Part shown: positions 1-64,000 of the stretch, piece after piece
Numbering within the stretch: position 1 is the first letter of the stretch
How the letters are laid out: each line of letters opens with the position of its first letter
Source: a virus
Strand: one strand, 5' to 3'
DNA length: 64,000 nt
IMG/VR virus record: IMGVR_UViG_3300021495_000002
Span: 1 to 64,000 of that record
Made by a program: the position numbers and the translations under genes
Notes under the pieces: model-generated
What the model was told of the DNA's origin: nothing
Database searches by the model: none
What the model saw: the letters and a program-made list of their open reading frames with translations, nothing else

Positions 1-1331
1 CGCTCATAGGCTGTAACTTCTGCTGCTAAGTCCCTGTTATAGAATCTGGATTTTTCATATCCTAACATCCCTACACAAGCGTTGAGCAAGAACTTGTAAG
101 ACACATTCCATATCTGACTCTGGGTGTCCCCTCTTTCTTTATATAGTTTTTTGAATTCAAGTCTTCTTTCAAATATTTCTTTGATTGTCTCTGTGAGGAT
201 TCCAGGATTTCTAATGTCTCTATCAGGAGATATATTGAAGTGCATAACTATCGAAGGATATAGACTGACCAAGTCTAAGACTGTGACGTCTCTGTGCAAG
301 CCTTTTTGTGGATCCCTGACAAGTGCTCCTTTATATTTCGTGTGTGACACCTGTCCCCTATTTGGGAGAACGTATTTATTGTGATAACGTTTTAAGAGAT
401 AGGCTTCGATAATACTACTACGATTCATTATATCAATGGTATTGAGGGGAACGAGATTTTGAAATGAAAAGACCAATTGTGACAATCTCAGTTTCTCATC
501 AATCTCCTTGGTCAAAGTCACATCCTCTATACAATGTAAGAGTTCTGGAAGGGATTTGTCTTTACGTCTCCCTAAAACAAGATAAGCAACATGATCTAAG
601 AAATATCTTCCTCCCCTCTCCCCAAATTCTCTATATGCTCTCATTAAATCGAGAGGTTGGCTTTCTCCTATGGTTAATTCATCATGATAACTATGAAATA
701 TCTTTCTTGTCCTCGAACGATTGAAGAGGTAGGGCAAGTCGTAGTTCGAGGAATTCCAACCTACTAACAAATCAAAATCTAATTTCTTACAGAATGAGAA
801 GAATGAATTCAGAAGTTGTTCATCATTCTTAAATATGAATGCTTTAACTCCATCTATCGCATAATCCTCCAATACGAATGGATAATGTCTGTTCGTGAAA
901 TTATCATAAGCATCAATCACGGTAATAGGGAGTGGAGCGTTCTCAGTATCAAGAGAACCATTCCCTCTCTCAACTTCTATATCAAAATAAAGAATCCTTC
1001 TATTGAGTCCGTATGTCAATCCTGAATCTATGAGGTAGCGAGTGAGGTATGGAATATCTGCTTCTGCACAAAAATCTACGTTTCTCTTTCCTTTTTCGAG
1101 ATCCTTTATTGAATTGAAAGAAATTTTATCTAAGGGTTCTCCAGTATAGGACTTGAATCCACTCTCTCTTTTCACAATTGGAAACGATGTGCTCTCATCG
1201 GGTCTGATGTAGAAATATGGATACTCTCCTTTTCTCACTGAGTAGGTGACACTCCAGCCATCTCTAAATTTGAGCTTAAGAGTTGGTCTTGAACTTCTTG
1301 AGCCAATAAGTGAAGCATTTACAAGTTCCAT
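1..1331 (-). CDS. polB: Family B DNA polymerase, N-terminal part (gene continues past the left edge)
   Basis: Own minus-strand translation; absent from the ORF track because there is no stop in the window. Starts MELVNASLIG from the ATG at 1331. Exo I ILYFDIEVERG (~965-1000), Exo II GWNSSNYDLPYLF (~725-765), pol motif A VLDLVSLYPSIV (~235-270), motif B-like YKFLLNACVGMLG (~65-105). Frame stays open down to nt 1. Confidence 0.9.
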   Translation of the reverse strand, partial: MELVNASLIGSRSSRPTLKLKFRDGWSVTYSVRKGEYPYFYIRPDESTSFPIVKRESGFKSYTGEPLDKISFNSIKDLEKGKRNVDFCAEADIPYLTRYLIDSGLTYGLNRRILYFDIEVERGNGSLDTENAPLPITVIDAYDNFTNRHYPFVLEDYAIDGVKAFIFKNDEQLLNSFFSFCKKLDFDLLVGWNSSNYDLPYLFNRSRTRKIFHSYHDELTIGESQPLDLMRAYREFGERGGRYFLDHVAYLVLGRRKDKSLPELLHCIEDVTLTKEIDEKLRLSQLVFSFQNLVPLNTIDIMNRSSIIEAYLLKRYHNKYVLPNRGQVSHTKYKGALVRDPQKGLHRDVTVLDLVSLYPSIVMHFNISPDRDIRNPGILTETIKEIFERRLEFKKLYKERGDTQSQIWNVSYKFLLNACVGMLGYEKSRFYNRDLAAEVTAYE

Positions 1332-2032
1332 TCCCAAAACTCCTCCAAACTTCTTTGATTCTTATCTCTACCCAAAACTCTTTCCTGTGTTATTTCACAA
1401 TATTTTTCTGATATTTCTATTGCAATCCATCTGCGATTGTATTTTTCACACGCTACCGCCGTTACGCCTGTGCCCCCGAATGGATCAAGGACAATTTCCC
1501 CTTCCTTAGGACTGCCACGGAGTAGTAACCTCTCCCAAAATTTAAGTGGCTTAGGGCAAGGGTGATCATACGATTGATTATCTAATCCTGTTGCTTCTAT
1601 GACGTCACTTCTCGCACCAAGTCCCTCTCTCAAATACGGATCTACTCCATACGCGAGAATAGGCTGCCATTGAGCAAATCCCCACTTACCTCTTGAGTTT
1701 GTTGTCTTGTATATCCATGCTAAAATCCAACGTGGAGGAGGATAGAGGGAAATATTAGTAAGACCACAGGTAAGTAACATGACTTTACTCACGCGTAAGG
1801 CTTGAGGCATGAATTCCTTTATAATAGATTTGAGATTTTCCTCAGTATCTTCGTAAGTATCATACTCCTTACCTAATGCGTAAGGAGGATCTGTCAATGT
1901 TAAATCGACGCTTTTATCGGGAAGAGTTTTCAAGATTTCGATGCAGTCTCCACAGAGCAATATTCCGTTGTCTGTGTGAAAATAATGATATTTGCTTTCG
2001 ATTAACTTCCTCTGCAATTCACGCCAATCCAT
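1319..2032 (-). CDS. DNA methyltransferase, N6-adenine/N4-cytosine class (DPPY)
   Basis: Catalytic motif LTDPPYALG near the N terminus and AdoMet motif VLDPFGGTGVTAVA near the C terminus. Confidence 0.85.
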   Translation of the reverse strand: MDWRELQRKLIESKYHYFHTDNGILLCGDCIEILKTLPDKSVDLTLTDPPYALGKEYDTYEDTEENLKSIIKEFMPQALRVSKVMLLTCGLTNISLYPPPRWILAWIYKTTNSRGKWGFAQWQPILAYGVDPYLREGLGARSDVIEATGLDNQSYDHPCPKPLKFWERLLLRGSPKEGEIVLDPFGGTGVTAVACEKYNRRWIAIEISEKYCEITQERVLGRDKNQRSLEEFWEWNL

Positions 2033-2033
2033 T

Positions 2034-3170
2034 TTAAAATCCTATTCTTTCGATTGTAGATGGTTTCTCGAATAGTTTTGTTTGTGCAACTACTGATTTC
2101 AATTCTTGATAAGCCATTTCACAATAGTCCCTGTTCAGATCTATTACAATACTGTTCCGTCCTAATTTTTCTGCCACTATTCCGACGGTTCCCCTTCCTC
2201 CGAAGGGATCGAGTATAGTATTGCCTGCTCGACTTCCAACTTTTATCAATGGAAATATAAGTTTCTCAGGAAACGTTGCAAAGTGCATACCCGAAAATGA
2301 AGAATGAGAAATTGACCAAACGTCACCAGGATTAGCACCTAACGGGTGAAGATTTACCACTAAATAATCTCCCTCCGCGTATTGATATTGAGATATTGCC
2401 ATATTTTGTTCTCTTTGATATTTCTTCGACTTATCGAGTAAGTCACTAAAGGTAACAGATACTTTTCGTTTTGCATTTGGTCTTGGCTTATTTATTCTAC
2501 CACCACCACCATACTCAGGGTGATTTGAGTATTTGTGTTTGTTGCTAACTGCTCTCAAGACTCTCTTCTTGCTTGTTTCTTTGTGAGGAACTCTTACTGT
2601 GTCTAAATCAAACCAGTAGTTTTTATTCTTCACTAACATAAATACAGGTTCATAAGTATTCGTAAATCTGTCTTTCACACTTTCAGGTTTGTGATTAGGT
2701 TTATACCAAATGATCACATTCCTCAGTATAAGCCCTAATTCATCTACACAACGAGCAATAAACCTGAAATTTTGAAGTGCCAAACATTTAGTTTTTACTT
2801 GACGTCCTTCGCTTCTCCTTCTCGGATTGCTCTCATAAGGCAAGTGATAGTTTTCTTTAGAGTTTAAGACTTCTGGCGGATTTTTCCACGCTCCTGCTCC
2901 ACTACCTCCGTAGCAGTCTCCGTGATTCCAAAAAATGACTCCCGTCTTCTTTAATACTCTTTTCAACTCCTGCATTACTTCTATAAGATGATCGAGATAT
3001 AAATCTAATGTTGGCTCTAATCCAATTTCTTTCTTTTTGTCTGAATGGTCATCTGGGAGATATGAGCGTAAACCCCAGTAGGGTGGCGAAGTGACAATAC
3101 AATCTACACACTCATCTGGCAACGTCTTTAGAACTTCAAGCGTGTCTCCACAAATTATCTTATGCCTCAT
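2034..3170 (-). CDS. DNA methyltransferase, N4-cytosine/N6-adenine class (SPPY)
   Basis: IVTSPPYWGLRSY catalytic motif and ILDPFGGRGTVGIVA AdoMet motif. Abuts the other methyltransferase gene. Confidence 0.85.
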   Translation of the reverse strand: MRHKIICGDTLEVLKTLPDECVDCIVTSPPYWGLRSYLPDDHSDKKKEIGLEPTLDLYLDHLIEVMQELKRVLKKTGVIFWNHGDCYGGSGAGAWKNPPEVLNSKENYHLPYESNPRRRSEGRQVKTKCLALQNFRFIARCVDELGLILRNVIIWYKPNHKPESVKDRFTNTYEPVFMLVKNKNYWFDLDTVRVPHKETSKKRVLRAVSNKHKYSNHPEYGGGGRINKPRPNAKRKVSVTFSDLLDKSKKYQREQNMAISQYQYAEGDYLVVNLHPLGANPGDVWSISHSSFSGMHFATFPEKLIFPLIKVGSRAGNTILDPFGGRGTVGIVAEKLGRNSIVIDLNRDYCEMAYQELKSVVAQTKLFEKPSTIERIGF

Positions 3171-3171
3171 T

Positions 3172-3825
3172 CTAACATATCTTTCTCATTCGTTTTTGAA
3201 GATCTTCTATATCTATATCAAACTTCTTCTGGAGTTCTTCTTTTCTGATATACAATTGGGTGACCAAATCATCTTTTACTTTGACTATTTTAGCTAACCC
3301 CTCCAATAATTCGTTTATCTTTTCCTTGTTTTGGAATTCGACCTTGAGTCGTCTCTGAAGATCCAATATCCGAGAAGACTTTTCTATCTCAGTGTTTGCA
3401 GTCTTCAATTTTCGTGAAATTTTGTAAACCTCTCGTATCAATTGACGGATCTCCTCATCGTCTTGCGATTGAACAATCTCTAAAAACTCCCTCCGCGTTA
3501 GGGAAAACGGTGAAATTATAAATCCACCACTCTTAATCTTGAAACCAGAGAATCGACCATATCCGCTTTCTTCTTTAAGTATTTCGTCCACCGCTATCAA
3601 TTTCCTTACGTAATCATCAGAGTAGTCAATGGCGATTGAAAGATAATAATCGTCTTCAGGGAAATACTGTCCATAACATGTGTCACTGTTGTGATAAACG
3701 ACTTCAAGTAAAACGTCCTCTAATTCACCCTTAAGAACTTTATTAAGAATGCGAACATTCGTCTCAAGCATTGTGATTTCTTGAGAAATTCGTTCCCTAT
3801 CTATCCAATCACTTAGTTTTTTCAT
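3172..3825 (-). CDS. Hypothetical protein with a coiled-coil C-terminal half
   Basis: 217-aa ORF packed between neighbours on the same strand. K/E-rich heptad-like C terminus. No motif recognised. Confidence 0.6.
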   Translation of the reverse strand: MKKLSDWIDRERISQEITMLETNVRILNKVLKGELEDVLLEVVYHNSDTCYGQYFPEDDYYLSIAIDYSDDYVRKLIAVDEILKEESGYGRFSGFKIKSGGFIISPFSLTRREFLEIVQSQDDEEIRQLIREVYKISRKLKTANTEIEKSSRILDLQRRLKVEFQNKEKINELLEGLAKIVKVKDDLVTQLYIRKEELQKKFDIDIEDLQKRMRKIC

Positions 3826-3942
3826 TTTTCCTCTCCTTATATTGTTCAGGAATAGTGGTCCAGTATAGACTATAACAATAAGGACAATACAACAATCCCA
3901 ATTTCAGTCTTTTCAAATTCGTATTATTACAAACCGGGCACT

Positions 3943-4800
3943 CTAACATTTATGTTTCCTCCATTTACACAATTTGGGAACACAATATCCCTGCTTTCGT
4001 ATCTTTCCACATGACGGAATTCTGTATTTTTTACTCCTTATTTGGTTTATCTGGTATTCTGTCATTTCCTCATCCCAGTCTTCCCAGTTGTATCGTCTTG
4101 CTTCATCAATAATTTCTTCGTTGCTCTTACCTTGCGCTATCCTTAGAGCCGCCCACCCAAACCTTATGAATTGAGATGGGTGACTTTCTTGAATGAAATA
4201 TTCAATACAGGGACGATAATATTCCTGATCTATTTCGTCTGGTAACGAGTGAAAGACTCTTGTTGGCAACTCATTGCCATCGAGAACCTCAAAAGGACTT
4301 ACGAATCTCGTCAGATTTTGTTTTATTATCCTTACCCTCCGATTGAGTTCTGGATAATAACTCCCTGGAAGACGAGCGATGCCATTCAAGATGCCATCTG
4401 TGATGTCATCATAATATTCAATTCCAACTGTCTCAATAATATAGTCTGAAATACATCGAAACGCGTTTGTATCAGTTTCGATAGGCGAGAGATGAAGATA
4501 GAAATGATAGCCACGCTTAGGCTCTGCAACAGTGTAAGAATAATTTCGTCGTTTACAAAAATTTTGAAGTTTGATAATTTCTCTTTCCGCTTTAAGCTTT
4601 TCACAATCAAAATCAAAAAAGAAGTAAAGAGGAAATGCTTTATTCTCTTGGAAGACGCTAATGCTTGCATAAAGAGGGGACCGAGTCATCAATCGTTTCT
4701 TAATTTCCCTCGATGAATGAACCGGAAATTGCTTTCGACTCTCCACAGCAATTCTTCGGTAAAAACCTTTAGGGATATAATAGAATATATCGTAGTTCAT
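3943..4800 (-). CDS. Archaeo-eukaryotic primase (AEP) superfamily primase-polymerase-like protein
   Basis: AEP-like motifs YFFFDFDCE (DxD), KRGYHFYLHL (sxH) and IARLPGSYY. Cys-rich C-terminal tail CGKIRKQGYCVPKLCKWRKHKC. Confidence 0.6.
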   Translation of the reverse strand: MNYDIFYYIPKGFYRRIAVESRKQFPVHSSREIKKRLMTRSPLYASISVFQENKAFPLYFFFDFDCEKLKAEREIIKLQNFCKRRNYSYTVAEPKRGYHFYLHLSPIETDTNAFRCISDYIIETVGIEYYDDITDGILNGIARLPGSYYPELNRRVRIIKQNLTRFVSPFEVLDGNELPTRVFHSLPDEIDQEYYRPCIEYFIQESHPSQFIRFGWAALRIAQGKSNEEIIDEARRYNWEDWDEEMTEYQINQIRSKKYRIPSCGKIRKQGYCVPKLCKWRKHKC

Positions 4801-4946
4801 TTCAGAGATATTGTCTTGTCTGTGATTACAGTACGAGCATCCACTATTGTGACGTCGCCTTTAGTTGAGATGTACACATCTCCGTTTCTAAAGACTGTGA
4901 CTCGAACACCATACATCTCAATTGTCTGACCTTCCATTGGCTTCAT
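4797..4946 (-). CDS. Small hypothetical protein (49 aa)
   Basis: Own translation MKPMEGQTIEMYGVRVTVFRNGDVYISTKGDVTIVDARTVITDKTISLK. Its stop overlaps the ATG of the AEP gene (ATGA). Below the ORF-track size cutoff. Confidence 0.4.
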   Translation of the reverse strand: MKPMEGQTIEMYGVRVTVFRNGDVYISTKGDVTIVDARTVITDKTISLK

Positions 4947-5624
4947 TTAAACTCCTCCTTTTAAAAGAAAAGTTTCAAGATTATCTGCAACATCTTCTGC
5001 TGAATCCAGTACATTCTCTAATCTTTTAAGAATGTCCAGCAAAAGTATTCTTTCACCTTCACTTTTAAAAACTCCATTTGTGATGGAAGTGAACCATTTC
5101 CTGTACAATTCATCTCCTCTGATTTCACATTTGTTGATGCTCTCTATGAAGCTACTCAGTTGTTTCTGATTGTGAATTACGTCGGGAAGTAGCGTTACTG
5201 CATAATACGTGTCAATTATGGCTTTCTCGATATATTGAATAAAAGAATCACGCAATTGAAGGGCACGAGGATTACAATCGAAATTGGTTATCCTCCACAC
5301 TACCGCCTCTATACTATCTATAATATCATCAAGATTCTGTAAGAAGTTTCGAATGTCCTCTTTCTCTTCGGTCACTCTCGTGTGATCATACAAGAGGGAT
5401 CTAATTATATCATGAACTATAACGTCAGCTTCTACTTCCAGTGTCTTGGCTCTCACGTTCGTGGTAGAAGGATGTTCATTTTCTCCCAGATGTTTTAAAT
5501 TGTCAACGCTTTTCACTGCCAAGGATGCCAATTTTTCAAAATCCGAAAAGTATTTTTGAGTCCTTGGCAAGGCATGACTGAGAACCCTCCTAATTTGTTC
5601 CAAAATTTCGTTTAGGGTTTTCAT
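4947..5624 (-). CDS. DUF47 / PhoU-like (TIGR00153-type) protein
   Basis: Pattern LEVEADVIVHDI...EKEDIRNFLQNLDDIIDSIE...INKCEIRGDELYRK...ILKRLENVLDSAEDVADNLETFLLK follows the two-repeat DUF47 signature. Start taken at MKTLNEIL (5624) rather than the track start at 5690. Confidence 0.7.
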   Translation of the reverse strand: MKTLNEILEQIRRVLSHALPRTQKYFSDFEKLASLAVKSVDNLKHLGENEHPSTTNVRAKTLEVEADVIVHDIIRSLLYDHTRVTEEKEDIRNFLQNLDDIIDSIEAVVWRITNFDCNPRALQLRDSFIQYIEKAIIDTYYAVTLLPDVIHNQKQLSSFIESINKCEIRGDELYRKWFTSITNGVFKSEGERILLLDILKRLENVLDSAEDVADNLETFLLKGGV

Positions 5625-6267
5625 TTTGATTATCTTTATCCTCTCCATAAAAGAAATCATATATACGTTTCTTTGCGGGGGTATCCGCATTTTTGGCTTC
5701 TTCTATTACGCTTATGAGAGTCCCGTATTCCCGAAGTAATTTTTCAGCAGTCACATTACCAATACGAGGAACGCACATAAGAGAAGCAATCCTTAGTGAA
5801 TGTAAATTCGCATTAAGTTTTGAGATCTTGAGGTCTGCTGTTCGAGGAGGTTTTACACTCACCTTCTTCTGGAACATCACATCAAGGTGTTTGAATGCAC
5901 TACTCAACTTTGCAAATTCTATGATTGGGATGCCCATCATAAGGACTGAAACCTTTGCACCTTCTACCATTGAATTAGTGATTCCCCTCCTTGAGATCAC
6001 TTCTCGCCAAGAGAAATCATCCCCGTCAATAAGAAGAAACGAATGTTTGTAATTTGTTTTCATTACATACAGATTTGTCCAAAAATCTGAACGCCTTGCA
6101 GATGTGACGAAATCCGAAGGCGTCTTTCGTTCTACTATTATGTCCTCGAATTGAATATCCCCAACCTCTAATTTAGCTCGTTTAACTTTGTAGTCCTTGA
6201 GAGTTTTGGTTGCAATGTCAAGAACGTGTTTGGGTTCTCGAGTGTCAATTATTACCTCTTTGTCCAT
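5590..6267 (-). CDS. ERCC4-type (XPF/Mus81/Hef family) structure-specific nuclease with C-terminal HhH
   Basis: VIIDTREP plus the GDxnERKx3D signature (VGDIQFEDIIVERKTPSDF). C-terminal helix-hairpin-helix LMCVPRIGNVTAEKLLREYGTL. Confidence 0.85.
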   Translation of the reverse strand: MDKEVIIDTREPKHVLDIATKTLKDYKVKRAKLEVGDIQFEDIIVERKTPSDFVTSARRSDFWTNLYVMKTNYKHSFLLIDGDDFSWREVISRRGITNSMVEGAKVSVLMMGIPIIEFAKLSSAFKHLDVMFQKKVSVKPPRTADLKISKLNANLHSLRIASLMCVPRIGNVTAEKLLREYGTLISVIEEAKNADTPAKKRIYDFFYGEDKDNQNENPKRNFGTN

Positions 6268-6269
6268 CT

Positions 6270-6662
6270 CTACCTATACATAGGATTGTCAGAAGAGATA
6301 GTATTTGTATTTGAATTTACATCGGGATATGATGCACCTTGAAGGGAGAGCAGGTCCTCCTCACTCAACTCCTCAAATAATTCTGCAATAAGCTCCTCCA
6401 AAAACAAATCTATTGCGTCATCTAAGTCTTCTTTCTTTATGTCCTTAGCCAGTTCCTCAAGGCACATGACCAGCGCTGCTCGTAGTATAGCTGGATTGTC
6501 TTCCCTTTCCTTCAGCTTTAGAAGTATATCCTCTTTCAGTTTCTTAGCTGATTGTTTACCTTTCTTAGAACTAATGACTGTGCCTATCGCAGCACTTATC
6601 CTCTCTAAGTTTATCTTCATGCTTCTTGCTCCATCTTTGACAATCGAATTATACAAAACCAT
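6270..6662 (-). CDS. Hypothetical acidic protein
   Basis: 130-aa ORF overlapping the upstream gene end. E/D/L-rich. No motif recognised. Confidence 0.55.
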   Translation of the reverse strand: MVLYNSIVKDGARSMKINLERISAAIGTVISSKKGKQSAKKLKEDILLKLKEREDNPAILRAALVMCLEELAKDIKKEDLDDAIDLFLEELIAELFEELSEEDLLSLQGASYPDVNSNTNTISSDNPMYR

Positions 6663-7413
6663 GATCTTTTTTCAAGGGAAGCTGATGCCATTTACTTTCC
6701 AGCTTCCCCAAATATCTTCTTCTTCGTATTTGTTTATAGAGGGTCTTGGCGTCAGTTTCTACTTTAAAATTAGGAGTACGAAGTTGAAGAACATATTTTG
6801 CATTATAAGCTAAAGTGTCTCCACCCCAAATCCTTCCTTCATCAAATTTATTTGCTTTATCTTGACTCTGATGTGATACCACTACTATAGCTACATTTGT
6901 TTCGTCTAAAATTAACGATAACTGACCAAGGATCCGAGATATGACATCTGCCCTCGCACCAAAGTTCTGTCTCGCGCTACCCATCGCACCTTTGATTGGA
7001 GTAGTGATAGAATCAAGTACCAAGATGTCACATTTATGTTGTTTAATGTATTCTAAGACTGGAAATTTATCAGTGGTAGTAATATTACTCTCGACTTTCC
7101 CTGCCTTGCCCTCTTGTCCTTTAGTGATTAGTTGAATATCTAATCCAAGTACATTAGCTAATGAATAGAGAGAACGACAATTCAATTGAAAGGGCTGACG
7201 AAATCGCTTTTCGAATCTGGGTTGGAGAAACTCACTAAATGCTTTTGGATCTCCGATCTCGGTATTTATAACTACACTATTGTATTGACAAGCTAACTGA
7301 TAAGCCAATAAAGACTTACCAGAATTGGGACCCCCAAAGAGAAATAGCATCTCATTGGGGGTCAATCCGCCATCTACTAATTCATCGGCTACTTTCGAGT
7401 CAAATTTGAACAT
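6649..7413 (-). CDS. RecA/RadA/KaiC-superfamily ATPase (RadB-like)
   Basis: Walker A FGGPNSGKSLLAYQLA and Walker B DILVLDSITT. Size and layout resemble archaeal RadA paralogs. Confidence 0.7.
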   Translation of the reverse strand: MFKFDSKVADELVDGGLTPNEMLFLFGGPNSGKSLLAYQLACQYNSVVINTEIGDPKAFSEFLQPRFEKRFRQPFQLNCRSLYSLANVLGLDIQLITKGQEGKAGKVESNITTTDKFPVLEYIKQHKCDILVLDSITTPIKGAMGSARQNFGARADVISRILGQLSLILDETNVAIVVVSHQSQDKANKFDEGRIWGGDTLAYNAKYVLQLRTPNFKVETDAKTLYKQIRRRRYLGKLESKWHQLPLKKDHGFV

Positions 7414-8296
7414 TTTCTAAAGACTCCAATATGGACAATACAGATACGTTGGGTGGTTTTACGGTGCCACCCTTAGCTTCTGCGTGTCCACCAACTTCAA
7501 TCTCTATATTGGATTTTTCAGCTCCTTCTCTGAGTTTTTGTTCAAGCCACGAAGATAAATCACCCCGTATTGAGAATGAACCTGTCTCTGAATTCTGTAT
7601 CAATACTGTCTCTTGCATGTCCCTTGAGAGTTGAGTCGCTATCCGACCCTCAACCACTATGTCCGATGATATCGTTCCTATCAAAACGTCGTTCCACTCT
7701 ACTAACTCCAACTCTTGTAGAATGGAATTGGTGGTTGTTTTTAGCAACTTCTTTGCTTCTACACATCGAGGATCATTTACAACATCCATCGGACTCTCTG
7801 CTTCCTCGAGGACATCCCAAGCGTCAAATTCTTGTCCTAATCTACACAAGGCGTTTACGCCAGACGATAACAGATGATACAATCTGAGATGAAAAGGCTC
7901 GTGTTTCCAGCCATAGAATTTTGTGTGTCTCGCTTTCAACATGGGACAAGTATCCCACACTTCTGGAGGAATTGAATAAGGTTCCATATCTCCAACCGCT
8001 CCAACTGCAGTAATCCACCACTTTTCTGTGGGAATCTTGTCCTTGTAATTCTTAAAGACAATCACAGTTGTTGGAGTATCATCGAAAATCAGTTTATATT
8101 TTCTATTCTCTGGATGACCTGGGTGGTGATCGATTACGAGTCCCTTGAACGAGGGACTCGGGTGCATATCAAGGACAACAGTTGAACCTTTCGCTACGTC
8201 TCCAAAATTACGAATCTCTACCTCAGTATCTCCACTTGCTAAAGAATAAAGATAGGCAGAGGCGAGACCATCCGCGTCATGGTGAGTGGAAATCAT
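7400..8296 (-). CDS. DHH-family phosphoesterase (RecJ/GAN/Cdc45-like)
   Basis: THHDADGLASAYLY (DHH motifs I-II), VVLDMHP and VIDHHPGHP (DHH motif III). Confidence 0.75.
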   Translation of the reverse strand: MISTHHDADGLASAYLYSLASGDTEVEIRNFGDVAKGSTVVLDMHPSPSFKGLVIDHHPGHPENRKYKLIFDDTPTTVIVFKNYKDKIPTEKWWITAVGAVGDMEPYSIPPEVWDTCPMLKARHTKFYGWKHEPFHLRLYHLLSSGVNALCRLGQEFDAWDVLEEAESPMDVVNDPRCVEAKKLLKTTTNSILQELELVEWNDVLIGTISSDIVVEGRIATQLSRDMQETVLIQNSETGSFSIRGDLSSWLEQKLREGAEKSNIEIEVGGHAEAKGGTVKPPNVSVLSILESLENVQI

Positions 8297-8892
8297 TTCT
8301 TCAGTTTCAGTCCGTTCTTACCCAAGGAGTACACTCTACCCTTAAGAGATGTCAAAACTTCCTTTACAGAATCGAAGTCCTCTTCTCCTATTTCAAGTCC
8401 AACTTTTAGTGCTAACTCGTCGATGTTCGCGTATGTCTCACCCTCGCAGTTCTTCAGAGCCTCCTTTACCTTTCCCTCTAACTCACCCATCTCTTTGATT
8501 GAAACCTTCCATGTCTGGGTGCCTTTCCTCTGCATCGTAAACACCAAGTCGGTCCACTCCTCAGGATTATCAACGTCTCGTCCACTCTCCTCTATCGCTT
8601 TTCTTATTGCACCTACTGCACTCTCCGTTACAGATAGGACAGCAACTGCATCCTCCTCCATTGCAAATATGTACGTTTCCAGTACTCCATTTCTAAGCTT
8701 CTCGCTCACTTCCCTCCCAGCAAGATCCGTTTCCCCTGGGAAGTATCGTATCCACTCACCCTTACCGAGCTGTGTACCTTCAGGAGTTGTCCCTCCCTCA
8801 AATCTAAATGTTACCACTTTTCCATCATTCTGTCCAAAAAATATCACAGGAACTGTGGTTTTTATTTCACCCATCTTAACTACTTCTGGCAT
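8293..8892 (-). CDS. Hypothetical protein in the replication module
   Basis: 199-aa ORF with a 4-nt overlap to the DHH gene. Normal amino-acid composition. The antisense 220-aa ORF (8279-8941) is S/P/F-rich shadow. Confidence 0.6.
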   Translation of the reverse strand: MPEVVKMGEIKTTVPVIFFGQNDGKVVTFRFEGGTTPEGTQLGKGEWIRYFPGETDLAGREVSEKLRNGVLETYIFAMEEDAVAVLSVTESAVGAIRKAIEESGRDVDNPEEWTDLVFTMQRKGTQTWKVSIKEMGELEGKVKEALKNCEGETYANIDELALKVGLEIGEEDFDSVKEVLTSLKGRVYSLGKNGLKLKK

Positions 8893-8918
8893 ATTTCATA
8901 CCTCCTCTTTTTTTAATT

Positions 8919-9341
8919 TTATATTTTATCCTCTTCTCTAAATAAACAATGCAAAGCGGTTGTATAAGATGCTCGCAAAGCTCCTTTGTGAATCTTTATC
9001 AATTCCTTTTCATACTTCTCTTTGTTAGCTACGTTGGCAATGGGAAGAACTTGTTTCCACTTCATAGCCTCACAATGAATTGCGGAATCAAATGTATCTG
9101 TTATGTCTCTGACTATACTCCTTTGGCTAAAATCTCCTCTAAATAACTTGGAGATTCTTTTACGATAACTATCTCTAATTTGTTCTCTTTCAAGAGGTAA
9201 ATGAAAGTCTCGATTTTCGATCTCAGCACTTATAGCTCTTTCAAAGATATCCAATATTTTCTCTACTATATCAGTCATATCTCCTTCCTCCCTTAACGCT
9301 ATAAATATATTAAGACCAAGGAGAGTGCTTTGATAACTCAT
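8919..9341 (-). CDS. Hypothetical protein
   Basis: Track ORF is 8919-9398. Start moved to MSYQSTLLG (9341) because it forms an ATGA overlap with the stop of an upstream small ORF. Confidence 0.5.
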   Translation of the reverse strand: MSYQSTLLGLNIFIALREEGDMTDIVEKILDIFERAISAEIENRDFHLPLEREQIRDSYRKRISKLFRGDFSQRSIVRDITDTFDSAIHCEAMKWKQVLPIANVANKEKYEKELIKIHKGALRASYTTALHCLFREEDKI

Positions 9342-9502
9342 TGAAACGACTCCCGAATTTGTTTCTGTGTTCTTGAAGAAAAGTACCATCGAAGCCAACT
9401 TTTCTTGCGATGATGAACACCCACCTCTGTGATGCGTCCATACCTATTCACAAGAAACTTCTTTATGAATCTCCACTGGTCTTCTATTTCTAAAACCTTC
9501 AT
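9338..9502 (-). CDS. Small hypothetical protein (54 aa)
   Basis: Own translation MKVLEIEDQWRFIKKFLVNRYGRITEVGVHHRKKSWLRWYFSSRTQKQIRESFQ. Stop overlaps the next ATG. Confidence 0.35.
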   Translation of the reverse strand: MKVLEIEDQWRFIKKFLVNRYGRITEVGVHHRKKSWLRWYFSSRTQKQIRESFQ

Positions 9503-9540
9503 TTTGTGTTCCAATATAATATTTCAAATTTGAAAGTATG

Positions 9541-9801
9541 TTAGTGTGCTTTACATGGCTGGATGATCGAGGTGATTCGTGAATTACTCACGCCGACCCT
9601 ACAAAGATAAAATGACGTCTCTTTTTCACAGTATCCCTCTGCCACAATAAAACTTAGTTTTTTGTCTTCATTCATTAGAATTATATCTCCAGGTTCTAAG
9701 TACTGAAATTCACCTACTCTTGAATTATAATGAGTGAGTTTTCTATGTTCCTTTTTGCATAGAGGACACTTGTGAGGAATAGACAAAATTATAGTGCCCA
9801 T
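9541..9801 (-). CDS. Small protein with a CxxC pair
   Basis: 86 aa, contains HKCPLCKK; further Cys residues lie downstream. Confidence 0.45.
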   Translation of the reverse strand: MGTIILSIPHKCPLCKKEHRKLTHYNSRVGEFQYLEPGDIILMNEDKKLSFIVAEGYCEKETSFYLCRVGVSNSRITSIIQPCKAH

Positions 9802-9804
9802 TGT

Positions 9805-9954
9805 TTAGTACTTGTCTTTCTCATATACAACATAAATGATGTCTTCGTCTCCATGAGGAGTTACAAACATCGCTTTGACTGTAACTCCAGGTTGATTCAA
9901 TAGTTTTTCTACCTCAAACAAAAGATTACTTTTAAACCTTCTTATATGTTTCAT
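9805..9954 (-). CDS. Small hypothetical protein (49 aa)
   Basis: Own translation MKHIRRFKSNLLFEVEKLLNQPGVTVKAMFVTPHGDEDIIYVVYEKDKY. Confidence 0.35.
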   Translation of the reverse strand: MKHIRRFKSNLLFEVEKLLNQPGVTVKAMFVTPHGDEDIIYVVYEKDKY

Positions 9955-9964
9955 TTTCACACCT

Positions 9965-10123
9965 CTATATTTCAAACATCAAAATAGCCGTAATCGAAAG
10001 GACCGTAAATAAAAATGTTATAAAAGCTAAGGTGACCAATACCCGCTTGAATATAGCTATGACATCGTCGAGATATTCTCTTTCATTCTTCCAAATTACT
10101 TTCAATCGTTCCAACGTTTTCAT
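9965..10123 (-). CDS. Small membrane protein (52 aa)
   Basis: Own translation MKTLERLKVIWKNEREYLDDVIAIFKRVLVTLAFITFLFTVLSITAILMFEI. GGAGG 7 nt upstream of the ATG. One C-terminal TM helix. Confidence 0.5.
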   Translation of the reverse strand: MKTLERLKVIWKNEREYLDDVIAIFKRVLVTLAFITFLFTVLSITAILMFEI

Positions 10124-10174
10124 TTTAATATTCCTCCTTCAATATATTTTGTTTATCTTAGGAGTTAAGGAGTT

Positions 10175-10441
10175 TCATACTCTTTCTCCCAACATTAGGA
10201 GTAATCCTACTCCAAATTCCTTCAATTCTTCTAACGACTCGCTATTATGTTTTAAGATAGCTCCATTAAAATTCCAGATTTCCATCGTCTTCCACGATCT
10301 CCCGAAACGAGGAATGGTAGAAGCTTTATATAGGGAATGATTATACATCCAATACAGCTTACTGAAATCCTTCTCTGAGATAGACAACAAAAGACTTGCT
10401 CCTTTAGTAGAATAATTTCGAAAAAAGATTATAAGTTTCAA
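10175..10441 (-). CDS. Truncated member (88 aa) of the paralog-array family
   Basis: N terminus MKLIIFFRNY resembles MKLIPF/MRLIPFF of array members 1-2. C terminus GAILKHNSESLEELKEFGVGLLLML matches the family tail. TTG start with AGAGG upstream. Confidence 0.55.
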   Translation of the reverse strand: MKLIIFFRNYSTKGASLLLSISEKDFSKLYWMYNHSLYKASTIPRFGRSWKTMEIWNFNGAILKHNSESLEELKEFGVGLLLMLGERV

Positions 10442-10666
10442 TTTCCTCTATTTTTCCCATGATATAGTCGATCTTTTTCTTGAGCTTGACTTCGAAGACA
10501 ATATAGTAGGTATCGTTTTCGATAAAAGACACTAATTCTATTATTGACTTGATATATTTTTTTGGAAACTTGAACAAATGCCCGAATCTTACGATTGCAG
10601 TATTCTCTTCATTTTAGAAATCCCCACTACTTCAGCAGGAGTAGCTACCAGAAGCTCCTTCATTTC

Positions 10667-10918
10667 CTACGGCTCAATTTGTTCTGGTTCTCCCCATTCT
10701 GTTGCTGAAAATCCTTTCTCGCATTTTAGTCGTTTCAAAATAACCGTCACCATGTCTAAGAGTTGTTTTTCGCTTAAACAAGTATATTCTCGTCCAATGG
10801 TAAATTGGATACAGTGCCCGTATTTCCGTCCTCCCATGAAGGCTGTTAAGAGCAGGTCTTTACCACCTCTAAGATCTTTCTCATCAATTGATTCGTATAT
10901 CCTTATGTTTTTACTCAT
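10667..10918 (-). CDS. Hypothetical protein
   Basis: 83-aa ORF overlapping the end of the upstream gene by 8 nt. Confidence 0.5.
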   Translation of the reverse strand: MSKNIRIYESIDEKDLRGGKDLLLTAFMGGRKYGHCIQFTIGREYTCLSEKQLLDMVTVILKRLKCEKGFSATEWGEPEQIEP

Positions 10919-11138
10919 TTTTACATATCATCTTTCTTATTTCATCTAAGGATAGCTTGTTAAATTCGTCTTCACTCATGCCTTCTTTGTAGTGATAATA
11001 ATAAACCTCTGGGTATCTTTGATAAGCGGTCAACAAAACACTCTCTACAAAAGCTTTCTCTCCCTTCTTGATAGTGACACCACATGCTTCACACACGTGA
11101 TCCTTTCGTACTTTAACAACTCTAATTCGTCTGCTCAT
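10911..11138 (-). CDS. Small hypothetical protein with a CxxC pair
   Basis: 75 aa, contains HVCEACGVTIKKGEKA. Confidence 0.5.
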   Translation of the reverse strand: MSRRIRVVKVRKDHVCEACGVTIKKGEKAFVESVLLTAYQRYPEVYYYHYKEGMSEDEFNKLSLDEIRKMICKNE

Positions 11139-11166
11139 CTTTTTGCCACCTCCATTTATTTAGGAT

Positions 11167-11496
11167 TTATCTTCTTCTTTTTCCAAAGTTTGTAAATGGT
11201 GATGATACAATCGTTTTCATTGTTTCATCATCATTTCCATTGTAAGCTTTTATGAACTCTCGTTCTGCCGTTGCGTCTATCTTCCTCTGATGTGTTTCGC
11301 ATGGATTCCGTCCTTTTTCACACAACTCTTGGAACTCCTCCAAGGACAATTTACACTTTCTCTCCTTTGAGTCCCAAAATCTACATTCAATCGGGAAATC
11401 ACAACTCATTTTATATGTCCTCCTCAATCTTTGTTGAACTGATCTTGGAACACCAAAAATTTTGCCATGATTTGCACATATTTCATTCCTACGCAA
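11167..11496 (-). CDS. Cys-rich hypothetical protein
   Basis: 109 aa with 7 Cys residues (CANHG, CDFPIECRFW, CKLS, CEKGRNPCETH). Confidence 0.5.
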   Translation of the reverse strand: MRRNEICANHGKIFGVPRSVQQRLRRTYKMSCDFPIECRFWDSKERKCKLSLEEFQELCEKGRNPCETHQRKIDATAEREFIKAYNGNDDETMKTIVSSPFTNFGKRRR

Positions 11497-11572
11497 ATTT
11501 TTTCTTTAGTTCCAATATTTTCTATGAATTGGAACTTAAATTTTGTTATATCGCATTTATGTTGATCTGACA

Positions 11573-12052
11573 TTACATGAGGGAATCATAATCTGCTGGA
11601 GAGAGAAGACTCAACATCCCAACGCCTGTTTCGATGAGTTCCTCTTTCTTTTCGCCATCAGAAACCAAAATCACTCCTACAGTGAGAGGACTAATGCGCA
11701 TTTCTCCTTTCATTCCTCCTAAATAATAATTGGTAAGACAGGATAGATAAACGTACAATTTATAATCATAAGAGGTGACAAACTCAATCTCTTTGTTTAC
11801 ATGAACACGTATTTCTTGCAGATTAAGGGAAACTATTTCTTTCTCCAAATTGAGAAGCAAGAGGATATTCTCATTCCTTATGCTAAATCTTGAAGGAAAG
11901 GACTTGGTTTTTGGAGAAGAATACAGAGTATAGATTTTAGCTAAGAACTTCTCTGAGCGAGGAAGAGTAAGTCTGTTTAAAATTACCAATTTAGTACTGT
12001 CTTTCTCAAAGAAGAATTTAAGAGAATCCGAAACAAAGGGGATTAGTTTCAT
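11573..12052 (-). CDS. Paralog-array protein 1 (unknown family)
   Basis: 159 aa. MKLIPFVSDSLKFFF N terminus, as in member 2. Tail LTVGVILVSDGEKKEELIETGVGMLSLL. Confidence 0.7.
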   Translation of the reverse strand: MKLIPFVSDSLKFFFEKDSTKLVILNRLTLPRSEKFLAKIYTLYSSPKTKSFPSRFSIRNENILLLLNLEKEIVSLNLQEIRVHVNKEIEFVTSYDYKLYVYLSCLTNYYLGGMKGEMRISPLTVGVILVSDGEKKEELIETGVGMLSLLSPADYDSLM

Positions 12053-12053
12053 T

Positions 12054-12551
12054 TTACATATACTTTTGAAGAATTTCGTCAGGTGAATAAATGCTCAGCA
12101 TTCCGGTACCAACTTCGATGATCTCTTCTTCATTTTCATCCTCATCATAAAAGACGACCATTCCTGTTAGAGGAGGACTGATATGCAATTCCCCATTCCC
12201 CGCCTTATATAATTTATTATTATTAGTTATATTTATTATATTATTATATATTTTATTATTATACGTACTGTGTAGGACAAACTTTATTCTTTTTAAGGCA
12301 CATATCTTGGATACAGGAATAGAGACAATTGAGTAGTCTTTATTAAGAATCAACATGATCTTCTTATCCTCAATACAAAACGTTAAAGGAAGAGAGACAT
12401 TATTGATAGTCAACTTTCTTCTATAATAATAAACCCTTCCTAAAAATCTAAAGGAGTAAGGAAGATAGGTTTTATCGACAATCTCCAGTGAAGGACTATC
12501 TCTTGCAAAGAAGAACCTAAGTGATCTCGAAAAGAACGGTATTAATCTCAT
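12054..12551 (-). CDS. Paralog-array protein 2
   Basis: 165 aa. MRLIPFFSRSLRFFF; tail LTGMVVFYDEDENEEEIIEVGTGMLSIY. Contains an Asn/Ile low-complexity insert. Confidence 0.7.
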   Translation of the reverse strand: MRLIPFFSRSLRFFFARDSPSLEIVDKTYLPYSFRFLGRVYYYRRKLTINNVSLPLTFCIEDKKIMLILNKDYSIVSIPVSKICALKRIKFVLHSTYNNKIYNNIINITNNNKLYKAGNGELHISPPLTGMVVFYDEDENEEEIIEVGTGMLSIYSPDEILQKYM

Positions 12552-12615
12552 TTATTTGTTCTCCATCACAAACTCGTGCACCTTTCGTCTTATCTCCTTC
12601 CAACTTTCTCCAGAT

Positions 12616-13134
12616 CTATTCATCTCTTCCTGAAAGAGTCAAGTATGAAACTGCTAATTCATACACTTCTCTTTCATTCTTTATCTCACTACTCGAATAG
12701 ACCAATATCAATCCTTTTAGAGGATAAGTTTGTGTGAAGTCATAAAGGTACGGATATTTCCAATTTTCAAACGGGGAAAGGGTTAGTATTAAATAACGAG
12801 TGATATCAACGTAGCTTGGAGGAAAATTGTTATGCGCAGAAGTCGAATGAGGATTGACAACATAATAAACGTTCTCTGGAAATCCTTTTAGTGATGATGA
12901 ATATTCTGCATTAACAACGTTTCTAAACTCAAAGCTATGAAGATGAAATGGCACATATCTTCCTTTCAAGATGAAGATACACGCAGCTCGTTTATCTTTA
13001 TCGATTAAACCAATTGGCAGTTCGGGATCGGACTGATCCAATTCAAACTTAAATTGAAGACGCTGGGATGAAAAATCGAGGGATATATCGGTAGTAATCT
13101 CTTTCAATACGCCATTAATTTTATAGGCTTCCAT
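12616..13134 (-). CDS. Paralog-array protein 3
   Basis: 172 aa. Tail LKGLILVYSSSEIKNEREVYELAVSYLTL. Confidence 0.65.
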   Translation of the reverse strand: MEAYKINGVLKEITTDISLDFSSQRLQFKFELDQSDPELPIGLIDKDKRAACIFILKGRYVPFHLHSFEFRNVVNAEYSSSLKGFPENVYYVVNPHSTSAHNNFPPSYVDITRYLILTLSPFENWKYPYLYDFTQTYPLKGLILVYSSSEIKNEREVYELAVSYLTLSGRDE

Positions 13135-13138
13135 TGTA

Positions 13139-13591
13139 TTACCTCACAATGGTTAAATAGGCTATTCCTAAGTTGATCAGATCCTCTTCAATCTCTTCTT
13201 CACAACTCAAAACTATTCCTTCGAATCCCCATAGCGAGAAAAGTCCTTTGATTTCAAGATCTTTATAGTTTAGAGGGGATCTGATCACTAATTCTTCTAT
13301 CAATCTACTATACTCTTCAAATTGTTTCTTTTGGAGTGGTGAAAATTCGATCCAGATGCTATACGGAAAGTGTGCAATTCCATTATGTTTGAAGCGTATA
13401 GAAGTTATTTTTCCTATTAATACTTTTTCGTTTGATAATGTAAATATTAGATAAGAGGGGACGGGTTGAGAAAGCATGTCTCTTAATTGTCTAAGGAAAG
13501 CTCTTGACACACTCCAATTTATCGAGAACGTTTGTTTTGAATCATCCTTTCTCACTAAGACTCTAAATTCTGAAATTCGTAGAATATTCAT
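13139..13591 (-). CDS. Paralog-array protein 4
   Basis: 150 aa. Tail FEGIVLSCEEEIEEDLINLGIAYLTIVR. Confidence 0.7.
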   Translation of the reverse strand: MNILRISEFRVLVRKDDSKQTFSINWSVSRAFLRQLRDMLSQPVPSYLIFTLSNEKVLIGKITSIRFKHNGIAHFPYSIWIEFSPLQKKQFEEYSRLIEELVIRSPLNYKDLEIKGLFSLWGFEGIVLSCEEEIEEDLINLGIAYLTIVR

Positions 13592-14094
13592 ATTAAGACT
13601 CCTCCATCAAGAAATAGATAAGCTGATCCGATTTCTTTTATCTCGTTAGGATTTGCTTTTTTGTGAGACTTTAAAACTAATCCACATACGTGCCAAAACT
13701 GTTGCTTATTAAGAATGTTCTCCATTTCCGTATAGTCTATGACGTCTAACATAGAACACTTTAGGTTTATTAAGTAATACTCTTTTGATGATACTCTTGT
13801 CCATACATCTTCAAGACGGCACAAATAGAAACTGTGTGTAGAAGGTACCGCGAAGGGATGTATTAAAGAAAATAGAAAATAATGAAGGTATTTCTTGTTA
13901 TTGAGATCACTACTTATATCTAAGAGAGTTTCAAATTCACTCTTAGAGAGGATTGGTACATCAAAAGAAATTTCTTGTTTCCAAAACTTTCCTGTTTCTA
14001 CTAAAGCACTCCAGCCTTTCTTTGTTCGAAACTCGAAGACTACTTCTATTTTCCCCCTTTCTTTTTCTTTTTCTTTCTTAAAAATGTTAAACAT
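13588..14094 (-). CDS. Paralog-array protein 5
   Basis: 168 aa. Tail VCGLVLKSHKKANPNEIKEIGSAYLFL. 4-nt overlap with member 4. Confidence 0.7.
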   Translation of the reverse strand: MFNIFKKEKEKERGKIEVVFEFRTKKGWSALVETGKFWKQEISFDVPILSKSEFETLLDISSDLNNKKYLHYFLFSLIHPFAVPSTHSFYLCRLEDVWTRVSSKEYYLINLKCSMLDVIDYTEMENILNKQQFWHVCGLVLKSHKKANPNEIKEIGSAYLFLDGGVLI

Positions 14095-14106
14095 ACTAAT
14101 TGAGAG

Positions 14107-14718
14107 TTATTCAAGATTTTCTTTGAGTCTTTTAAGCACAATTTGTTTTCCTAATCTTCGAGCATACACATAGAGTTCTGAAGTCTTTACTTTCTCATCT
14201 TGTAATCCCTCTTTTATACACTCTAAGCCTCCGCAATACTGGGGTTTATCAAGGCAATCAATTAGAGTCTTTTCTCGATTGGTAATCCATATTCTCGTTT
14301 CGTTTATGAAGCCACTCTGTAAGCCAAACATTTCATTTGTGTGAATAATCCAAAAATCTAATCCAAGTAGCTTGAGTTTCTTGCCCCTCTTCGGGGTTTG
14401 AATGAATACTGTATTCGGGATTTGACTGGTTAGACCCCAATAGCTCAGAGCGCTCCAATAAGCTATCGCATAAGGCTGAACAATCGAAGACGCTAAAATG
14501 TATTCATGTTCAGTATACTTCCCTTTCTCTGCACCCAAAGGAATTATCATGTACTTACCTCTATAAATTCGTTCTATCCATCCTGCTTTCTCAAGCTCTT
14601 GAAGGAACCTCACTATTTTCTTTCTGTTTCTCGACTCATCAAGTTCGACTGCATCTTCGATCGAAAAGACGGTTTTGTTACTTCTGACTAATTCATCTAA
14701 TAATTTAATTCTTTTCAT
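14107..14718 (-). CDS. AbiEi-family (COG5340-like) antitoxin / wHTH transcriptional regulator
   Basis: N-terminal wHTH FSIEDAVEL...IVRFLQELEKAGWIERIYRGKYMIIP. Then YAIAYWSALSYWGLTSQIPNTVFIQT, WITNREKTLIDCLDKPQYCGG and YARRLGKQIVLKRL, which follow the AbiEi domain pattern. Confidence 0.7.
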   Translation of the reverse strand: MKRIKLLDELVRSNKTVFSIEDAVELDESRNRKKIVRFLQELEKAGWIERIYRGKYMIIPLGAEKGKYTEHEYILASSIVQPYAIAYWSALSYWGLTSQIPNTVFIQTPKRGKKLKLLGLDFWIIHTNEMFGLQSGFINETRIWITNREKTLIDCLDKPQYCGGLECIKEGLQDEKVKTSELYVYARRLGKQIVLKRLKENLE

Positions 14719-15124
14719 TTAAAACTAAATAGGTGTATCCCAAACTCTTAGCGTCTTCGGGGTTGGTCCCTTGGAGGATTATTCCGTGTACTGTTTCCCA
14801 TAGTATTCCTTCCCATAGACCAAGGAGTCTTTCCATTATTTTATATTCGTTTTGGTTTAAAATAGTTCCTTCCAAGTCTGCTGTGAGTAGTGTTTTCTTC
14901 CTCCTTACTATGTGAATATCATCCAAGTGACAAATAAAAAGGTGAACATCTCCTCTTCTTATGTTAAATATGAGATAGTAAATAGATTTTTTAAGTTTTC
15001 TTTTTATCTTCCAGAGTAAATCTCTTTCTGTTTGGCTTATTACGATAGTTATTGCTACTCCCCGAATTTTATTTCTGTTTAAGCCTACTTCCCCATCGAA
15101 TCTTACGAACTCAAATTCGATCAT
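14705..15124 (-). CDS. Paralog-array protein 6
   Basis: 139 aa. Tail VHGIILQGTNPEDAKSLGYTYLVL. Overlaps the AbiEi-like gene by 14 nt. Confidence 0.7.
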   Translation of the reverse strand: MIEFEFVRFDGEVGLNRNKIRGVAITIVISQTERDLLWKIKRKLKKSIYYLIFNIRRGDVHLFICHLDDIHIVRRKKTLLTADLEGTILNQNEYKIMERLLGLWEGILWETVHGIILQGTNPEDAKSLGYTYLVLNEKN

Positions 15125-15672
15125 ATCTTGTTATCCTCATTTAGGAGTAGATAAGCACACCCCAAATTTTTAATGTCTTCAAGGTTATCTTCTTCTGTCT
15201 TAAGTAGCAATCCTTTCAGGTCCCACGCTTCAACCTTCCATTCTCTTCTGTGATTCCGAGAAGTTTCGGCTATACCAAACGCTGACTGCGACATCGTAGC
15301 AGCCATCACCTCTTCCATGTAATTGCAACCTGAAAAGTAAATCGAACGCATTGATTTAGTCAGGTCCTCATGTTCTTTTTCTTCCATCTCAAGTGTTAAC
15401 TCGATGATTGCTAATGGATCCAATACGGAAGATCTTGGTTGAGATAATATTTCTCCCCTTATCAATCTTCCAACGAAACAGGCATTGTTAAAAAGAAAGA
15501 TCAAGTGGTAAGTATCGACACCAGACGTAATTTCATTTATTACGTTCATTGTATTACACAGAAATTTGCTGTTGTACTTGTGAATAAAAAATGACACATT
15601 AAGATAGCTCGTCTTCTCTTTTATGTATGATTTTAGTAACGTCCTCCAAGAGGATATAAATAAAGAGTTCAT
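15121..15672 (-). CDS. Paralog-array protein 7
   Basis: 183 aa. Tail LKGLLLKTEEDNLEDIKNLGCAYLLL. 4-nt overlap with member 6. Confidence 0.7.
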   Translation of the reverse strand: MNSLFISSWRTLLKSYIKEKTSYLNVSFFIHKYNSKFLCNTMNVINEITSGVDTYHLIFLFNNACFVGRLIRGEILSQPRSSVLDPLAIIELTLEMEEKEHEDLTKSMRSIYFSGCNYMEEVMAATMSQSAFGIAETSRNHRREWKVEAWDLKGLLLKTEEDNLEDIKNLGCAYLLLNEDNKI

Positions 15673-15713
15673 TTTTCAAGCCCTTTCCCAGTAATGTGTA
15701 TCAATTATCTCAT

Positions 15714-16256
15714 TCATTTCAGGTAAGTAATATAGCCCATCATGAGTCTTTTAATGTCTTCTAACGTTTCATCCTCCTTTTTCTTGATGACTATGCCCAT
15801 GAATGAGAACGTGTTCGATCGCATCCATCCTTTCTGAATTCTTCGTGTGATTGAATCCCACCACTTTCCCATTGCAGTAGCTTCAGAGGAAAAGAAATAT
15901 GAAGAGGCGGTAAATTTGAACATTGCAAGTAATCTCATAAATTTGTCTCGGTCACAAGACACGAGGAACAATCTTATAATAGCATCGTCCTCGTCAGGAT
16001 ATACTTTACACATTTGAAGAGAAGAACTTAGTATTTGAAAGAGTAAGATATGATTTTTAAATCCGTCTGAGATTTCAAGACATAAATACGCATCTGCTGA
16101 AGATTTACTGAGACCTTTAATTTTTTTTATTGTTTCTGGATCAAAAGTCGGGAATGTCAATTCAACATAATTCGGGACACGCTTATCAACGAGGAACACT
16201 GCCGTGGCTGTCTTTATGAGAATTATATCATTGTTTATTGACTCAATCGTTTTCAT
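15714..16256 (-). CDS. Paralog-array protein 8
   Basis: 180 aa. GKWWDSITRRIQKGWMRSNTFSFMGIVIKKKEDETLEDIKRLMMGYITY, closely parallel to member 9. Confidence 0.7.
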   Translation of the reverse strand: MKTIESINNDIILIKTATAVFLVDKRVPNYVELTFPTFDPETIKKIKGLSKSSADAYLCLEISDGFKNHILLFQILSSSLQMCKVYPDEDDAIIRLFLVSCDRDKFMRLLAMFKFTASSYFFSSEATAMGKWWDSITRRIQKGWMRSNTFSFMGIVIKKKEDETLEDIKRLMMGYITYLK

Positions 16257-16786
16257 AAGCAGGTGAGGTATCCTAATCCTAATCTTCTTAAGTCCTCTAA
16301 AGTTTCACTTTGTTTCCTTCTAATGATTACCGCTTCAAAAGGAAAAATGCTCGATCTCACCCATCCTTTTTTAATCTTATATGATATCAATTCCCACCAC
16401 TTGCCGGTGGAAGTCACTGGTGAGAATAAAGGACTTGAGATAGAAAAGGGGAAACTCTTAATCAATTTAGTGAAATCACTGTCATCAAGTGGACTAAGAT
16501 AAAATCTGACTATGGAATCATCCGTATTGGGATTTATTTCTAAGGGTTGAAGAGTAAAATCTTCTATTTTAAAGAGAAAGTTTAATTTATCACCTCTCGG
16601 ATCTTGAAATGCAGAACTCAAATACAAATCTGAGAAGTTTGAGACACTAAGCAAATTTCTTAATTGGTGAATAGTATTTGGATCATTGCACGGAAAACTC
16701 AGATCTATATAGTCCCTAAAGTGTTCATTGACAAGGAAAAGTGCAACAGAGTTACTCATCTGAATCACGTCCATTTCCTTTGGCAT
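16253..16786 (-). CDS. Paralog-array protein 9
   Basis: 177 aa. GKWWELISYKIKKGWVRSSIFPFEAVIIRRKQSETLEDLRRLGLGYLTC. Confidence 0.7.
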   Translation of the reverse strand: MPKEMDVIQMSNSVALFLVNEHFRDYIDLSFPCNDPNTIHQLRNLLSVSNFSDLYLSSAFQDPRGDKLNFLFKIEDFTLQPLEINPNTDDSIVRFYLSPLDDSDFTKLIKSFPFSISSPLFSPVTSTGKWWELISYKIKKGWVRSSIFPFEAVIIRRKQSETLEDLRRLGLGYLTCL

Positions 16787-16831
16787 CGTTTCAGTTTTTT
16801 TTCTTTTTAAATACGTGACGGTGAAATTACA

Positions 16832-18070
16832 TTATTCTTCTCTTCCTCTTCCCCCATCGTAAAACACTACTCTTCCAAACGGAAGTTTCTGATGTCTGTC
16901 TCTAAGACTGTCCGGAACCAGCCAAATCACTGGAAAATTTGGCACGCTATTTGGAGACGTGCCATACGTGTCCGTAATGTATATCAAGCCCCTAAGCTCT
17001 GGATATTTTTCAATTTCTTTAAAGACTGGTCTGAAGTCCGTGCCCCCTCCTCCTTTCCACTCAATCTCATCGAGTTCTTCGGGACTGTGTATCCAGTGTT
17101 TTACCTGAACCTTAGCATCACATTGAAGCAGTAATACATTCAGGTCCCCCTTGAAATATGAGAACAGGAACTGCATACCTGCCTTGAATTCAGAAAGTAG
17201 TTCAGTATCTATTGAGCCACTTGTATCAATGGCTACACATATCTGAAGTCTGTTCCTTCCTTTGATTTGGGGATATAGCAACGGCGGATATCGCCTTTTG
17301 TGTAATCTTTTCCAATTCCGTTTACTATAACTTCTTTCAAGTACAAAAGAAGATATAATTTCACTGATTGGAAGAGGAGGATGAAGTATGTTTAACACTT
17401 CTCTTTTTAAAGAGGCTGGTAACGTACCCTGCATGAAAGAACGTAGAAGGGACTGTCTTATCGTCCGTCCTAATGCGTCATTCTCCTTGCTGTGTTTCCA
17501 TATTTTGTGACCTTGAAGACGCTTTTTCCCTTCAGTATTTTTGCCCCTGCTATTTTCTTCCCCTTGTCCACTTTTAGGTTCTGATTGTCCTCCACTTGCA
17601 GACTGTCCACACTGGGATTGTTCTCCAATACCTTGAAAATTCTTCATGAGTTCTCTATACACTTGCTCAAACGTCTTGCTTGTATATTTTTCATCGAATA
17701 GAAAAGAAGACGGCAAATATCCAAACTCCTCTTTAATTATAGCGTTGGTAACATAATCCGCTGCCATATTTGCTATTTCCCATTCTACGTCATTGGTTGC
17801 AATCCTTAGTCTTAAATCCCATATATGAGATAGAAGTATGTGAAGATACTCATGGGCTAAGTCAAATGTGAGATCACTTGGAGAAATTCTATCAAGATAA
17901 TCTTCGTTCAAGTAGAAGGTCTTTCCATCAGTGGCTGCTACTTCAATTGGCACTCCTTTAAATTCTTTGCCTATCTCCACTGGCACGGTGAGCACTCCAG
18001 ACCAAAATGGCTTCTTCTGTAAGAACATGAATTTTGCTCGTCTTATCTTCTTGAGACGGTTTTCGTTCAT
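16832..18070 (-). CDS. Predicted metallopeptidase (DUF2201-like) fused to a von Willebrand A domain
   Basis: HExxH (DLAHEYLHILLSH) in the N-terminal half. MIDAS motif ICVAIDTSGSID in the C-terminal half. G/S/Q-rich linker between the halves. Confidence 0.75.
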   Translation of the reverse strand: MNENRLKKIRRAKFMFLQKKPFWSGVLTVPVEIGKEFKGVPIEVAATDGKTFYLNEDYLDRISPSDLTFDLAHEYLHILLSHIWDLRLRIATNDVEWEIANMAADYVTNAIIKEEFGYLPSSFLFDEKYTSKTFEQVYRELMKNFQGIGEQSQCGQSASGGQSEPKSGQGEENSRGKNTEGKKRLQGHKIWKHSKENDALGRTIRQSLLRSFMQGTLPASLKREVLNILHPPLPISEIISSFVLERSYSKRNWKRLHKRRYPPLLYPQIKGRNRLQICVAIDTSGSIDTELLSEFKAGMQFLFSYFKGDLNVLLLQCDAKVQVKHWIHSPEELDEIEWKGGGGTDFRPVFKEIEKYPELRGLIYITDTYGTSPNSVPNFPVIWLVPDSLRDRHQKLPFGRVVFYDGGRGREE

Positions 18071-18079
18071 TTTATTCTC

Positions 18080-18349
18080 TCACTCCATATAATCATCGTA
18101 AATGGTTATTGTGTAACGAGCCTCTTTTTGTTTCCAGTGTTGCACCTTCTTGACAAGAGATTGTATATATTTCTTTTTAAACTTTTCCTCATCTCTTTCG
18201 TATTCTTCGAGATAATCGTTCTTGCCTATAATTACTGGACAATCATGTTTATTGATTAAATCTAATATTTCGTTTAGATCCTCAAAAGACTCTACGCTCG
18301 TATTACTCAAGTCGCTTGCACTTCGGATTACAAAATTCATTTTCTTCAT
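18080..18349 (-). CDS. Hypothetical protein
   Basis: 89 aa. N terminus MKKMNFVIRSASD resembles the N terminus of the next small ORF. Confidence 0.5.
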   Translation of the reverse strand: MKKMNFVIRSASDLSNTSVESFEDLNEILDLINKHDCPVIIGKNDYLEEYERDEEKFKKKYIQSLVKKVQHWKQKEARYTITIYDDYME

Positions 18350-18352
18350 TTT

Positions 18353-18541
18353 TCATTCTATAAACATGAAATATAGAAGTAAGAAAGTAATGAAACAAGC
18401 TATTACTATGTCCTCCATTATTTCATTCTTTATGATTTCTCGTTTTATTTCTTCTATGTCTATTTCTTCTATATCCGAGTCCATCTTGATCATTTCCTCA
18501 AATCCACATATATTGCGTATATCAAAATTTATGTTTTTCAC
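18353..18541 (-). CDS. Small hypothetical protein with a C-terminal TM segment
   Basis: 62 aa. Starts MKNINFDIRNICG and ends with the hydrophobic stretch IACFITFLLLYFMFI. Confidence 0.4.
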   Translation of the reverse strand: MKNINFDIRNICGFEEMIKMDSDIEEIDIEEIKREIIKNEIMEDIVIACFITFLLLYFMFIE

Positions 18542-18597
18542 GATTAAATTATATTAGCTTGAGTAAAAAATTTGCGTGAGGAGCAAATATGTGCATC

Positions 18598-18810
18598 TCA
18601 CGCTATTTCTTCTTCTTCTTCTTCTTCTTCTTCTTCTTCTTCTTCTTCAGTATTTTCACATTCTGTTTTCCCGTCCATGTCCATAAGCAGAGTTCCTGTG
18701 ACTATAAGCATCATGCCAAGAGCAAGAGGAAATTCTGTATCAAAGTACTGAATTGATAGAACAATTCCCCAAGCCAATAAGGCTCTACCCATACACTGAA
18801 AGAATGTCAT
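18598..18810 (-). CDS. Small two-TM membrane protein with a poly-Glu tail
   Basis: 70 aa with two hydrophobic helices followed by ENT(E)14IA. 4-nt overlap with the MoxR gene. Confidence 0.55.
   Translation of the reverse strand: MTFFQCMGRALLAWGIVLSIQYFDTEFPLALGMMLIVTGTLLMDMDGKTECENTEEEEEEEEEEEEEEIA
18607..18648 (-). repeat. (GAA)14 trinucleotide microsatellite, seen as (TTC)14 on the plus strand
   Basis: Perfect 42-nt ttc repeat read directly from the sequence. Encodes the 14-Glu run. Confidence 0.95.
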
Positions 18811-19874
18811 TCTCCACTCAGTAATGGTAGTATTTCTCTGCCTATGTTCTTCATCAATTCTCTAAAGTTTTCATCACTGAGCATCTTTGAGAACATTTCA
18901 CTCGGCATTGCATTCTTATAGTCTACGAGGAACGCCGCTGCTCCTTCCACGAATCCTCCGTATGCTGGATCACTACCCTTTTCCCAAACGGCTCGTACGT
19001 ATTTGAAATATGCCTTCGAGTAGCTCATTTGCTTCTTCGAATTCTTCTCTCTACTTATCACGGAAAGAAGAGTTTGTATTGTATAGGTCAGGACGTCAAA
19101 TTCACTCGGTATATCACTGACGTCTCCTTTCAATATCTTTTGAATGTCTGGAAGTTTATCTCTTAAATCTGTGAAGGCTAAGAACTTGGCTGCTACTGAA
19201 CCTCCGATCGAACCAGAGAGATCTTCGATGCTTGACAGTCCTTGTTCTAAGAGAAGAGATACTCGTTCCCATCCTCTTCCACAAGTCACTTTCTCTCCCC
19301 TGTGCTCTGGTAGTATGTAAAGGTCTTCGGGATGAGCACTCAAGTAGGCTATAATCTCTGGAGCGATGTGATTTTTCAATGCCCACGCTTTCCACACTTG
19401 TATGTCGGGCTCTACGTAGATCTCATGAAGACGTGCTTCGAGTGGTATCTCAAGATCCCCAACGACTGCTCCATGTTCTCTCTTGTTCCCCGTTCCACAT
19501 GGGACTATCCCATCTGGTAGTGGTGTATCCCCGATCATTCTGTCATAGAATACACGGTACAGTGCTTTCTGCATTTCATTGGAAGCATGATTCAATTCAT
19601 CGAACAACAAGAATCCTCGTGCGTTGTCTTCATACTTTGCCCACTCTGGTGGTAATTGAAGCACCAATCCAGAACTTGGATCTGGTACTGTCCATCCTTC
19701 CAAGTCTGGAGGCTCAAGAGTCAGCAACGACTTAGAGACACACAATACTCCCATCTCTTGAGCGACTTCCCTTATTATGGAACTCTTCCCTACTCCAGTT
19801 GGACCCCAAAGAATAAAGGGAATTCGCTTTTCGTATAATTTCTTAATCCTTTCTTTAGTTTCTCTTAAGTTCAT
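18807..19874 (-). CDS. MoxR-like AAA+ ATPase
   Basis: Walker A ILWGPTGVGKSSI, Walker B GFLLFDELNHA. Size and single AAA module are typical of MoxR/CbbQ-type ATPases. Paired with the VWA gene downstream. Confidence 0.8.
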   Translation of the reverse strand: MNLRETKERIKKLYEKRIPFILWGPTGVGKSSIIREVAQEMGVLCVSKSLLTLEPPDLEGWTVPDPSSGLVLQLPPEWAKYEDNARGFLLFDELNHASNEMQKALYRVFYDRMIGDTPLPDGIVPCGTGNKREHGAVVGDLEIPLEARLHEIYVEPDIQVWKAWALKNHIAPEIIAYLSAHPEDLYILPEHRGEKVTCGRGWERVSLLLEQGLSSIEDLSGSIGGSVAAKFLAFTDLRDKLPDIQKILKGDVSDIPSEFDVLTYTIQTLLSVISREKNSKKQMSYSKAYFKYVRAVWEKGSDPAYGGFVEGAAAFLVDYKNAMPSEMFSKMLSDENFRELMKNIGREILPLLSGE

Positions 19875-20302
19875 ATTCCATGCCTCCTTTTAATTTCGTT
19901 TATTCTTTTCATTATCATAGTTTCAATTCTTTCTACAATAGCAATTTGCACACTACATATAGCCGCATCGTCCATTGTACAACACTCTTCTTGCCTCTTC
20001 CTCAATTTTGTCTTCTGTTCCTTTTCGATTTCATTGCGCAACTCTGTTAGTATCGTTATTGCATACTTTCCTAATGCACGTCCAACCGCCTTGTCCAACT
20101 GTTTCCTTTTCTTAAGTTCCTTCTTCCTCTTTTCTATTTCCTTCTCCACTATGCGTACACCTTCCATTAAACCATCGGACATGTAACTGTACTTCAGTTT
20201 GTCTTCTGCGTCTTCTTCATTACAAGCTTTCTCTTCTAACTCTATGGCTCTTGTTATTAACTTCAGTCCCAAATCGCTTAATTCTTCTATCATGTTTCTC
20301 AC
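19871..20302 (-). CDS. Hypothetical coiled-coil protein
   Basis: 143 aa, K/E-rich. 4-nt overlap with the MoxR gene. Confidence 0.55.
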   Translation of the reverse strand: MRNMIEELSDLGLKLITRAIELEEKACNEEDAEDKLKYSYMSDGLMEGVRIVEKEIEKRKKELKKRKQLDKAVGRALGKYAITILTELRNEIEKEQKTKLRKRQEECCTMDDAAICSVQIAIVERIETMIMKRINEIKRRHGI

Positions 20303-20333
20303 CTATTCTTTTTATTAAAAGAGTATGTGAGTC

Positions 20334-21512
20334 TTAAATTATGACATATCGCCTCTTCTTTAATCCCTCTGCGTAGTTATTTAAGGCTTCAAGGATAGTT
20401 GTATTTCTCAAGAATTCTGATCCCTCGTATCCTTTCTCAAGAATCTGAGACAAATCTCGTTTCATTCCTTCTACAATAAAACTTCTTAGAAGGAAGAGTT
20501 GATAATTAAGAATAGCTGGTGCTTCTTCTATTATCCAAGATGAGCAGTAAGCGTCGTAAAGACTCATTGATATCATTTCATTAAAACTCTTTAAAAGATG
20601 ATAATTAATAAACTTTATTATCTTTCCTGCAACAATCTCGAAGTGTTGTGGGAGGCACTCGGTGGAGGAACATGATAAGAATGAAGAATGAACTGGCAGA
20701 CGATAATAAATACGTTCCCGTATCTTGGGATCTCTAATTTTTATACCCTTATTGAGATTAACATAAATTGGAATCGTATGTATGCTTATCTCGCCTAATA
20801 TATCGTGAATATAAATTGGAGGAAAGTCAGAAATTCTTATAGAATCCGTTCTCATACGATATAATTCACCGTCCGATGATTCATAATCAAACTCTTGTGC
20901 CTTTTCCTTCTCTTCAGTATATCGTTCCCTAATCCCCTCCAGTATCCACATCGCCAAATAAGGAGTTGCTGAAATATCACTCTTCGCAAGATAGATGATA
21001 CGATCTACTATATGTCTATTGACAGCCCATTCTGAGTTCGATTCAAACGAAAAGATTTGCAAAAACTCTTGTCTGTACTCATTTAACTGTCTTCTCTTCC
21101 TTCCTCCACGAAAAAAATGAGAATCTATATCCTCTACGATCTCTCTATTTTTCAACAATCGATCATATAATAAATTAGTGAACTTTAATAAATTGATTGG
21201 ATTGGAGAGGTACGCCTCTGCATCTACTACTTTCCATTGGTTCGTTTCTATCTTGGACTCCTTTCCGTTTATATCTTCGATTACGAAATTACAAGTCCTC
21301 GTAAATTGAATCTCTTTCACGAAATATATCTCATCTTCTTTAGGAGGCAGTGAGTGAGGTGATATCGTTTTTCCAAATAGTCCAAGGATATACCACGCGG
21401 GTATATCTTCCCAAAGCTTGGAAACGTTAATTTTCTTCATCGTTATCATCCAGCTCTTCCTCAAGAAATTGAGACTGTTGAAATATAAACTCTTGAGCTT
21501 CCTGCCATTCAT
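20334..21512 (-). CDS. Hypothetical protein (392 aa)
   Basis: Long ORF with normal composition. The start may instead be MKKINVSKL at ~21440. No motif recognised. Confidence 0.6.
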   Translation of the reverse strand: MNGRKLKSLYFNSLNFLRKSWMITMKKINVSKLWEDIPAWYILGLFGKTISPHSLPPKEDEIYFVKEIQFTRTCNFVIEDINGKESKIETNQWKVVDAEAYLSNPINLLKFTNLLYDRLLKNREIVEDIDSHFFRGGRKRRQLNEYRQEFLQIFSFESNSEWAVNRHIVDRIIYLAKSDISATPYLAMWILEGIRERYTEEKEKAQEFDYESSDGELYRMRTDSIRISDFPPIYIHDILGEISIHTIPIYVNLNKGIKIRDPKIRERIYYRLPVHSSFLSCSSTECLPQHFEIVAGKIIKFINYHLLKSFNEMISMSLYDAYCSSWIIEEAPAILNYQLFLLRSFIVEGMKRDLSQILEKGYEGSEFLRNTTILEALNNYAEGLKKRRYVII

Positions 21513-21538
21513 TAGACTTCAGTCTCAATCTAATCATA

Positions 21539-21883
21539 TTAATCATATTTTCTAATTATGGACTTAATCTGATACGAAACTTCTGCAAGACTGTCGAACT
21601 TGCCCCACCAGTATCTTTCGTCTTCACTCTCTGTGGCACAGTCCTCTGCCCAATCTCTTTCCCCTTTTATGCACACTAATAAGTTTTTCAGTTCTTCGAT
21701 GATATCTTTTGACATTTCAGATCTAAGTTGTTCATAAGTTCGATTAGGTAGATTTGAACGAAAAAGACTAAGTAATTTTGTTGTATCTTCAGTTATTTCA
21801 TCATCACTTGGAAAATCTGAAGGAGTCAATTCAATTTTTAGAGGATGGCTCGATCTGGCTCCGTGAATTTTTATTGTTTTCAT
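21539..21883 (-). CDS. Hypothetical protein
   Basis: 114-aa ORF abutting the Ntn-hydrolase gene. Confidence 0.55.
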   Translation of the reverse strand: MKTIKIHGARSSHPLKIELTPSDFPSDDEITEDTTKLLSLFRSNLPNRTYEQLRSEMSKDIIEELKNLLVCIKGERDWAEDCATESEDERYWWGKFDSLAEVSYQIKSIIRKYD

Positions 21884-21884
21884 T

Positions 21885-22772
21885 TTATATGTACCCGTAT
21901 AGTTTGGCTAAAATTATAGACTTGTTTCCAGATTTATCTGTACTCTTGATTATCCGTTCCTCTCCATCTTCTTCGAAAACGAAAGCCCCACCTCGTGAAG
22001 TTACGTAATCATAGGCTTCTTGTTTGTCCTTGAAGGATAATTTTTTGACTACATCGAGAAACTGTTCCCCTCTGAAATAAGTGCCCTCAACTCTACCATC
22101 CTCTTTTCTATCCTCATTTTCTTTTCTCTTGTAGTCTTTTACTTCGTATTTTCCCTTACCTACTTTCACTATTTTTCCTCTTTTCCCCCAACCTGTATCT
22201 TGGTTATAGAGGCTACGCCAGTCCCATTTCCATGTGAGATCCGTAAATCTCCGTTTTCCATCTACTCGGAAATTGCCAATCAAGATAGGATCTTTTCTTC
22301 GTTCCAACAAAAGCACAAACTTTGATCCTCCGAGCATCTCTTGGAACTCCTTTGATAGCATCATTAGAATTAACTGCCTCTCTGTTAGTCGAAGAGAAGA
22401 CAAAAACAAGGTAAATTTCGCTGTATCACTAAGTTCATCGTAACTATTCCATGATGAAAACGCTGACATGTGTCCCCTGTGGAATAATATGGCTCTCCTC
22501 TTTCCTTTCAGTGTGACTACGAACGGGTGAGTTAGTTTCGGTTTGACCTCCCCAGCACTCGCCATCCTCCAGTGTGACACCACCGGATACTTTCCTTGTA
22601 CCTCATCAAGAACTTGATATGCACCATCTGGATCCATCAAGCCTTTCATTACGTTCCACTTGTTTCCTTTGAAATACGCAAACCCGAACCCATCAGGGTT
22701 CTGGTTCCATATCTTCTCGAACTCGTCGTACTCCACTTTCCCTCCTTCTTTAATTACGGCTATTTGGCACAT
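21885..22772 (-). CDS. Class-II glutamine amidotransferase-like Ntn hydrolase
   Basis: N-terminal nucleophile MCQIAV. SHWRMASAGEVKPKLTHPF and ILFHRGHM mirror the H-R-x-A-[ST]-x-G...HPF / HNG blocks of class-II GATases. Confidence 0.6.
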   Translation of the reverse strand: MCQIAVIKEGGKVEYDEFEKIWNQNPDGFGFAYFKGNKWNVMKGLMDPDGAYQVLDEVQGKYPVVSHWRMASAGEVKPKLTHPFVVTLKGKRRAILFHRGHMSAFSSWNSYDELSDTAKFTLFLSSLRLTERQLILMMLSKEFQEMLGGSKFVLLLERRKDPILIGNFRVDGKRRFTDLTWKWDWRSLYNQDTGWGKRGKIVKVGKGKYEVKDYKRKENEDRKEDGRVEGTYFRGEQFLDVVKKLSFKDKQEAYDYVTSRGGAFVFEEDGEERIIKSTDKSGNKSIILAKLYGYI

Positions 22773-22773
22773 C

Positions 22774-23115
22774 CTATTTTTCCCTCCTTTTTCTAAATAA
22801 ACACTCTATTGCTCGTCTCAATCGTTCAGGATCTTTTCGAATCATTTTTTGTCTGAAGGTATACGGTAAACCAACAATTATAGTTCTACCGTCCATGAAT
22901 CTGTTTAAACTCTCAGAATTTATGATCCTCAAGTCACAGTCGATTAGATTTTTTTTCACGATATTATAGCTCTTCGGATCCCCAACGTATACTCTATCGC
23001 CGTGGAAATATGATACTCCGAAGACTACTATTCTCTCGATCCCTGGAATATTTACTTCAGCATCAATCTCTTCTCGTGGGAGATGGTCATCATATCGATT
23101 ACATACTACTTTCAT
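22774..23115 (-). CDS. Small protein, tandem paralog A
   Basis: Start taken at MKVVCNRY (23115), directly after the stop of paralog B. C terminus IIVGLPYTFRQKMIRKDPERLRRAIECLF parallels paralog B. Confidence 0.55.
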   Translation of the reverse strand: MKVVCNRYDDHLPREEIDAEVNIPGIERIVVFGVSYFHGDRVYVGDPKSYNIVKKNLIDCDLRIINSESLNRFMDGRTIIVGLPYTFRQKMIRKDPERLRRAIECLFRKRREK

Positions 23116-23420
23116 TGAAACAAACACCTCAGAACTTTTTTCAAAACTTCTGGATTGCCTTTGATATACTGCAATCTAAATAAATGTGGTAATCCAATAC
23201 CTATTATACCTTCTTCCTTTTCTCCTCGAAAATCCACTTTGATTATCTTTGCATCAGTTGTATTTCTTCTGATGTGATCTGCCCACTCGCTCGAAATGAG
23301 GATCTCATCTCCGTAACTACCGAATACCTCGATTCGTTTAACGTTTTCTAATCCCTTTATTTGCATTTGGAACTCTTTTTTAGGCAAGCCCTCAAAATCT
23401 CCGATATACGTTACTTTCAT
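23112..23420 (-). CDS. Small protein, tandem paralog B
   Basis: 102 aa. IIGIGLPHLFRLQYIKGNPEVLKKVLRCLF. Confidence 0.55.
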   Translation of the reverse strand: MKVTYIGDFEGLPKKEFQMQIKGLENVKRIEVFGSYGDEILISSEWADHIRRNTTDAKIIKVDFRGEKEEGIIGIGLPHLFRLQYIKGNPEVLKKVLRCLFQ

Positions 23421-24139
23421 AACTTTCTAACTAATCTTCTTTGAATGTCCTCGAATTTAAAAGGATCTTTTATGAATTTCTTTATGAACAGCGTTACCAC
23501 GAGTAATTGGCGATACGTGGTTATCTTAGGCAATCTGAATTCAACCGTACCGAGACCATTAGTCATTGTATTAACGAAGAAATATCGTTCATTGGGTTCA
23601 TCTTGATTTGCGAACTCATTCGGATTTCTACCCCACAGGCGTCTGTCTGTCACAACGTCTTCGAGATACCCCTGTGCTCTTTCGATTCTTTGCAATTCAT
23701 CAGAAGATACTCCTACATGAATATGCGATGATACAAGATAAGTCTTTAGATAATCTGAGTAATCTTTATATATTGGTCTGAGTGACTGAACAAAAGAACG
23801 CCTTGACAAATAAATTGGAGATTTCATTTCACAATCACTCACGGTTGCATCCTCAGTGGGGAGGAATCCTCTTAATAACAGTCTTGCAAATATCGCAGTT
23901 CGAATATGTTTGTCTTCTTGATCTGGAGATCGAAACTCGAGTTCGGTGCCCCACGTATAATCACCGGTATCCCTGGCTTTTCGCGTACCTCTTACTTCCT
24001 CGTTTTTTGTGGGATAAGGATGAGTACTATAGAAATGGTCATCACAAATATACCCTATCCCCTTGACGTACACAGAACATGCTCTCTCTCTTTGACACAA
24101 TCTGCACTTTTTAACATTAAATCCACGGATTCCGATCAT
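23417..24139 (-). CDS. Putative amidoligase (glutamine-synthetase-like, Amidoligase_2-type) with an N-terminal Cys-rich (putative zinc-binding) segment
   Basis: WGTELEF (E-x-E), SSHIHVGV (H-x-H) and GTVEFRLP (E-F-R) blocks in the order expected for the family. CRLCQRERAC...ICDDH at the N terminus. Confidence 0.55.
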   Translation of the reverse strand: MIGIRGFNVKKCRLCQRERACSVYVKGIGYICDDHFYSTHPYPTKNEEVRGTRKARDTGDYTWGTELEFRSPDQEDKHIRTAIFARLLLRGFLPTEDATVSDCEMKSPIYLSRRSFVQSLRPIYKDYSDYLKTYLVSSHIHVGVSSDELQRIERAQGYLEDVVTDRRLWGRNPNEFANQDEPNERYFFVNTMTNGLGTVEFRLPKITTYRQLLVVTLFIKKFIKDPFKFEDIQRRLVRKL

Positions 24140-24372
24140 AGAACTATCTTACCCCTCAGTTCCAATTGGGTTACTGGATCAAAGTGTTCTTCTATTTCGT
24201 ACTTTTCGCTTTTCCTGTACAATTCGTATAATTCTCTAAAATTCTTTCCCGGTTTGTGCAGACCATCTGCGTCTCGAAATAACGTTACCCCGACTCGCCT
24301 AAAATAAATAAAGGTTCCCAGTCTCTGTCCATCTTTTTTCTTTCGTACTATCAACTTTGAGACGTTATGCAT
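24136..24372 (-). CDS. Hypothetical protein
   Basis: 78-aa ORF with a 4-nt overlap to the amidoligase gene. Confidence 0.5.
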   Translation of the reverse strand: MHNVSKLIVRKKKDGQRLGTFIYFRRVGVTLFRDADGLHKPGKNFRELYELYRKSEKYEIEEHFDPVTQLELRGKIVL

Positions 24373-24487
24373 TAGTCCTCACCTCCTGTTTCTTTCCAAA
24401 CTCAAACGCCTCTCGCTTATCATACGAGAGGACGAAAAACCACGAAGATATATCTATTCCCTCTTCTCCATTATAGGTGTCACTCAT
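24365..24487 (-). CDS. Small hypothetical protein (40 aa)
   Basis: Own translation MSDTYNGEEGIDISSWFFVLSYDKREAFEFGKKQEVRTNA. GGAGG upstream. Its 3' end (through the stop codon) overlaps the start of the next gene by 8 nt. Confidence 0.3.
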   Translation of the reverse strand: MSDTYNGEEGIDISSWFFVLSYDKREAFEFGKKQEVRTNA

Positions 24488-24519
24488 TTTTGATCCTCCA
24501 AGAATTTATATACGTCAGA

Positions 24520-24810
24520 CTACTCCTTATATTCCCCCATCTTTTCAATCTTCCATCCCCTTTCCACGAAGTCTATTAGTGTATATCTCACAGCCGGGCA
24601 CTCTGGATCCTCCACTATAAACCCCAAGTGATAATCATCTGCATAACCCTCTCCGTCGCTATATTTCCTGAATCGCACTACACCTTCATGTATAATCTTT
24701 CCTTTTTTGTTTGTTGCTCTTAGTATATCTCCTATCCTAAATATCCTTCTGTCTATCTCTACTCCATCTTCTCTCAGTTTAATTATGTGCATTTTCTTTT
24801 TTTCCTCCAT
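24520..24810 (-). CDS. Hypothetical protein
   Basis: 96-aa ORF. Confidence 0.5.
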   Translation of the reverse strand: MEEKKKMHIIKLREDGVEIDRRIFRIGDILRATNKKGKIIHEGVVRFRKYSDGEGYADDYHLGFIVEDPECPAVRYTLIDFVERGWKIEKMGEYKE

Positions 24811-25069
24811 TCAACAAACCAACATTTTGAAGTTTTTGCGTAACATCTTGGACTGTGATTTCGAGCCCCCTCTTTTCGATCAATTCTTGAACCACTTTCA
24901 CCACGCCTTCATTACACTCAATTTTTGAGGGAAGAACAAAAGCTCGATCCAACACCTCATTCAGCGTATAGTCATAAATTTCTTCATAATGCAAATAATG
25001 TATTATGAAATTAGTTATAAGAATTCCCTTTTCTCGTAGTTCCATGTTTCCTTCACCGCGATTTTTCAA
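24779..25069 (-). CDS. Hypothetical protein
   Basis: 96-aa ORF. The start may be MELREKG at ~25045. Confidence 0.5.
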   Translation of the reverse strand: MKNRGEGNMELREKGILITNFIIHYLHYEEIYDYTLNEVLDRAFVLPSKIECNEGVVKVVQELIEKRGLEITVQDVTQKLQNVGLLNGGKKENAHN

Positions 25070-25313
25070 AAAACTCTAACCACTTGTCCACCCAATCTTT
25101 TTTCTTAGTTTCCTTTTTTGTTCTTCATTCTCTGACTGAGGTTTATTTTTCTTCATCTTGCATCACCAACTATTTTCAACTCTTTAATTATTTCTTTAAT
25201 TTCCTTTATTTCTTTCCACAAACTTTCTATCTCCTCGTCAATCATTTTTACAATTTCTCTTTCTGTCACTACTCTCCCTTCTTCGTATTCCTTTGCAATC
25301 TTTTCCAGTATTT

Positions 25314-25604
25314 TCATTTTATATCTTCCCAACGAATATATCCTGCTTCTTTGAACGCTCGATCTATTATTTCTGAGACTTCTTCATCCCTAATCCCCTC
25401 AAATTCTCCTTCGAGGGAGTCTTCAATGAACCCTCCATAACGAGCAATTAATCGTTTGTATATCTCTTCTTCCTTTTCACTTGTTATATAGCTTCCGAAA
25501 GGGTCGCTTATCTTCGATATCGTTTTTCTCTCTTCGGGTTTGAGATTTTCGAGATCTTCCAGTATTTTCTTGTTTAACTTTACATAAGCAAATACAGTCC
25601 TCAT
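25314..25604 (-). CDS. Hypothetical acidic protein
   Basis: 96-aa ORF. The plus-strand ORF 25084-25440 is low-complexity shadow. Confidence 0.5.
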   Translation of the reverse strand: MRTVFAYVKLNKKILEDLENLKPEERKTISKISDPFGSYITSEKEEEIYKRLIARYGGFIEDSLEGEFEGIRDEEVSEIIDRAFKEAGYIRWEDIK

Positions 25605-25803
25605 TTACCACCACCGTCCCAGAGTCATGACATGTCCACAGATCGGCACTTTGGGTTTCTCGTCGAAGAGCAAATCTGTATCGTGTCGTGTCTATTATTG
25701 CACCAATAAAATTCCTTCTTTTTGTTATTTATCAATTCTGCGTCCATTCCACCTTCTCCTTTCAATCAAATCCCGCCACCAAAAGAGTTTTGGCGTTGCT
25801 CAT

Positions 25804-26333
25804 TTACTTCCATGATTGCTTTAGAAATTTATACCTTATTCGTTTTAGTTGTTTTGCACTCAGCTCTTGGACTGCGATTTGATTCTCAATAAGATATTTA
25901 GTAATCTTTTTATATATTTCAAGGTTTAAAGATTTTAATTTATCAATATCTCGTCTGGAAATGTGGAACTTAGCTTGTATTTCTTTCGTGTTCGGATTGA
26001 AAAAGGGATTATCGTCCATGATAATAGTTAGACTTCCTGCTATTTCATCTCTTAGGTCTTCAAGAATATCTCTATCAGGAAATAAATCCAGTAAGGCAGT
26101 GCAGAGATAAATACTACAAGGCAATCTTCTTCCCTCGTTCCTAAAACATGCGTTTCACCAAAAGAACATAATCCACAACAGTATCCTCTACATATCTCCT
26201 CACAATACTCGCGTATCCCCGAATCTATCATAAAGTCTTCGACTACTTCCAGTGCCTCTTTATACGTGTACTCGTCCTTCATATTTATCACCAATCTATA
26301 TATCCCTTTTATAATATATAAACATAAAACCAA
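25804..26333 (-). CDS. Cys-rich protein apparently split over two frames (frameshift, sequencing error, or two overlapping genes)
   Basis: ORF 26052-26333 reads sensibly to ...CCGLCSFGETHVLGTREEDC, then turns into hydrophobic junk. The -1 frame is open from ~26155 and continues PCSIYLCTALLDLFPDRD... to 25804. Confidence 0.35.
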
Positions 26334-26476
26334 TCTTTTATATATAAATGAATCTTAACATTTTGAGACTCTCGCCACTCCTCAATCTTATAATAATATA
26401 ATATATAAATATATAAAAATAAAGAGAGAAAAAGGAAGGGGACTAAACGTCCTATATTCAATCAATCAATCTAAGC

Positions 26477-26764
26477 TTATATGTAGGCTCTTAGGCTTGT
26501 GTCCGGTTCTACCTGATCCCAGTAGTCCGGATTAAGATATCCGAAGAAGTCAAACTCTGTGCCCCACTCTCTGCATGTCTTGCCGGCGTGTATTTTCCCG
26601 TTCTCATCTTCGATGGGTCTCAATCGTTTGTTGCTTCTGATCCTATAGACTTTACCTTGTGTATCTTTGACCAAAAAACTCTTTCCTTTAATCCCCAAAT
26701 ATAAGACCACATCGTTTACCTTTGTGTCTTTTAGAGTCTGTAGTAAGCAATACACGGTTATCAC
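26477..26764 (-). CDS. Hypothetical protein; first gene of the minus-strand arm
   Basis: 95-aa ORF with GGAGGTGA immediately upstream of the ATG on the minus strand. Confidence 0.55.
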   Translation of the reverse strand: MITVYCLLQTLKDTKVNDVVLYLGIKGKSFLVKDTQGKVYRIRSNKRLRPIEDENGKIHAGKTCREWGTEFDFFGYLNPDYWDQVEPDTSLRAYI

Positions 26765-27613
26765 CTCCTATTTATCCTCGATGGATTAGAGGAATATCAA
26801 TCTAAATTTGATCGGTGCACCCGTGAGGACTTCCATCCTCAAACGGATGCACCAATCTATTTAGGCAGTGGGGCAGGAGCAAAGGAGGGGCTATTAAAGA
26901 GAAGCGTAAATTTTTCATCCGCTTATGTTTGCATCAATCTAAAATGAATAGTAGAATCTCAACCTCTTTCCTCTTTTGCGTTCCCTTCTTCTCTCTATTA
27001 GAGAGAAGAATAAATAAACAAATAAAGGTATAAAGCATAAGATAAACAGAACAACATAATAGATTATAATCAAAGACATGTTAAACATTTTGATTCTCAC
27101 CTACCATATTCTTCATGTATGCAATTTTTATTCTCATGGGTATATTATTATATCCCCTTCATTGGATATTTTGTTATATCTCATCATTTTGTCTCTCATG
27201 TGATTTTTCCCTCACCCTATCCCACCACATTTTGAGTATGTGAGTGGTGAATTACAAAAACCCTAAATTTGTCACACACCGTAACACAAAGATACCGGTT
27301 GGTGTTAAGCTTTATGTTGTTGTGAAGGATTCCTGGATGTGTGTCACTTCTTCATAAAGATGGCTCAGGATAACACATGTTCATACACAATTGGTATGAA
27401 TTCACATCACATTTTTATGCCGATCAACATACTTCTTGATTGGCTGGTAACACGGGTTATGTTTGCCCCAGCTTGCCCTCTTACAAAATGCTAAAATGCA
27501 CACATGTGGACATGATATTTGAATTTTTCTTTAAGGGTTCATGAAGATTTTTTGTTATGAAAAATAGGGTTAAATAGGGGCTTAAACATAGGGTTAATTG
27601 GTGATAAAGAAAA
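26765..27613. promoter_or_regulatory. Noncoding divergence hub between the minus-strand and plus-strand arms (divergent promoters; possible origin)
   Basis: About 850 nt without a credible ORF. All genes to the left are minus, all to the right plus. Contains CAATCTA[AT] repeats (26798, 26853, 26943), a hairpin at 26821-26846 and a perfect palindrome at 26986-27010. Confidence 0.6.
26986..27010. repeat. Perfect 11-bp inverted repeat with a 3-nt spacer
   Basis: ttcttctctct-att-agagagaagaa, read directly from the sequence. Confidence 0.9.
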
Positions 27614-28582
27614 ATGAATAAAAAAACATCACCAAAGGAAAAACCGGTTAAGGAGAGTAGCGAATCCTTAACACATAAAGAGAAGAACGCTAAAGAAGAG
27701 ATGGAGAAGAAGGAAGAAATAAAGAAGGAGGAAAAAGAGGAAAAAGAGGAAACAAGAGATAGGTACGTCATACAATACAATAAGACAACAGAGGAAGACA
27801 ATTATGAAACATTGAGGAAAGAAGGAAAGGTATACGTAACAAGCAATAAAGATAAAGCACAAGAGATAGCGGAGAAGCTTCTAAGTAAACACGTGGATTT
27901 AACGATGGTAAGGATATGCAGAGTGTCCAACAATATCCTTATACCCGAAGTAGAATTAACGGGTAAGGATATTGTAATGAAAAACAAGGAAGTGTTGCCC
28001 AAAGAAATGCGAGGAGTAATTAGCGAGGACATGCTACAATACATGGATGACTCAGAAATATCTTCTATCCGCAATTTGATAGCTGAATACATGAGGAAGA
28101 AACAAGAGATAGAAACATTTAGTAGGCTTGCAGTGCAAAGATCAGCTTTTCGACGAGATAAAGAAATGGTGAAGAAGCTTGAGGAGATAAAACATAATTA
28201 TCAAGCTTCTAAACAGACGTACGAAGACGCGAAGAAGATATGGGAAGAAGCTAAAAAGGAAACAGAAGAGTTCATAGAAGAATGCGAAAAGAAGTTTCCA
28301 TCAATTGGTCGATGGCTCCGCGTGGAGATCACCGGCACGGGGAGGACAGTAAGAAGAACATCGGGAAGGACACGCACAACGGGGGGCAAAAGGGAGATAA
28401 TCCTAAAGTTCCTCCGGGAACATAAGGGGGAAAGATTCAAGGAAAGCGAGATAAGAAGGAAGCTTCAAGAGATAAACAAAGAATATTCATGGACTCAGCA
28501 GTCAACTTGGAATCCCCTTAAATCCTTGAGAGAAGAGGGGATAATCAGTCAAGACGATAAGGGAAGATATTATCTTCCCTAA
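27614..28582 (+). CDS. K/E-rich protein with a C-terminal winged-helix DNA-binding domain
   Basis: 322 aa. C terminus KREIILKFLREHKGERFKESEIRRKLQE...WNPLKSLREEGIISQDDKGRYYL has a MarR/wHTH-like pattern. First gene of the plus-strand arm. Confidence 0.55.
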   Translation: MNKKTSPKEKPVKESSESLTHKEKNAKEEMEKKEEIKKEEKEEKEETRDRYVIQYNKTTEEDNYETLRKEGKVYVTSNKDKAQEIAEKLLSKHVDLTMVRICRVSNNILIPEVELTGKDIVMKNKEVLPKEMRGVISEDMLQYMDDSEISSIRNLIAEYMRKKQEIETFSRLAVQRSAFRRDKEMVKKLEEIKHNYQASKQTYEDAKKIWEEAKKETEEFIEECEKKFPSIGRWLRVEITGTGRTVRRTSGRTRTTGGKREIILKFLREHKGERFKESEIRRKLQEINKEYSWTQQSTWNPLKSLREEGIISQDDKGRYYLP

Positions 28583-28604
28583 AATTTTTCAAGGAGGGAT
28601 AAAG

Positions 28605-28754
28605 ATGGGAGATTGGGAAGATGCATGGGCAAAAGAGATGGAGATCAGTGAAGCACAGGAAGCTTTGGATAAATTGAGGGACGCGATAAAGAAGATGAGG
28701 GAAACAGAAGAGAAGGTGAACAAGCTACTGGTGATGCTAAATGCTAATCATTAA
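28605..28754 (+). CDS. Small hypothetical protein (49 aa)
   Basis: Own translation MGDWEDAWAKEMEISEAQEALDKLRDAIKKMRETEEKVNKLLVMLNANH. AAGGAGGG lies 6 nt upstream. Confidence 0.45.
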   Translation: MGDWEDAWAKEMEISEAQEALDKLRDAIKKMRETEEKVNKLLVMLNANH

Positions 28755-28893
28755 GAAAAACCCGTTGCATCCTGAAACGGGAAGCCTATTTCTCAAATAC
28801 CGGGATGGTGAGGAGGGATTTATAAGAATCATTCCCTCCAGTGAGATGCGAGAGATCGAAAAAGGAGAAAGAGAGATAAAGAGAGAGGGATAA
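28741..28893 (+). CDS. Small hypothetical protein (50 aa)
   Basis: Own translation MLIIKKNPLHPETGSLFLKYRDGEEGFIRIIPSSEMREIEKGEREIKREG. Overlaps the previous small ORF. Confidence 0.35.
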   Translation: MLIIKKNPLHPETGSLFLKYRDGEEGFIRIIPSSEMREIEKGEREIKREG

Positions 28894-29059
28894 TTTCATT
28901 CCCCTCTAATTTTATTTCGCGTTATTTCTAAATTTTATTTGAATGACCAAAAAGCTTTAAGGTTCATCACACCTATATATTAACTGGTGATAGAAAAATG
29001 CGAGAAATAGCAATAGCTGTGTATGTAGTAGCTTTTGTATTAGCAATAAGCTATTATGT

Positions 29060-29490
29060 AGTCATAACAATAGCTTGATTTTTCTTATTTTTTATTATTT
29101 TTTGATTTTATGAATTTTTCATATTCTTTCATTATTTTTTCTTAAATTTTGTTATTCTGAATTCTTCATAAAAAATTTTTAAGATTTATGAAAATTTAAG
29201 ATTTGTGAATTGTTCATAAAAGTGAAAAAATAAATCTTAAAAAATAAAATTTTATGAAAAGTCCCGATTTTCTTCATAAAAAATAAGAATTCACAAGAAA
29301 TTATAAAAATTTTCTTGATTTTATGCTCTCAATAGCAATTTTGAATTGATTTTTCTTATTAAATTTGAATTTTTCATCCAGGAATATCAAGGAATAAAAC
29401 AAAAACCAAAGAAAAATAAGATAAAATTATAAGAAGTGAAATGAAATTCATACGAAATCATAAGAAACCCGGAAAAAATATGAATTTTTA
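29060..29490. repeat. AT-rich, repeat-dense noncoding block (iteron-like; candidate origin or packaging/regulatory region)
   Basis: TTCATAAAA at 29165, 29213 and 29273. Its complement T(T)TTATGAA(AA) at 29106, 29185 and 29250. Perfect 15-bp direct repeats ttgatttttcttatt (29065/29346) and ttcttcataaaaaat (29163/29270). Inverted tgtgaatt/aattcaca (29203/29288). Confidence 0.7.
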
Positions 29491-29789
29491 ATATGCTGGC
29501 ATTAGCACACACCCACAGGGGGAGGGGAGGGGTGTATCTAACTCTTACGAAAATGGTTATTTTGGCAAATAAAATGGTAGGGGCAAATATCTGGGTTTTA
29601 AGCCCAACGCTGCCTCCGTTAGGCGATTCTCCGAGGAGTTTGAATAAAAATCCTCTGAGAGGGCTTCGTTTAAGAGGCGTCTCGTGATGTTCACTGTAAT
29701 CGGTTTCGTGTGTTTGACCATTCTCCGCCGCTCTTTTATTGTTTTCTCTTACGTAATCGTTTAAGTGTTTTATTCCTTCACTACGTAGT

Positions 29790-30533
29790 ATGAAGGTAGT
29801 AAAAATTATCCTTTTATTATTAATATTTATTTTATTATATTTATTTTTATTTTATTATTGGGGGACAAAAATCAGGATGCAAGCTATTGAATACGAAATG
29901 CGAAAAAACACATCTCTATTTGTAGGAGTCATCTTTTCTCCTTCCTTCCCATATTGGCATATAGAGGCTCTCCAAGCTTTCTTAAATACTAAGAAGCCTC
30001 TTAGGTGGATGCTTGATATAGAAAGAAATCATGGTATTGCTGCTGCAAGAAATAAAATAGTTCAGTCCTTTCTTAATACAACCTATACGCATCTTATGCT
30101 CCTCGACTCAGACGTGATTTTGTACGAGGATACGGTAACTCGAATGCTCGAAATAGACGAAGATGTGGTAGTTGCAAACGTACCACAAAAGCCCGACGGA
30201 GGTGTTCCATGTGTAGAGCATTCAGAGTTACCATACAAAAGGGGCAAACAAATATCCGTAAATGGTGCCCAACCAGTGAAGAAATTCATGCTCTGTGGTC
30301 TTGGATGTATTCTCGTGAAGCGGGAAGTCTTTGAACAAATGGACTTTCCTTATTTCCGATATGCTTCACAGGAATTTGATACTCTACCGGATTGGTATAG
30401 AGTATCAGAGGACTATTTCTTCTTTGTACGTTTAGAAGAGCTTGGTATAAAGCCAGTTTATCTTCCTAAAGCAAAAACTAAGCATATTACGAGTGCTGCG
30501 CTTGAGTGCGGAAAGGGGTTGGTGCTTGTATGA
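29790..30533 (+). CDS. GT2-family glycosyltransferase with an N-terminal TM anchor
   Basis: Hydrophobic N terminus, AARNKIVQ, LMLLDSDVIL (DxD), and GCILVKREVFEQMDFPYF typical of GT-A enzymes. Confidence 0.65.
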   Translation: MKVVKIILLLLIFILLYLFLFYYWGTKIRMQAIEYEMRKNTSLFVGVIFSPSFPYWHIEALQAFLNTKKPLRWMLDIERNHGIAAARNKIVQSFLNTTYTHLMLLDSDVILYEDTVTRMLEIDEDVVVANVPQKPDGGVPCVEHSELPYKRGKQISVNGAQPVKKFMLCGLGCILVKREVFEQMDFPYFRYASQEFDTLPDWYRVSEDYFFFVRLEELGIKPVYLPKAKTKHITSAALECGKGLVLV

Positions 30534-31666
30534 AAGTAGGAGTCATAACTTCGGTTTTCTTTCCTCTTATAGACAATGCTTACAAGTTCTATGGAGGAAT
30601 GGAAATTAGAACTTTGTCCTTGATTGAATATCTAAGCCAGAGAGGGCACGATGTACATGTCTTTGCAACCAAAGATTCTTCTCTTCACATAAAGAATGTG
30701 ACTCTTCATACTGGAAATTACCCTATTTGGGATGGCAAACGTTTATCATCCTACGATACAGAAAAAGATATCATAGTGAGCAATTTGGATATCCTAAAGA
30801 GTTGTGATGCAGTTATTGAGGATAACCATTTTCATTATTACAATTATCTTGCTTCGAAGAAGGGCTTCAAACAAAATGTAGCAATGTCTTGGGACTTCTA
30901 TCCAAATAACCTCAAGGTCTTACCTCCCACACCAAGAAATGTACTTTGTGTATCGAAGTGGCTACGCAATGAGATTAGAGATAAGTTCGCTCATGCCGGA
31001 CACAAAATCTACTACGCTTATTCTGGACTGAACTTGGATTACTATAAACCTTTTAATAACCACCCCTCCTTTGATGGACCAATTTTGTTCCTCAATAGAT
31101 TTTCTCACATCAAAGGAGGGCATATATTCCTTCAGTTGGCAAAAGATATGCCTGACGAGGAATTCCTAATGATGGGCGACGTTCTCTTTACACAAGAAGG
31201 TACTTACGCGTGGAAACTCAAACAAATAGCAGACGATATGCCTAATGTAAAAGTTATATTCAATGCTTCATGGGAAGAAAAGATTAATGCGTTGCAGACG
31301 TGTAAATTTCTTGTTCATCCGTGCATAGTCCCAGAGCCTCTTGGACTCGACTGTCTTGAGGCACAATATCTTGGCAAATATGTCATAGGATTTGCGATGG
31401 GTGGACTCCTTGAAACAGTTAAGGAAGGCAAAACAGGAAGCTTAGTCTTTCCTGAAAGAAATTCAGAGATAAATTACAAGAAGTTGAAAGAGAGAGTCGA
31501 AATTTTTACATCAAAAGAACCGAATCCTAAAGTCTGTATTAGGAATGTCGAAGAAAATTTTAATTTCAAGAAGTTTTCAGCCCCTGTTTATGAAGCAATA
31601 TTGATGGGCAAAAGCGAAGATGAAATCCACGAATTAGAACGTAAACAAAATGCTGTCGTGATATGA
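30530..31666 (+). CDS. GT4/GT1-type (GT-B) glycosyltransferase
   Basis: MKVGVITSVFFP...GGMEIRTLSLIEYLSQRGHDVHVF at the N terminus. EPLGLDCLEAQYLGKYVIGFAMGGLLETVKEGKTGSL matches the E-x7-E GT-B C-terminal motif. ATG at 30530 forms an ATGA overlap with the upstream stop. Confidence 0.75.
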   Translation: MKVGVITSVFFPLIDNAYKFYGGMEIRTLSLIEYLSQRGHDVHVFATKDSSLHIKNVTLHTGNYPIWDGKRLSSYDTEKDIIVSNLDILKSCDAVIEDNHFHYYNYLASKKGFKQNVAMSWDFYPNNLKVLPPTPRNVLCVSKWLRNEIRDKFAHAGHKIYYAYSGLNLDYYKPFNNHPSFDGPILFLNRFSHIKGGHIFLQLAKDMPDEEFLMMGDVLFTQEGTYAWKLKQIADDMPNVKVIFNASWEEKINALQTCKFLVHPCIVPEPLGLDCLEAQYLGKYVIGFAMGGLLETVKEGKTGSLVFPERNSEINYKKLKERVEIFTSKEPNPKVCIRNVEENFNFKKFSAPVYEAILMGKSEDEIHELERKQNAVVI

Positions 31667-32160
31667 AGGATACGACCCCGATTCTTGTTAAGAGCACAAC
31701 AAAGCAGAAACTTTCGGAGGCAAAAGAGATCCTTCGAAAGACTTGGGATGACTTCCTTGTTTACCTTCTTGAGTTTTATATTTCCCACGCAGATGAGGAC
31801 GACAGGGAGTTAGACAAGGCTGATGTGATGCGCTATTGCATCTCTTCTCCTGACACGAGTTCACTCGAGTTCCATAGAGATCAGCTTACGAAGATTCTTA
31901 CCGATTTAGAACACACGTACGCAACAACCGGCGATCCAAAAGACAAAGCGACAATTGCTGAGAAGATTGCTCGTATTAATGCCTCTCTTAAGGACATTTC
32001 AAAAACTGATGAAAGTAGTCGAGTACTTGAAGAGATAGCACAAATAAAAAAGAACAGATTGAAAATTTTAAAGAATATAGCTCCAACAAAGACTGTAAAA
32101 CGAAATGAAGATAAAGAAGAGATATCGGAAACTGAGAGTGAACAAGAAGCAAGTAATTAA
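31663..32160 (+). CDS. Hypothetical protein; candidate small terminase / RHH-type DNA-binding protein
   Basis: 165 aa, directly upstream of TerL. N terminus ILVKSTTKQKLSEAKEIL looks like a ribbon-helix-helix strand-helix. The call rests on position only. Confidence 0.3.
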   Translation: MKDTTPILVKSTTKQKLSEAKEILRKTWDDFLVYLLEFYISHADEDDRELDKADVMRYCISSPDTSSLEFHRDQLTKILTDLEHTYATTGDPKDKATIAEKIARINASLKDISKTDESSRVLEEIAQIKKNRLKILKNIAPTKTVKRNEDKEEISETESEQEASN

Positions 32161-33730
32161 GGTCATTTGTGATTATTGTGGAAAGGAATACGAGGTCACT
32201 GAGCAAGTTTACTATGCTAAGATGCGACAGGGCTTTAGATACTTCTTCTGTTCGGAGCAATGTTTAGCCCGTGCTCGTGCAGAATACTTGTGGAACCGTA
32301 AAGCACCTGTCAATATTCCTGATGAACTTAAAGAAGAGCCTGAAGTTGAAGTATCTCTCATACCGGAGGACATGCAAGGCTTTTGTTACTATTGTCATCG
32401 ACGAATCCCAAAGTCAGCAATATTCTGTGAAGAACATGCAACTAAAGAACATCTTGCAATATTTGAAGCAACTCAGGAATTACCAGTTCACCCAAGAGGT
32501 TGGTGGTCCTACGAAATAATTAAGGATTGGCTTTCTGGCTACAAGAAGATTCTTTTAAAAGCTCCCTCTGGAACGGGTAAGAGCGTTCTTGAGGACATTA
32601 TGGCATATTTGAATTTGACACTCTTTGATAATTCCTTCACTCTCATAGGTTCAATTTCAATGCCAATAGCCGTGCAGCATATAGACAGAATCCGTGGATG
32701 GGTGGCTATGTCTCCCTTTAGAAACTTCATAGTGTATGACAGTAAAGAACAAATAAAACTCAAGAATGGTTCAAGGGTCTTAGCGATAGCGCAAAATGAA
32801 AAGACTCGAGGTGGTTACCATCCTGATTTGATTCTGTTGGATGAGCTTGCTCGTATACGACCTTCTGCCTATTATGGCTTGTTTTATCAGATGGGAAAAA
32901 CAAAGGGGGCAACTGAAATAGGAGTATCGACTCCATTCCTCAACTCAGGAGCCTTTCTCAAGCTTTGGCATTCAGGAACGTCCAGAAATTATTCAGTAAA
33001 GCTTGAAGATTGTTGGTTTATTACTGAAGAAATGATAAGGGATGCTCAAAAAGACATGTCCCCCTCCTTTTTTGATCAAGTATTTAAAGCTGAATTTGTA
33101 GCAACCTCTAATAGAGTGATTCCGGATGAGCAACTTCTCAACGCTATTACGGATACAAGATCGAAATATACAGGAGAAACAATAATGGGTCTCGACTTTG
33201 GACGTAAGCGAGATCATACAGCATTAGTAGTCCTTAACGATAAGGGTCATGTCATATACACCGAAATTTTGCCTCTCAAGACAACTTGGCGAGAACAATA
33301 TGCCATAATACGCGATAGAGCAAAAAAATTTAATCCCACCACGATATATGCGGATCAGACATCGATTGGTGATCCCATACTGGAAGAACTTTCGGACCTT
33401 CCGATTGAGCCTGTCCTAATGTCTAACGATAAATTAAAAAAGAAGATTATTGACAATTTGGTTTTGTGTTTTGCTTATAATTCGATTCACATACCTAAAG
33501 ATGAACAAAAGTTGATTGATCAGCTTTCAGCTTTTGTATATTTAGATGATAACTTAAGTAAATGTGGTCCCGAAGGAGGAGCACATGACGACCTCGTGGA
33601 CGCGTTGGCTCTCGCCTCCTTGGGACTCGAACGACATATTGATGAGGAAGAAACTACGGATATTTGGGGAGCGATTGGTGGAGAACGGTCGCTTGATATG
33701 GAGGAAAGTCCTTGGACAATTGTATGGTGA
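32105..33730 (+). CDS. terL: Terminase large subunit with an N-terminal zinc-ribbon extension
   Basis: Walker A LLKAPSGTGKSVL, Walker B LILLDELARI. Nuclease-domain acidic blocks GLDFGRKRDHTALVV, IYADQTSIGD and AHDDLVDALALA. N-terminal CDYC...FFCSEQC and CYYC...FCEEH. Confidence 0.85.
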   Translation: MKIKKRYRKLRVNKKQVIKVICDYCGKEYEVTEQVYYAKMRQGFRYFFCSEQCLARARAEYLWNRKAPVNIPDELKEEPEVEVSLIPEDMQGFCYYCHRRIPKSAIFCEEHATKEHLAIFEATQELPVHPRGWWSYEIIKDWLSGYKKILLKAPSGTGKSVLEDIMAYLNLTLFDNSFTLIGSISMPIAVQHIDRIRGWVAMSPFRNFIVYDSKEQIKLKNGSRVLAIAQNEKTRGGYHPDLILLDELARIRPSAYYGLFYQMGKTKGATEIGVSTPFLNSGAFLKLWHSGTSRNYSVKLEDCWFITEEMIRDAQKDMSPSFFDQVFKAEFVATSNRVIPDEQLLNAITDTRSKYTGETIMGLDFGRKRDHTALVVLNDKGHVIYTEILPLKTTWREQYAIIRDRAKKFNPTTIYADQTSIGDPILEELSDLPIEPVLMSNDKLKKKIIDNLVLCFAYNSIHIPKDEQKLIDQLSAFVYLDDNLSKCGPEGGAHDDLVDALALASLGLERHIDEEETTDIWGAIGGERSLDMEESPWTIVW

Positions 33731-34724
33731 TCGGGATACAGATCCTTGGAAAGTAGGTGCTCCGAGTGGTGAAGACGAGAGTGATGAGTCTTCCAGAACT
33801 TTTAAGACTACACACGCGTTAGAGGTGGGTGGACCATCTCAAGAAGACTGGGAATTGTATTTGACAAGTCCTCCAGCATTTGCAGCAGTTGAAGCCGTCA
33901 CCTTTGCTGTTCTCTCTGCTGGTTTTGAAATTCATGGTGAGAGTGAGCAAATTAGGGAAAGATACACACGGCGCTTTGATAAAGTATTTCCAAAGCTTTA
34001 TTCTGTTATGCGAGACGCTTTAGTGTTTGGCGACAGTTATTCGAGAATCCTCTTCGGGAGGGATAACCATTTTACTGATATTGAAGTTTTATTTCCGCTC
34101 AATGTAGTAACTCAGAATGGTGATTACTTTGTACGAGAAGGTGGAAAGCTTGTTCGTGTAAAGAACATTTGGCACTTTCAAGCTATGGCTCGTACAGACT
34201 CATCTTTTGGCATATCTATGATAGGTGTAGCAAGACAACCTCTTAAATGGAAGAAGGAAATTGACGAGAGTGTCCACGAGGGTATTATCAGACACGGTTT
34301 TGCGAAATATCATATTCAGTGCCTTCCCGATAGACGAGGACTTTATCCTGATGAAAATAAGCTTAAGGAATTGGAGAGACAGTTTAGAAAAATTCACGTG
34401 GGTCATGAGTTTGTTTCGACAGACAAGGTTAAAATTGATCCAATTGACACATCTGGATTTCCAGCTCTCTTAGACTATCTGCAATATTACACAAGTCTTG
34501 CTGCGACCGGCTTAATGGTTCCGGCTGAGACACTTGGGCAGGGCATAGCAACTTCACAGTATGCAACTGCTAAGGTAAGGATGGAATTCTTCCTCAAGAA
34601 TACTATTCCTTATTTCCAGAGAGTCCTTGAATGTTCCATTAATGATAACCTTATGGGCGAAAGGGCTGAGGGAGCTATATTTAAACTGAATGAACCAAAA
34701 GAGATCTCATATAAGACAGGATGA
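33564..34724 (+). CDS. Putative portal protein (start uncertain)
   Basis: Position immediately after TerL. 386-aa ORF overlapping TerL by up to 167 nt. Alternative starts are ATG 33642 or the TTG/GTG at ~33672-33677, which sit behind GGGGAG. Confidence 0.5.
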   Translation: MVPKEEHMTTSWTRWLSPPWDSNDILMRKKLRIFGERLVENGRLIWRKVLGQLYGDRDTDPWKVGAPSGEDESDESSRTFKTTHALEVGGPSQEDWELYLTSPPAFAAVEAVTFAVLSAGFEIHGESEQIRERYTRRFDKVFPKLYSVMRDALVFGDSYSRILFGRDNHFTDIEVLFPLNVVTQNGDYFVREGGKLVRVKNIWHFQAMARTDSSFGISMIGVARQPLKWKKEIDESVHEGIIRHGFAKYHIQCLPDRRGLYPDENKLKELERQFRKIHVGHEFVSTDKVKIDPIDTSGFPALLDYLQYYTSLAATGLMVPAETLGQGIATSQYATAKVRMEFFLKNTIPYFQRVLECSINDNLMGERAEGAIFKLNEPKEISYKTG

Positions 34725-35152
34725 TTCACGATACATATTTTCCTTTAGGACGAGAGAAAAAGGACATATTTCACGATAGGATTTTAGTAGAGAGTGGGGA
34801 CATGTTATATGATTCCACATCTCAAGGTGTTCCCATTTTTATCCCTCCCAATGTTCTGAAAAACGCTCGTATCCCCAAGAAGTTACCATTTCAGATTTTT
34901 CACAATGGAAAGGAAGTTGGGGAAGTTAAAAATATTCGATGGGATGGTAGAGCACTTCGGGGAGATATTCATGTCTATCCCCAACATAATGAGGAGGTAG
35001 TTAGAGAGCTCTTGAGAGGAAATCATGGTTTGTCTGTGCGTTTCTCTTCTATTGATGAGGATTATAAAACTTATACATTGATTAAAGACTTGACGTTGGA
35101 GCATTTAGCTCTTGTTCCAGCTCCAGCGTCACCGTCTGCAAGAATAGTGTAA
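34721..35152 (+). CDS. Short prohead-protease-like protein (HK97 U35/S78-like)
   Basis: QIFHNGKEVGEVKNIRWDGRALRGDIHV and the C-terminal LEHLALVPAPASPSARIV resemble the H...G and SLV..PA..A blocks of HK97-type proteases. Sits between the portal gene and the first capsid paralog. Confidence 0.4.
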   Translation: MIHDTYFPLGREKKDIFHDRILVESGDMLYDSTSQGVPIFIPPNVLKNARIPKKLPFQIFHNGKEVGEVKNIRWDGRALRGDIHVYPQHNEEVVRELLRGNHGLSVRFSSIDEDYKTYTLIKDLTLEHLALVPAPASPSARIV

Positions 35153-35182
35153 AATTCTACGAAAGAGTTAAGGAGAAAAGAA

Positions 35183-36037
35183 ATGGGTGAATTAGCTGAT
35201 AGGTTAAAAGAATACGTCGCTAAGGTGCAGACCCACGAACTCAGTACGTCTGATGACATACGACGACTGACACAGAAAGCCTATTATAATGCTGTCATAG
35301 CTGGAGCTAAACGAAGGGAATTCATGAGGAAGATATTACCTGTTGTTAAAACAAGTTCGCATAGAGTGAGAGTATTCACGTCTAACGCAAACGGATACGC
35401 TTCAAAAGGAGCTTATAAAGGAGAACCTCCTATTTTCCATCCTAAATACACAAGCATTGATGCTGTAACCGAAAAAGCTTGGACTTTGCCCCTTGCTCCT
35501 AAAGAGTTAGTTGAAGACGCAGAATTCGATTTAATTGAAAACGAGGTTTCTCTCGCTGGCATGAGATTAGAGAATACTTTGAATCAGGATGCGATTTCTG
35601 CATTAATAGACAATGCAGAACATTCTCAAGTGTGTGACGGAACTTCTCCGGTTGTGGCAATTGGAAACGCTTGTGTGGACATTGCAGATTCTCAATTCAC
35701 ACCAACTCACATGATTGCTACTCCTCAGTTTTATAATGTGGCACTTACTACGTTTCAAACTCCACTCATGTATAATAAAAAACAGGGAGGTCTGCTTGAC
35801 ATGAGTCTGCTTGCCGTTATTTCAAATGGCGACGAGAATTGGGCGTGGGGGGATACCGGAGATGTTGGAGCGGTAATCTTGGATGCTGAAATGGCAGGAT
35901 TAATTCTCATGAAGGAAGATATAACGGTTAAGAAGTATTCTGATCCTCTTAATGATTTACGTGGTGCAATAGTAGAAATGAAATACAAAGTTGTAGTAAC
36001 AAAACCCAAGGCTATTTGTATAATTAAGCATGATTAG
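35183..36037 (+). CDS. HK97-fold major-capsid-protein paralog 1 (284 aa)
   Basis: Alignable by eye along its length with the 52541-53527 protein: KELVEDAEFDLIE/EELIEEEEFDVIE, FTPTHMIATPQ/FEPDTIVMTPD, YSDPLNDLRG/FEDPLNDLRN. Canonical TerL-portal-protease-MCP position. Confidence 0.65.
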   Translation: MGELADRLKEYVAKVQTHELSTSDDIRRLTQKAYYNAVIAGAKRREFMRKILPVVKTSSHRVRVFTSNANGYASKGAYKGEPPIFHPKYTSIDAVTEKAWTLPLAPKELVEDAEFDLIENEVSLAGMRLENTLNQDAISALIDNAEHSQVCDGTSPVVAIGNACVDIADSQFTPTHMIATPQFYNVALTTFQTPLMYNKKQGGLLDMSLLAVISNGDENWAWGDTGDVGAVILDAEMAGLILMKEDITVKKYSDPLNDLRGAIVEMKYKVVVTKPKAICIIKHD

Positions 36038-36046
36038 GAGAAGAAA

Positions 36047-36724
36047 ATGCGAACAATTGCTCTGTTAGTAACTCTTTTAGTGTTGTGTCTCGTTCCGCTT
36101 TCTCAAGCAGCCCTTTCCAGTGTGGTTACGCTTAACGCCACGGATGCGTCAGGGATAAATCATGAGTTGTATTACATTGATTTCCGAGAAGACTTGGATG
36201 AAGGGGTAATTTATAACTCACAGAGTACTGCTGATCGTGGAACTGTTTTATTCAAGCAAGAGGCTATGAGTACTGGAAATACCATGATGGTAGCTACAAA
36301 TTATACCTATTTTGAAGGATATGCTTTAATATCAGGTGCATCTTTAGTAGAGAATATGGGCGGAGTCAATGTTTACAATGCCAATTACTCATTAGGTGTG
36401 GTAGGTCTAAAGGGAACTTCCAGTTCCAAATTAGCTGTGGCTTCTGCTTCGAGTGTCTCTCCCTACGATGTGCAGTATCAGTACAGCGTTTCGGGAGCAA
36501 ATGGAGGCGCAGGGATTGGTGCTGCTGAGGTAAGTAACACAGGTAAGACCTATGCAAAAACAACAATAAGAGGTGCAAAACAATTTTCATTGTCTGGTGA
36601 GTTGAGTTGGTCAGTACCAAAACCTGCTGGAGGAATGGAAGTGCCAAGTACGGACATATCACATTTGTGTGTATGGGCTCAGGAGAGTCCTGCCTATCCC
36701 ATCTTTCCAGGAATAGGAGCGTGA
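36047..36724 (+). CDS. Secreted/surface protein with a signal peptide
   Basis: MRTIALLVTLLVLCLVPLSQAAL signal-like N terminus. G/S/A/V-rich mature part. Confidence 0.55.
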   Translation: MRTIALLVTLLVLCLVPLSQAALSSVVTLNATDASGINHELYYIDFREDLDEGVIYNSQSTADRGTVLFKQEAMSTGNTMMVATNYTYFEGYALISGASLVENMGGVNVYNANYSLGVVGLKGTSSSKLAVASASSVSPYDVQYQYSVSGANGGAGIGAAEVSNTGKTYAKTTIRGAKQFSLSGELSWSVPKPAGGMEVPSTDISHLCVWAQESPAYPIFPGIGA

Positions 36725-36725
36725 A

Positions 36726-37721
36726 ATGAAAACTCCTCTTTCCTCTATTTTTAATTTTGGAGCAATTCCCTCTCCTTGGGATAAAAGGGACGTTATATAC
36801 GCGGCTCTTACTTCAAAAGAGAAGCCGGAGGCATTTAGTCTTAAGGAATACCAAGGACCGGTAGTAGACCAGGGTTCTCGACAGATATGCGTTCCTTGTG
36901 CGTTGTGTGCAATTGCAGAGTCAAAACAATTTTACAATACTAATTTGTCTGAATGTTACATTTACAAGCGTCGTTCCCATAAGGGAGATGGCATGGTGCT
37001 GAGGAACGCTCTCAAAATTATGCAAAAGGAAGGCACTTGTCAAGAAATGTGTTTTCCGTTGTCTACGTGTCAAGAACGATGCAGTGAAAGCTCAATTAAA
37101 AAGAACGCCCTATCTTATAGGATAGGAGAATACCATAGAGTATTCAATGATATTACCGGTACGATGTATATTCATAAGCTACCAGTATTTGCAGCCGTTC
37201 CTGTGTATGATAATTGGTCCTATGATGCTCGTATACCAATGCCCTCTGGTGAATTCTTAGGTTTTCACGCTATTACGATTGTAGGATATAACCTCACAGA
37301 GAAATATTATGAATTCAAAAATTCCTGGGGAACAGAATGGGGGAATGGGGGATACGGGGTGTTGCCTTTAAACTATCCGATAGCTGAAGCATGGATAGTT
37401 GAGCCGAGACTTGGGAATGATTACGATGATTTGCTTCCTGATGACATAACAATTAAAAATACAATATGTGGCATGTCCATATTTGGGCTTGGTATCGAAC
37501 TCGAGATTACTGTTCCTTGGGACTGTATTGTAAGACCCAACTTCGGAATATTCCGATTTCCACGTATGCTTCATAAAGGCACGAATTCAGTGATGTTTAG
37601 ATTTCCATTTAAGAAAGGTTCACAGCCACTAAGTTTAACCTTTAAGCATAAGAATTCTTATATTAGAATGTCTGCTACTCTTTCTAATACCATTCAATTG
37701 AGTGAGTGGGAAAGAATTTGA
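36726..37721 (+). CDS. Papain-family (C1) cysteine peptidase with a C-terminal beta-rich extension
   Basis: DQGSRQICVPCALCA (Gln/Cys block), GFHAITIVGYN (His block) and KNSWGTEWGNGGYG (Asn-Ser-Trp block), in papain order. Confidence 0.8.
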   Translation: MKTPLSSIFNFGAIPSPWDKRDVIYAALTSKEKPEAFSLKEYQGPVVDQGSRQICVPCALCAIAESKQFYNTNLSECYIYKRRSHKGDGMVLRNALKIMQKEGTCQEMCFPLSTCQERCSESSIKKNALSYRIGEYHRVFNDITGTMYIHKLPVFAAVPVYDNWSYDARIPMPSGEFLGFHAITIVGYNLTEKYYEFKNSWGTEWGNGGYGVLPLNYPIAEAWIVEPRLGNDYDDLLPDDITIKNTICGMSIFGLGIELEITVPWDCIVRPNFGIFRFPRMLHKGTNSVMFRFPFKKGSQPLSLTFKHKNSYIRMSATLSNTIQLSEWERI

Positions 37722-37727
37722 ATTAGA

Positions 37728-40142
37728 ATGAGCTTACGAGTAACATTTCTCGGAGTAAATGCAGAAGCAAAGGGACATTCCTGTATATTAGTTGAGTCAT
37801 CCAAAGCGAGAATCCTCTTAGAGCCCACTCAGCGAGTTAGGGACGTTGATGCTGTTATAATCACGGATATAGACAGAGATGAATATAGCGAATGGAAATA
37901 TTATGCAGACCAAGGAATTCCTATATATTCGGTAGCAGCAATAAAGAGATGGGCAGAAGATGATGAACTTCGAGAGTCCATTCAAGTGATAAGCAACAAG
38001 TTCTCAATTAAGGGTCTCCACATGAATTGGCTAAAAGCTAACGTTGCTCCTCACGAACCAGCAGGCGGAGTTAGAATTCCAAGTTATGATGTAGATATAG
38101 TGCCTGAACTTCCAGCTTATATTCCTCAAGCTTTAATAAAGGCATTTGGATTGCCACCGTCCAATATTATAGTTGGCATTGGTTCTTATAAGAAATCAGA
38201 CCATAAAATATCGTTTGAGGATTTTCTTCTTCAGCTTGAGAAGACTCGAAGTGGTAAGGAAAAAGGTCTTTTATCTATTACCCTTACAAACTTCAGGAAG
38301 GATTTAAAAGAACATAAAAGTGAAGTTCTCAGAAGACTTAAAGAACGATGGGATATTCCCATCTTTTGGGCAGAAAAGGGCATGACGCTGGAATTTGCAA
38401 TAGATGGAGAAGTGATAAGAACAGATACCCTTCCTAAAGAAGACGAAAAGCTTCACTTCAAAGAATTCCTTTCCAAAGGAGTTGATTATGACATAAAGCA
38501 CGTCAAGACAAGATGGAAAGAGTGTATAGCAGATTTGCGATATTTGGCTAACAACGCCGTACCTCGCTTGAAAGCAGGAAAGAAGTGGGGTAAGTGGACT
38601 CTTGATGCGTGCTATAAATATTTTGCCGCTTTGATAGATGCTCTTCGTAGTGTGTATTTTGCACTCGTTCCCCCTACTCAACCTGAGCTATACAAAATAG
38701 AACATCCTAATAAAGATCCTAAAGAAGCACTTAAGACTTCTTTCTGGCAGACATACTTGAAGGCTAAGAAATACATGAAGTCCAAACCTCCCAAAGATGA
38801 GGAGGAATTAAAAGAGTGGAATAAGAAGCGAGCAAAAATAATAAGTGCATCTGAGGAAACGAAGAGCCTTAAAGTCGGATACCTTTCCAAGGCTAAACCA
38901 TATTTACGATTCTTCCTTCCTACTATTCATGAGGATATTGCGAGTGCTGGATGGGACGAAAAGAAGCTCCTTATCGATGTTAAAGCTGATGGTCTCAGAA
39001 TTACTCTTTGGAAGTCAGGCGGTAAAGGGTACGTGTTTGTGGATCCAGAAGAACTCAAACACAAGTCCCCATTAATAAACAAATATATTCCTCAGATAGT
39101 GAAAGAGATTGAAGAACGCTTCCCTGATAACACAGCTCTTGATGGGGAACTTTATGCAGCAAAAGGCAATGAAGCTTTACATAGAACCGTCATAAATGGA
39201 ATTATAAATACTAAGCTTCCTCCCGAAAGATTCATACCTTATGCGTACGCATTTGTATTCGATGTCCTTATTTATAAAGGGAATGATGTCCGAGATAAAC
39301 CTCTCGAAGAAAGGTTAAAACTGCTTCAGACTTTTAAGTCTACCGCACACATCAAAATAGAAAGAGTAAGCAAAGTTGCAATACCAAGCTATTCTGGATA
39401 CATAGTAGACGGGAATAACAAGAGTGCGATAGATAAAGCCATTCATTTGATAAAAACTTCAAAACACAGTCTCCATAAGGGATTGCAAGAGGGCGTCATG
39501 ATTAAAACTTTAGATCATTTCTATGAAGTTCCTACAAATAAAGGGGCAGCCAAATGTAAGTTTTGGCACGAAGTTGACACTGTGGTACTGGATAAGAAGT
39601 TGGTAAAAGGACAAACCGATGTGTGGAATTATTATCTGGGTATCGAAATACCAGCCGGATATGCTAAGATGATGCTTGATGACACTCAGGCGTATAAACG
39701 TGTTCGATGTTTGTATAATGGTCATCTTTATAAGAAGAAAGAGTGTCAAGATTATTTAGACAGACGAGGTACTCGATTCTTTATGGAATACGGAAAGTCG
39801 GATAACACAAAAATTAAGTGTGATGTTGGAGACGTTCTTAGAGTGTCCTCAGAAGAAGTCCTCTATAATGCAAATGAAACTCATCCAGAATACCCGTATT
39901 ATACAGGATACATAAATAGGGCGATGGAACCAGTACCAGAAAGAAAGACTTCTGATAATTTAGTCGTGTTGCATCGTCTTGCTTTACTTGAACCTCAACG
40001 GATACCCTTGGAAGTCTTAGCGAAATGGAAAGAAAGTATGCCTTCAGAGATAAAGAAGTATTGTGAATATATTAGGTCTTTACCCACTTCAAGACTAATT
40101 CAATTTTATAATGCACTGAAGAAGGTTCAAAATGAAGAGTGA
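37728..40142 (+). CDS. lig: ATP-dependent DNA ligase with a ~400-aa N-terminal extension
   Basis: Adenylation motif I DVKADGLRITLW (Lys at ~38982), motif III ALDGELYA, IIIa AFVFDVLIY, IV EGVMIKT and V KCKFWHEVDTVVL. Confidence 0.85.
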   Translation: MSLRVTFLGVNAEAKGHSCILVESSKARILLEPTQRVRDVDAVIITDIDRDEYSEWKYYADQGIPIYSVAAIKRWAEDDELRESIQVISNKFSIKGLHMNWLKANVAPHEPAGGVRIPSYDVDIVPELPAYIPQALIKAFGLPPSNIIVGIGSYKKSDHKISFEDFLLQLEKTRSGKEKGLLSITLTNFRKDLKEHKSEVLRRLKERWDIPIFWAEKGMTLEFAIDGEVIRTDTLPKEDEKLHFKEFLSKGVDYDIKHVKTRWKECIADLRYLANNAVPRLKAGKKWGKWTLDACYKYFAALIDALRSVYFALVPPTQPELYKIEHPNKDPKEALKTSFWQTYLKAKKYMKSKPPKDEEELKEWNKKRAKIISASEETKSLKVGYLSKAKPYLRFFLPTIHEDIASAGWDEKKLLIDVKADGLRITLWKSGGKGYVFVDPEELKHKSPLINKYIPQIVKEIEERFPDNTALDGELYAAKGNEALHRTVINGIINTKLPPERFIPYAYAFVFDVLIYKGNDVRDKPLEERLKLLQTFKSTAHIKIERVSKVAIPSYSGYIVDGNNKSAIDKAIHLIKTSKHSLHKGLQEGVMIKTLDHFYEVPTNKGAAKCKFWHEVDTVVLDKKLVKGQTDVWNYYLGIEIPAGYAKMMLDDTQAYKRVRCLYNGHLYKKKECQDYLDRRGTRFFMEYGKSDNTKIKCDVGDVLRVSSEEVLYNANETHPEYPYYTGYINRAMEPVPERKTSDNLVVLHRLALLEPQRIPLEVLAKWKESMPSEIKKYCEYIRSLPTSRLIQFYNALKKVQNEE

Positions 40143-42177
40143 ACTCATAGACACTCAGAATGTGAATACTCTACTCGAATTGGTAGAGTCGGAACTCAAT
40201 TATAGACACGCGAAAGGATTGCACATTCCAAATAGGGGAATGTATTTACCCTCGCTACACGCTAAGCTTATCCATGACGGTCACAAGACAGTAATTCTCA
40301 AGGATAGGAAATTTAAAATAGCGGGCGTTCCATTCCTTTACTGTGACAATAAATATGCTTATGGTGTATTAGAACTTAAAGAACCAAAAGAAATTAAGAC
40401 AGAAGGGCAATTTAAGGCTCTCCAGAAATATCATAGAGTAACCAAGAAAGAGTTTGAAAATTGGAATTGGTCATTTCCCCTCTACGCTTATTATATTAAA
40501 GAGGTTCGCAACTTTAGGAAACCTGTAAAGATTAACCTTCCTCAAGGCGTGCAAAACTTTATTAAGAATCCAATTCAATATTTAGAAGATAGTGAATATC
40601 CATTTACTGGTAAGCATGAATTATCTCTTCCTCTACAAATAAACTGTCCCAACTGTGGAAGGTGGATATACGTTCCACATTCTCCAATTCCGTCTGATTG
40701 TCCTTATTGTGGTTATCAATTGAAAGAAGTGGAAGAAGAAAAATCACGGATGGTTCCTCTTCCGAAAGAAGAATACTCTCGAATAGTTAAGGATTATCCT
40801 CTTAAACCTTTGCCTAAGAAATATTATAAAGATCAGAGAGGAGGAGTAGCTTGGTGCTTTGCTTCTCCTCGAACTAAAGTCCTCACGGAAGGTGGATGGA
40901 AGCCTTGGAACAAAATTTATCCGGGTGAGAGAGTCTTAACACATAAGGGCAGGTTCATGCGAGTCACTCGAAAGGACGTGTTTGAAGGCATTTATGACTG
41001 GATTAAGGTTCATCTTCAGTTTGATAACATAAAGGACCTCAAGTACGATATTCGAGTGACTGAGAATCATCCCTTCCTTACAACAGACGGTTGGAAAGAA
41101 GCTAAGGATTTAAAGGTTGGTGATAAGATTATTTCAAAAACACCTAAGCGTTGTCTCAAGTGTCGTGCTCCGATTCCACTTTCATGGAATGCAAAGACGG
41201 ATTTTATGTTTTGTAGTGATGAATGTGCACGAAACTATGAGTGGACAGAAGAGAGTTTGCACACTGAATACATTGATAAACAAATTTATGATAATTCTCT
41301 TGCTGACGTCACAGTCACAGTTGTTAAGATAGAACAGATTAAAATCCCAAAAGACTCTACTGTATGGACTCAAACTCACGCTTGTTCCTTAGAGGTAGAA
41401 GAAGATCACTCGTATATGACTCCTTTAGGATTCTCTCACAATTCACAATGGCACATAAGGGGCATAAAACCGGAAGACAAAGAAGCATACGATAAAGGTG
41501 AAATATCCTTCGAGGAGATGATTTTGCATCATAGTCTTCATCAAGACTTGAGATGGAAATTAAATGGCGTTTCAGTTCTTCCGCAGTGCACAATTACTGA
41601 GAGTGACATGAAGTCTTATGTGAGAGGAATGCTTGGACAACTTAATCCAGAACAGAAGGGTCCTGCCAACGTCCAAAAGGTTAAGGTAATTCCCAAGGTT
41701 GAGATCGCCAAGCCTACAATGCCAAAGTCCAAAATAAAGGAATTCCTTATAGACAAGGAAGGAGCTAAGCTTATTAATAAGATTATAATACATAAGACCT
41801 CTTACTGGATCAGTCCTGGAGAGATTGGGAGTTTGCCATACACTTGGGCTTACATGGGAACTATATGGACGGGAAAGGTGGCAACGGGGGTTGAGAGAGG
41901 AGATTTTCATGAGCTCTTCTTTTATCCCGATAAAGATCTTCCGGAACCAAATAGAAAATTCTTCGATGGACGATTCATATTAAGAGCCTTCAGAGGCGAA
42001 GCAGCACGAGGTGGCAAGACGTGGTGGTTGTGGAAATCTACAAAAAATCCTTATCCACAAAACCCTTGGTGTTATTGTGACCAAGGTGAACACGAAGTTC
42101 TTCCTCTTGATAAGATAAAGCATTGGGGACATGAAGATTATCCTGAATGGAAGACAAGAAAGGATGATTGTGAATAA
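40132..42177 (+). CDS. ASCH-like + zinc ribbon + intein-interrupted LigD-type 3'-phosphoesterase-like protein
   Basis: N terminus IHDGHKTVILKDRKF (ASCH-like). CPNCGRW...CPYCGY ribbon. Spliced extein GGVAW/SQWHIRG...HHSLHQDLRWKLNGV and GDFHELFF...FDGRFILRAFRG...KTWWLWKS resemble the H..H.D.R and C-terminal blocks of the LigD phosphoesterase domain. Confidence 0.45.
   Translation: MKSELIDTQNVNTLLELVESELNYRHAKGLHIPNRGMYLPSLHAKLIHDGHKTVILKDRKFKIAGVPFLYCDNKYAYGVLELKEPKEIKTEGQFKALQKYHRVTKKEFENWNWSFPLYAYYIKEVRNFRKPVKINLPQGVQNFIKNPIQYLEDSEYPFTGKHELSLPLQINCPNCGRWIYVPHSPIPSDCPYCGYQLKEVEEEKSRMVPLPKEEYSRIVKDYPLKPLPKKYYKDQRGGVAWCFASPRTKVLTEGGWKPWNKIYPGERVLTHKGRFMRVTRKDVFEGIYDWIKVHLQFDNIKDLKYDIRVTENHPFLTTDGWKEAKDLKVGDKIISKTPKRCLKCRAPIPLSWNAKTDFMFCSDECARNYEWTEESLHTEYIDKQIYDNSLADVTVTVVKIEQIKIPKDSTVWTQTHACSLEVEEDHSYMTPLGFSHNSQWHIRGIKPEDKEAYDKGEISFEEMILHHSLHQDLRWKLNGVSVLPQCTITESDMKSYVRGMLGQLNPEQKGPANVQKVKVIPKVEIAKPTMPKSKIKEFLIDKEGAKLINKIIIHKTSYWISPGEIGSLPYTWAYMGTIWTGKVATGVERGDFHELFFYPDKDLPEPNRKFFDGRFILRAFRGEAARGGKTWWLWKSTKNPYPQNPWCYCDQGEHEVLPLDKIKHWGHEDYPEWKTRKDDCE
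40855..41442 (+). mobile_element. Mini-intein (196 aa), no homing endonuclease, with an inserted CxxC...FCSxxC zinc ribbon
   Basis: Block A CFASPRTKVLTEGG (Cys1), block B VTENHPFLT (TxxH), blocks F/G SLEVEEDHSYMTPLGFSHN followed by the +1 Ser. Confidence 0.75.
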
Positions 42178-42206
42178 TTTTAGTTTAATACTCTTATTTC
42201 AGTAAC

Positions 42207-45200
42207 ATGGGTTGGTTATCTGGTTATTCTTATCGGAAAAAAGTAACAATTTCTGGCTCGAGTGGAGCTGGAGAGAATTATCAAGTTAAGTTATTAATTG
42301 GCTCGTCATCAGGAGGAGACTTTCATTTAGAAGGACATTGTGAAAATTTTCCTAACGACATTCGTTTTACGGACGATGATGGCACGACTCTCTTGGATTA
42401 CTGGATAGAAGATTCAACTCAAGACCCGATTACGGTATGGGTAAAAGTTAAAGATAATTTGGACAACAATGTGGATATTTATGTTTACTATGGCAATCCC
42501 TCTGCCAGTTCTGCGAGTGATGGGAACAGTGTTTTTCTTGATTTCATAGACAAAGAGGACGCTTCAAGTTTCACTTGTGATAGTAACCATTATGCAACAA
42601 CGTACAACGACTATCTAAGGATTTACAGCGATGCTGGTTCTGGGGAAAGATGCTATAAAGATATAGACATTCCAAAACCATTCGTATATGAAATGGTTTG
42701 GTATACTCATAACACAGATATAACAGACCAAGTCGGAATAATTGTTTCAACAGATTCAGGTGGTGGCGTTTCAAATCGTTACTTTTACACATTCCAGCCT
42801 CGCTCCCCCTCTCAAAATAAAGTACAGTACTATACAGGCTCTTTTAATGATCTCTATTCCTCTTTCAGTATGGGGACGACTTACAGATTCAAGATAATTG
42901 TCGATGATAATGTTGATTTCTATCTTTATGACGTTGATGGAAACCAACTTGCTTCGGCTTTAAACAAACCTTACGCTTATGGCTCTCCATCAGGTAACGC
43001 CAAAACTTTATGGATAGGCGATGCTACTGGGGGAACAGATATAAAAGGAGATATAAGAATAAAGTTTGCTTTCTTTCGCAAATACGCCTCTCCAGAGCCT
43101 TCTTTTGGTAGTGTTGGAAGTGAAACCTCATGTTTTTCTTGTACTGATGTGGTTGGATTGTTAGATACCTCCTCTCGGAGTGGACCTTTAGTAGGAAGTT
43201 GTGTCGATGCTTTGGGTGCTATTTCTTCCTCTTCTCTTTTCATGGAAGCCACTTGGCTTCCTGGTTTTACTTATAGAAAACGTCTTGTTATCTCAGGCTC
43301 AAATGGAGCAGGCACTGGATATCAAATTAAACTCAAGATAGGCTCCTCTTCTGGAGGGGATTTTCATTTGAACGGTCACTGTGACGACTTTCCCAATGAT
43401 ATACGTTTCACGAAAGACGACGGTCTTACTCTTCTCAAGTATTGGATAGAAGATCCTGATCAAGACCCAGTTACAGTGTGGGTGAAAATTGAAGACAATT
43501 TGGATGAGAACGTAGATATTTACTGTTATTACGGCAGTTCAATTGCAGATACTCTCAGTAATGGTGAAGCCGTCTTTGATTTCTTTGATGATTTTGATTA
43601 CGGGAATATCTCCAGTTATCTCGTTCATAATGGTACAAAGGACTGGGCTGTTGGAGGTATCGAGTTACCTAATGGTGATATTATTGCTGCTTGGGAGTAT
43701 AGTCCAACTGGAGTTGAGTGTTCTAACTCAAACTACATTTTAGCGAGCAGATCAACTGATGGTGGAAAAACATGGGGAAGTAGCTACACACTTCAAGACA
43801 CTCCCAATAGAAGAGACGTAGAACCTCAATTTTTAGTTCTGGGTAATACAGTGTATTTTTTCTATGGAATAGTCGATGAAAACGATTCAAATAGAGCTGG
43901 TGCAATATACTATAAGACTTCAACTGACAATGGTAATACATGGTCTGAAGCACATTTGATAGAAAGTTCCAGTCATCTTATAGCGACTATTTCTAATCCT
44001 ATTAAATTAGAAAATGGCGACTACGCAGGTCGTATTATTCTTCCCGCTCAAGAATGGGATGGAAGTCAGTGGCATTCGTATGTATATTACTCGGACGATA
44101 ATTGTAGCAGTTGGAATCGTAGTAATGTTGTTCAGAGTGATAAGAATCTCTGTGAACCAACGGTTGTTGAGCTTTCTGATGGCTCTCTATATATGCTGAT
44201 GCGTAATAGTGATTCACCAGGTGGAGAATGGCAATATGAGTCAAAATCAACAGACGGAGGCGTAACTTGGAGTAGTGCAACTTCATCAAGCATTCAGTCA
44301 CCGCGTGCACAGTCCAAACTTTTGAAGTTATCAAATGGACATATTATACTGTTATGGAACAATGTGTCTTCTTCTTCCAATACTCCAAGAGTTCCTCTGT
44401 CAGTTGCAGTCTCCACAGATGACTGCAATACATGGTCTGATGCGGTAGATATTAGAAGTGGTAGTGGGCAATATTCAAATATGGGCTTACTATTAAAGTC
44501 CAATGGCGAAATTGTTGCTTTATATACAGACGAAATTAACTTTGATATCTATGCTGCAATTTTTACTGAAGAAGTTTTCAATGAGCAGTTTTCAGATAAA
44601 TGGGATACGATTGGAAGTCCGAGTATTTCGTTTGAGAATTCAGTTATGTCCATGACATGCGATGATGAAGAATACATCAAGAGCAAATCATTCACAATTT
44701 CTCCTCCAGCGATATTAGAAGTAAAGTCAAAGGACAAAGATAGTGGAACAGAAAATTATCCTGGAACATACGGTTTTGGTTACTATCATGGTACAACTTA
44801 CGATACAAATGGTGTACAAAGAGGTGTTCATACTACTGAACAATATGATCTTGTAGTTTGTGATAATTCAGGACGAGATTATACTACTGATGGATTTCCT
44901 CGTAATACGAACTTTGCAACCTACAAAATAGTATGGACAAGTTCGATTTGTCACATCTATGAAAACGGTGTACAGAAAGATGATGGTGATGTCACGACCC
45001 ACATACCAACAGTGAGTTTACCGGTTGTAATAGGTAGAACATATTATTATAATCATCCAAACGCTTTTGATGTTGACTGGGTTTTTGTTAGGAAATACGC
45101 CGATTCGGAGCCATCATTCAGTAGTGCTCAAGCAGAGGAGGGACCTGTATTCACTTGTGGAGACGTACTTTCAAATTCAAGCATCTTCAATTCTCTTCTT

Positions 45201-46370
45201 TCAATAGTCTCACGTTCTCAGGACGCACTGGAATTGATAGATTCAGATATTTCTTTGACCATTCTTCTACTCAATGCAATTGACTCAATAGATGTCAGTG
45301 ATGGTTGTACTCTTTCTCTCTCGTTTACATCATCTTGTTTGGACGTATTGCATGCCATTGATAGTACCTCTTATCCATTGCCAAATGTGGTTAGTTGCTT
45401 AGATAGCTTAGGAACTCAAGACTCCATTTCGTCATTCCTCTCGATGTTATGCCAAAGTAAGGACAATATTGGAGGAGCGGATGGTGAAACTTCTCAACTT
45501 TCAGTCGAGCGAGCATTACTCGATATTCTCGCTTTCCAAGACACTTCCTCCTATCTTGCGGGTATTATTGCCTCCGCTTCTGACATTCTTAACATGCAAG
45601 ATTTAAATAGTATTCGCTTAACGTTTTCTTGTTCAAGTATAGACATTATTAAGAGTGTAGATAGTGGAGGAGTTAATGTTACGTTCCATTTGGATGGAAA
45701 TGACATACTCGAAGGAGCAGATTTTGTTTCTGGTAACCTTCAAGTCCTTCTTGATTCCCTGGCAGTCTTTGAGAGTACAGATCAAAGTGCCTCTTCGCTC
45801 TTAGGTTTTATTCTAAGATCAGCCTCTGATGTACTTGATATGTATGATTTGAACACAGCCACGCTTCAGATATCCTCTTCTTCGATAGACATCTTCAGGA
45901 CAGAAGATAATTCCTCTATTAATATTACGCTTCATTTAAATAGTGCAGATGTCTTTAAGAATTCTGATTCAGCAATTCTCAGTTTACAAGCTCTTCTTAG
46001 TGCATTAGAAACACTTAAGGTTAGTGATAGTGATACAGCTTCTCTGTTTACTGAGATACTAGCTTCCGCTTCCGATTTGCTTTCCACTTCTGACTACAAT
46101 GGAGTTCGCTTAGAGTTCCTTAATTCGTCTGTTGACGTAATTAAATCTGAAGATAGGGCTACTCCATCCATCACTTTACACTTGGACAGTTCAGATATTC
46201 TTCATGGATTAGATTCTGTTACAACTAAACTTGAAGCCATTTTATGTGCTATGTCTGAATTTAAAAACACCGATCGATCTTCAACACGCAGACAGATTAT
46301 TCACATTTCTCCTGTTAAGATATTTAAGGCTCAACAAAAAATCCTCGTTTTTAAAGCAGAGAACATTTAA
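42207..46370 (+). CDS. Giant tail-fibre/receptor-binding protein: DUF2341 x2, BNR sialidase-like beta-propeller, Ser/Asp-rich C-terminal repeats
   Basis: Two copies of YRK.VTISGS.GAG..YQ.KL.IGSSSGGDFHL.GHC..FPNDIRFT.DDG.TLL.YWIED (aa 8-100 and 355-445). Asp-boxes SRSTDGGKTW, TSTDNGNTW, SKSTDGGVTW, VSTDDCNTW. FFRKYASPEPSF / FVRKYADSEPSF close each DUF2341 unit. Confidence 0.8.
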   Translation: MGWLSGYSYRKKVTISGSSGAGENYQVKLLIGSSSGGDFHLEGHCENFPNDIRFTDDDGTTLLDYWIEDSTQDPITVWVKVKDNLDNNVDIYVYYGNPSASSASDGNSVFLDFIDKEDASSFTCDSNHYATTYNDYLRIYSDAGSGERCYKDIDIPKPFVYEMVWYTHNTDITDQVGIIVSTDSGGGVSNRYFYTFQPRSPSQNKVQYYTGSFNDLYSSFSMGTTYRFKIIVDDNVDFYLYDVDGNQLASALNKPYAYGSPSGNAKTLWIGDATGGTDIKGDIRIKFAFFRKYASPEPSFGSVGSETSCFSCTDVVGLLDTSSRSGPLVGSCVDALGAISSSSLFMEATWLPGFTYRKRLVISGSNGAGTGYQIKLKIGSSSGGDFHLNGHCDDFPNDIRFTKDDGLTLLKYWIEDPDQDPVTVWVKIEDNLDENVDIYCYYGSSIADTLSNGEAVFDFFDDFDYGNISSYLVHNGTKDWAVGGIELPNGDIIAAWEYSPTGVECSNSNYILASRSTDGGKTWGSSYTLQDTPNRRDVEPQFLVLGNTVYFFYGIVDENDSNRAGAIYYKTSTDNGNTWSEAHLIESSSHLIATISNPIKLENGDYAGRIILPAQEWDGSQWHSYVYYSDDNCSSWNRSNVVQSDKNLCEPTVVELSDGSLYMLMRNSDSPGGEWQYESKSTDGGVTWSSATSSSIQSPRAQSKLLKLSNGHIILLWNNVSSSSNTPRVPLSVAVSTDDCNTWSDAVDIRSGSGQYSNMGLLLKSNGEIVALYTDEINFDIYAAIFTEEVFNEQFSDKWDTIGSPSISFENSVMSMTCDDEEYIKSKSFTISPPAILEVKSKDKDSGTENYPGTYGFGYYHGTTYDTNGVQRGVHTTEQYDLVVCDNSGRDYTTDGFPRNTNFATYKIVWTSSICHIYENGVQKDDGDVTTHIPTVSLPVVIGRTYYYNHPNAFDVDWVFVRKYADSEPSFSSAQAEEGPVFTCGDVLSNSSIFNSLLSIVSRSQDALELIDSDISLTILLLNAIDSIDVSDGCTLSLSFTSSCLDVLHAIDSTSYPLPNVVSCLDSLGTQDSISSFLSMLCQSKDNIGGADGETSQLSVERALLDILAFQDTSSYLAGIIASASDILNMQDLNSIRLTFSCSSIDIIKSVDSGGVNVTFHLDGNDILEGADFVSGNLQVLLDSLAVFESTDQSASSLLGFILRSASDVLDMYDLNTATLQISSSSIDIFRTEDNSSINITLHLNSADVFKNSDSAILSLQALLSALETLKVSDSDTASLFTEILASASDLLSTSDYNGVRLEFLNSSVDVIKSEDRATPSITLHLDSSDILHGLDSVTTKLEAILCAMSEFKNTDRSSTRRQIIHISPVKIFKAQQKILVFKAENI
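45573..46292 (+). repeat. Three tandem ~246-nt (82-aa) coding repeats at the fibre C terminus
   Basis: Units start SASDILNMQDLNSIRLTFSCSSIDIIKS (45573), SASDVLDMYDLNTATLQISSSSIDIFRT (45819) and SASDLLSTSDYNGVRLEFLNSSVDVIKS (46065). Each continues ...TFHLDGNDIL / TLHLNSADVF / TLHLDSSDIL. Confidence 0.85.
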
Positions 46371-46380
46371 TATTTCTATT
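46368..46380 (+). promoter_or_regulatory. Late intergenic motif TAATATTTCTATT (copy 1)
   Basis: Exact string. It begins at the fibre stop codon and lies ~25 nt upstream of the next gene. Confidence 0.5.
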
Positions 46381-46403
46381 TTAAAACGAAATAGGTGACT
46401 GAT

Positions 46404-46913
46404 ATGAGTGGAAAGATAGGTATTGGTGGCGTATTTGAAATTGAGTGCTATGATAAGGATGGTGAATTGAAGTGGAAAGAAGACGCTCATAACATGTGGG
46501 TTCAAGAAGGCAGGGACTATATATTAAACGTGATATTTAAGAATGGCACTCGAAATGATCCACTTTATGTTGGTTTATTTGAACAGGATACACCAGCAGA
46601 TAACTGGACAATGTCTAACAACGGAACAACGTGGCATGAGAATGAAAGCTATTCTGAGTCAACTCGGCAAGAGTTTATAGACGGAAGCATTACTGGTACT
46701 ACAACTCGACAGCTCGATAACGATGCCAACAAAGCTACGTTTAGCATAACCGCAAGTGCAACTTTGAAGGGGGCGTTTATAACAACAGATAACACGAAGG
46801 GTGGCACGTCTGGTACATTACTATGTGCAGCCACATTTGATGAGGGTGACAGAAACGTGACAAATGGCGACACAGTGCAGGTTAAGTATACGGTCGGTTG
46901 TCAGGACGCATAA
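46404..46913 (+). CDS. Hypothetical virion/tail-associated protein
   Basis: ATG at 46404 (MSGKIGIGG) behind AGGTGA. General pattern resembles the 62735-63112 protein (LYVGL / MGVGNG ... F-x-E-x-G ... final beta strands). Confidence 0.5.
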   Translation: MSGKIGIGGVFEIECYDKDGELKWKEDAHNMWVQEGRDYILNVIFKNGTRNDPLYVGLFEQDTPADNWTMSNNGTTWHENESYSESTRQEFIDGSITGTTTRQLDNDANKATFSITASATLKGAFITTDNTKGGTSGTLLCAATFDEGDRNVTNGDTVQVKYTVGCQDA

Positions 46914-46918
46914 GCGAA

Positions 46919-47233
46919 ATGGTGCTAATTCCAGATCGTTGTTATAAACAGCCAAACGAAAAGGAGTATCTTCGGATTGATTTCTCCTCACGATTAGCAT
47001 CAAAGGAATTTATTACGGGGATACAAAAGTGTAGATGTTACAATTCAAATGGCGATGACGTAACAAGTGATATAATAGAAGATCCAGATTACGATGAGAC
47101 TTCAGTGAAATTTTGGTTTAAAGATGGAACGTCTGGAAGTACCTACAATTTGACCGTACGAGTGGAAACAAACAAAGGAGCCGTGTTAGAAGAAGATTTA
47201 ATCTTAGTGGTTGAGGAGATTGGGCATGATTAA
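46919..47233 (+). CDS. Hypothetical virion-associated protein
   Basis: Start taken at MVLIPDRCYK, just after the upstream stop. Pattern EYLRIDFSSRL...GSTYNLTVRVETNKGAVLEEDLILVV resembles small fibre-associated phage proteins. Confidence 0.45.
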   Translation: MVLIPDRCYKQPNEKEYLRIDFSSRLASKEFITGIQKCRCYNSNGDDVTSDIIEDPDYDETSVKFWFKDGTSGSTYNLTVRVETNKGAVLEEDLILVVEEIGHD

Positions 47234-47447
47234 CGCCAAAGAATTTCTATCCACTTATGCAGAACTCCACTCGTTCATCATGGGAATTTACGCGGGACTT
47301 ACAGAGTGGCGTGGTATAGATTCAAACATTTTGAATAATCCCGACGTCAGGAAAGAACCTCATTACTGCTATGGTGGTTACGTCTTTGGCACTCTACTTA
47401 GATGGATTATAATTCTTTCTGTGGGCTACAAGTTCTTCTTGGGCTAA
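47211..47447 (+). CDS. Small protein with a C-terminal TM segment (holin-like by size only)
   Basis: 78 aa with the hydrophobic stretch GGYVFGTLLRWIIILSVGYKFFLG. Confidence 0.35.
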   Translation: MRRLGMINAKEFLSTYAELHSFIMGIYAGLTEWRGIDSNILNNPDVRKEPHYCYGGYVFGTLLRWIIILSVGYKFFLG

Positions 47448-47457
47448 TACTTCTATT
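47445..47457 (+). promoter_or_regulatory. Late intergenic motif TAATACTTCTATT (copy 2)
   Basis: One mismatch. Begins at the stop codon of 47211-47447, 25 nt upstream of the GT2 gene. Confidence 0.45.
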
Positions 47458-47481
47458 ATTCTTTAATTTAGGTGGTGCAAT

Positions 47482-48264
47482 ATGCAATTTTCAATAATAG
47501 TTGCAACAAATCGTGGACCCGAACTTCTAAAATATCTATTTGTTTCTGCACATCCGGAGAGTGAACTCATAATAGTTGACTCTCACTATAATGAAAAAAC
47601 AAAAGACTTTCTCTCTCGCCAAGAGGGATATAGACAGATAGTCTACGCTCCACCTGAGCGTTCACCTTTTAGATGGCATAGAGACTTTTCTCAGTCTCTT
47701 AATACAGCACTATGTCTTGCTGAGCATGAATATATTGTACGTGCAGACGACTACATAGAATTCAAGGAGGACTTCTTTGACGTTGCTGAAAAGGACGTTA
47801 AGAGCTATCCAGAGAAGACTCTTATAATAGGACAGAAAGCACAAGAGTATAACAAGGAAGAAAAGTTCATTGACTACATGTCCCAAAGAGGAATAGGTGG
47901 AGAATTTAGATATGTAAACATTGAGAACCCAGCGTTCACATTCTCCTTTGGAGTAGCACCTCTTCAGTTGTACCTTGACCTTAATGGCTATGATGAAAGG
48001 TACGATTCTGGTTGGGGTTTTGAAGACAGAGACTTTCTTCACAGAGCACTAAAGGCTGGTTATGTTGCAATGCTCGATAAGCTTCTTATGGGATATGGTC
48101 ATGCTCACAAGCCAGCTTGGGAAACAATTTCGATGCCTCACATAATTTATGAGGTAACAAAGACAGAAATAGAGGGTGGCAAAGTTTGGGCTTATAATCC
48201 TTACAAACTCAAGGATAGACGGGAACAGAAATTGCAGGAGAAAGAGAAATGGATAGTAAGATAA
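47482..48264 (+). CDS. GT2-family glycosyltransferase
   Basis: FSIIVATNRGPELL, ELIIVDSHYNEKT, VRADDYIEF and GWGFEDRDFLHRA are typical GT-A blocks. Confidence 0.7.
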   Translation: MQFSIIVATNRGPELLKYLFVSAHPESELIIVDSHYNEKTKDFLSRQEGYRQIVYAPPERSPFRWHRDFSQSLNTALCLAEHEYIVRADDYIEFKEDFFDVAEKDVKSYPEKTLIIGQKAQEYNKEEKFIDYMSQRGIGGEFRYVNIENPAFTFSFGVAPLQLYLDLNGYDERYDSGWGFEDRDFLHRALKAGYVAMLDKLLMGYGHAHKPAWETISMPHIIYEVTKTEIEGGKVWAYNPYKLKDRREQKLQEKEKWIVR

Positions 48265-49187
48265 GCATGATTCAGATACAGACCACGAGTGTATGTCCAG
48301 GAAGGTGCATCATTTGTCCTTACAAAGACAGTTGGCTACGAAAGGCTCATGGTTATATGAGTGATGAAGATTACGTTCACGTCTTAGAAGAGATTAAGTC
48401 CTATCTTGGTGATTACAAAGAAAAGCTTCCACTTTACTTGATGAATGATCCATTTGCGGACAGGAAAATTATTGAGCGAATGGAATTAGCTTATCAGTAT
48501 TTTCCCAAATGCAAATTGGAGTTGTCCACCAATGGTTTGCTCCTCACCGAAAAGCTATCCAAGAAAATAGTGGAAACTGTGACTCATTATAATGGTGAAG
48601 ACACGTTTGAACTCTGGATTTCTTTTCATGGAGCAAGTAGGCAGACATGGGAATTCCTAAATAATTTGCCCGGTAAATTTGATAGAGTCCTTAAGAATAT
48701 CATCACGTATCTTAAGATAAACAATGGTCAACTCAAAACAGTCATTAACTCAGCGGGAGGAGCATCTCGTGATGGTTCTATGTTCTTTTATTCCCAGAGT
48801 GCTTGGAAACAATTCCTAAACTCTATATTTCAAACTTATAACCTTCCATTGGAGAACGTTCATTTTCGATACTATGCCTTTCACAACAGAGCTGGAAATG
48901 TAAGACTGTGTAATTGGGATGGAACAGAGTACTATCGAGAAATAGGTCCCGAGTATCCCTTTGATTGTTGGCGATTCAGGAGTGGCATTCATATTCTTTA
49001 CGATCTGGACGTAATTCTCTGTTGTATGGATTGGAAAAAAGAAACTGTCCTTGGAAACCTTAAGGAGCGAACTCTCAAAGAAATATGGGAGAGTGAAAAA
49101 CGACGTACTTTTGTTGATATGGCATCTGGTAGAAAACCTTCTCCTAAAGACTTTATATGTAAGAGGTGCATGTCGCCAGGCGGGTGA
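48249..49187 (+). CDS. Radical SAM enzyme with a SPASM/twitch-like Cys-rich C terminus
   Basis: CX3CX2C cluster TSVCPGRCIICPY. C-terminal CWRF...LCCMDW...CKRC. Alternative start at ATG 48267. Confidence 0.75.
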   Translation: MDSKISMIQIQTTSVCPGRCIICPYKDSWLRKAHGYMSDEDYVHVLEEIKSYLGDYKEKLPLYLMNDPFADRKIIERMELAYQYFPKCKLELSTNGLLLTEKLSKKIVETVTHYNGEDTFELWISFHGASRQTWEFLNNLPGKFDRVLKNIITYLKINNGQLKTVINSAGGASRDGSMFFYSQSAWKQFLNSIFQTYNLPLENVHFRYYAFHNRAGNVRLCNWDGTEYYREIGPEYPFDCWRFRSGIHILYDLDVILCCMDWKKETVLGNLKERTLKEIWESEKRRTFVDMASGRKPSPKDFICKRCMSPGG

Positions 49188-49192
49188 GTATT

Positions 49193-50095
49193 ATGGATAA
49201 CGTAACAGCGATTGTGAAAACCTTTATGCGTCCTGAAAAATTCGAGTTGTGTTTGAGAAGCTTAGTGTCTGCTGGACTCAAGAAAATTATTGTCTCTTTT
49301 GATGGTCCCGAAGAGTACCTCGAAAGGCATAGAAGAGTAATAGGCAAGTATCAAAGAAATGTAACTATTCGTTTCTTAGAGCTTCCCTTCAATGTAGGAC
49401 TCGCAGCCGCAAGAAATAGAATGATAGAAAAAGTGAATACAGAGTTCATCTTGATGATTGATGATGATAATTACGTTCCGCTTCAAGTCTTAGAGATGGT
49501 ACATGGATTATCGCAACTTCCTGAAGATGTAGGGGGAGTAGCTATGGGATGGCTGCCAGCTTTTAATCCTCTTCCACAGATGGATGCTTGGGACTTCGAG
49601 ATAGTAAACAGGATACTCTTTAAGACATGGCGAAGTGATAAGCAACGTGCAATTATTAATGGTAACGCTTATATGTTTCCTTTTGATTTTATTCCTAATC
49701 AAGTTCTCTTCAGACGAAAGCTCTTTAATGATGTGCAGTGGGATGAACATTATATCATAAGCAGGGAACATGAGGACTTTTATCTGACATGCAAGAAAGA
49801 AACAGATTGGAAGTTTGGAATATGCACATCCATGTACTCCGTACATGATCCGGGTGGAAGCAAAGAGTACATACGTGAGTATCGAGCAGGAAAGGAATGC
49901 GATAAATCTGCCGAATATTTTCTTAAGAAGTGGGACCTGAGAGGCATTGCTCCTCAAAGGTATAGCGATGATTATACTTCGCTGTTTTATGATGCCCCTT
50001 GGCAAGTAAGACGAAACCTTGATAAGAATAGGTATATAAGATGGAAGTTGGAGACGAATCAGGCTTTGCCTGATGACGTCTTCCAAACCCGTTGA
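49193..50095 (+). CDS. GT2-family glycosyltransferase
   Basis: VTAIVKTFMRPEKFELCLRSL, GLAAARNRMIE and FILMIDDDNYV (DxD). ATG 49193 preferred over the GTG at 49166. Confidence 0.7.
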   Translation: MDNVTAIVKTFMRPEKFELCLRSLVSAGLKKIIVSFDGPEEYLERHRRVIGKYQRNVTIRFLELPFNVGLAAARNRMIEKVNTEFILMIDDDNYVPLQVLEMVHGLSQLPEDVGGVAMGWLPAFNPLPQMDAWDFEIVNRILFKTWRSDKQRAIINGNAYMFPFDFIPNQVLFRRKLFNDVQWDEHYIISREHEDFYLTCKKETDWKFGICTSMYSVHDPGGSKEYIREYRAGKECDKSAEYFLKKWDLRGIAPQRYSDDYTSLFYDAPWQVRRNLDKNRYIRWKLETNQALPDDVFQTR

Positions 50096-50097
50096 GT

Positions 50098-51009
50098 ATG
50101 TTGGATAAAGAGGAAATAAAAAATTTAACAAAGAAAAGTATGGAGAAGGCTTACCTCCCAGTGCCTTCTCATGGGGGACTCAAGACTGCAAAGTTTACTC
50201 TTGAGGACGTCCAAAGGTGTTTCAGGCAGCCTGCTCTTCTTCGAGACCTCGTGTATTTGGTTGGAGGAGTAGCAGTTCATGGCAAAGGCAATGATGTTGA
50301 CTTAGTGATACGTGGAGATGATTTATCGGAACCTCAACGTGAAGCTCTTTTGTTTCGTCTTTATCGAGCATTTGGTGATTACTTCAATATTCCTTACGAT
50401 ATGACACCTAAGCATTTACACGTAACCTTCAACAATTATGGTCCTTTTACAGACCACGTTCTCTTATATCACTTAGCAATTGTTCCTTCTGAAGACCGAA
50501 GTATCCACGAAATGGAAGCCATGAAGTCCGTATCCTCCAATGGTGAATGGATAGTTTATGGTTATGGTTCGATAGACGCAATTGACCTTGAAGGTGATGA
50601 AATAACCATTGATGCTCTCAAAGGCATGTGGGAGGAAATGCAAAAGACCCCGAAGAAGTACTGGAATGTCATGAATGAACATGGTGGTGTACAAGTAGGA
50701 GAAATCCTCCCAGAGTGGAATGGGCTCAAAACTCACGTTGACGAAAAAGGGTTCTTTGTAATAGTGAAGCTCCGTAAGGATATAGACGCAGCACGAAGGA
50801 TATGGGAAGCAATTCATTCTGACAATGAAGCAGAACGTATCAAGAGTTTCTCAATTCACATTGAGTATCCTGGAGGTGTGCAAAATTGTACAGAAAAGGT
50901 TTGTGACAAAAACAGATGCTGGCGTAAGATAACCAAGGCAAGATTCCTTGAGTTGAGTTTCACAAGAAATCCTGCTAATCCGTTATGTATTTTTAAACCC
51001 GCGTTCTAA
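50098..51009 (+). CDS. HK97-type prohead protease (U35/S78) with an N-terminal Pol-beta nucleotidyltransferase-like segment
   Basis: Protease blocks IVYGYGSIDAIDLEGDEITIDAL, NVMNEHGGVQVGEIL, DEKGFFVIVKL and ELSFTRNPANP. The N-terminal VYLVGGVAVHGKGNDVDLVI fits G[GS]-x(8-13)-D-x-D. Confidence 0.7.
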   Translation: MLDKEEIKNLTKKSMEKAYLPVPSHGGLKTAKFTLEDVQRCFRQPALLRDLVYLVGGVAVHGKGNDVDLVIRGDDLSEPQREALLFRLYRAFGDYFNIPYDMTPKHLHVTFNNYGPFTDHVLLYHLAIVPSEDRSIHEMEAMKSVSSNGEWIVYGYGSIDAIDLEGDEITIDALKGMWEEMQKTPKKYWNVMNEHGGVQVGEILPEWNGLKTHVDEKGFFVIVKLRKDIDAARRIWEAIHSDNEAERIKSFSIHIEYPGGVQNCTEKVCDKNRCWRKITKARFLELSFTRNPANPLCIFKPAF

Positions 51010-51039
51010 CTCTAACATTTAAAATTAAAGGTGAGCGAG

Positions 51040-51285
51040 ATGCAAGAGCTTTATATAGGAGAGAAACCTTATGACAATTATTTAAGGGCACTTGGAGATT
51101 CCGAGAGTGTTAGCGTGTTAGCAAGGGGCAAGAATATTAAGAAGGCAATAGATGTAGCACTCATGGCTCAGAGGCTAAGTCAGTTTGAAATTAGGAATGT
51201 AGTCCTTTACGATGAAAAGATGACAAGTGACGATGGAGAACGTGAATATTATGTTAGTGCCATAAGGATAGACTTGAGTCGCTAA
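51040..51285 (+). CDS. alba: Alba-family DNA/RNA-binding protein
   Basis: LYIGEKPYDNYLRALGD...SVLARGKNIKKAIDVALMAQRL...YVSAIRIDLSR follows the Alba pattern (I.IG.KP.M.Y......ARG.AI..AVDVAE......VS.IEI.L). ATG 51040 behind AGGTGA. Confidence 0.65.
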   Translation: MQELYIGEKPYDNYLRALGDSESVSVLARGKNIKKAIDVALMAQRLSQFEIRNVVLYDEKMTSDDGEREYYVSAIRIDLSR

Positions 51286-51314
51286 TTATATTATAGAATA
51301 TAGAGGAATTGAAA

Positions 51315-51926
51315 ATGGCAACTCAAGAAGAGGAGTTTGAGGAATTCTTTAAAGAATTGGAAGAGTCAATGAAAGAGGACACAGAGAACGAGGAAGAGAA
51401 GTCAGAGGAGGAACCAACTGAGGATGAAAGTGAGGGCGAGAAAGCTCTCACAAAGGCAGACGTAATTAAGATAGTCAGGGATGAAATAAAGACGTTCTGG
51501 AAGGGTGTCTTAAAGGGCAAGTATCCACTTCCAAAGTATCCCTACGCCAAGTATCCTTACGCAAAGTATCCTGCTCCGAGTTCCAAGAAAAGTTTAGATG
51601 ATGGCGACTTCGTACCAATGTATCCCGCATTTGTGGTGGTTCCACAGATGCAAATGCAGACAGATAATACAAAGGGTGAAAGCGTGAAGACCGAAACAAC
51701 CGAACAGAAGAATACACAGACAGATGACACAAAGAAAGACACGAAAGATGACGTGATTGAAGAGCAGAAGTCTCAGATAGAGGAACTCAAAAAGACAGTA
51801 GAGGATCTTCAGAAGAAACTCGAAGAGATTAGTGCTCAACCAGCTCCTGAGAAAGAGGAAGGTGAAGCTAAACCTGATTACGTCCCAGACGTCCTAATTG
51901 ATGGTGACACAATATCTCGACCCTAA
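51315..51926 (+). CDS. Putative scaffolding protein
   Basis: Acidic, coiled-coil-prone, low-complexity protein between the protease and capsid genes. Contains KYPLP-KYPYA-KYPYA-KYPAP, encoded by 4 x 15-nt tandem repeats (51519-51578). Confidence 0.5.
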   Translation: MATQEEEFEEFFKELEESMKEDTENEEEKSEEEPTEDESEGEKALTKADVIKIVRDEIKTFWKGVLKGKYPLPKYPYAKYPYAKYPAPSSKKSLDDGDFVPMYPAFVVVPQMQMQTDNTKGESVKTETTEQKNTQTDDTKKDTKDDVIEEQKSQIEELKKTVEDLQKKLEEISAQPAPEKEEGEAKPDYVPDVLIDGDTISRP

Positions 51927-52049
51927 ATATCTCTAAGACAATTCTCAAATTTTACACCATTTGCACATATTTGCGTCTGAGTGCAATTTTTCCACTAAGC
52001 ATGATAAATTATTCATGGGCTTACTTTCATTCGCATATAGCGCATATCT

Positions 52050-52062
52050 GTGCATCTGGTAA
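52050..52062 (+). promoter_or_regulatory. Late intergenic motif TAACATTTCTATT (copy 3), followed by TTTAAAAG
   Basis: One mismatch. Lies in the 174-nt spacer upstream of the decoration/capsid genes. Confidence 0.45.
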
Positions 52063-52100
52063 CATTTCTATTTAAAAGTTTGAAATGAGGTAAATTAAAA

Positions 52101-52505
52101 ATGGCTGAAGTTGAAGATGTGGTTGCTGGTGCACCAGTCATAGTGACATTCTTGGCTGGTGCAGACATTGAGGCAGGGCAGGTGGTAGGCTATGATGTGA
52201 GTGCTTCTCCTGATGATATGACCGTTGCTCCTGCACTTCAGGATGGGTATGACACGATACCTGTTGGTGTCGCAGTAGATTCAGTAGCGGAGGATGACCC
52301 CGTGCCAGTGGCTATTCCGCCCTCGATAGTGAGGGTAAGAGCATCAAGTAATGTAACTGCTGGTCAGTTGGTACAGCTCAATGAGAGTGACGCAGGTCAG
52401 GTTGAACCTTACAACTCGGGTGATAACACTTGGGCATTGGGTCAGGCATTAGAGGATATAACTGCAGACTCGACTGGTAGAGTGAGGTTACTCCTCACAA
52501 AATAA
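52101..52505 (+). CDS. Head decoration/cement protein (DUF2190-like)
   Basis: 134 aa, Ala/Gly/Val-rich: AGQVVGYD...GVAVDSVAEDD...VTAGQLVQL...ALGQALEDI...GRVRLLL. Lies immediately upstream of the capsid gene. Confidence 0.5.
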   Translation: MAEVEDVVAGAPVIVTFLAGADIEAGQVVGYDVSASPDDMTVAPALQDGYDTIPVGVAVDSVAEDDPVPVAIPPSIVRVRASSNVTAGQLVQLNESDAGQVEPYNSGDNTWALGQALEDITADSTGRVRLLLTK

Positions 52506-52540
52506 ATACCTCTATATTAAATTAAAAGAAGGTAAGAAAA

Positions 52541-53527
52541 ATGGGTGATTTTGCAAACTTACTCCGGATTGTTAAGGCTGGTGATGATGCTAATCAGAAA
52601 AGCTACTGGATGAAAAGACTCAGTAAGGGTACTCACGAATTGATGCAGGCTTACAACGTGACTGCTGAGCACCTTGTTCGAGAGGAATTATACAAAGAGG
52701 TGCTCCGTGGCGCTGAGGAAGTGCTCTGTATGAGAGAGGTTCTCCCAATTTACAGAATGAAGAGGAATGAACTCAGGTTCGTTCTCACAGATGCTCCAAC
52801 TGGTATGCTTCCACTTGTAGCACCTGGTTCAAGCCTTCCTGAGGGTCCAGACGTCAAGTTCAAGAGTGATGTTACATTTGTGGCTCAGAAATATGGTGAG
52901 AAAGTTGGTATCCCAGAGGAACTCATAGAGGAGGAAGAGTTCGATGTGATAGAGCTATTAGTTCACAATGAAGGTCGTCGAGCGGAGAACCGACTAAATG
53001 ACGTAGCAATGAAGGCGCTATTAAACGCAAAGAGCAGTGTGGAGAGTACAGACAATGTTTCGATAATAGACAGGATAGTGGCAATGGTAAAGAAAATGCG
53101 AAAGAACAAGTTTGAACCAGATACCATCGTAATGACTCCAGACGCGGAGGCAGAGATACTCAAGTACATGGTGGGTGAAACAAAAGTAGCAAATACAACT
53201 GGCGAGGCTGGTTATGGCAAAACTGGTGTTCCAGAGGTATTCAGGACCAAAGAGATAGGCAGACCAATAGTTGGTCTTAAGCCATACGTGTTGTCAAAGG
53301 AGGTGGCTGGTGATTCCCTGAGTTGGGGTGGTGATGATACCAATGCACACATCTGCATCCTTGATAGAAGGATGGCGGGTGGTATTGGTATGAGAAGCGA
53401 TATAGCAATAAAGAGGTTCGAGGACCCACTTAACGACTTGAGAAACCTGAAGATTACTATGAGAATATGTGCAGAGACATTCTTTGCTAACGCAATTGAA
53501 CTGGGTGACATAGCGAGCCTCTTGTAA
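52541..53527 (+). CDS. HK97-fold major capsid protein (paralog 2, 328 aa)
   Basis: Position after protease/scaffold/decoration genes. FEPDTIVMTPDAEAEIL and the C-terminal ILDRRMAGGIGMRSDIAIKRFEDPLNDLRN blocks. Paralogous to 35183-36037. Confidence 0.75.
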   Translation: MGDFANLLRIVKAGDDANQKSYWMKRLSKGTHELMQAYNVTAEHLVREELYKEVLRGAEEVLCMREVLPIYRMKRNELRFVLTDAPTGMLPLVAPGSSLPEGPDVKFKSDVTFVAQKYGEKVGIPEELIEEEEFDVIELLVHNEGRRAENRLNDVAMKALLNAKSSVESTDNVSIIDRIVAMVKKMRKNKFEPDTIVMTPDAEAEILKYMVGETKVANTTGEAGYGKTGVPEVFRTKEIGRPIVGLKPYVLSKEVAGDSLSWGGDDTNAHICILDRRMAGGIGMRSDIAIKRFEDPLNDLRNLKITMRICAETFFANAIELGDIASLL

Positions 53528-53565
53528 ACGTAAACTTTATATTTCTATTCTTTCTTTTGTTCGCT
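53524..53565 (+). promoter_or_regulatory. Extended conserved element after the capsid gene (GTAAACGTAAAC-TTATATTTCTATT-CTTTCTTTTGTT)
   Basis: About 40 nt that align nearly base for base with 56058-56100. Ends in T-runs. Confidence 0.5.
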
Positions 53566-53603
53566 GTTTCAGATTTTTACTAATATTCGAGGAGTAGTCG
53601 CAA

Positions 53604-53759
53604 ATGTTAGGATTGTCATTGATAATAGTGGGAGTGATAGGAGTTTGGGCTGCTGTAATAATGGAGATAAAGACACATGCGGATTTATGGGAAATCCTCA
53701 TGAAGGTATTTCCAACGTTCTTTGGTGTAGGTACATTTCTATACTCAATAGGACGTTAG
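53604..53759 (+). CDS. Small two-TM membrane protein (51 aa)
   Basis: Own translation MLGLSLIIVGVIGVWAAVIMEIKTHADLWEILMKVFPTFFGVGTFLYSIGR. GAGGAG upstream. Confidence 0.4.
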   Translation: MLGLSLIIVGVIGVWAAVIMEIKTHADLWEILMKVFPTFFGVGTFLYSIGR

Positions 53760-53762
53760 GAT

Positions 53763-53933
53763 ATGTGGAGTAAAAAACATTGGCATAAGGAATATTTCGA
53801 AATAATAAACAAGGGCTCAATAGACAAGGACAGTGTATCAGACTGGGAGTACGAGTGGGCGGGTCTTTCATTCCCAGATGGTTATCATCCACGTAGAATA
53901 CTTGTAGGTGGACGATTAGATTATAAGCCATGA
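53763..53933 (+). CDS. Small hypothetical protein (56 aa)
   Basis: Own translation MWSKKHWHKEYFEIINKGSIDKDSVSDWEYEWAGLSFPDGYHPRRILVGGRLDYKP. Stop overlaps the next ATG (ATGA). Confidence 0.4.
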   Translation: MWSKKHWHKEYFEIINKGSIDKDSVSDWEYEWAGLSFPDGYHPRRILVGGRLDYKP

Positions 53934-54436
53934 TAAATCCCACAATTTCTTTCAAGACGGACAAACTAAAAATATTAGGAAAGGATAAAGAATTAGCTTC
54001 TCATTTATACACTGCGAGTGAGAAGTCTCTCACTATAATGTTGAGAACGCTCCGTCGAAATTGTCCTGTGGGCAAAAGACCTGCCAGAGAAACTCACCCC
54101 GGTGAACCTCGAATGAAGAATGCCATCTTTGCTAAGAGATATAGAGAACCCGGATTATTTGGTGGAAGCGTTTACATAGATACTAAGATTTGTCCTCACG
54201 CGTATTACTACACTTACGGTCGAAGAGGTGGTACTTTGATCTTCCCTAAACAGAAAAAAGCTCTCACAATTGTGAAACATTGGATGACCAAGTCAGAAGC
54301 ACCATTACGTAAGTGGTCCCGATTGGGTAGTATGAGAGGACATACAGAGTATCTTCAAAAGACAGTAACTGAGGTCCAACCAAAAATACGTAGCCTATTT
54401 AGAGGAGCTGTCAAAGTTTGGATGGGTGAGTTATAA
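53930..54436 (+). CDS. Head-tail joining protein (HK97 gp10-like?)
   Basis: 168 aa in the connector region. LRRNCPVGKR...HPGEPRMKNAI loosely resembles the gp10-family block. Confidence 0.35.
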   Translation: MINPTISFKTDKLKILGKDKELASHLYTASEKSLTIMLRTLRRNCPVGKRPARETHPGEPRMKNAIFAKRYREPGLFGGSVYIDTKICPHAYYYTYGRRGGTLIFPKQKKALTIVKHWMTKSEAPLRKWSRLGSMRGHTEYLQKTVTEVQPKIRSLFRGAVKVWMGEL

Positions 54437-54766
54437 ATGTACGGAAACATTAGAAACCTGAAGCGTCTTTTGGAAATTCCAGAGAATGATGTCACCTACG
54501 ATTCAACCCTTGAGTATCTTCTTGAACAAGCCAATGTTTGGTTGAGTACAAGAGAGAGCGTGACTCTTGATGATGATATTAAAAATTCAGCTTGTGAATT
54601 CTTCGCAGCTTATCTTTATCGTAGTAGAGCAGAAATGTTATCTCCCTCAGGTGAAATAAGTGGAGTTGCCTCTCAGTATAAACAGATAGCCAATCAACTC
54701 ATTGACAATGGAATAAAACAAGCTACTAAAGATAGAGACTTTGCATTTAAGAAGGTGAATGAATAA
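54437..54766 (+). CDS. Head-tail connector/adaptor (gp6-like)
   Basis: 109 aa. N-terminal LKRLLEIPENDVTYDSTLEYLLEQANVWL is typical of gp6-like connector proteins. Confidence 0.45.
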   Translation: MYGNIRNLKRLLEIPENDVTYDSTLEYLLEQANVWLSTRESVTLDDDIKNSACEFFAAYLYRSRAEMLSPSGEISGVASQYKQIANQLIDNGIKQATKDRDFAFKKVNE

Positions 54767-55200
54767 TGTTCATAGAAGGCGGAAAGAAATATTTGGATGT
54801 GATAGTAGATTGCATAAGAGAGGAACTCGATAGTGCAAACAAAAACATTCCGGTGTTTGTTCAACATTTCCTCAGACCCTCTGATACTGGACGGGTGCCG
54901 TTTATATCAGTAATTCTCGATAGGATTGATAGAAATTCTACTACCATAGGACGGGCACTTCAACTTGCTAACATTTACTATCTCATAACTCTGGTAGAAA
55001 AATACAAAGAAGAAACACTCTTTACAGACCTTCCTACGATAGAGGACGCCTTGATGAAAGTCCAAGGTAGGCTCCCGCAGGAAACCGAGAGTGCTTCCAT
55101 AATTTCCATAGAGGTTGCTTATGAAGAGATAGGCAACTTAGTTCTTCAAGCTTCTCAAATTTCTTTCGTAGTAGAAGCCACTTTAGAATACTTTTATTAA
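54766..55200 (+). CDS. Hypothetical head-tail/neck protein
   Basis: 144-aa ORF; start overlaps the upstream stop. Position only. Confidence 0.4.
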   Translation: MFIEGGKKYLDVIVDCIREELDSANKNIPVFVQHFLRPSDTGRVPFISVILDRIDRNSTTIGRALQLANIYYLITLVEKYKEETLFTDLPTIEDALMKVQGRLPQETESASIISIEVAYEEIGNLVLQASQISFVVEATLEYFY

Positions 55201-55217
55201 ATTAGGGAGGACATTAA

Positions 55218-55550
55218 ATGAAAGAGATAGCAGAACAGATTGTGAACGTTTTCGAATCAGCAATTGAAGCTGAACGAGAAAAATTAAAAAGATGTAGTTC
55301 TTCTGATATTACACAGGAAGACGCAAGGAAGCATTACCTTGGAGAGGTTTTAGAGTCTCTTGAGAAAAATGGCTTCAATAAAAATCAAATAATTAAGATT
55401 TTCCGTTGGGCAGTGTACCTTGAAGCTGCTCAGCGTGTCGGATTTTCAGAGAAGAGATCGAGGTATGGTCGCATTCATGAGTGCAGAGACGCTTTGATTT
55501 CCTCTTATTCAGAGGCTTTAGATAGTCTATTAGATAATATACGAAACTAA
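55218..55550 (+). CDS. Hypothetical protein
   Basis: 110 aa, GGAGG upstream. No motif recognised. Confidence 0.45.
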   Translation: MKEIAEQIVNVFESAIEAEREKLKRCSSSDITQEDARKHYLGEVLESLEKNGFNKNQIIKIFRWAVYLEAAQRVGFSEKRSRYGRIHECRDALISSYSEALDSLLDNIRN

Positions 55551-55591
55551 ATTATTTCATATTTTTATGTATAAATTAAGGAGGAAGGCTT

Positions 55592-56062
55592 ATGCCTACA
55601 CCCATTAAAGGTTGGAAAGGTGAAGTCCGCATTATAGGTGCGGATGATAACAACTCATGGTTCGATGCTGCTCCTGATCCATTATTAGAACGAAGTCCGT
55701 TGAGTACGTCGGTACCTACTGACAAGGTATATGTGATAGGTAAGAAGAGTCCTGTCGCTATATTAGAGGGTGAGCAAGAGATTACAGGTACGGTAGAGAG
55801 GGCGTTCTTCGATAATGAGTCTGCAAATTACGTTGCTATGGTTGGCGGTGAGCTGAAGAGGCTCACAGATTTGGCTGGTGTAACAGAGACTGAGATGATT
55901 GAGTGTAAGATGAGGATACGACCAAATGAGTCCTTTGATATTCTGCCAGGTTACATCCTAAAAGGTGTAAAGTTCTCAGACTGGGGTCTTGATATGGCTG
56001 CTGGTGACATGACAAAAGAGCACGCAGACTACTCGGCAACAGATGTTGAGAAGGAAGAATAA
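55592..56062 (+). CDS. Putative major tail (tube) protein
   Basis: 156 aa with a strong AAGGAGG site. Position immediately upstream of the chaperone and tape-measure genes. Confidence 0.5.
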   Translation: MPTPIKGWKGEVRIIGADDNNSWFDAAPDPLLERSPLSTSVPTDKVYVIGKKSPVAILEGEQEITGTVERAFFDNESANYVAMVGGELKRLTDLAGVTETEMIECKMRIRPNESFDILPGYILKGVKFSDWGLDMAAGDMTKEHADYSATDVEKEE

Positions 56063-56100
56063 GCGTAAATTAATATTTCTATTACTTTTCTTTTCTTGTT
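56058..56100 (+). promoter_or_regulatory. Extended conserved element after the tail tube gene (ATAAGCGTAAAT-TAATATTTCTATT-ACTTTTCTTTTCTTGTT)
   Basis: Aligns with 53524-53565. Ends in T-runs. Confidence 0.5.
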
Positions 56101-56121
56101 ATTAAAAGGAGGCTAAAAGCT

Positions 56122-56511
56122 ATGAGCGAAATGAATTTGGAAGAATACCTGAAGAGGCAGAGAGAGGTGGAAGAGATAACTTTACCTTCGGGTCTTAAGG
56201 TCAAAATACGAAAGCGTCTTTCACCATTACGCTGTCTAAAGATATTGGGAAAAGCTAATGTGAGCTGGGATGAGATGGGTCCTGGTCTCTCCATAGATAA
56301 GTATAATGCGTTTTGTGAAATAGGCTTTTCTGAACTTCTTGTTGAACCTAAAGTTCCCGAAGATATAGCAGCCGAAGACTTTGAGGATAAAGACTTTAGT
56401 GAACTTCACAAGATACTCATACGAAACTTCCAAGGTAATATCGAGGAGGACGTAAAAGGGTTAGGACCCAAGGAGTTAGATAACAAGGATTTTACTACAC
56501 CGTCCGAGTAA
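56122..56511 (+). CDS. Tail assembly chaperone (G-like)
   Basis: 129-aa acidic protein directly upstream of the tape measure gene. GGAGG upstream. Confidence 0.55.
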   Translation: MSEMNLEEYLKRQREVEEITLPSGLKVKIRKRLSPLRCLKILGKANVSWDEMGPGLSIDKYNAFCEIGFSELLVEPKVPEDIAAEDFEDKDFSELHKILIRNFQGNIEEDVKGLGPKELDNKDFTTPSE

Positions 56512-56708
56512 TCTCGGAGAAATGTCACGTCAGACCATCGGATATTCTTGATCCTTATGACGAACTTCCATTTATAGATAAAATTAAATTAGATATCGCT
56601 GTGCTTACCTCCCGGACCAAGGAGGCGAGTCAAACCATGTCGCCTCAAGATGCTGAGGCTTATTTAGAACAACTGAAGATTAAGAAGAAAATTGGTAGAA
56701 AAGATTGA
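56484..56708 (+). CDS. Possible -1 frameshift extension of the chaperone (GT-like)
   Basis: The -1 frame is open from 56484 to the TGA at 56706-56708 and has no start codon of its own until an internal ATG at 56637. It overlaps the last 27 nt of the chaperone ORF, which contain a T-run (56490-56493). Confidence 0.35.
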   Translation, partial: QGFYYTVRVISEKCHVRPSDILDPYDELPFIDKIKLDIAVLTSRTKEASQTMSPQDAEAYLEQLKIKKKIGRKD

Positions 56709-59700
56709 GGTTGTATTGGAAGGAGTAGACCGAACGCAACAGGCGTTCGCTACTTTCCGTAAGAATGTAGAGAGTTCGGTTAGTGAGTTAAGAAAAGCAA
56801 GAGCAGACGTATTAGCGTACAGTGAGAGCGTCAAGAACGCCATCAAGTGGCAAGAGATGACAGCAAAACAGTATGTTGAAGCCACGTCTCAGCTTCGAGA
56901 ATACGACAAGTATGTTAGACGAATGACTACCCAGATTCCAGAGAATCAACAGGAGCAAGCTCGATGGGTTAAAGCTATTAAAGAGGGACTAAACCCAATA
57001 GAGAAGTACATTGCCAACTTTAAGGAAATCTCTCCTCTGTTAGATAAGGTTGCAGATAAAGCTTTAAATTATAACTACACACTATTAGAAAGTACAGGAT
57101 ACACAAAGAAGGGTTCAAAGTATACTGAGACACTGTCCAATAGATTTCGAAGATTAGCTCGTTCCTTCTCAGAGGCTCAAGGTCCTCTTTACAAATGGGG
57201 ACGGGTATTCAACCACTACTTGCCTATCATTTTCGTGGGTGTATACGCATTCCGGAATTTAGAACAAAAACTTGAACAAATAACAAAAGCCTTTGCTGAT
57301 TTCGAGTCCCAACTTGTGGTGGTAGAAAGGACAACAGGAATGGCTCACGATACAGTTGAGCGACTTGGCAAAATTTTCCTTACTCTCGGAGAACAATTAC
57401 CTGTGCCTCTTGAAGGGTTAGAGGATATAGCTATCACAGCAGGACGATTAGGAATACGAGGAGAAGCTAACATCCTTGCCTTCACTGATGCTATAGTCAA
57501 GATGTCTAATGCAACTGTGCTTTCTGCCGATTCAGCTTCCAATGCTCTTGCACGCATAGCTAATGCTATGGGCATTCCTATTCCTTATGTTGAGAATCTT
57601 GGTTCGAGTATAGACATCTTGGCAAACACATCCGCTGCTAATGCCGAACAGATAGCAACAGTCATGAGAAAGGCTGCTGGTGCAGCTAAAACTATGGAAC
57701 TCCCAGCTTCTGCTCTGGCTGCAATGGGTGCAACTCTTGTGGAAAGTGGTGAAGAGGCAGCACGAGCTGGTACCAGAATATCGAGAGCTTTGGTGTATGC
57801 CTCAACAAAGACTGGAGTGATGGCAAGACAAATGGGACTGTCAGTGAAAGAGCTCAGAAAGAGGATGGAAGAAGATATGCTTGGTGTGCTTCTCGATTAT
57901 TTAAAAATGCTCAGAGATACTCCTTCCAAAGTAGAGCGTCTTTCGATGGCACATGAAGTCTTCGGAATGATAGGCACAAAAGCAATAGTGAAGCTTGCAA
58001 ACAATTACGATACCTTAGAGAAACACATAAAAGACGCTCAGGACGATATGGTGTATAATATCACACTTGAACGAGAGTATGCGAAAACACTTGATACCAC
58101 GGCAGCCAAAATGCAGATGTTGGATAACGCAATAGAACGACAGAGAATCATCTTAGGAGAAAAGCTTGCTCCAGTATACTTTAAGATGAAAGAGATTGTA
58201 CTTTCTTTCTTCAAGGCTTTGGCTGGACCTGAACCAATTGAATATGGAAACATTGTAGTATCTCTTGGTGAAAACTTAGAAAGATTGTTAACGCCCAGTA
58301 AGTCTCTCTTAGCTATTTCAGATAAACAAACATCTTTTTATGAAAAGTCTTTAGAGGACATGCCGCATTTGATAGCTTATGAAGACGCTTTTGCTAAAGC
58401 CATAAACGCGACGTCTCAATATGAGTTTATAGGATATACTCGTGCGAAACAAAGATACGAAGAGATCAAGAAAAATAGGCGCACTATTGAGGAGTCGAGC
58501 AGAAGTTTGTTATCTCATGCCAAAGCGATGATGGAAGATGCTGCATTCACTGGAAGCTCCATCATCCAGCACGCATATCTCAATAAAGTTATGCAGGGCA
58601 CAATTCACTTTGTGTCACGTTACGAAACAGGCATTCAAAGCTTAAATAAAGCCAAAGATTTACTCTTAGATTTAACTCTAAGAGGTTTGGGTATTCAGGA
58701 AGCTTGGGATAATGCTCTGATGCAGGAAATTAAGAACATTGAAAAAGATGTTAAAGCTCATCATGGCTCTGCTGTGGAATTTCTTGCGAGAGCCGATGCT
58801 GTCAAAGAGGGCGCTTTCTCTCAAATTGTATTCAACGACGCCATGAATAAAGGGATGCGAGTACTCGCTAAATACTCTCCTCACATGAAGCGTGCAGTTT
58901 CTCTTGCCGGTTCTCTGACCAAGACTCTTATAGAAGAAGGTGTAGCTTCGACCGAACTTAAGAACGTATGGGAAAAATTAGGAGAGTTGTTAGAGGAGCG
59001 AATAGAACTGTCAACTGAGCTATCTCAAGTCGAACTCCAATGGAATGCTACCACAGAACATAAACTGGACCTTGAAGCTGAACTCTCAAAGATTTGGGAA
59101 GATCAATTAGATGTGATTAGTAAGCTATTAGAAGGTAGCGACAATTTAGCTCAGTCTTATTTTACTCTTAATGATGCTCTTCAATATTTGAATGGTCAAT
59201 ATCCCACATTTGAGTCTCTCACGAGAGGAATACTCGCGTCAGTAGAGGGAGCCGTAGTTCCTATCAAAGCCCTTGATTTAGGTATAATAAAATTGGGAGA
59301 TATCCTCCCTTCTAAGTACTTTAAACCTCTCGATATCCTTCTAAAAAAACACGCAAAAGTAGTTGAAAGCTTCGATGAATTGAACGCTGCCGAGCTTGAA
59401 TATGGAGCTGGCAGTGAAGAGGTAATAAAAGCAAGAGCTAAGACTCAAGAAGCTGTGGACGATTATAGTAAGACTCTTACCGAATTCGCACCACTTTTGA
59501 CGGAACTCAATAAAAAAGAAAAGGAATGGGGACTTACGGAGAGTAAGCGCTATATGCAAATTAAGGATATGGCTGTTCTTTCAAAAGATGAATTAGACAC
59601 ATATAAAAAGGCTATTGATGCTTCTTCTCAATACTATAGCAATTTAGACCGTATGATGGAAATTCGAGATGAAATAGCTTCCCTTACTCAACTCCAAACC

Positions 59701-62166
59701 AGAGCTGAAAGGTTGTGGCAAGACGCTTCCAGAGATTCTCTCACTGAGCTTGAGGCATACAATAAAGTTTTGGACATGGTAGGGATTACAGAGGAGAAGG
59801 AGAGAGAAACCGCTTTAAAGCGAATACAAGAAATTATGTCAAGCGATCGTCCTCTTGAAGAGCGCAATAGATTGCTCGTGGATTATATTGCAGGACTATT
59901 AACCGTTGTAGAAAAGAAAGAAAGATTGGCTTCAGTAGATGCAGAGATAAACAAGCTGAGAACTGAGGGCAATAGACTGTTGTATGAGAATCTTCAAACT
60001 TTAGCTAACACAGGATACATATCTGGAACGGTTGCGGATGATCTCAAACTCCTTGTCAGTGCAGCTCAGGATGTAGCCGAGATATCACAAGAGGACAAAG
60101 TTGCTCTTAAGGACATGATAATGTCCTTTATTTATGTAGGAAAAAGTACAGGAACTCTTGATGAACAGATGCAGACTCTTGGCGAGACGTTAAGAGGTTT
60201 CGGTTTTTCCTTCCAGTATATTCCCGATAACGCGGAGACAGCTATGGATGAAACCAGATTAATTATTAAGGACGCTATGGGTGGAATAGTTTTTGATAGT
60301 TCAAAAGAGTTCCAAACTATAGAAGATTTCATAAATAGACTCCCAGAAAATACTAAAGAAAATTTAGCTAAAGGAGTAGAGAAATGGGGTACGCTCTTCG
60401 AGAAAGCAAAAGTCCTTAACATTGCGTTTAGTGCTCCTATGGAGGATGTGTTCAGAAATCAATTAGTAGAACTTACTGAAATTAAAGGAAACTTAGAAAC
60501 AATTGTACAGAAAGGAATAAAGGTAACTAAAGTAAAGTCAATGCACACTGGCGGTAAAGTAGAATACACAGGATTACACCTTCTACATAAGGGGGAAATA
60601 GTAGTTCCAGAAAAGATAGCTCGACAGTTGGGTACTTCACACTCACCTATAAGAGAAGATGTAATATCTCCCATAATTAAGAATAATGTAGAGTTTGGAG
60701 GATTCATTGTTCCTCTTGAAGATCTTAAGAGGCTTCTTTCCTCTTTGGTGAATCAACCTGAAGTCCATTCAAGCGTCATTAAGGATGTTTCAAATAAGGA
60801 AGTCCTCAAAGACTTTAGGGAAAGGGGAGTAGGACAACAATATATTAAAAAGGTAATGCACGACTCTAACATCATAAGGAAGTCCTCAGTGGTAACATCC
60901 CTCTTACCAATTAACGTATCCACATCTTCTCCTGTACTATCCTTATCTCTCCCGAGAGTGGACGTGAAACCAAGTGATATGTCAGTGCGAATTGACACAA
61001 AAATACCAAGAGATAGGATCATCAAGACCCACCTCATAGATTCGCATGAGACATTCATAAATGGCGTACAACGCAATGTAATTGATAAGTCCGATACAAA
61101 TATCATAGAAAGAACATTTAGCACCATATCTTCATATTTGCGCTCTAATGAAATTTATGAAAATAACCGAGAAATGCTCAGAGAGGTAAGTCACGTCTTC
61201 GATAATAAAGTAGTAAGAGAGAACAACTTTATTGAGAATCTACAAACATTGAAAGAGGCTATTTTTAAGGACAGAGAGGTGATCAATAATAACATTCAGA
61301 ATGTTCGAGATAACAATGTGATTACTCGATATTCTTATATTCAAAAGGAGAGAATTAACAATTTCGTTGAGAAAAATACAACGTCGTTATTAAGAGGAGG
61401 AGAGCTTCCTGCACTCAACAAGGAAGTAGTGAAGGAGGACCATTATAAAGAAAAAATAATCACTCTCCGAGATAACATTCTTAAGAATGTAGAAGCCCTA
61501 AGATACTACAATGAAACTGTGAAACCTCTGACAATTAAAGATCACACACCTCCGATAAGACAATTTGACGTCGAAAAAGAATTAGTTACGTCACAAGTCA
61601 ATAATTTGATTGAGAAGAGTAAAATCTTAACATTGAAAGAGGAGGCATTCTCCTCCAACAGTGAGAAGATAACAAAGGATCGTATTCATGAAAAATTAAA
61701 TGTAATAAAGGATATATACTTTAAGAGTAAAGAATTAATAAAATATAATAATATAATTAATAATATAAAGGAACAAAGCATTGTACCACAAACAGGACTA
61801 TTCCAAGTTGAGAAAGGGGATATTGTGATACCAGAACCAAGGGTAAACAATTTGATTGAAAACTCGCTTAACTTGGAGGCATTGAATTCTTTGTTGACTT
61901 CTCTCAAAAGACTTCAAGGATTCTCTTCCAATACAAATTCAAGTCTTCGAGAAATATTAAAGAAGGGAGTACTTGGTTCACTCCAAACAGGTGGTTCTGT
62001 TGGAGAGACGGGACTTTACCTCTTACACGAGGGAGAGTACGTTGTGCCAAAGTCCGCTCCTTCACAAGTCTTGAATATCCACATAGAACACATAAGCTTG
62101 AGTCCAGAATACACAGCAGAGAAATTCCTTAAAGACTTAGAGTCATATAGGTTCTCTCCATTATAA
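56692..62166 (+). CDS. Tape measure protein (1824 aa)
   Basis: Very long, largely helical ORF after the chaperone. Internal repeated motifs HTGGKVEYTGLHLLHKGEIVVPEK / QTGGSVGETGLYLLHEGEYVVPKS and VNNLIEKS / VNNLIENS. TTG start as in the ORF track. Confidence 0.8.
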   Translation: MVEKIEVVLEGVDRTQQAFATFRKNVESSVSELRKARADVLAYSESVKNAIKWQEMTAKQYVEATSQLREYDKYVRRMTTQIPENQQEQARWVKAIKEGLNPIEKYIANFKEISPLLDKVADKALNYNYTLLESTGYTKKGSKYTETLSNRFRRLARSFSEAQGPLYKWGRVFNHYLPIIFVGVYAFRNLEQKLEQITKAFADFESQLVVVERTTGMAHDTVERLGKIFLTLGEQLPVPLEGLEDIAITAGRLGIRGEANILAFTDAIVKMSNATVLSADSASNALARIANAMGIPIPYVENLGSSIDILANTSAANAEQIATVMRKAAGAAKTMELPASALAAMGATLVESGEEAARAGTRISRALVYASTKTGVMARQMGLSVKELRKRMEEDMLGVLLDYLKMLRDTPSKVERLSMAHEVFGMIGTKAIVKLANNYDTLEKHIKDAQDDMVYNITLEREYAKTLDTTAAKMQMLDNAIERQRIILGEKLAPVYFKMKEIVLSFFKALAGPEPIEYGNIVVSLGENLERLLTPSKSLLAISDKQTSFYEKSLEDMPHLIAYEDAFAKAINATSQYEFIGYTRAKQRYEEIKKNRRTIEESSRSLLSHAKAMMEDAAFTGSSIIQHAYLNKVMQGTIHFVSRYETGIQSLNKAKDLLLDLTLRGLGIQEAWDNALMQEIKNIEKDVKAHHGSAVEFLARADAVKEGAFSQIVFNDAMNKGMRVLAKYSPHMKRAVSLAGSLTKTLIEEGVASTELKNVWEKLGELLEERIELSTELSQVELQWNATTEHKLDLEAELSKIWEDQLDVISKLLEGSDNLAQSYFTLNDALQYLNGQYPTFESLTRGILASVEGAVVPIKALDLGIIKLGDILPSKYFKPLDILLKKHAKVVESFDELNAAELEYGAGSEEVIKARAKTQEAVDDYSKTLTEFAPLLTELNKKEKEWGLTESKRYMQIKDMAVLSKDELDTYKKAIDASSQYYSNLDRMMEIRDEIASLTQLQTRAERLWQDASRDSLTELEAYNKVLDMVGITEEKERETALKRIQEIMSSDRPLEERNRLLVDYIAGLLTVVEKKERLASVDAEINKLRTEGNRLLYENLQTLANTGYISGTVADDLKLLVSAAQDVAEISQEDKVALKDMIMSFIYVGKSTGTLDEQMQTLGETLRGFGFSFQYIPDNAETAMDETRLIIKDAMGGIVFDSSKEFQTIEDFINRLPENTKENLAKGVEKWGTLFEKAKVLNIAFSAPMEDVFRNQLVELTEIKGNLETIVQKGIKVTKVKSMHTGGKVEYTGLHLLHKGEIVVPEKIARQLGTSHSPIREDVISPIIKNNVEFGGFIVPLEDLKRLLSSLVNQPEVHSSVIKDVSNKEVLKDFRERGVGQQYIKKVMHDSNIIRKSSVVTSLLPINVSTSSPVLSLSLPRVDVKPSDMSVRIDTKIPRDRIIKTHLIDSHETFINGVQRNVIDKSDTNIIERTFSTISSYLRSNEIYENNREMLREVSHVFDNKVVRENNFIENLQTLKEAIFKDREVINNNIQNVRDNNVITRYSYIQKERINNFVEKNTTSLLRGGELPALNKEVVKEDHYKEKIITLRDNILKNVEALRYYNETVKPLTIKDHTPPIRQFDVEKELVTSQVNNLIEKSKILTLKEEAFSSNSEKITKDRIHEKLNVIKDIYFKSKELIKYNNIINNIKEQSIVPQTGLFQVEKGDIVIPEPRVNNLIENSLNLEALNSLLTSLKRLQGFSSNTNSSLREILKKGVLGSLQTGGSVGETGLYLLHEGEYVVPKSAPSQVLNIHIEHISLSPEYTAEKFLKDLESYRFSPL

Positions 62167-62167
62167 A

Positions 62168-62518
62168 ATGAGTTGGAAGGTTAAATTTGGGGATTTGGAA
62201 TTGGAATATGTTGAGTCATGGTCTCCAGGCATTGACCCAATGAAGAAAATCTATACGATGTACGATGGCTCAACTGATGTTGCCTCCTTTAATAAGGTGA
62301 GGTGGAGACCTAAGATAGTTGGGATATGTGATGAAACTAAAATTACTCAGATTGCTGAAGCCGCTAAGAAGACTCAAGACACTCTCCAAATAAACACAGA
62401 AGAAGGAATATTTGAATTTGAGAAAGCTTCTATTGTTAACGTGAATTTGGATTATTGGCGTCACGCTGAAGGAAAAAATTATTATCGTGTAACAATAGAA
62501 TTTATAGTCTTAGGATAA
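62168..62518 (+). CDS. Hypothetical distal tail protein
   Basis: 116-aa ORF starting 1 nt after the tape-measure stop. Position only. Confidence 0.45.
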   Translation: MSWKVKFGDLELEYVESWSPGIDPMKKIYTMYDGSTDVASFNKVRWRPKIVGICDETKITQIAEAAKKTQDTLQINTEEGIFEFEKASIVNVNLDYWRHAEGKNYYRVTIEFIVLG

Positions 62519-62530
62519 TGAGGTGATAGA

Positions 62531-62704
62531 ATGGCAACAAATAACCTTCCGAGTAAAATACGAGCAGAAGTGGTTGTACATAGAGCAGATGGAACCACTG
62601 AACGTCACTTACCAATCGCTTTTGATTTGATGGAGGAAGACAGAAAAGCGATAGAAAACCATTTATTGTTAAGAAGAGCTTTAGCTTTAACTCGTATTAT
62701 CTAA
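62531..62704 (+). CDS. Small hypothetical protein (57 aa)
   Basis: Own translation MATNNLPSKIRAEVVVHRADGTTERHLPIAFDLMEEDRKAIENHLLLRRALALTRII. AGGTGA upstream. Confidence 0.4.
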   Translation: MATNNLPSKIRAEVVVHRADGTTERHLPIAFDLMEEDRKAIENHLLLRRALALTRII

Positions 62705-62734
62705 TTATAACAAACTAAGGAGGTCTTTAATGAA

Positions 62735-63112
62735 ATGGCAGTTACGAGTAGTGCGATAACTAATGTTGCTAAAGTTAATTTAGCGTATGCTCTCATAAAC
62801 CAGAATGATTCCTCATTTGACTATCGATGTATGGGAGTGGGTAATGGTAGTCAGCCGGCGAGTAATGGAGATACAGGATTATATGGCAACGAAAGCAAAT
62901 ATGTAACTGTGGACGGTGTCTACGAGGCAGATTACACTGCCAAGTGGAGCCATACTTGGGGTTATGATGATCTACCCTCTCACGAATTCCGAGAAGCGGG
63001 AATTTTCAAAAACGAGTCAGAACTCGAAATGCTTGGAAGGATTGTCTTTGATCCAATTACTCTCAATGAGAGCGATTATATAGAGATAACAATGCGAGTC
63101 AAGTTCCCATAA
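62735..63112 (+). CDS. Hypothetical tail/baseplate protein
   Basis: 125 aa, AAGGAGG upstream. Loose pattern resemblance to the 46404-46913 protein. Confidence 0.5.
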   Translation: MAVTSSAITNVAKVNLAYALINQNDSSFDYRCMGVGNGSQPASNGDTGLYGNESKYVTVDGVYEADYTAKWSHTWGYDDLPSHEFREAGIFKNESELEMLGRIVFDPITLNESDYIEITMRVKFP

Positions 63113-63116
63113 ACGT

Positions 63117-64000
63117 ATGGCTTGGCTTGATCCTTGGGGAATTAGGCAAAAAGTAAAGGTTACGAACAACTCGGGTCGATACCTTTATAACTATCAGATA
63201 CTTATAGAGCTTACCAGCTCCAATTTTGATTTTGAGAATTGTAAATCGGACGGTAGTGACATTAGATTCACCGAGTCTGATGGGGTTACGGAGCTCCCTT
63301 ATTGGATAGAAAAGTGGGACTCAGAAAATAAACACGCTCGTGTATGGGTAAGAGTTTTCGTACTACCACCCTTGGAATCTTTTCTGTTCCTTTACTATGG
63401 CAATCCGGAAGCAGAGAGCGAAAGTAACGGAGATTTAACCTTCAAATTTTTTGATGACTTTGAAAATGATGATTTGAGTAGCTGGATAAAGCGAAATTGG
63501 TACGGAACCGTTAATTATTGGATAGAAGATACGGATTCCCACGGTAAAGTATTACACGTTGGTCAAAGTAGTAAAACAACTGGAATCTTATTTAAGGAAT
63601 TCAAAGTTGAAGGACCCGGTTTTAAACTTGATTATGAATTTTATGATGTAGATTACGGTCACGGGTCATCTCAAGAAGGGCTCGATGCGATAGGTTTGAG
63701 CTTCTTTAGTTCAGTGGAAGGTGACGCGAATGATAGTGACAATTACACTGATCATATTCATACTTATGCTGAAGGATTTTCTAATAAAGTTCAAGATTAT
63801 CAAGCAGATGGAAGCATATATCAAAAATGGAACACTTTCAAGTACAGTCCAAGAGAGGATCATACTTGGACGAACTTAGCCGATTTGTACTCTCCGGGAC
63901 AATGGATATCAAGAAGTGTTGGTGGAGCTAATTCAAACATAAAAAAGGTTAGAATTTTTGTTAGGCACGAAGATGGTTACAAAGTTTATAATGATGCTCG
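63117..64000 (+). CDS. DUF2341-domain tail fibre/baseplate protein, N-terminal part (runs off the right edge)
   Basis: Own translation MAWLDPWGIRQKVKVTNNSG...SDIRFTESDGVTELPYWIEKWDSENKHARVWVRVF...LYYGNPEAES. Same module as in the 42207 fibre. No stop before nt 64000. Confidence 0.75.
   Translation, partial: MAWLDPWGIRQKVKVTNNSGRYLYNYQILIELTSSNFDFENCKSDGSDIRFTESDGVTELPYWIEKWDSENKHARVWVRVFVLPPLESFLFLYYGNPEAESESNGDLTFKFFDDFENDDLSSWIKRNWYGTVNYWIEDTDSHGKVLHVGQSSKTTGILFKEFKVEGPGFKLDYEFYDVDYGHGSSQEGLDAIGLSFFSSVEGDANDSDNYTDHIHTYAEGFSNKVQDYQADGSIYQKWNTFKYSPREDHTWTNLADLYSPGQWISRSVGGANSNIKKVRIFVRHEDGYKVYNDA

Follow-up and report, generated by a model that had tools for sequence, protein, structure and literature searches.

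Background

Small, co-oriented tandem paralogs whose copy number varies between related viruses are known from the MGF110, MGF360 and MGF505 families of ASFV and from the AcrID1-type families found at the genome ends of rudiviruses and lipothrixviruses. The proteins of these families have no enzymatic activity, and host immunity is their suspected or demonstrated target; their genes are gained, lost and left to decay through recombination and diverge faster than the core genes. Anti-defence islands of the acr-aca kind, in phages and archaeal viruses, gather small orphan genes of patchy distribution around a gene encoding a helix-turn-helix (HTH) protein. A third type of system involves pairs of a MoxR AAA+ ATPase and a VWA protein, such as RavA-ViaA, CbbQ-CbbO and NorQ-NorD, in which an acidic residue of the client is the ligand of the VWA domain and each pair serves one defined client.

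ANME-1 archaea consume much of the methane of marine sediments, and their viruses, first described in 2023, encode almost exclusively orphan genes. The DNA analyzed here (the window, 64,000 nucleotides, positions 1 to 64,000 of IMG/VR record IMGVR_UViG_3300021495_000002) belongs to Methanophagales virus GBV302 (family Ekchuahviridae), which is tailed and infects ANME-1 archaea. The largest gene expansion within the window and the inspected related contigs is a family of small proteins (~140-185 aa) encoded in the non-structural (“enzymatic”) arm, with a conserved AAA+/metallopeptidase-VWA module on one side and the genes for replication and recombination on the other. A sequence-only reading of the window had described it as a fast-diverging array of ten paralogs and interpreted it as an arms-race gene family or as a set of clients of the adjacent module. 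We report here the organization, relationships, predicted structure and evolution of this array, from a comparison of the GBV302 window with contigs L001, L003, L009, L011, L012, L018 and L026.

Results and discussion

Organization of the array

All the genes of the region lie on the minus strand. The ten open reading frames reported by the sequence-only reading were found where it had placed them and all the C-terminal tails it had quoted are present; alignment also recovered the N-terminal motif of m1 and m2 and the GKWW...KGW motif of m8 and m9. The first gene of the array is m9 (16253..16786, 177 aa, sub-type B), an open reading frame matched by the B-type HMM with 286 bits and 92% identical to its orthologues in L001 and L009. 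It is followed by its sub-type B paralog m8 (15714..16256, 180 aa; BLASTP against m9 E 7e-44, 39% identity), only 64% identical to its L001 orthologue with a dS of 0.87, then by m7 (15121..15672, 183 aa, sub-type C; C-type HMM 378 bits) and m6 (14705..15124, 139 aa, sub-type D; D-type HMM 194 bits), the latter aligning with m5 by BLASTP over 119 aa (E 2e-7). Beyond an AbiEi-family antitoxin gene (14107..14718, 203 aa), an orphan insert foreign to the family that was identified by PADLOC and Pfam, the array continues with m5 (13588..14094, 168 aa, sub-type D; D-type HMM 243 bits), m4 (13139..13591, 150 aa, sub-type E; E-type HMM 327 bits), m3 (12616..13134, 172 aa, sub-type F; F-type HMM 341 bits), which is the most weakly linked member, and the two sub-type A genes m2 (12054..12551, 165 aa) and m1 (11573..12052, 159 aa; BLASTP against m2 E 7e-11). 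The m1 orthologue is absent at this position in L001, where a different A-type copy takes the slot. The tight packing that had been claimed is real, with 4-nt overlaps at 13588-13591, 15121-15124 and 16253-16256. The description of nine consecutive genes holds for the number of intact family genes, but not for their continuity, as the unrelated AbiEi gene splits m6 from m5.

Three small conserved genes that do not belong to the family (10667..11496; 109, 75 and 83 aa, the 109- and 75-aa products being rich in cysteine), 98-100% identical in L001, stand between m1 and the last copy, m0 (10175..10577). The latter consists of an 88-aa open reading frame (10175-10441) and of an N-terminal piece of 57 aa that lies in a different frame (10404-10577), both matched by the G-type HMM, while full-length G copies in relatives are 164-174 aa long. 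Compared with L001, the m0 region displays a 426-bp deletion whose flanking ~100 bp aligns to both sides. The m0 gene is a decayed chimeric copy, in which a deletion by unequal crossover fused two G-type copies. It had been presented as a truncated member of the series; it is shortened indeed, but also decayed, chimeric and separated from m1 by the three small genes.

Relationships among the members

Sequence and profile comparisons indicate that the nine intact genes and the decayed one very probably constitute a single tandem family, the case being weak for m3. Direct BLASTP supports the pairs m8-m9, m1-m2 and m5-m6, and the remaining pairs align only in their last 25-45 residues. Profile-profile comparisons (hhalign), built with orthologues from the other contigs, link each of the sub-types B, C, D and E to the full-length G type with probabilities of 94-97.5% over 58-157 columns (C-G 95.7%; E-G 95%; D-G 93.7% over 112 columns). 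A bridging sub-type, X1, present in relatives and absent from the window, is linked to A at 92% and to D at 94%. Among the 254 six-frame open reading frames of at least 50 aa in the window, the family and sub-family HMMs match only the ten members and the 57-aa fragment of m0 at 10404-10577. HMMs from which sub-types were left out place one another's members at or near the top of these 254 frames, with their C-termini in register, and the HMM built without A and F has m3 as its top match outside the training set (E 0.0023 among the 254 frames). The links of F (m3) to the other sub-types are weak (P about 6e-4 to 1e-3).

We consider it highly improbable that the array is not one family, A (m1/m2) and F (m3) being unrelated to the rest and their strand, acidic loop and helix ending convergent. 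Convergence would fit the direct profile comparisons of A and F with the others, which reach at most 29% probability (best P 6e-4), mostly over 25-30 columns of the tail, as well as the chance occurrence of a look-alike strand-acidic-helix segment in an unrelated histidine kinase, where it closes a PAS domain. It is, however, opposed by the X1 bridge, by the ranking and C-terminal register obtained with the leave-out HMMs, by the predicted structures of m2 (A) and m9 (B), whose strands and helices follow one another identically over the full length, and by the consistency of position in the array, strand and size; the doubt about F alone is real. The paralogy that the sequence-only reading had asserted is upheld by the profile links and the HMM specificity, weakly for m3.

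Predicted fold and database comparisons

The AF2 models of m2 (pLDDT 92.7, pTM 0.89) and m9 (pLDDT 89.4, pTM 0.86), which represent the two most distant sub-types, point to a predicted fold common to all the members, made of three successive units of three strands and a helix. Compared with PDB and BFVD using Foldseek, they gave no fold match (best E 0.015-0.05, TM at most 0.38); a high AF2 confidence obtained from 36-37 sequences and a comparison with PDB and BFVD do not amount to proof of a new fold. Three elements alone are conserved throughout the family, namely the final strand, the acidic loop and the hydrophobic helix at the C-terminus (G-h-h-L ... E-x-x-E-[DE] ... h-G-x-x-Y-L-x-h). In the alignment of 37 sequences, near-invariance is restricted to one Gly and one Leu, and no conserved polar or catalytic residue was found. 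Among orthologues, conservation is higher in the tail (86%) than in the body (80%; Fisher p 1e-4). In the reading that we favour below, these are small soluble non-enzymatic alpha/beta proteins.

Searches in Pfam, PHROGs, NCBIfam, PADLOC and PDB returned no family match and the family goes unmentioned in the GBV302 genome paper, in agreement with the earlier statement that it could be assigned to nothing known. Searched exhaustively, a set of 1.84 billion proteins yielded only 32 representatives, in an ekchuahvirus-like gene order and context in every contig inspected. This search also matched a multi-PAS kinase (E 8e-5), but a PAS domain was rejected after hhalign (P 0.38), and no PAS structure appears among the best 50 Foldseek matches listed. 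Strongly acidic DNA-mimic anti-restriction proteins of the Ocr/ArdA type were ruled out by the pI (5.4-9.5) and net charge (-5 to +4) of the members. No match to a known Acr family was found.

Copy-number variation and divergence

The GBV302 array resembles the MGF and AcrID1-type families in being tandem, co-oriented, copy-variable, decaying and faster-diverging than the core genes. It comprises nine intact homologous genes and a decayed one in tandem on one strand, variable in number and content between conserved flanks, as in viral tandem multigene families. Copy number does vary among related viruses, a point raised by the sequence-only reading: five copies in L012 and L018, about 6-8 in L011, 10 in GBV302, 14 in L001 and at least 15 in L003, many of the copies being split or truncated across the contigs. 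Such variation is what a counter-defence or host-interaction family would be expected to show. Relatives differ by whole-gene insertions and deletions whose borders are gene borders, and the arrays change through gain, loss and replacement of whole genes, unequal crossover between neighbouring copies and decay of copies, while the sub-types persist across contigs as orthologous groups. Unlike the MGF and AcrID1-type families, to which it has neither sequence nor fold similarity, this one is found in a virus of an uncultured methanotrophic archaeon and occupies an internal, fixed slot after the VWA-metallopeptidase gene rather than the genome termini; its function is predicted.

Protein identity with L001 is 64-97% for the array vs 95-100% for eight of the nine comparable flanking genes (69% for the ninth, g143). 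With the sister species L011 it falls to 24-42% for the array vs mostly 50-88% for the matching flanks, a few of which are at 27-42%. The fast divergence claimed for the array is thus confirmed relative to most of its flanks. Gene-wide dN/dS values (NG86; 2-4 orthologues per group) are 0.12-0.33 in the array, a single value of 0.69 being obtained against a truncated copy, and mostly 0.03-0.17 in the flanks, where two small genes are at about 0.3. The intact copies are under relaxed purifying selection. The arms-race interpretation of the sequence-only reading is supported as to faster divergence and copy-number turnover, but not as to positive selection, which is not demonstrated, gene-wide dN/dS nowhere exceeding 1. 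The very uneven dS of adjacent genes indicates mosaic recombination, and since paralogs share no similarity at the DNA level, the family is old and does not stem from a recent burst of duplication.

We give roughly even weight to the reading of this block as a lineage-specific, plastic accessory island encoding small binding proteins without enzymatic activity, whose targets are probably host factors or defences. The conserved C-terminal unit would be a folding core or a common docking handle, and the first two-thirds of the proteins would bind differing partners through their variable surfaces. The members would most likely bind or inhibit variable host factors in a stoichiometric manner, host defence components being the leading candidates, and the virus would carry a portfolio of specificities turned over as hosts change.

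Another reading, which we regard as unlikely, sees the array as cargo that the virus could mostly do without: a family duplicated long ago, drifting under relaxed constraint in an insertion hotspot prone to recombination, with a single redundant housekeeping role (e.g. in early gene regulation or as an accessory to replication) and without diversified recognition of targets. The abundance of split and truncated copies, the only moderately raised dN/dS, never above 1, and the sufficiency of five copies in related viruses are compatible with it, and, according to the genome paper, the enzymatic arm is generally marked by multigene insertions. Such a cargo is harder to reconcile with the purifying selection acting on intact copies in several lineages (dN/dS 0.12-0.33), with the maintenance of distinct sub-types as orthologous groups and with predicted folds that appear confident and well packed, and redundancy leaves the persistence of at least seven divergent sub-types unexplained.

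As orphans restricted to one virus family, with a confidently predicted fold and a gene-by-gene turnover, the array proteins are concrete, small (~160 aa) and expressible candidates for a role in anti-defence or host takeover in archaea, from an ANME-1 system devoid of genetic tools.

The upstream AAA+/DUF2201 module

The gene preceding the array (16832..18070, minus strand) encodes a metallopeptidase and VWA-like protein (DUF2201_N and DUF2201, Pfam E 1e-21 and 4e-17), with an HExxH motif (H73-E-Y-L-H77) and a DxSxS MIDAS (D282-T-S-G-S286) that are invariant in the alignment. A MoxR-like AAA+ ATPase is encoded at 18807..19874 on the same strand, with weak Pfam support (AAA E 1.4e-5; AAA_5 E 1.4e-3, below the cut-off). 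As in the described MoxR/VWA pairs, an AAA+ gene adjoins a VWA gene with an intact MIDAS, and an acidic loop is conserved in the neighbouring family; in contrast to them, the VWA domain shares a polypeptide with an HExxH metallopeptidase domain of the DUF2201 type, uncharacterised even in phages, and what lies beside the module is a variable array, not a single defined client.

The co-directional position directly downstream of the AAA+/VWA genes, noticed from the window, proved constant: the array begins directly after the metallopeptidase-VWA gene in every one of the seven contigs that include upstream sequence. In L001, L011, L012 and L018, the terminal bases of the DUF2201 gene also belong to the first array gene, unlike in GBV302, where 45 nt (16787..16831, minus strand) separate the DUF2201 gene from m9 and contain a TATA-like box, TATTTAAAAA, read from the sequence ~27 nt upstream of the m9 ATG. 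The members could be interchangeable adaptors or clients of the upstream machine, their acidic loop and C-terminal helix docking on the metal site of the VWA MIDAS in the manner of the acidic ligands of other MoxR/VWA pairs and their variable body bringing a target for remodelling or cleavage, which seems to us rather doubtful. The invariant slot, in most cases with a start codon that overlaps the preceding stop codon, is as compatible with a functional tie to this machine as with the accessory-island reading, the DUF2201 protein retains both its HExxH and MIDAS motifs, and the sole family-wide conserved element includes an acidic stretch. However, the linkage lies within one virus family of conserved gene order and may thus be inherited synteny only, module and family co-occurring within a single syntenic lineage; the GBV302 array has its own TATA-like box, and the G-type copies are ~1 kb off, past unrelated genes.

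Homologues of the DUF2201 module are present in 539 phage records, of which eight contexts were inspected. An ATPase gene adjoins the DUF2201 homologue in all eight (annotated as MoxR-like in nACB1 and S-TIM54), and this family or a comparable array is absent from all of them, so the module does not need the array. Unrelated small tandem paralogs stand beside the module in three of these phages (phiFa, Pag-Yong1 and Bacillus phage G), which might favour adaptors, and the other five lack adjacent paralogs. A bolder scenario, to which we attach a quite low probability, would make of the array a set of swappable adaptors that bring targets to an ATP-driven protease or remodeller encoded by the virus: the acidic C-terminal handle would bind the MIDAS, the divergent body would recruit different host (defence) proteins, the AAA+ ATPase would unfold them and the metallopeptidase cleave them, the paralogs of phiFa, Pag-Yong1 and phage G being independent inventions of the same logic. 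If true, it would be an archaeal-virus analogue of the eukaryotic viruses that redirect ubiquitin ligases via variable adaptors. Whether it uses variable small partners is a question that the array raises for this widespread, uncharacterised phage module.

The AbiEi gene within the array

The AbiEi gene at 14107..14718 is matched by PADLOC over its full length (residues 2-198, E 3.7e-58) and also by Pfam AbiEi_4 (E 3e-6). Both its neighbours being array members, no AbiEii toxin gene adjoins it, and no NTase was found in the ten other minus-arm open reading frames scanned. With no paired AbiEii nucleotidyltransferase, it is an orphan antitoxin and not part of an AbiE type IV toxin-antitoxin system. 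With this N-terminal winged-helix protein, the locus resembles the acr-aca islands in combining a patchy cluster of small orphans with an embedded HTH gene, and a solitary antitoxin gene is itself a plausible candidate for counter-defence. It differs from them in that the HTH gene is missing from the arrays of L001 (precisely), L011, L012 and L018 and that no member matches an Acr family; moreover, while known anti-defence islands usually hold unrelated genes, the GBV302-type arrays hold 5-14 paralogs. The orphan AbiEi gene lends some support to the arms-race and anti-defence reading, which is plausible; it is carried within the array in the GBV302 window, L009, L003 and L026.

A lineage-restricted family of paralogous genes

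The array of paralogs carried by the minus strand of the window represents, with high confidence, a genuine, undescribed and lineage-restricted multigene family sharing one predicted fold and occupying a recombination-prone accessory slot. What is new is the protein family and possibly its fold as well; viral multigene families that lie in tandem in a variable region and evolve fast are already a known kind. The sequences of two array members coincide exactly with those of FHOMOCKG_00030 and FHOMOCKG_00022 from Methanophagales virus GBV302 (80.7-kb genome), a head-tailed virus infecting ANME-1 archaea, retrieved from Guaymas Basin metagenomes and assigned to the species Kukulkanvirus mexicoense of the Ekchuahviridae (PMC9894754). 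Its published description covers the pair of capsid genes and an “enzymatic arm” that varies and contains multigene insertions, and makes no mention of the paralog family, MoxR, VWA or AbiE (PMC9894754). No match to the array region was found by megablast among 50,697 phage records, a collection that does not include OP880253.

Ten minus-strand ORFs, referred to as m0 to m9, were found between 10175 and 16786 where the sequence-only reading had placed them, with the C-terminal tails and 4-nt overlaps that it quoted, and with the motifs common to m1 and m2 and to m8 and m9. The paralogs are thus real, but the uninterrupted array described in that reading is broken at 14107-14718 by AbiEi, a gene unrelated to the family, and m0 (10175-10577) is not contiguous with the other members, three conserved small genes (10667-11496) standing between it and m1. 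When the window was translated in six frames and its ORFs of 50 aa or more were searched with the family and sub-family HMMs, the only matches were these ten genes and a 57-aa frame-shifted fragment at 10404-10577, which is the N-terminal remnant of m0.

Direct BLASTP strongly paired m8 with m9 (E 7e-44), m1 with m2 (E 7e-11) and m5 with m6 (E 2e-7), and joined the remaining members solely over their last 25-45 residues. With orthologues gathered from metagenomes, seven sub-types were defined: A (m1, m2), B (m8, m9), C (m7), D (m5, m6), E (m4), F (m3) and G (m0, with full-length copies in relatives). Profile-profile comparisons joined B, C, D and E to G with 94-97.5% probability over 58-157 columns, extending the homology far beyond the tail, and sub-type A was bridged by X1, a sub-type of related contigs missing from the window (X1-A 92%, X1-D 94%). 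The links of sub-type F are weak (P about 6e-4 to 1e-3), but consistent and in register. A separate origin of the A and F types, chiefly a concern for m3, appears improbable.

Database searches and predicted structure

None of the array members gave anything above noise against Pfam, PHROGs, NCBIfam and PADLOC, and the family HMM had no match among all PDB sequences. HMMER, run exhaustively over 1.84 billion representative proteins, returned 32 matches with E below 1e-3; these are short, 70-196 aa long, save for one multi-PAS kinase that is spurious. A PAS-domain identity was considered from this histidine kinase (E 8e-5) and rejected on the hhalign comparison (P 0.38) and the lack of PAS folds among the 50 best Foldseek matches listed. 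A further metagenome scan yielded solely more array fragments of ekchuahvirus-like contigs, and repeating the word-indexed search with a larger family alignment added no relative.

Members of the two most distant sub-types, m2 (A) and m9 (B), were modelled with AlphaFold2, with mean pLDDT of 92.7 and 89.4 and pTM of 0.89 and 0.86, respectively. Both models present the same order of elements, i.e. three strands and a helix, three strands and a helix, then two to three strands and a helix; m9 is predicted to bear an additional helix exactly at its GKWW...KGW insertion. A three-unit repeat in these proteins is only a topological impression drawn from the models, and internal triplication of a strand-strand-strand-helix unit was discarded, the three units having no sequence signal between them. 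Foldseek found no credible relative of m2 and m9 in the PDB or of m2 in BFVD (best E 0.015-0.05, TM at most 0.38).

Across 37 family sequences, near-invariance is limited to a single Gly and a single Leu, which leaves no candidate catalytic residue. The charge is near neutral and the composition not strongly hydrophobic (pI 5.4-9.5, GRAVY about 0); a DNA-mimic identity was ruled out by the charge. The array proteins are read as soluble, non-enzymatic binding or scaffold proteins. The full-length A-type copies retrieved, including m1 (11573-12052) and m2 (12054-12551), have an extra C-terminal helix, and all end in [Y/F/L]-Met at their very C-terminus (for example QKYM, KEFM and DSLM). The conserved terminal residue suggests a docking motif in the A-type proteins; the canonical HbYX proteasome-binding motif was ruled out, the preceding residue being polar.

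Gene order and copy number among related viruses

The array directly follows the DUF2201 metallopeptidase-VWA gene in all seven contigs with upstream context (the window, L001, L009, L011, L012, L018 and L019), its first gene usually overlapping the stop codon of the DUF2201 gene. Beyond it, these contigs share the small cysteine-rich genes and, further on, replication/recombination genes encoding a 298-aa protein, a RadA-like ATPase, an ERCC4 nuclease and DNA methyltransferases. The 298-aa protein shows a DHH-like motif read from its sequence and has no Pfam match. The number of family genes varies from 5 to at least 15, with five copies in L012 and L018, about 6-8, some of them split, in L011 (IMG/VR 3300021472_000001, 71.9 kb), ten in the window, 14 in L001 and at least 15 in the incomplete contig L003.

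Nucleotide alignment of the window with L001 revealed differences that coincide with gene borders: L001 has two additional copies immediately after the DUF2201 gene, an additional X1 copy between m3 and m2, and a different A-type copy in place of m1. At m0 (10175-10577, minus strand), the window displays a 426-bp deletion relative to L001 11086-11825. The two sides of this deletion share about 100 bp of tail-coding sequence, which suggests that an unequal crossover between two adjacent G-type copies left m0 as a frame-shifted chimeric remnant. Recent duplication or repeat-mediated shuffling was rejected for the array as a whole, which contains no direct DNA repeats longer than 28 nt; the duplications are therefore old.

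Evolutionary rates

The fast divergence proposed for the array was borne out by comparison with its flanks. Relative to L001, eight of nine comparable flanking genes retain 95-100% protein identity (69% for the remaining one, g143), whereas array members range from 64 to 97% and m1 is without orthologue. Relative to the sister species (L011), the flanking genes with matches mostly show 50-88% identity, with a few at 27-42%, and the array members 24-42%. Pairwise Nei-Gojobori dN/dS amounts to 0.12-0.33 in the array, with a single value of 0.69 against a truncated copy, and mostly to 0.03-0.17 in the flanks, where two small genes reach about 0.3. The array ratios exceed those of most flanking genes yet remain below 1, so the family evolves faster but under purifying selection; these gene-wide ratios give no evidence of positive selection. 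That the array would be a largely redundant, drifting family is rather unlikely. Among orthologues, the last 40 residues are better conserved than the rest (86% vs 80%, p 1e-4).

From 12054 to 16786, the dS of neighbouring genes differs by as much as tenfold or more, with for example 0.09 for m2 and 0.87 for m8 against L001, and 0.01 for m4 and 0.31 for m7 against L009. Such unevenness indicates mosaic recombination among co-circulating ekchuahviruses.

The AAA+/DUF2201 module

The minus-strand gene at 16832-18070 matches Pfam DUF2201_N and DUF2201 and encodes an HExxH zinc-protease motif and a DxSxS MIDAS motif (the VWA metal site), both invariant among relatives. The AAA+ ATPase upstream (18807-19874, minus) gives weak MoxR-type signals. 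DUF2201 protein homologues were found in 539 records of phages, N4-like, rV5-like and jumbo phages among them, and an ATPase gene adjoins the DUF2201 homologue in each of the eight phage contexts inspected; in LUZ7, nACB1 and RHph_TM27B the pair immediately precedes a gene for a helicase or DNA polymerase. The array family is absent from all eight contexts, and the widespread module therefore does not require the array.

This distribution bears on the alternative, already raised in the sequence-only reading, that the array proteins serve the AAA+/VWA-protease as clients or adaptors. The presence of both a MIDAS site and a conserved acidic loop makes this attractive as a mechanism, but its basis is synteny inside one virus family, and we regard it as unlikely. 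A low probability is given to the reading in which a viral ATP-dependent protease receives its targeting adaptors from the array. Five of the eight phage contexts are without adjacent paralogs; the other three have unrelated small paralogs, arranged in tandem, next to the module: Thermus phage phiFa (L014 6282-9999) has them downstream of it, and Planktothrix phage Pag-Yong1 (L017 5879-6905) and Bacillus phage G (L021 6792-7443) between its ATPase and DUF2201 genes. This looser recurring tie may be coincidence.

Between the AAA+ and DUF2201 genes, a 70-aa minus-strand ORF (18598-18810) is hydrophobic in its N-terminal half and has a run of about 17 glutamates in its C-terminal part; its counterparts in L001, L011 and L012 share 59-89% identity over 44 aa. 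Small genes also occupy this position in several of the inspected phages, for example LUZ7, RHph_TM27B, Pag-Yong1, nACB1 and phage G. Two genes downstream of the DUF2201 gene of Pag-Yong1, L017 9049-10089 is annotated by its depositors as the anti-CRISPR AcrVA2.

An embedded antitoxin gene and the possible role of the array

The gene that breaks the array (14107-14718, minus) encodes a 203-aa AbiEi-family antitoxin, whose residues 2-198 are covered by an AbiEi model of PADLOC (E 4e-58). It sits between two array members, with no AbiEii toxin gene next to it. It is present in the array of four contigs (the window, L009, L003 and L026) and cleanly absent from L001, precisely so by nucleotide alignment, and from L011, L012 and L018. 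This insertion in some contigs and not in others suggests that the locus acquires accessory or counter-defence genes, and a solitary virus-borne AbiEi antitoxin could plausibly counter host AbiE abortive-infection systems.

The array itself may constitute a portfolio of binders aimed at variable host factors, with host defences as the leading candidate, a reading that we hold at about even chances. It would fit with the lack of catalytic residues, the pairing of variable bodies with a core or handle that is conserved, the gene-by-gene turnover, the retention of distinct sub-types under purifying selection and the orphan antitoxin gene embedded in the array.

Other features of the window

Two neighbouring N6/N4 DNA methyltransferase ORFs are located at 1319-3170 on the minus strand. 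The Pfam match of the 237-aa one is confined to the C-terminal end of the model, so that this ORF may represent a split or truncated gene; L011 and L018 differ in the corresponding region. At about 26000-28000, the cumulative GC skew reaches its minimum and ORFs of at least 120 aa turn from mostly minus to mostly plus strand, which may mark a replication origin or terminus between two genome arms.

What the first reader, a model, noticed from the sequence alone, without database searches (positions are those of the whole stretch)
21885..24139. Amidoligase plus class-II-GATase-like Ntn hydrolase bracketing two duplicated small genes: predicted ligation/modification cassette
23417-24139 shows the E-x-E (WGTELEF), H-x-H (SSHIHVGV) and E-F-R (GTVEFRLP) blocks of the glutamine-synthetase-like Amidoligase_2 family, behind a Cys-rich, possibly zinc-binding N-terminal segment.

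21885-22772 begins MCQIAV and carries HWRMASAG...HPF and FHRGH blocks typical of class-II amidotransferase/Ntn hydrolases.

From memory, the amidoligase family was defined partly by its conserved neighbourhood with amidotransferase-like peptidases. It was predicted to make peptide tags or modified metabolites.

Here the two enzymes flank a tandem pair of ~100-aa paralogs (22774-23115 and 23112-23420; shared ...G[LI]P[YH].FR....K..PE.L.....CLF). These could be substrates, carriers or specificity factors. Neither the product nor the target (protein, nucleotide, cell-wall precursor, DNA base) is evident.
Basis: partly seen in the sequence, partly recalled or inferred. Interest (0 to 1): 0.7.

Follow-up and report, generated by a model that had tools for sequence, protein, structure and literature searches.

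The report
Viral amidoligase–amidohydrolase operon with accessory pair
An archaeal-virus operon pairs an ATP-dependent amide-bond ligase with a glutamine-amidotransferase-like hydrolase, a partnership long predicted in phages but never characterised, and adds two copies of an undescribed small protein that accompanies the same enzyme pair in unrelated uncultured viruses.

Summary
On the minus strand, six tightly packed genes (24372-21539) include a Zn-ribbon + Amidoligase_2-type ligase, two paralogous ~100-aa genes and a Cys1 class-II-GATase-like Ntn hydrolase.

The ligase misses Pfam's cut-off on its own (16.4 vs 22 bits). A profile search links it to 196 relatives, and 26 of 50 sampled family members hit PF12224. 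The ExE, HxH and ExR residues are invariant or nearly so. The hydrolase passes Pfam's cut-off, and its family profile hits solved class-II GATases (E 2e-9). Cys2, Arg69 and Asp116 are invariant, but the canonical oxyanion Asn is Arg in this clade.

The window is a relative of head-tailed viruses of ANME-1 archaea (Methanophagales virus GBV301).

The main new point concerns the small genes. They belong to an undescribed alpha/beta family (GLPxxFR...CLF, no Pfam hit). It also sits directly after the same ligase-hydrolase pair in 13 unrelated metagenome loci (profile-profile 97%, E 1e-11).

The ligase-hydrolase pairing is a known but biochemically uncharacterised prediction (Iyer et al. 2009). 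I favour gamma-glutamyl-type amide formation and removal on an unknown target, with the small proteins as non-catalytic accessory subunits. This is a new variant of a known kind, of moderate interest.

The parts
24136..24372 (-). 78-aa conserved upstream ORF, first gene of the coupled block; function unknown
   Evidence: Stop overlaps the ligase start (ATGA) and it is preceded by GGAGGTGA. A 77-78-aa orthologue (82 aa in L003, where the gene is cut by the contig end) lies directly upstream of the ligase in the ANME-virus loci where that region is present. dN/dS is 0.06-0.11. It has no family hit and is absent from the distant L008-type loci.
23417..24139 (-). ATP-dependent carboxylate-amine ligase: N-terminal CxxC...CxxH zinc ribbon plus divergent Amidoligase_2 (glutamine-synthetase/GCS2-like) domain
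   Evidence: Direct PF12224 score is 16.4 bits, below the cut-off of 22. A profile search finds 196 relatives, and 26 of 50 sampled family members hit PF12224, best 7e-8. E66, E68, E104, H139, E200, R202 and C32 are invariant. The AF2 model has pLDDT 72. The two most probable Foldseek PDB matches (0.96) are the GCS2 ligase YbdK (1r8g) and its Salmonella homologue (1tt4); by E-value they rank 5 and 2 among aspartate-kinase regulatory-domain hits of lower probability.
23112..23420 (-). Small protein A (102 aa), GLPxxFR...CLF alpha/beta family; dispensable paralogue
   Evidence: Paralogue of B. A-type orthologues are present in all ANME-virus loci except L001 and L002. dN/dS is 0.24.
22774..23115 (-). 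Small protein B (113 aa), GLPxxFR...CLF alpha/beta family; the copy kept in every locus
   Evidence: The AF2 model has pLDDT 84.5. It shows weak similarity to about half of the PghP/YndL/FGase amidohydrolase fold and has no conserved metal ligands. It is homologous to proteins that follow the ligase-hydrolase pair in unrelated loci (hhalign 97.4%, E 1.3e-11). It has no Pfam, NCBIfam, PHROG or PADLOC match below E 0.001; the only hits are chance-level ones to PHROG 35800 (E 0.009, unknown function) and NCBIfam PRK14971 (E 0.059).
21885..22772 (-). Cys1 Ntn hydrolase of the class-II glutamine-amidotransferase fold (residues ~1-180), followed by an aromatic-rich linker and a clade-specific C-terminal domain (~200-295)
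   Evidence: GATase_4 scores 30.1 bits against a cut-off of 23. The family profile hits PDB class-II GATases: 3mdn 1.9e-9, plant amidophosphoribosyltransferase (PurF-type, 6lbp) 1.4e-7, GlmS 4e-7. C2, R69, H82-P83, G100 and D116 are invariant. The canonical Asn before G100 is Arg in the ANME-virus clade only.
21539..21883 (-). 114-aa conserved downstream ORF (only the N-terminal ~70 aa are conserved across the clade); function unknown
   Evidence: It starts 1 nt after the hydrolase stop. Orthologues of 68-119 aa follow the hydrolase in all ANME-virus loci. It has no family hit.
20334..21512 (-). 392-aa syntenic neighbour; whether it belongs to the system is uncertain
   Evidence: It is conserved (340-392 aa) downstream of the cassette in ANME-virus loci. 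It has no Pfam, PHROG, PADLOC or PDB match.

Best explanation
This is a translationally coupled early/'enzymatic-arm' operon of a head-tailed virus of ANME-1 (Methanophagales) archaea. It encodes a small amide-bond modification machine.

Supported by evidence here:
- A zinc-ribbon Amidoligase_2-type ligase with intact metal/ATP-binding residues.
- A Cys1 Ntn hydrolase of the class-II GATase fold that keeps the residues binding the alpha-carboxylate and alpha-amino group of a glutamyl moiety.
- Two paralogous non-catalytic alpha/beta proteins of an undescribed family that co-occurs with this enzyme pair in unrelated viruses.

Inferred mechanism, to which I commit:
1. Like the characterised glutamine-synthetase-fold ligases (GS, gamma-glutamylcysteine ligase, PuuA, PafA), the ligase activates a glutamate gamma-carboxylate as an acyl phosphate and joins it to an amine on an unidentified host or viral molecule.
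2. The Ntn hydrolase attacks gamma-glutamyl amide bonds through a Cys1 thioester. It trims or removes that linkage, as EgtC does after EgtA.
3. The small proteins bind the enzymes and/or the target through the conserved pocket formed by G33, N56, G82-L83-P84 and R88. They act as specificity or scaffold subunits, with copy B essential and copy A auxiliary.

The target and the biological purpose (host takeover, superinfection exclusion or cofactor remodelling) are unknown.
For: Ligase:
- eight close sequences with invariant ExE, HxH and ExR motifs and CCCH.
- 196 profile hits.
- catalytic residues are invariant in 50 sequences, and 26 of 50 match PF12224.
- the two most probable structural matches (0.96) are the GCS2 ligase YbdK and its homologue 1tt4.

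Hydrolase:
- GATase_4 above cut-off.
- C2, R69 and D116 are invariant, and the profile hits solved class-II GATases at E 2e-9 to 1e-4.

Operon:
- ATGA overlaps or 1-nt gaps join six genes.
- all five genes tested are under purifying selection.
- the ligase, two small genes and the hydrolase keep the same order in 10 ANME-virus loci down to 52% ligase identity.

Accessory family:
- confident alpha/beta model.
- conserved GLPxxFR...CLF motif, with no conserved His, Asp or Glu triad.
- homologues lie directly after the ligase-hydrolase pair in 13 unrelated loci (hhalign 97.4%, E 1.3e-11).
- those loci include a second tandem paralogue pair in L008 and L014.
- copy A is lost in L001 and L002.

Gamma-glutamyl chemistry:
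- EgtA makes a gamma-glutamyl compound and the GATase-fold EgtC removes the glutamate.
- a phage carries amidoligase, GATase, a glutathione-synthase-like enzyme and gamma-glutamylcyclotransferase together.
- From my own knowledge: the characterised GS-fold ligases I know of (GS, gamma-glutamylcysteine ligase, PuuA, PafA) activate a Glu gamma-carboxylate, and Pfam describes PF12224 neighbourhoods with GATase-like thiol peptidases or AIG2 cyclotransferases.
Against: - No substrate, product or target is identified by any test here.
- The ligase's own Pfam score is sub-threshold, and its structural matches are weak (E 4e-3 to 1.4e-2, TM 0.34-0.39).
- The hydrolase's oxyanion Asn is replaced by Arg in this clade, so its activity may be altered or lost.
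- Sequence cannot separate 'hydrolyses gamma-glutamyl-X' from 'hydrolyses glutamine to supply ammonia'. Strict adjacency and translational coupling are also what a two-subunit amidotransferase would show.
- The small proteins' resemblance to glutamate-specific amidohydrolases is weak (E about 0.01-0.03, TM about 0.45).
- Physical interaction among the four proteins is untested.
- Many ligase-hydrolase loci lack the small proteins, so they are not required for the core chemistry.
Confidence: 0.42

Rival explanations
1. Two-subunit glutamine-dependent amidotransferase. The Ntn subunit hydrolyses free glutamine, and the ammonia is passed to the ligase, which converts an ATP-activated carboxylate on a metabolite, cofactor, envelope component or protein Glu/Asp into a carboxamide. 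MurT/GatD and asparagine synthetase work this way. The small proteins present the substrate.
For: - The hydrolase keeps Cys1, Arg69 and Asp116, the free-glutamine binding set.
- The ligase and hydrolase genes are always adjacent and in the same order, and are translationally coupled, as expected for stoichiometric subunits.
- The best PDB sequence matches of the hydrolase family are true glutaminase domains (PurF-type amidophosphoribosyltransferase, GlmS) rather than EgtC (E 0.26).
Against: - Some loci carry unequal numbers of the two genes: 5 ligases to 3 hydrolases in L039, and runs of ligases in L036-L043.
- The oxyanion Asn, nearly universal in working glutaminase domains (own knowledge), is Arg in this clade.
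- No characterised GS-fold ligase that I know of takes ammonia from an Ntn partner.
- Co-occurrence with gamma-glutamylcyclotransferase in another phage fits gamma-glutamyl turnover better.
Confidence: 0.25
2. Protein tagging or carrier system. The small proteins, or the 78-aa protein, are the substrates. The ligase attaches an amino acid or peptide to them, or ligates them to targets, and the hydrolase processes or removes the adduct. Pup/PafA/Dop and LysW/LysX are the analogues.
For: - PafA and Dop belong to the same ligase superfamily (own knowledge).
- The small genes sit between the two enzymes and are co-inherited with them.
- The gut-metagenome versions carry a conserved acidic C-terminal tail ending in (L/M)-x-A.
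- The last conserved motif (CLF) is followed by tails of variable length, as in ubiquitin-like precursors.
Against: - There is no conserved C-terminal Gly, Glu or Gln, and no conserved Lys or acidic acceptor across the family. The only polar residues conserved across clades are N56 and R88.
- The proteins are compact folded alpha/beta domains with a pocket-like cluster of conserved residues, not disordered tags.
- One copy is dispensable, and many ligase-hydrolase loci have none.
Confidence: 0.12
3. Step in a viral DNA base hypermodification pathway, for example adding or amidating an amino-acid side chain on a modified pyrimidine or 7-deazapurine.
For: - Lee et al. 2021 report amidoligase and amidotransferase domains co-associated with thymidine-hypermodification genes in viral contigs (PMC8989533).
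- The cassette lies in the enzymatic arm alongside two DNA methylases and nucleases.
- ANME-1 viruses are reported to carry QueCDEF genes.
Against: - No 5-hmdU kinase, aGPT-Pplase, hydroxymethylase, TET/JBP, DpdA or Que families were found among 41 left-arm proteins scanned at E<=1e-3.
- Ekchuahviruses encode ThyX, which makes ordinary dTMP.
- The distant loci show the ligase-hydrolase(-GLP) module without such genes in the flanks examined.
- About 10-20 kb of the genome lies outside the window and was not seen.
Confidence: 0.1
4. Auxiliary metabolic genes that boost host glutamine, glutamate or nitrogen metabolism, as proposed for other phages.
For: Published annotations treat amidoligase and GATase as auxiliary metabolic genes.
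Against: - The proteins are highly divergent from cellular enzymes, and a scan of 185,579 species genomes found no real homologue of the close clade.
- There is no equivalog in NCBIfam.
- A zinc ribbon, virus-specific accessory proteins and arrays of paralogous ligases point to a specific target rather than bulk metabolism.
Confidence: 0.05

Closest known systems
Phage Amidoligase_2 (PF12224) plus class-II GATase-like gene pairs predicted by Iyer, Abhiman, Burroughs & Aravind 2009 (Mol Biosyst 5:1636). Examples: LUZ24-like Pseudomonas phages, phiEco32, mycobacteriophage Marvin, OM43 phages, a Poseidoniales virus, crAss-like cr108_1.
   Same: The same two enzyme families sit side by side in the early/enzymatic region of tailed viruses. 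They are uncharacterised and are proposed to make peptide-like modifications or metabolites.
   Different: - This subfamily is so divergent that Pfam and PHROGs miss the ligase.
- It carries an N-terminal zinc ribbon.
- It has no counterpart among 50,697 deposited phage genomes apart from partial hits in phi14:2 and cr108_1.
- It is not accompanied by the ATP-grasp or COOH-NH2_lig genes of the LUZ24/crAss clusters.
- It is accompanied by the GLPxxFR accessory family.
- Its hydrolase has HRG instead of HNG.
- I could not read the 2009 paper, so I cannot exclude that it noted the small family.
EgtA / EgtC of mycobacterial ergothioneine biosynthesis
   Same: A glutamate-activating ligase and a stand-alone GATase-fold Cys1 amidohydrolase act in one pathway to add and later remove a gamma-glutamyl group.
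   Different: EgtC is only a marginal sequence match (E 0.26). The Egt operon has no zinc ribbon and no accessory small proteins, and its other pathway enzymes (EgtB, EgtD, EgtE) are absent here.
Pup ligase PafA / deamidase Dop with the tag Pup
   Same: A GS/GCS2-fold ligase acts together with a deamidating or cleaving partner and small proteins encoded alongside (own knowledge).
   Different: Dop is a PafA paralogue, not an Ntn hydrolase. Pup is disordered and has a conserved C-terminal GGQ/E, whereas the small proteins here are folded and lack any conserved terminus.
MurT/GatD and other two-subunit glutamine amidotransferases
   Same: Adjacent genes encode an ATP-dependent ligase-type subunit and a separate glutaminase subunit (PMC3267633 abstract).
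   Different: MurT is a Mur-ligase-fold protein and GatD is a class-I (triad) GATase. Here the ligase has the GS-like fold and the hydrolase is a class-II Ntn enzyme.
PghP / YndL phage-type poly-gamma-glutamate hydrolases and N-formylglutamate amidohydrolases (compared with the small proteins)
   Same: These are the top structural neighbours of small protein B in both PDB and BFVD (probability 0.94-0.97). All of them recognise glutamyl amides.
   Different: The match covers only about half of the ~200-aa fold (TM 0.43-0.46 on the query, 0.24-0.29 on the target) with E about 0.01-0.03. No His/Glu/His zinc ligands are conserved. The small proteins are therefore not members of these families; at most they are degenerate relatives.

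Membership tests
Amidoligase_2 (PF12224), glutamine-synthetase/GCS2-like carboxylate-amine ligases | The protein itself scores above Pfam's gathering threshold | tested here: not met
   16.4 bits against 22, E 0.0088, covering only residues 176-207. Only 3 of the 8 close sequences (the window protein plus seven relatives) give any hit at E<=1.
Amidoligase_2 (PF12224), glutamine-synthetase/GCS2-like carboxylate-amine ligases | Transitive homology through intermediate sequences | tested here: met
   A profile of the close clade finds 196 proteins at E<=1e-3 and 57 at E<=1e-10, aligned over nearly the full length. Of 50 aligned family members, 26 match PF12224, best E 7.3e-8. A relative in Cellulophaga phage phi14:2 is annotated 'amidoligase enzyme'.
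Amidoligase_2 (PF12224), glutamine-synthetase/GCS2-like carboxylate-amine ligases | Conserved metal/ATP-binding motifs ExE, H(xH) and ExR | tested here: met
   E66, E68, E104, H139, E200 and R202 are invariant and H141 is >=90% conserved across 50 sequences of 20-91% identity.
Amidoligase_2 (PF12224), glutamine-synthetase/GCS2-like carboxylate-amine ligases | GS/GCS2-like fold | tested here: inconclusive
   The AF2 model has pLDDT 72.2. The two most probable Foldseek PDB matches are the GCS2 ligase YbdK (1r8g) and its Salmonella homologue 1tt4, at probability 0.96, but with E 4e-3 to 1.4e-2 and TM 0.34-0.39. By E-value they rank 2 and 5 among aspartate-kinase regulatory-domain hits of lower probability. 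No PDB sequence hit.
Amidoligase_2 (PF12224), glutamine-synthetase/GCS2-like carboxylate-amine ligases | Conserved neighbourhood with a GATase-like Cys hydrolase | tested here: met
   A hydrolase gene beginning with MC immediately follows the ligase in 23 of 29 metagenome loci and in L008, L010, L011, L012 and L014. It lies two genes downstream in all ANME-virus loci.
Amidoligase_2 (PF12224), glutamine-synthetase/GCS2-like carboxylate-amine ligases | ATP-dependent amide-bond formation | not testable with these tools
   Needs an enzyme assay.
Class-II (Ntn) glutamine amidotransferase-fold hydrolases | Profile match above the curated threshold | tested here: met
   GATase_4 scores 30.1 bits against 23, E 3e-7. 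The family profile hits 3mdn at 1.9e-9, plant amidophosphoribosyltransferase (PurF-type, 6lbp) at 1.4e-7 and GlmS at 4e-7.
Class-II (Ntn) glutamine amidotransferase-fold hydrolases | Catalytic Cys directly after the initiator Met | tested here: met
   M1-C2 is invariant in 15 of 15 hydrolases from all clades.
Class-II (Ntn) glutamine amidotransferase-fold hydrolases | Arg and Asp that bind the glutamyl alpha-carboxylate and alpha-amino groups (PurF R73 and D127, from my own knowledge) | tested here: met
   H67-x-R69 and (S/T)-D116-(T/S) are invariant and align with the HxR motif of 1te5 and 3mdn.
Class-II (Ntn) glutamine amidotransferase-fold hydrolases | Oxyanion-hole Asn-Gly (PurF N101-G102, from my own knowledge) | tested here: not met
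   The Gly is invariant. The Asn is Arg99 (FHRGH) in all ANME-virus orthologues, while all 12 distant family members have (M/H)-N-G. The fold assignment stands, but catalytic equivalence is uncertain.
Ubiquitin-like / Pup-like protein tags (small proteins A and B) | Conserved C-terminal Gly-Gly, Gln or Glu used for ligation | tested here: not met
   C-termini differ in sequence and length after the last conserved motif: LFQ, LFRKRREK, LFEE, LFRI, and a 21-aa acidic tail in gut-type homologues.
PghP/FGase-type zinc amidohydrolases (small proteins A and B) | Full ~200-aa fold with conserved His/Glu/His metal ligands | tested here: not met
   Only partial fold similarity (TM 0.43-0.46 on the query, E about 0.01-0.03). 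The invariant residues are P13, G33, N56, G82, L83, P84, F87, R88, I92, L99, L106 and F107, with no His, Asp or Glu triad.
Thymidine hypermodification clusters (5-HMUDK plus aGPT-Pplase, Lee et al. 2021) | Presence of a base-activating kinase/pyrophosphorylase, hydroxymethylase or TET/JBP gene near the amidoligase | tested here: not met
   None of these families appears among 41 left-arm proteins scanned against Pfam at E<=1e-3. The part of the genome outside the window was not examined.

The most novel reading that the evidence does not exclude
The GLPxxFR...CLF proteins may not be passive adaptors. They could be dedicated protein carriers or substrates on which the viral ligase builds a gamma-glutamyl or peptide adduct that the Ntn hydrolase edits. 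That would be a virus-encoded, Pup- or LysW-like protein-modification system operating in archaeal and bacterial viruses, with duplicated carriers giving two specificities.

A related unexcluded variant: in ANME-1 hosts the module rewrites the gamma-glutamyl tails of methanogenic cofactors (F420, methanofuran, methanopterin derivatives) to redirect host energy metabolism.
Probability: 0.12. Interest if true: 0.8.

Novelty: new variant of a known kind. Interest (0 to 1): 0.45.

Why it matters
The amidoligase-GATase pairing has been annotated in many phage genomes since 2009 and is variously called an auxiliary metabolic gene pair, a superinfection-exclusion device or a DNA-modification step. 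I found no report of its product or target.

This locus, together with the 13 unrelated loci that share its accessory family, defines a compact module of three or four proteins: ligase, hydrolase, and one or two small GLPxxFR proteins. That module is small enough to reconstitute in E. coli. The small proteins give a handle for pull-downs to find the target.

The finding also extends the system to viruses of the methane-oxidising ANME-1 archaea, whose published annotation does not mention it. It flags a clade-specific Asn-to-Arg change in the hydrolase active site that may mark a change of chemistry.

Tried and rejected
- **Deposited phage genomes.** DNA and protein searches of the cassette, the ligase and their distant relatives found nothing useful except partial hits in crAss-like cr108_1 and Cellulophaga phage phi14:2.
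- **Ligase against PDB.** Sequence profiles of the ligase gave no real hit, only chance zinc-ribbon matches.
- **Fused accessory domain.** I suspected that the N-terminal extension of the longer ligase P0011 ('GLGLPAYRL') was a fused copy of the small-protein domain. hhalign rejected this (probability 0.45%), and no GLPxxFR-like motif occurs in any of 149 family ligases.
- **Hydrolase C-terminal domain versus the small proteins.** Not related (hhalign probability 0.4%).
- **Second L008 paralogue.** The 177-aa protein does not match the ANME profile directly. Its membership rests on its similarity to the 181-aa paralogue and on a weak HMM hit in L014.
- **Defence-system models.** PADLOC gave nothing for the cassette.
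- **The 392-aa neighbour.** No Pfam, PHROG or PDB match.
- **Cellular genomes.** A scan of 185,579 species genomes found only a spurious 23-residue match, so no provirus or cellular homologue of the close clade was found.
- **IMG/VR scans.** Scans with the distant-family alignment returned only the ANME-virus contigs, and two alignments were too divergent to search with.
- **Iyer et al. 2009.** The paper could not be read.

Full report
**1. What is in the sequence.**
The finding lies on the minus strand of the left arm of the window. That arm is transcribed leftward from a strand switch near 27 kb, where the GC skew changes sign. Six ORFs are packed head to tail:
- a 78-aa ORF (24372..24136)
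- the 240-aa ligase (24139..23417)
- small protein A, 102 aa (23420..23112)
- small protein B, 113 aa from the ATG at 23115 (..22774)
- the 295-aa hydrolase (22772..21885)
- a 114-aa ORF (21883..21539)

The first three junctions are 4-nt ATGA overlaps and the last two are 1-nt gaps. This is the signature of translational coupling. The five genes tested have dN/dS of 0.04-0.24 against close relatives, so they are real coding genes.

**2. Where the window comes from.**
- The right arm encodes a terminase, a portal, a capsid protein and a long tape-measure-sized ORF.
- There is no DNA or protein match to 50,697 deposited phage genomes.
- One homologue of small protein B is the deposited protein 'Methanophagales virus GBV301 QIT36_gp053'.
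- The 71.9-kb contig that carries it has the same gene order, from the 77-aa gene through the MoxR-like ATPase to the DUF2201 protein.
- GBV301 and GBV302 are the head-tailed Ekchuahviridae that infect ANME-1 archaea (PMC9894754). Neither that paper nor its held supplements mention an amidoligase or amidotransferase.
- The nearest contig is an 81.8-kb IMG/VR contig with a 96% identical ligase.
- No homologue of the close clade exists in 185,579 species genomes.

The window is therefore from an ekchuahvirus-like archaeal virus.

**3. The ligase.**
Directly, Pfam gives only a sub-threshold hit to Amidoligase_2 (16.4 bits against 22) over the C-terminal EFR motif. PHROGs and NCBIfam give nothing. 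Only seven close homologues exist among 5.8 billion proteins.

A profile of these against 1.84 billion representatives finds 196 proteins at E<=1e-3, aligned over nearly the full length. Of a 50-sequence alignment of this wider family, 26 match PF12224, best E 7e-8.

E66, E68, E104, H139, E200, R202, Q211 and C32 are invariant, and C12, C15 and H141 are at least 90% conserved. These are the ExE, HxH and ExR motifs of the glutamine-synthetase-like ligases.

The AF2 model (pLDDT 72) has as its two most probable PDB neighbours, both at 0.96, the GCS2 carboxylate-amine ligase YbdK (1r8g) and its Salmonella homologue 1tt4. E-values and TM scores are weak, and aspartate-kinase regulatory domains of lower probability rank among them by E-value.

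A CxxC...CxxC/H zinc ribbon directly precedes the catalytic domain in most family members, whether or not they carry extra N-terminal domains.

I conclude that this is a divergent, zinc-ribbon-bearing subfamily of Amidoligase_2. The family assignment is by transitive homology and motif conservation, not by the curated threshold.

**4. The hydrolase.**
- GATase_4 is matched above threshold.
- A profile of 15 Ntn domains from all clades hits solved class-II glutamine amidotransferase domains: 3mdn at 1.9e-9, a plant PurF-type amidophosphoribosyltransferase (6lbp) at 1.4e-7, GlmS at 4e-7, 1te5 at 8e-5 and EgtC at 0.26.
- M1-C2, H67-x-R69, H82-P83, G100 and D116 are invariant.
- From established knowledge of PurF and GlmS, these are the Cys1 nucleophile and the Arg and Asp that hold the alpha-carboxylate and alpha-amino groups of the glutamyl moiety.
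- The exception is the oxyanion Asn. All 12 distant family members have (M/H)-N-G, but every ANME-virus orthologue has H-R-G. I cannot explain this.
- After the Ntn domain, most of the 15 hydrolases examined have a Trp/Tyr-rich stretch: 12 have 5-8 W/Y in their best 25-residue window against 5-8% overall, while L028 and both L039 copies have 4 and L036 has 3.
- The ANME-virus proteins add a conserved ~100-aa C-terminal domain with no match.

**5. The small proteins.**
A and B are paralogues (E 1e-11). A-type and B-type orthologues form separate groups throughout the ANME-virus clade, so the duplication predates that clade. Ten loci keep the order ligase-A-B-hydrolase. Two independent assemblies of a 91%-identical virus (L001 and L002) have lost A and keep only B.

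The invariant residues are P13, G33, N56, G82-L83-P84, F87, R88, I92, L99, L106 and F107. The C-termini vary in sequence and length, which argues against a ubiquitin- or Pup-like tag.

AF2 gives a confident alpha/beta model (pLDDT 84.5). In it the conserved G33, the GLP motif, R88 and N56 lie at or just after the C-terminal ends of strands and at the start of a helix. This is the usual ligand-binding edge of such folds; that reading is my inference.

Among the highest-probability structural neighbours in both PDB and BFVD are the poly-gamma-glutamate hydrolases YndL and PghP; N-formylglutamate-amidohydrolase-type proteins score lower. Only about half of that fold is covered, scores are weak, and no metal ligands are conserved. 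The small proteins are therefore not enzymes of that family.

**6. The small proteins belong to a wider accessory family.**
Word-based homologue searches found them only in ANME-virus contigs, plus three 181-196-aa proteins. I then looked at the neighbourhoods of distant zinc-ribbon ligases.
- The gene after the hydrolase in locus L008 ends in '...IGLPFDFRERHF...LVRALFL'. It matches the A/B profile (hhalign 91.6%, E 8e-7).
- It is followed by a paralogue of itself (E 1e-13). The same four genes recur in L014-L016.
- A metagenome scan with distant ligases returned 29 loci. Local HMM searches show the hydrolase immediately after the ligase in 23 of them; five of the other six contigs end at the ligase or within about 1 kb after it, and one does not reach past the ligase at all.
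- A 159-188-aa GLP-domain protein lies immediately after the hydrolase in 11 of these loci, several from human-gut assemblies and one on a 109.6-kb contig.
- The profile of these 13 proteins matches the ANME-virus A/B profile over 104 columns at 97.4% probability, E 1.3e-11. None hits Pfam.
- The conserved core across all clades is a (Y/F)G strand end, the (I/V)GLPxx(F/Y)R motif and a C-terminal CLF motif.
- Other loci lack the family and instead carry arrays of paralogous ligases and hydrolases, for example five ligases and three hydrolases in 8.7 kb of L039.

So the ligase-hydrolase pair is the core. The GLP protein is a recurrent third component that has been duplicated in two lineages, probably independently, and is placed differently in the operon.

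**7. How it most likely works.**
Supported by the evidence above: an intact ligase active site, an Ntn hydrolase with a glutamyl-binding pocket, tight operon coupling, and a co-inherited non-catalytic partner family.

Inferred:
- The characterised GS-fold ligases I know of (GS, gamma-glutamylcysteine ligase, PuuA, PafA) activate a glutamate gamma-carboxylate as an acyl phosphate.
- GATase-fold Cys1 enzymes cleave gamma-glutamyl amides. The substrate is either glutamine itself or compounds such as the EgtC substrate.

The pair is therefore best read as making and trimming a gamma-glutamyl-type amide on an unknown target, with the small proteins as specificity or scaffold subunits. I put about 0.4 on this.

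The main rival (about 0.25) is a two-subunit glutamine-dependent amidation enzyme. Sequence cannot separate the two. Two things tilt me away from it: the unequal ligase-to-hydrolase ratios in arrays, and the co-occurrence of amidoligase and GATase with gamma-glutamylcyclotransferase in another phage.

Lesser rivals:
- A tag or carrier role for the small proteins (about 0.12) is disfavoured by the lack of any conserved acceptor or terminus.
- A DNA-hypermodification role (about 0.1) has literature support in other contigs. But no base-activating enzyme was found among 41 neighbouring proteins, and ekchuahviruses carry ThyX.
- A bulk-metabolism role (about 0.05) fits poorly with virus-only, highly divergent proteins.

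**8. Comparison with what is known.**
The ligase-hydrolase neighbourhood is the one that, from my recollection, Pfam's PF12224 entry and Iyer et al. 2009 describe. Many phage papers repeat it without experiments. I could not read the 2009 paper.

What appears new:
- the zinc-ribbon subfamily, which is invisible to standard annotation
- its presence in ANME-1 viruses
- the GLPxxFR...CLF accessory family and its recurrent duplication
- the Asn-to-Arg change in the hydrolase

I rate this a new variant of a known kind. Interest is moderate (0.45). A specialist would not be surprised by the enzyme pair. The compact three- or four-protein module does make an old open question, what these phage amidoligase systems do, more tractable.

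Noticed in passing
window 18598-18810 (about 18600-18655): A run of about 16 GAA/TTC triplets. It encodes a poly-Glu tail in a 70-aa minus-strand ORF (poly-Ser or poly-Phe in other frames), between the MoxR-like ATPase gene and small downstream genes.
   Followed up: no
window 18807-19874 and 16832-18070 (minus strand): A MoxR-like AAA+ ATPase (PHROG 1297, E 7e-66) and a DUF2201 metallopeptidase-like/VWA protein (Pfam E 1e-21; PHROG 1314, labelled 'HNH endonuclease' there). Both lie downstream of the cassette and are syntenic in all ANME-virus loci. Whether they work with the cassette is unknown.
   Followed up: partly
window 48249-49187 (plus strand): A radical SAM enzyme with a SPASM domain (a type often used for peptide maturation) sits inside the structural arm.
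   Followed up: no
window 36726-46370 (plus strand): Unusual large proteins in the structural arm: a papain-family protease (331 aa), an 804-aa protein with an ATP-dependent DNA ligase domain, a 681-aa protein with HINT/intein-type domains, and a 1387-aa protein with BNR/sialidase-like and DUF2341 domains.
   Followed up: no
L039 (WNFX01001400.1) 695-8160; also L036, L037, L042, L043: Tandem arrays of paralogous zinc-ribbon amidoligases and Ntn hydrolases, with no GLP-family gene. L039 has five ligases and three hydrolases in 8.7 kb. This suggests multi-step or multi-target chemistry.
   Followed up: partly
L001 5496-5853 and L002 2772-3129: Two independent assemblies of a virus with a 91%-identical ligase have lost small gene A and keep only B. 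The duplicated copy is therefore dispensable.
   Followed up: yes
window 22170-22260 (hydrolase residues ~171-200); same position in the other hydrolases examined: A Trp/Tyr(-Gly)-rich stretch directly after the Ntn domain, for example 'WKWDWRSLY' here and 'YYGGYYGSYYDEHY' in L008. Twelve of 15 hydrolases from distant clades have 5-8 W/Y in their best 25-residue window; L028, both L039 copies and L036 have 3-4. Function unknown.
   Followed up: partly
L025-L035, L049 (GLP-domain proteins, C-terminal ~21 aa): The gut-metagenome versions of the accessory protein carry a conserved acidic tail after the CLF motif, ending in (L/M)-x-A (for example DTEIEEADYEQQDFFENLLVA). The tail is absent from the archaeal-virus versions.
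   Followed up: no
window 21885-22772, residue 99 of the hydrolase: The canonical oxyanion-hole Asn of class-II amidotransferases is Arg in every ANME-virus orthologue but Asn in all 12 distant relatives. Unexplained.
   Followed up: partly
window 1319-2032 and elsewhere in the left arm: The left arm also encodes two N6/N4 DNA methylases, glycosyltransferases (GT1, GT2, Anp1-like), an ERCC4 nuclease, a RadA/KaiC-like ATPase, a PhoU-like protein and an AbiEi-like regulator. The Pfam hits were returned as a summary for 31 ORFs, so apart from the first ORF they are not assigned to individual ORFs.
   Followed up: no

What the first reader, a model, noticed from the sequence alone, without database searches (positions are those of the whole stretch)
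34721..53527. Two divergent HK97-fold capsid-protein paralogs, each preceded by its own prohead-protease-like gene, about 14 kb apart
35183-36037 (284 aa) and 52541-53527 (328 aa) align by eye from the first residues (MGELADRLK / MGDFANLLR) through to the end:
- KELVEDAEFDLIENEV..RLENTLNQDAISALIDNA vs EELIEEEEFDVIELLV..RAENRLNDVAMKALLNA
- FTPTHMIATPQ vs FEPDTIVMTPD
- AVILDAEMAGLILMKEDITVKKYSDPLNDLRG vs CILDRRMAGGIGMRSDIAIKRFEDPLNDLRN

The first paralog sits in the classic TerL-portal-protease-MCP order, behind a short protease-like gene (34721-35152, ending LALVPAPASPSARIV). The second sits behind a full-length HK97-type protease (ending LSFTRNPANP), followed by Alba, scaffold and decoration genes.

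The known precedent for two capsid paralogs is T4 gp23/gp24, a hexon and a vertex protein. I am not aware of a duplicated protease+MCP unit split by ligase, fibre and glycosylation genes. Possibilities are a dedicated penton protein, two capsid morphotypes, or a co-opted encapsulin-like shell.
Basis: partly seen in the sequence, partly recalled or inferred. Interest (0 to 1): 0.75.

Follow-up and report, generated by a model that had tools for sequence, protein, structure and literature searches.

The report
Two capsid genes in ANME-1 virus
This head-tailed archaeal virus really does carry two diverged capsid-protein genes, each next to its own maturation protease, but the arrangement was already published in 2023 as the hallmark of the Ekchuahviridae (viruses of methane-oxidising ANME-1 archaea); what the second capsid protein does is still unknown.

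Summary
35183-36037 (MCP-A, 284 aa) and 52541-53527 (MCP-B, 328 aa) are homologous (28% identity, E 2e-20; profile comparison 99.7%). Both family profiles match the solved HK97-fold capsid protein of Haloferax tailed virus 1. The AlphaFold model of MCP-A (pLDDT 81) has that protein as its best PDB match.

MCP-B follows a Pfam-supported S78 prohead protease, an Alba-like gene, a scaffold-like protein and a cement protein. MCP-A follows TerL, portal and a 143-aa protein. That protein is a very diverged S78 protease: its ortholog in a distant relative passes the Pfam S78 cut-off, and the predicted catalytic serine is invariant.

A chimeric assembly is excluded, because independent contigs of 72, 82 and 131 kb carry both genes.

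The feature is not new. Laso-Pérez et al. [quoted passage not shown] GBV301 shares the whole module with this window.

New here:
- Both genes are under purifying selection.
- MCP-B has the strongest codon bias.
- MCP-A has a reduced, fast-diverging A-domain.
- An 88-kb relative has the two units in tandem.

My best guess, which is inferred and not shown, is a major shell protein (B) plus a minor vertex protein (A).

The parts
32105..33730 (+). Large terminase subunit (TerL), with an N-terminal zinc-finger-like extension
   Evidence: phrog_2 terminase large subunit E 7.8e-29; Pfam Terminase_6C E 7.8e-6
33564..34724 (+). Portal protein. The true start is probably an internal ATG, as in relatives whose ORF is 360 aa.
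   Evidence: Pfam Phage_portal E 5.2e-9 (36.2 bits, just under the 39.1 cut-off) and phrog_9232; 77% identical to the GBV301 ortholog; 360-aa versions in relatives
34721..35152 (+). Protease A: a short (143 aa), highly diverged HK97/S78-type prohead serine protease domain. Predicted catalytic His61 and Ser105; C-terminal LALVPAPASP motif.
   Evidence: No direct Pfam or PHROG hit. Family alignment A3 (8 sequences) has invariant H61 and S105. hhalign against the S78 domain family of protease B: 62% probability, E 7.5e-5, His and Ser aligned. phrog_80 head maturation protease in 3 of 8 members, best E 0.018. The L049 ortholog (A3 HMM E 5e-9) passes the Pfam Peptidase_S78 cut-off at 23.9 bits against 21. 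The AF2 model failed (pLDDT 42).
35183..36037 (+). MCP-A: HK97-fold capsid protein, 284 aa, with a reduced A-domain and no delta domain
   Evidence: Family profile against PDB: HFTV1 MCP 8qpq, E 1.5e-22. AF2 pLDDT 81, pTM 0.81. Foldseek top hit HFTV1 MCP 5.9e-15, then HK97 gp5 and others. dN/dS 0.11-0.16.
35615..35863 (+). A-domain segment of MCP-A (aa 145-227), a fast-diverging cassette among close relatives
   Evidence: dN about 0.32-0.37 against 0.02-0.05 in the flanks. dS is also about 3 times higher. dN/dS 0.16-0.25. Alignment; secondary structure.
36047..50095 (+). About 14 kb separating the two units. Contents: secreted protein, papain-like C1 peptidase, ATP-dependent DNA ligase, Hint-containing protein, DUF2341/BNR fibre, Gp77 adaptor, glycosyltransferases, radical-SAM/SPASM enzyme.
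   Evidence: Pfam hits. The same ligase-to-fibre-to-Gp77 order follows MCP-A in relatives.
50092..51009 (+). Protease B: an N-terminal domain of about 140 aa with unknown function, plus an S78 prohead serine protease domain (aa about 145-301)
   Evidence: Pfam Peptidase_S78 22.2 bits against cut-off 21. 417 representative proteins at E<=1e-3, many sharing both domains. 88% identical to GBV301.
51031..51285 (+). Alba-like small nucleic-acid-binding protein inside the head module
   Evidence: Pfam Alba E 5.5e-5 (23.3 bits, under the cut-off of 25). Homologous to the L049 protein, which hits Alba at 1.1e-12.
51309..51926 (+). Acidic, coiled-coil scaffold-like protein
   Evidence: Only weak PHROG hits, including phrog_73 head scaffolding E 0.021. 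Assigned from position and composition. 59% identical to GBV301.
52101..52505 (+). Capsid cement/decoration protein, a homolog of halovirus capsid stabilisation proteins
   Evidence: Pfam Phage_cement_2 E 9.8e-8, above cut-off. BLASTP to HRTV-4 gp38 E 5e-5 and to the HFTV1 gp18 capsid stabilisation protein E 0.016.
52541..53527 (+). MCP-B: HK97-fold capsid protein, 328 aa, probably the abundant shell protein
   Evidence: Family profile against the HFTV1 MCP, E 1.4e-10. Pfam Phage_capsid_4 E 1.3e-5 (26.1 bits, cut-off 27). PF25209 precomputed on all 16 homologs. dN/dS 0.02-0.07. Lowest Nc (43.9) of the genes longer than 300 aa and second-highest GC3 (0.448) of the 29 structural-arm genes.
53930..62166 (+). 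Downstream connector and tail genes, ending in the tape-measure protein (56692-62166)
   Evidence: PhageMin_Tail E 6.2e-20 for the 1824-aa ORF. The smaller ORFs have no Pfam hit and are assigned by position only.

Best explanation
Identity. The window is the genome, or most of it, of an ekchuahvirus (family Ekchuahviridae, order Nakonvirales). These are head-tailed dsDNA viruses of ANME-1/Methanophagales archaea from Guaymas-type hydrothermal sediment. The stretch 34.7-53.5 kb lies in its structural arm and holds two diverged but genuine HK97-fold major-capsid-protein genes:
- MCP-A follows TerL, portal and a minimal S78 protease.
- MCP-B follows a two-domain S78 protease, an Alba-like gene, a scaffold-like protein and a cement protein.
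This is the published hallmark of the family, not a new discovery. I hold this part at about 0.9.

Mechanism. This part is inferred and not shown; I hold the specific vertex role at about 0.35-0.4.
- Both proteins are made and are recruited into one procapsid, probably through their shared N-terminal helix (MG[ED][LF]A..L).
- MCP-B is the abundant shell protein. It forms hexamers, uses the scaffold, and is clamped by the cement protein.
- MCP-A is a minor, specialised capsomer with a smaller and rapidly diverging A-domain. It most likely forms the pentameric vertices, as gp24 does beside gp23 in T4.
- Each protease is packaged with, and trims, its own partner.

Origin. The pair is old. It predates the split between the 72-82 kb ekchuahviruses and a 131-kb relative. 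In a more distant 88-kb virus the two protease+MCP units sit about 3.7 kb apart, start to start. The 14-kb spacer here therefore looks like a later insertion into an originally tandem module.
For: Homology and fold.

Published description of the same feature: PMC9894754. The paper's supplement maps GBV301 to IMGVR_UViG_3300021472_000001.

That contig carries both units:
- portal (77% identity), protease A (80%), MCP-A (57%);
- protease B (88%), Alba (83%), scaffold (59%), cement (87%), MCP-B (87%).

Independent assemblies carrying both MCPs:
- IMGVR_UViG_3300033156_000439 (81.8 kb; about 90% nt identity over window 26.8-63.4 kb).
- ENA scaffold_39 (130.9 kb; MCP-A 38%, MCP-B 59%).

Both genes are under purifying selection.

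MCP-B has the lowest Nc among the genes longer than 300 aa (43.9, against 48.1 for MCP-A).

The N-terminal motif is shared by the A, B, x and y clades.

MCP-A lacks about 45 A-domain residues that are present in MCP-B and in the HFTV1 MCP.

Tandem arrangement in L049, with both proteases passing the Pfam S78 cut-off and both MCPs passing Pfam capsid cut-offs.
Against: Nothing here shows that either protein is in the virion, nor in what ratio. No multimer modelling, proteomics or expression data were available.

Codon bias is a weak proxy for expression.

In T4 one protease serves both gp23 and gp24, so a second protease is not explained by the penton model.

MCP-A has only about 25 residues ahead of the N-arm helix, so it is unclear what protease A would cleave.

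In L068 (155-kb contig) a protease-A-like gene sits next to the portal with no second MCP detectable before protease B. Protease A may therefore serve something other than MCP-A.

My crude NJ tree does not resolve whether A and B arose by duplication or by capture. The 2023 paper argues that one copy came from haloferuviruses.
Confidence: 0.8

Rival explanations
1. Co-assembly in some way other than hexon and penton. Examples: mixed capsomers, a special ring of MCP-A capsomers around the portal vertex, or MCP-A capsomers that anchor a head fibre or turret.
For: MCP-A and protease A are always encoded immediately after the portal. The N-terminal motif is shared. The A-domain, which forms the capsomer centre and is where HFTV1 hexamers anchor turrets (PMC12494034), is the variable part of MCP-A. 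A large fibre gene lies between the two units.
Against: No precedent is known to me for HK97-fold hetero-capsomers. In HFTV1 a small portal-interface protein, not a second MCP, solves the portal mismatch. The N-terminal 105 aa of the fibre are conserved while the MCP-A A-domain varies, so there is no obvious co-variation.
Confidence: 0.2
2. Only one of the two capsid proteins builds the virion. The other unit is a captured or redundant module that is retained for another purpose or as a back-up. Some dual-MCP rod-shaped archaeal viruses use only one copy.
For: The 2023 paper notes that dual-MCP rod-shaped viruses may use one copy, and argues that one ekchuahvirus MCP was horizontally acquired. 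MCP-A evolves several-fold faster than MCP-B. L068 seems to keep a protease-A-like gene without a second MCP.
Against: MCP-A has dN/dS of 0.11-0.16 and is retained, with its protease, from 93% down to 38% identity, in genomes of 72 to 131 kb. A dispensable gene would be lost in a virus. In my tree both copies fall in the same clade, away from the halovirus MCPs.
Confidence: 0.12
3. The two units build two different shells: two capsid sizes or morphotypes, or a separate encapsulin-like compartment made of MCP-A.
For: Each MCP has its own protease, as expected for self-contained assembly units. Encapsulins appear among the Foldseek hits for MCP-A (ranks 20, 25 and later, E about 1e-9).
Against: There is only one TerL, one portal, one scaffold-like protein, one cement protein and one set of connector and tail genes (also stated). 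Virus MCPs outrank encapsulins, and the best match is a virion MCP. Encapsulins, as far as I know, have no prohead protease. The N-terminal motif shared with MCP-B suggests a common assembly partner. In L049 the two units are interleaved in one compact head operon.
Confidence: 0.07
4. Assembly artefact: the contig is a chimera of two related viruses, each contributing one head module.
For: MCP-B is 100% identical to IMGVR_UViG_3300033156_000439 while MCP-A is only 84% identical to it, which is a mosaic pattern.
Against: Four independent contigs from different samples carry both genes in the same order. There is no composition break. The mosaic is confined to the A-domain cassette inside MCP-A. 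The 2023 paper excluded an artefact using the circular alignment of two assemblies.
Confidence: 0.01

Closest known systems
Ekchuahviridae (genus Kukulkanvirus: Methanophagales viruses GBV301 and GBV302), Laso-Pérez et al. 2023, PMC9894754
   Same: Same feature: two divergent HK97-fold MCPs, each with its own maturation protease, and all other morphogenesis genes single-copy. The genome splits into a structural arm and an enzymatic arm, and the source is Guaymas-type sediment. GBV301 shares both units gene for gene at 57-88% amino-acid identity.
   Different: The window is not identical to any contig I could reach. The nearest is about 90% nt identical. It may be GBV302 itself, whose contig never appeared in any collection, but I could not check that. 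Relative to GBV301, MCP-A is much more diverged (57%) than its neighbours (77-88%).
Bacteriophage T4 gp23 (hexamer MCP) and gp24 (vertex protein)
   Same: Two diverged HK97-fold paralogs in one head module. This is the only well-established case, to my knowledge, of a dedicated penton paralog in tailed viruses, and the 2023 paper cites it as the analogy.
   Different: In T4 the genes are adjacent and share one protease (gp21) and one scaffold. Here each has its own S78 protease and the genes are 14 kb apart (tandem only in L049). There is no evidence yet that MCP-A sits at the vertices.
Haloferax tailed virus 1 (Haloferuviridae) head module: gp17 protease/scaffold, gp18 capsid stabilisation protein, gp19 MCP (PDB 8QPQ, 8QSY, 9GS0)
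   Same: It is the closest solved structure to both MCPs. The order protease-scaffold-cement-MCP matches the MCP-B unit. The cement protein is homologous to halovirus capsid stabilisation proteins, more clearly to HRTV-4 gp38 (E 5e-5) than to HFTV1 gp18 (E 0.016).
   Different: HFTV1 has a single MCP that forms both pentamers and hexamers in a T=7 capsid. Its MCP carries an N-terminal extension of about 100 aa that both window proteins lack. Identity is only 22-24%.
Uncultured 88-kb virus contig Ga0272441_10000518 (locus L049)
   Same: It also has two S78 proteases and two HK97 MCPs. A short protease sits next to the portal, and a long protease/scaffold plus cement protein precede the second MCP. 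An Alba gene lies in the head module.
   Different: The two units are in tandem (MCP genes about 3.7 kb apart, start to start) with no ligase, fibre or glycosylation insert. Its MCPs are only 24-29% identical to the window's, and their orthology to A and B is unresolved.

Membership tests
HK97-fold major capsid protein (Duplodnaviria) | Significant sequence or profile match to a capsid protein of solved HK97 fold | tested here: met
   A1 profile (MCP-A family) against the HFTV1 MCP 8qpq, E 1.5e-22. A2 profile (MCP-B family), E 1.4e-10.
HK97-fold major capsid protein (Duplodnaviria) | Predicted three-dimensional fold: N-arm, E-loop, spine helix in the P-domain, A-domain | tested here: met
   MCP-A only: AF2 pLDDT 81, pTM 0.81, with a 30-residue spine helix and an E-loop hairpin. 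There are 345 PDB matches at E<=1e-3; the 50 listed are HK97-fold capsid or encapsulin shell proteins. It is linked by the 99.7% profile match to MCP-A.
HK97-fold major capsid protein (Duplodnaviria) | Encoded in a head-morphogenesis module with terminase, portal and protease | tested here: met
Peptidase S78 (HK97-type prohead serine protease) | Pfam PF04586 match above the gathering score | tested here: met
   Protease B (50092-51009): 22.2 bits against a cut-off of 21. Family members reach 58 bits.
Peptidase S78 (HK97-type prohead serine protease) | The same Pfam match, for protease A (34721-35152) | tested here: inconclusive
   There is no direct hit. Transitive link: the L049 ortholog (A3 HMM E 5e-9) scores 23.9 bits against a cut-off of 21. 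hhalign to the S78 family gives 62%, E 7.5e-5. phrog_80 best E 0.018. The AF2 model is unusable, and its Foldseek top hit, T4 gp21, at E 0.04 is not significant.
Peptidase S78 (HK97-type prohead serine protease) | Conserved catalytic His and Ser | tested here: met
   H61 and S105 are invariant in 8 protease-A family members. Ser105 is invariant across the A-type and B-type proteases. His and Ser align with those of the S78 family in hhalign. Catalytic activity itself was not tested.
Ekchuahviridae (Nakonvirales) | Two divergent HK97 MCPs, each with its own maturation protease, and other morphogenesis genes single-copy | tested here: met
Ekchuahviridae (Nakonvirales) | Orthology and synteny with the type genome GBV301 | tested here: met
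   Eight genes at 57-88% amino-acid identity, in the same order, on IMGVR_UViG_3300021472_000001. A whole-proteome tree (the paper's criterion) was not computed.
Ekchuahviridae (Nakonvirales) | ANME-1 host, assigned by CRISPR spacer matches | not tested
   No spacer database was available. Homologs come from Guaymas-type metagenomes and from bins mislabelled as Micrarchaeota, Chloroflexi and Methanosarcinales.
T4-type hexon/penton capsid (gp23/gp24) | One paralog located exclusively at the five-fold vertices | not testable with these tools
   This needs multimer modelling, proteomics or cryo-EM. Only indirect hints are available: codon bias and the smaller A-domain.
T4-type hexon/penton capsid (gp23/gp24) | One shared protease and scaffold for both paralogs | tested here: not met
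   There are two S78-type proteases, one beside each MCP. There is a single scaffold-like gene.
Encapsulin nanocompartment | HK97-fold shell gene in a cellular operon with cargo protein(s), and no portal, terminase or protease | tested here: not met
   MCP-A lies directly after TerL, portal and a protease in a virus genome. Encapsulins rank below virion MCPs in Foldseek.

The most novel reading that the evidence does not exclude
MCP-A is a dedicated vertex (penton) protein that brings its own minimal S78 protease, and MCP-B forms the hexamers. The two-unit head module would then be ancient and originally tandem (as in the 88-kb contig L049), later split by a 14-kb insert. This would be the first dedicated penton paralog in an archaeal virus, and the first outside T4-like phages. 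The fast-changing A-domain of the vertex protein would hint at selection on the exposed five-fold surface.
Probability: 0.35. Interest if true: 0.6.

Novelty: already known. Interest (0 to 1): 0.3.

Why it matters
Tailed viruses almost always build pentamers and hexamers from a single capsid protein. A lineage that has kept two, each with its own protease, over deep divergence asks what a second HK97 protein adds: vertex specialisation, capsid-size control, or an anchoring platform.

The observation itself has been in the literature since 2023, so its value as a discovery is low. What this analysis adds:
- Both copies are under purifying selection.
- The likely major and minor roles can be guessed from codon bias and domain size.
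- The portal-side 143-aa gene is tied to the S78 protease family through an intermediate sequence.
- The arrangement extends beyond the named family, in tandem form.

These points give concrete, testable predictions for anyone who can express the module or obtain metaproteomes from ANME-1 enrichments.

Tried and rejected
1. Megablast of 32-54 kb against the phage collection found no match. Accessions OP880252, OP880253 and OP413838 are not held. I therefore could not test identity with GBV302, nor see which MCP type the single-MCP sister family Ahpuchviridae keeps.

Its Foldseek list is headed by T4 gp21 and herpesvirus proteases, but at E >= 0.04, so I do not count it as evidence.

3. The protease-A family profile found nothing in PDB sequences. 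Direct BLASTP of protease A against protease B also found nothing.

4. Stop-codon read-through fusion of protease A to MCP-A. In the window the two are in the same frame, separated by one TAA and 10 codons. In L017 and L020 the frames differ, so I rejected this.

5. Co-variation between the variable MCP-A A-domain and the variable fibre. The N-terminus of the fibre is conserved where the A-domain differs, so I did not pursue it.

6. Horizontal transfer of one copy from haloferuviruses, as the paper argues. In my bit-score matrix and NJ tree, A and B both sit with uncultured 'y' MCPs, away from HFTV1 and HRTV-4. Support is low (53%) and the method is crude, so this is neither confirmed nor rejected.

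7. tRNA scan found none.

8. Looking for a second MCP in L068 found none before protease B. The rest of that 155-kb contig was out of reach.

Full report
**1. The observation**

MCP-A (35183-36037, 284 aa) and MCP-B (52541-53527, 328 aa) align over about 279 residues at 28% identity, E 2e-20. I collected homologs of each protein: 25 for MCP-A and 16 for MCP-B. The two family profiles match each other with 99.7% probability, E 3.9e-26.

The gene neighbourhoods are as described:
- TerL 32105-33730 and portal 33564-34724 lie upstream of a 143-aa ORF and MCP-A.
- Upstream of MCP-B lie an S78 protease domain (50092-51009, just above the Pfam cut-off), an Alba-like ORF (just below the cut-off), an acidic coiled-coil scaffold-like protein, and a Phage_cement_2 protein.

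The 14.05 kb between the two units encodes a papain-like peptidase, an ATP-dependent DNA ligase, a Hint-containing protein, a 1387-aa DUF2341/BNR fibre, a Gp77-type adaptor, glycosyltransferases and a radical-SAM/SPASM enzyme.

**2. Are both proteins HK97-fold capsid proteins?**

Yes. The MCP-A family profile hits the solved major capsid protein of Haloferax tailed virus 1 (PDB 8QPQ, 8QSY, 9GS0) at E 1.5e-22. The MCP-B family profile hits the same protein at 1.4e-10.

An AlphaFold2 model of MCP-A, built on a merged 27-sequence alignment, reached pLDDT 81 and pTM 0.81. It shows the expected N-arm helix, E-loop hairpin, 30-residue spine helix and A-domain helices. Its best PDB matches are the HFTV1 MCP (5.9e-15), then HK97 gp5, actinophage MCPs, a gene-transfer-agent capsid and, lower down, encapsulins.

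Relative to MCP-B and the HFTV1 MCP, MCP-A lacks about 45 residues of the A-domain. Both window proteins lack the roughly 100-residue N-terminal extension of the HFTV1 MCP.

**3. Is the 143-aa gene a protease?**

Probably, but the evidence is indirect.

Against: it has no Pfam or PHROG hit of its own, no BLASTP similarity to protease B, nothing in PDB sequences, and its AlphaFold model failed (pLDDT 42).

For:
- Orthologs collected by synteny from six other contigs (54-90% identity) keep His61, Ser105 and the C-terminal LVP.PA motif invariant.
- hhalign against a 121-sequence alignment of the S78 domain of protease-B relatives gives 62% probability, E 7.5e-5, with the His and Ser aligned.
- Three of eight members touch phrog_80 'head maturation protease' (best E 0.018).
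- Most tellingly, a more distant ortholog in locus L049 matches the family HMM at 5e-9 and itself passes the Pfam Peptidase_S78 gathering score, 23.9 bits against 21.
- In a joint alignment of A-type and B-type proteases the serine is invariant.

I therefore accept 'short S78-type prohead protease' at roughly 0.8. Protease B is not simply 'full-length'. It is an S78 domain (aa about 145-301) preceded by a conserved domain of about 140 aa with no Pfam match, which many relatives share.

**4. Is it an assembly artefact?**

No. Four lines of evidence:
- IMGVR_UViG_3300033156_000439 (81.8 kb, a different sample) carries MCP-A (84% aa identity) and MCP-B (100%) 17.7 kb apart, start to start. It is about 90% nt identical to the window from 26.8 to 63.4 kb.
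- GBV301's contig (71.9 kb) carries both genes.
- A 130.9-kb ENA scaffold carries far more diverged copies (38% and 59%) in the same relative order.
- GC content shows no step between the modules.

**5. What it is**

The full-text search led to Laso-Pérez et al. 2023 (PMC9894754). [quoted passage not shown] The paper's supplement identifies GBV301 as IMGVR_UViG_3300021472_000001. On that contig I found, in order:
- portal (77%), protease A (80%), MCP-A (57%);
- about 15 kb downstream, protease B (88%), Alba (83%), scaffold (59%), cement (87%), MCP-B (87%).

The window also shows the paper's split into an enzymatic arm and a structural arm. Genes up to about 24 kb are on the minus strand and encode methylases, a RecA/KaiC-like ATPase, an AAA ATPase with a VWA/metallopeptidase partner, and an amidotransferase. 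From about 27.6 kb onward the genes are on the plus strand and are structural.

The window is therefore an ekchuahvirus, and the finding is a rediscovery of the family's defining feature. GBV302's own contig never surfaced in any collection, which would fit the window being GBV302 itself, but I could not verify this.

**6. What can be added about how it works**

(a) Both genes are functional. Against close relatives, dN/dS is 0.11-0.16 for MCP-A and 0.00-0.07 for MCP-B.

(b) MCP-A evolves much faster, and almost all of the change is in the A-domain (aa 145-227). There dN is about ten times the flanks and dS is also about three times higher, while dN/dS stays at 0.16-0.25. This looks like exchange of a diverged cassette rather than simple positive selection.

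(c) MCP-B has the lowest effective number of codons among the genes longer than 300 aa (Nc 43.9) and the second-highest GC3 (0.448) of the 29 structural-arm genes. MCP-A is average (Nc 48.1, GC3 0.324). This fits MCP-B being the abundant protein.

(d) The two proteins, and their relatives in other lineages, share an N-terminal helix motif (M[GS].[LF][AT]..L...). This suggests the same assembly partner, and hence co-assembly in one procapsid.

(e) There is only one scaffold-like gene, one cement gene, one portal and one terminase.

Together these points favour one capsid in which MCP-B is the bulk (hexamer) protein and MCP-A is a minor specialised capsomer. By analogy with T4 gp24, the eleven non-portal vertices are the most economical guess. 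The retention of both genes in genomes from 72 to 131 kb, which implies different T numbers, fits a role that does not depend on T number. This is inference. I put the vertex model at about 0.35-0.4.

Points that do not fit neatly:
- T4 needs only one protease.
- MCP-A has almost nothing ahead of its N-arm to be cleaved.
- In L068 (155-kb contig) a protease-A-like gene sits by the portal with no second MCP detectable before protease B.

**7. Wider distribution and origin**

A metagenome scan with the merged alignment recovered more distant relatives. Locus L049 (88-kb contig Ga0272441_10000518) has the gene order TerL, Alba, portal, short S78 protease, a 118-aa ORF, MCP-x, two small ORFs, S78 protease/scaffold, cement, MCP-y, connectors. 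Both proteases and both MCPs pass Pfam cut-offs.

The dual unit is therefore not confined to the named family. In this lineage it is in tandem, which suggests that the 14-kb ligase, fibre and glycosylation block of ekchuahviruses was inserted into an older tandem module.

In an all-against-all bit-score matrix and a bootstrapped NJ tree, A and B are each monophyletic (100%). They cluster with the x and y proteins (53%), away from the HFTV1 and HRTV-4 group. The branching order among A, B, x and y is unresolved. So 'paralogs' is a fair word in the loose sense. I find no support for the paper's suggestion that one copy came from haloferuviruses, but my method is too crude to contradict a maximum-likelihood analysis with broader sampling.

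**8. Verdict**

- Observation: confirmed.
- Interpretation: correct on what the genes are, wrong on the lack of precedent.
- Novelty: already known.
- Interest: modest (0.3), because the function of the second capsid protein remains an open, testable question, and because the tandem relative and the selection and codon-bias data sharpen it.

Noticed in passing
window 35615-35863 (MCP-A aa 145-227): Among close relatives the A-domain of MCP-A is a hypervariable cassette. Both dN and dS are several-fold higher than in the nearly invariant N- and C-terminal parts of the same gene. This suggests recombinational exchange of this segment between lineages.
   Followed up: partly
L049 (Ga0272441_10000518, 88,015 bp), locus 2075-10825: A more distant virus has the two protease+MCP units in tandem: portal, short S78 protease, MCP, S78 protease/scaffold, cement, MCP. 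There is no 14-kb insert, and a bona fide Alba gene (E 1.1e-12) sits between TerL and the portal.
   Followed up: partly
L068 (Ga0209287_10000007, 154,999 bp), locus 443-10822: A protease-A-like gene sits next to the portal and is followed by a 1557-aa protein with no Pfam hit. No second MCP is detectable before protease B, two cement paralogs and the MCP. This may be a lineage with two proteases but one MCP, or the second MCP may lie elsewhere on the contig.
   Followed up: partly
window 50092-50520 (protease B aa 1-140): The N-terminal domain of protease B is conserved and has no Pfam match. It contains a GxG...DVDLV motif that, by eye, resembles nucleotidyltransferase-fold proteins. Roughly two dozen representative proteins share it, some of about 550 aa.
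   Followed up: no
window 51031-51285: An Alba-like chromatin protein gene is embedded in the head module between the protease and the scaffold. It is conserved in GBV301 (83%) and present in the head module of L049. It may be a packaged DNA-binding protein.
   Followed up: partly
window about 32943 and about 39548; L001 2110-4761 and 8759-12193: Relative L001 has in-frame insertions of about 1 kb in TerL (883 aa against 541 aa) and in the DNA ligase (1144 aa against 804 aa). The ligase insertion has weak Intein_splicing and Hint_2 hits. This looks like an intein presence/absence polymorphism between close relatives.
   Followed up: partly
window 40132-42177: A 681-aa protein of unknown function carries an internal Hint/intein-like segment (PT-HINT and Intein_splicing hits, aa about 250-450). 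It is conserved downstream of the ligase in relatives (L020, L046).
   Followed up: no
window 42523-45189 (inside the fibre gene 42207-46370): The central BNR/sialidase-like part of the 1387-aa DUF2341 fibre drops to about 70% identity or becomes unalignable among relatives that are otherwise about 90% identical. The N-terminal 105 aa and the C-terminal repeat region stay conserved. This is probably the host-recognition module.
   Followed up: no
window 36047-37721: A signal-peptide protein (225 aa) and a papain-family C1 cysteine peptidase (331 aa) sit between MCP-A and the ligase. In L020, L013 and L017 the ligase (preceded by an HNH gene in L017) follows MCP-A directly, so these two genes are absent there. 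They may be a lysis or envelope-degrading cassette.
   Followed up: no
window 29790-31666 and 47482-50095: Several glycosyltransferases and a radical-SAM/SPASM enzyme are scattered through the structural arm, which hints at virion glycosylation or another modification.
   Followed up: no
window 32105-32270 (TerL aa 9-56): TerL carries an N-terminal cysteine-rich zinc-finger-like extension, with weak TRASH, YHS and zf-FCS hits. This is unusual for a large terminase.
   Followed up: no
window 26000-28000: The GC and AT skew change sign, and the cumulative skew reaches its minimum, where the coding strand switches from minus (enzymatic arm) to plus (structural arm). No ORF of at least 150 aa lies between 24.1 and 27.6 kb. 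This may be an origin or a divergent promoter region.
   Followed up: no
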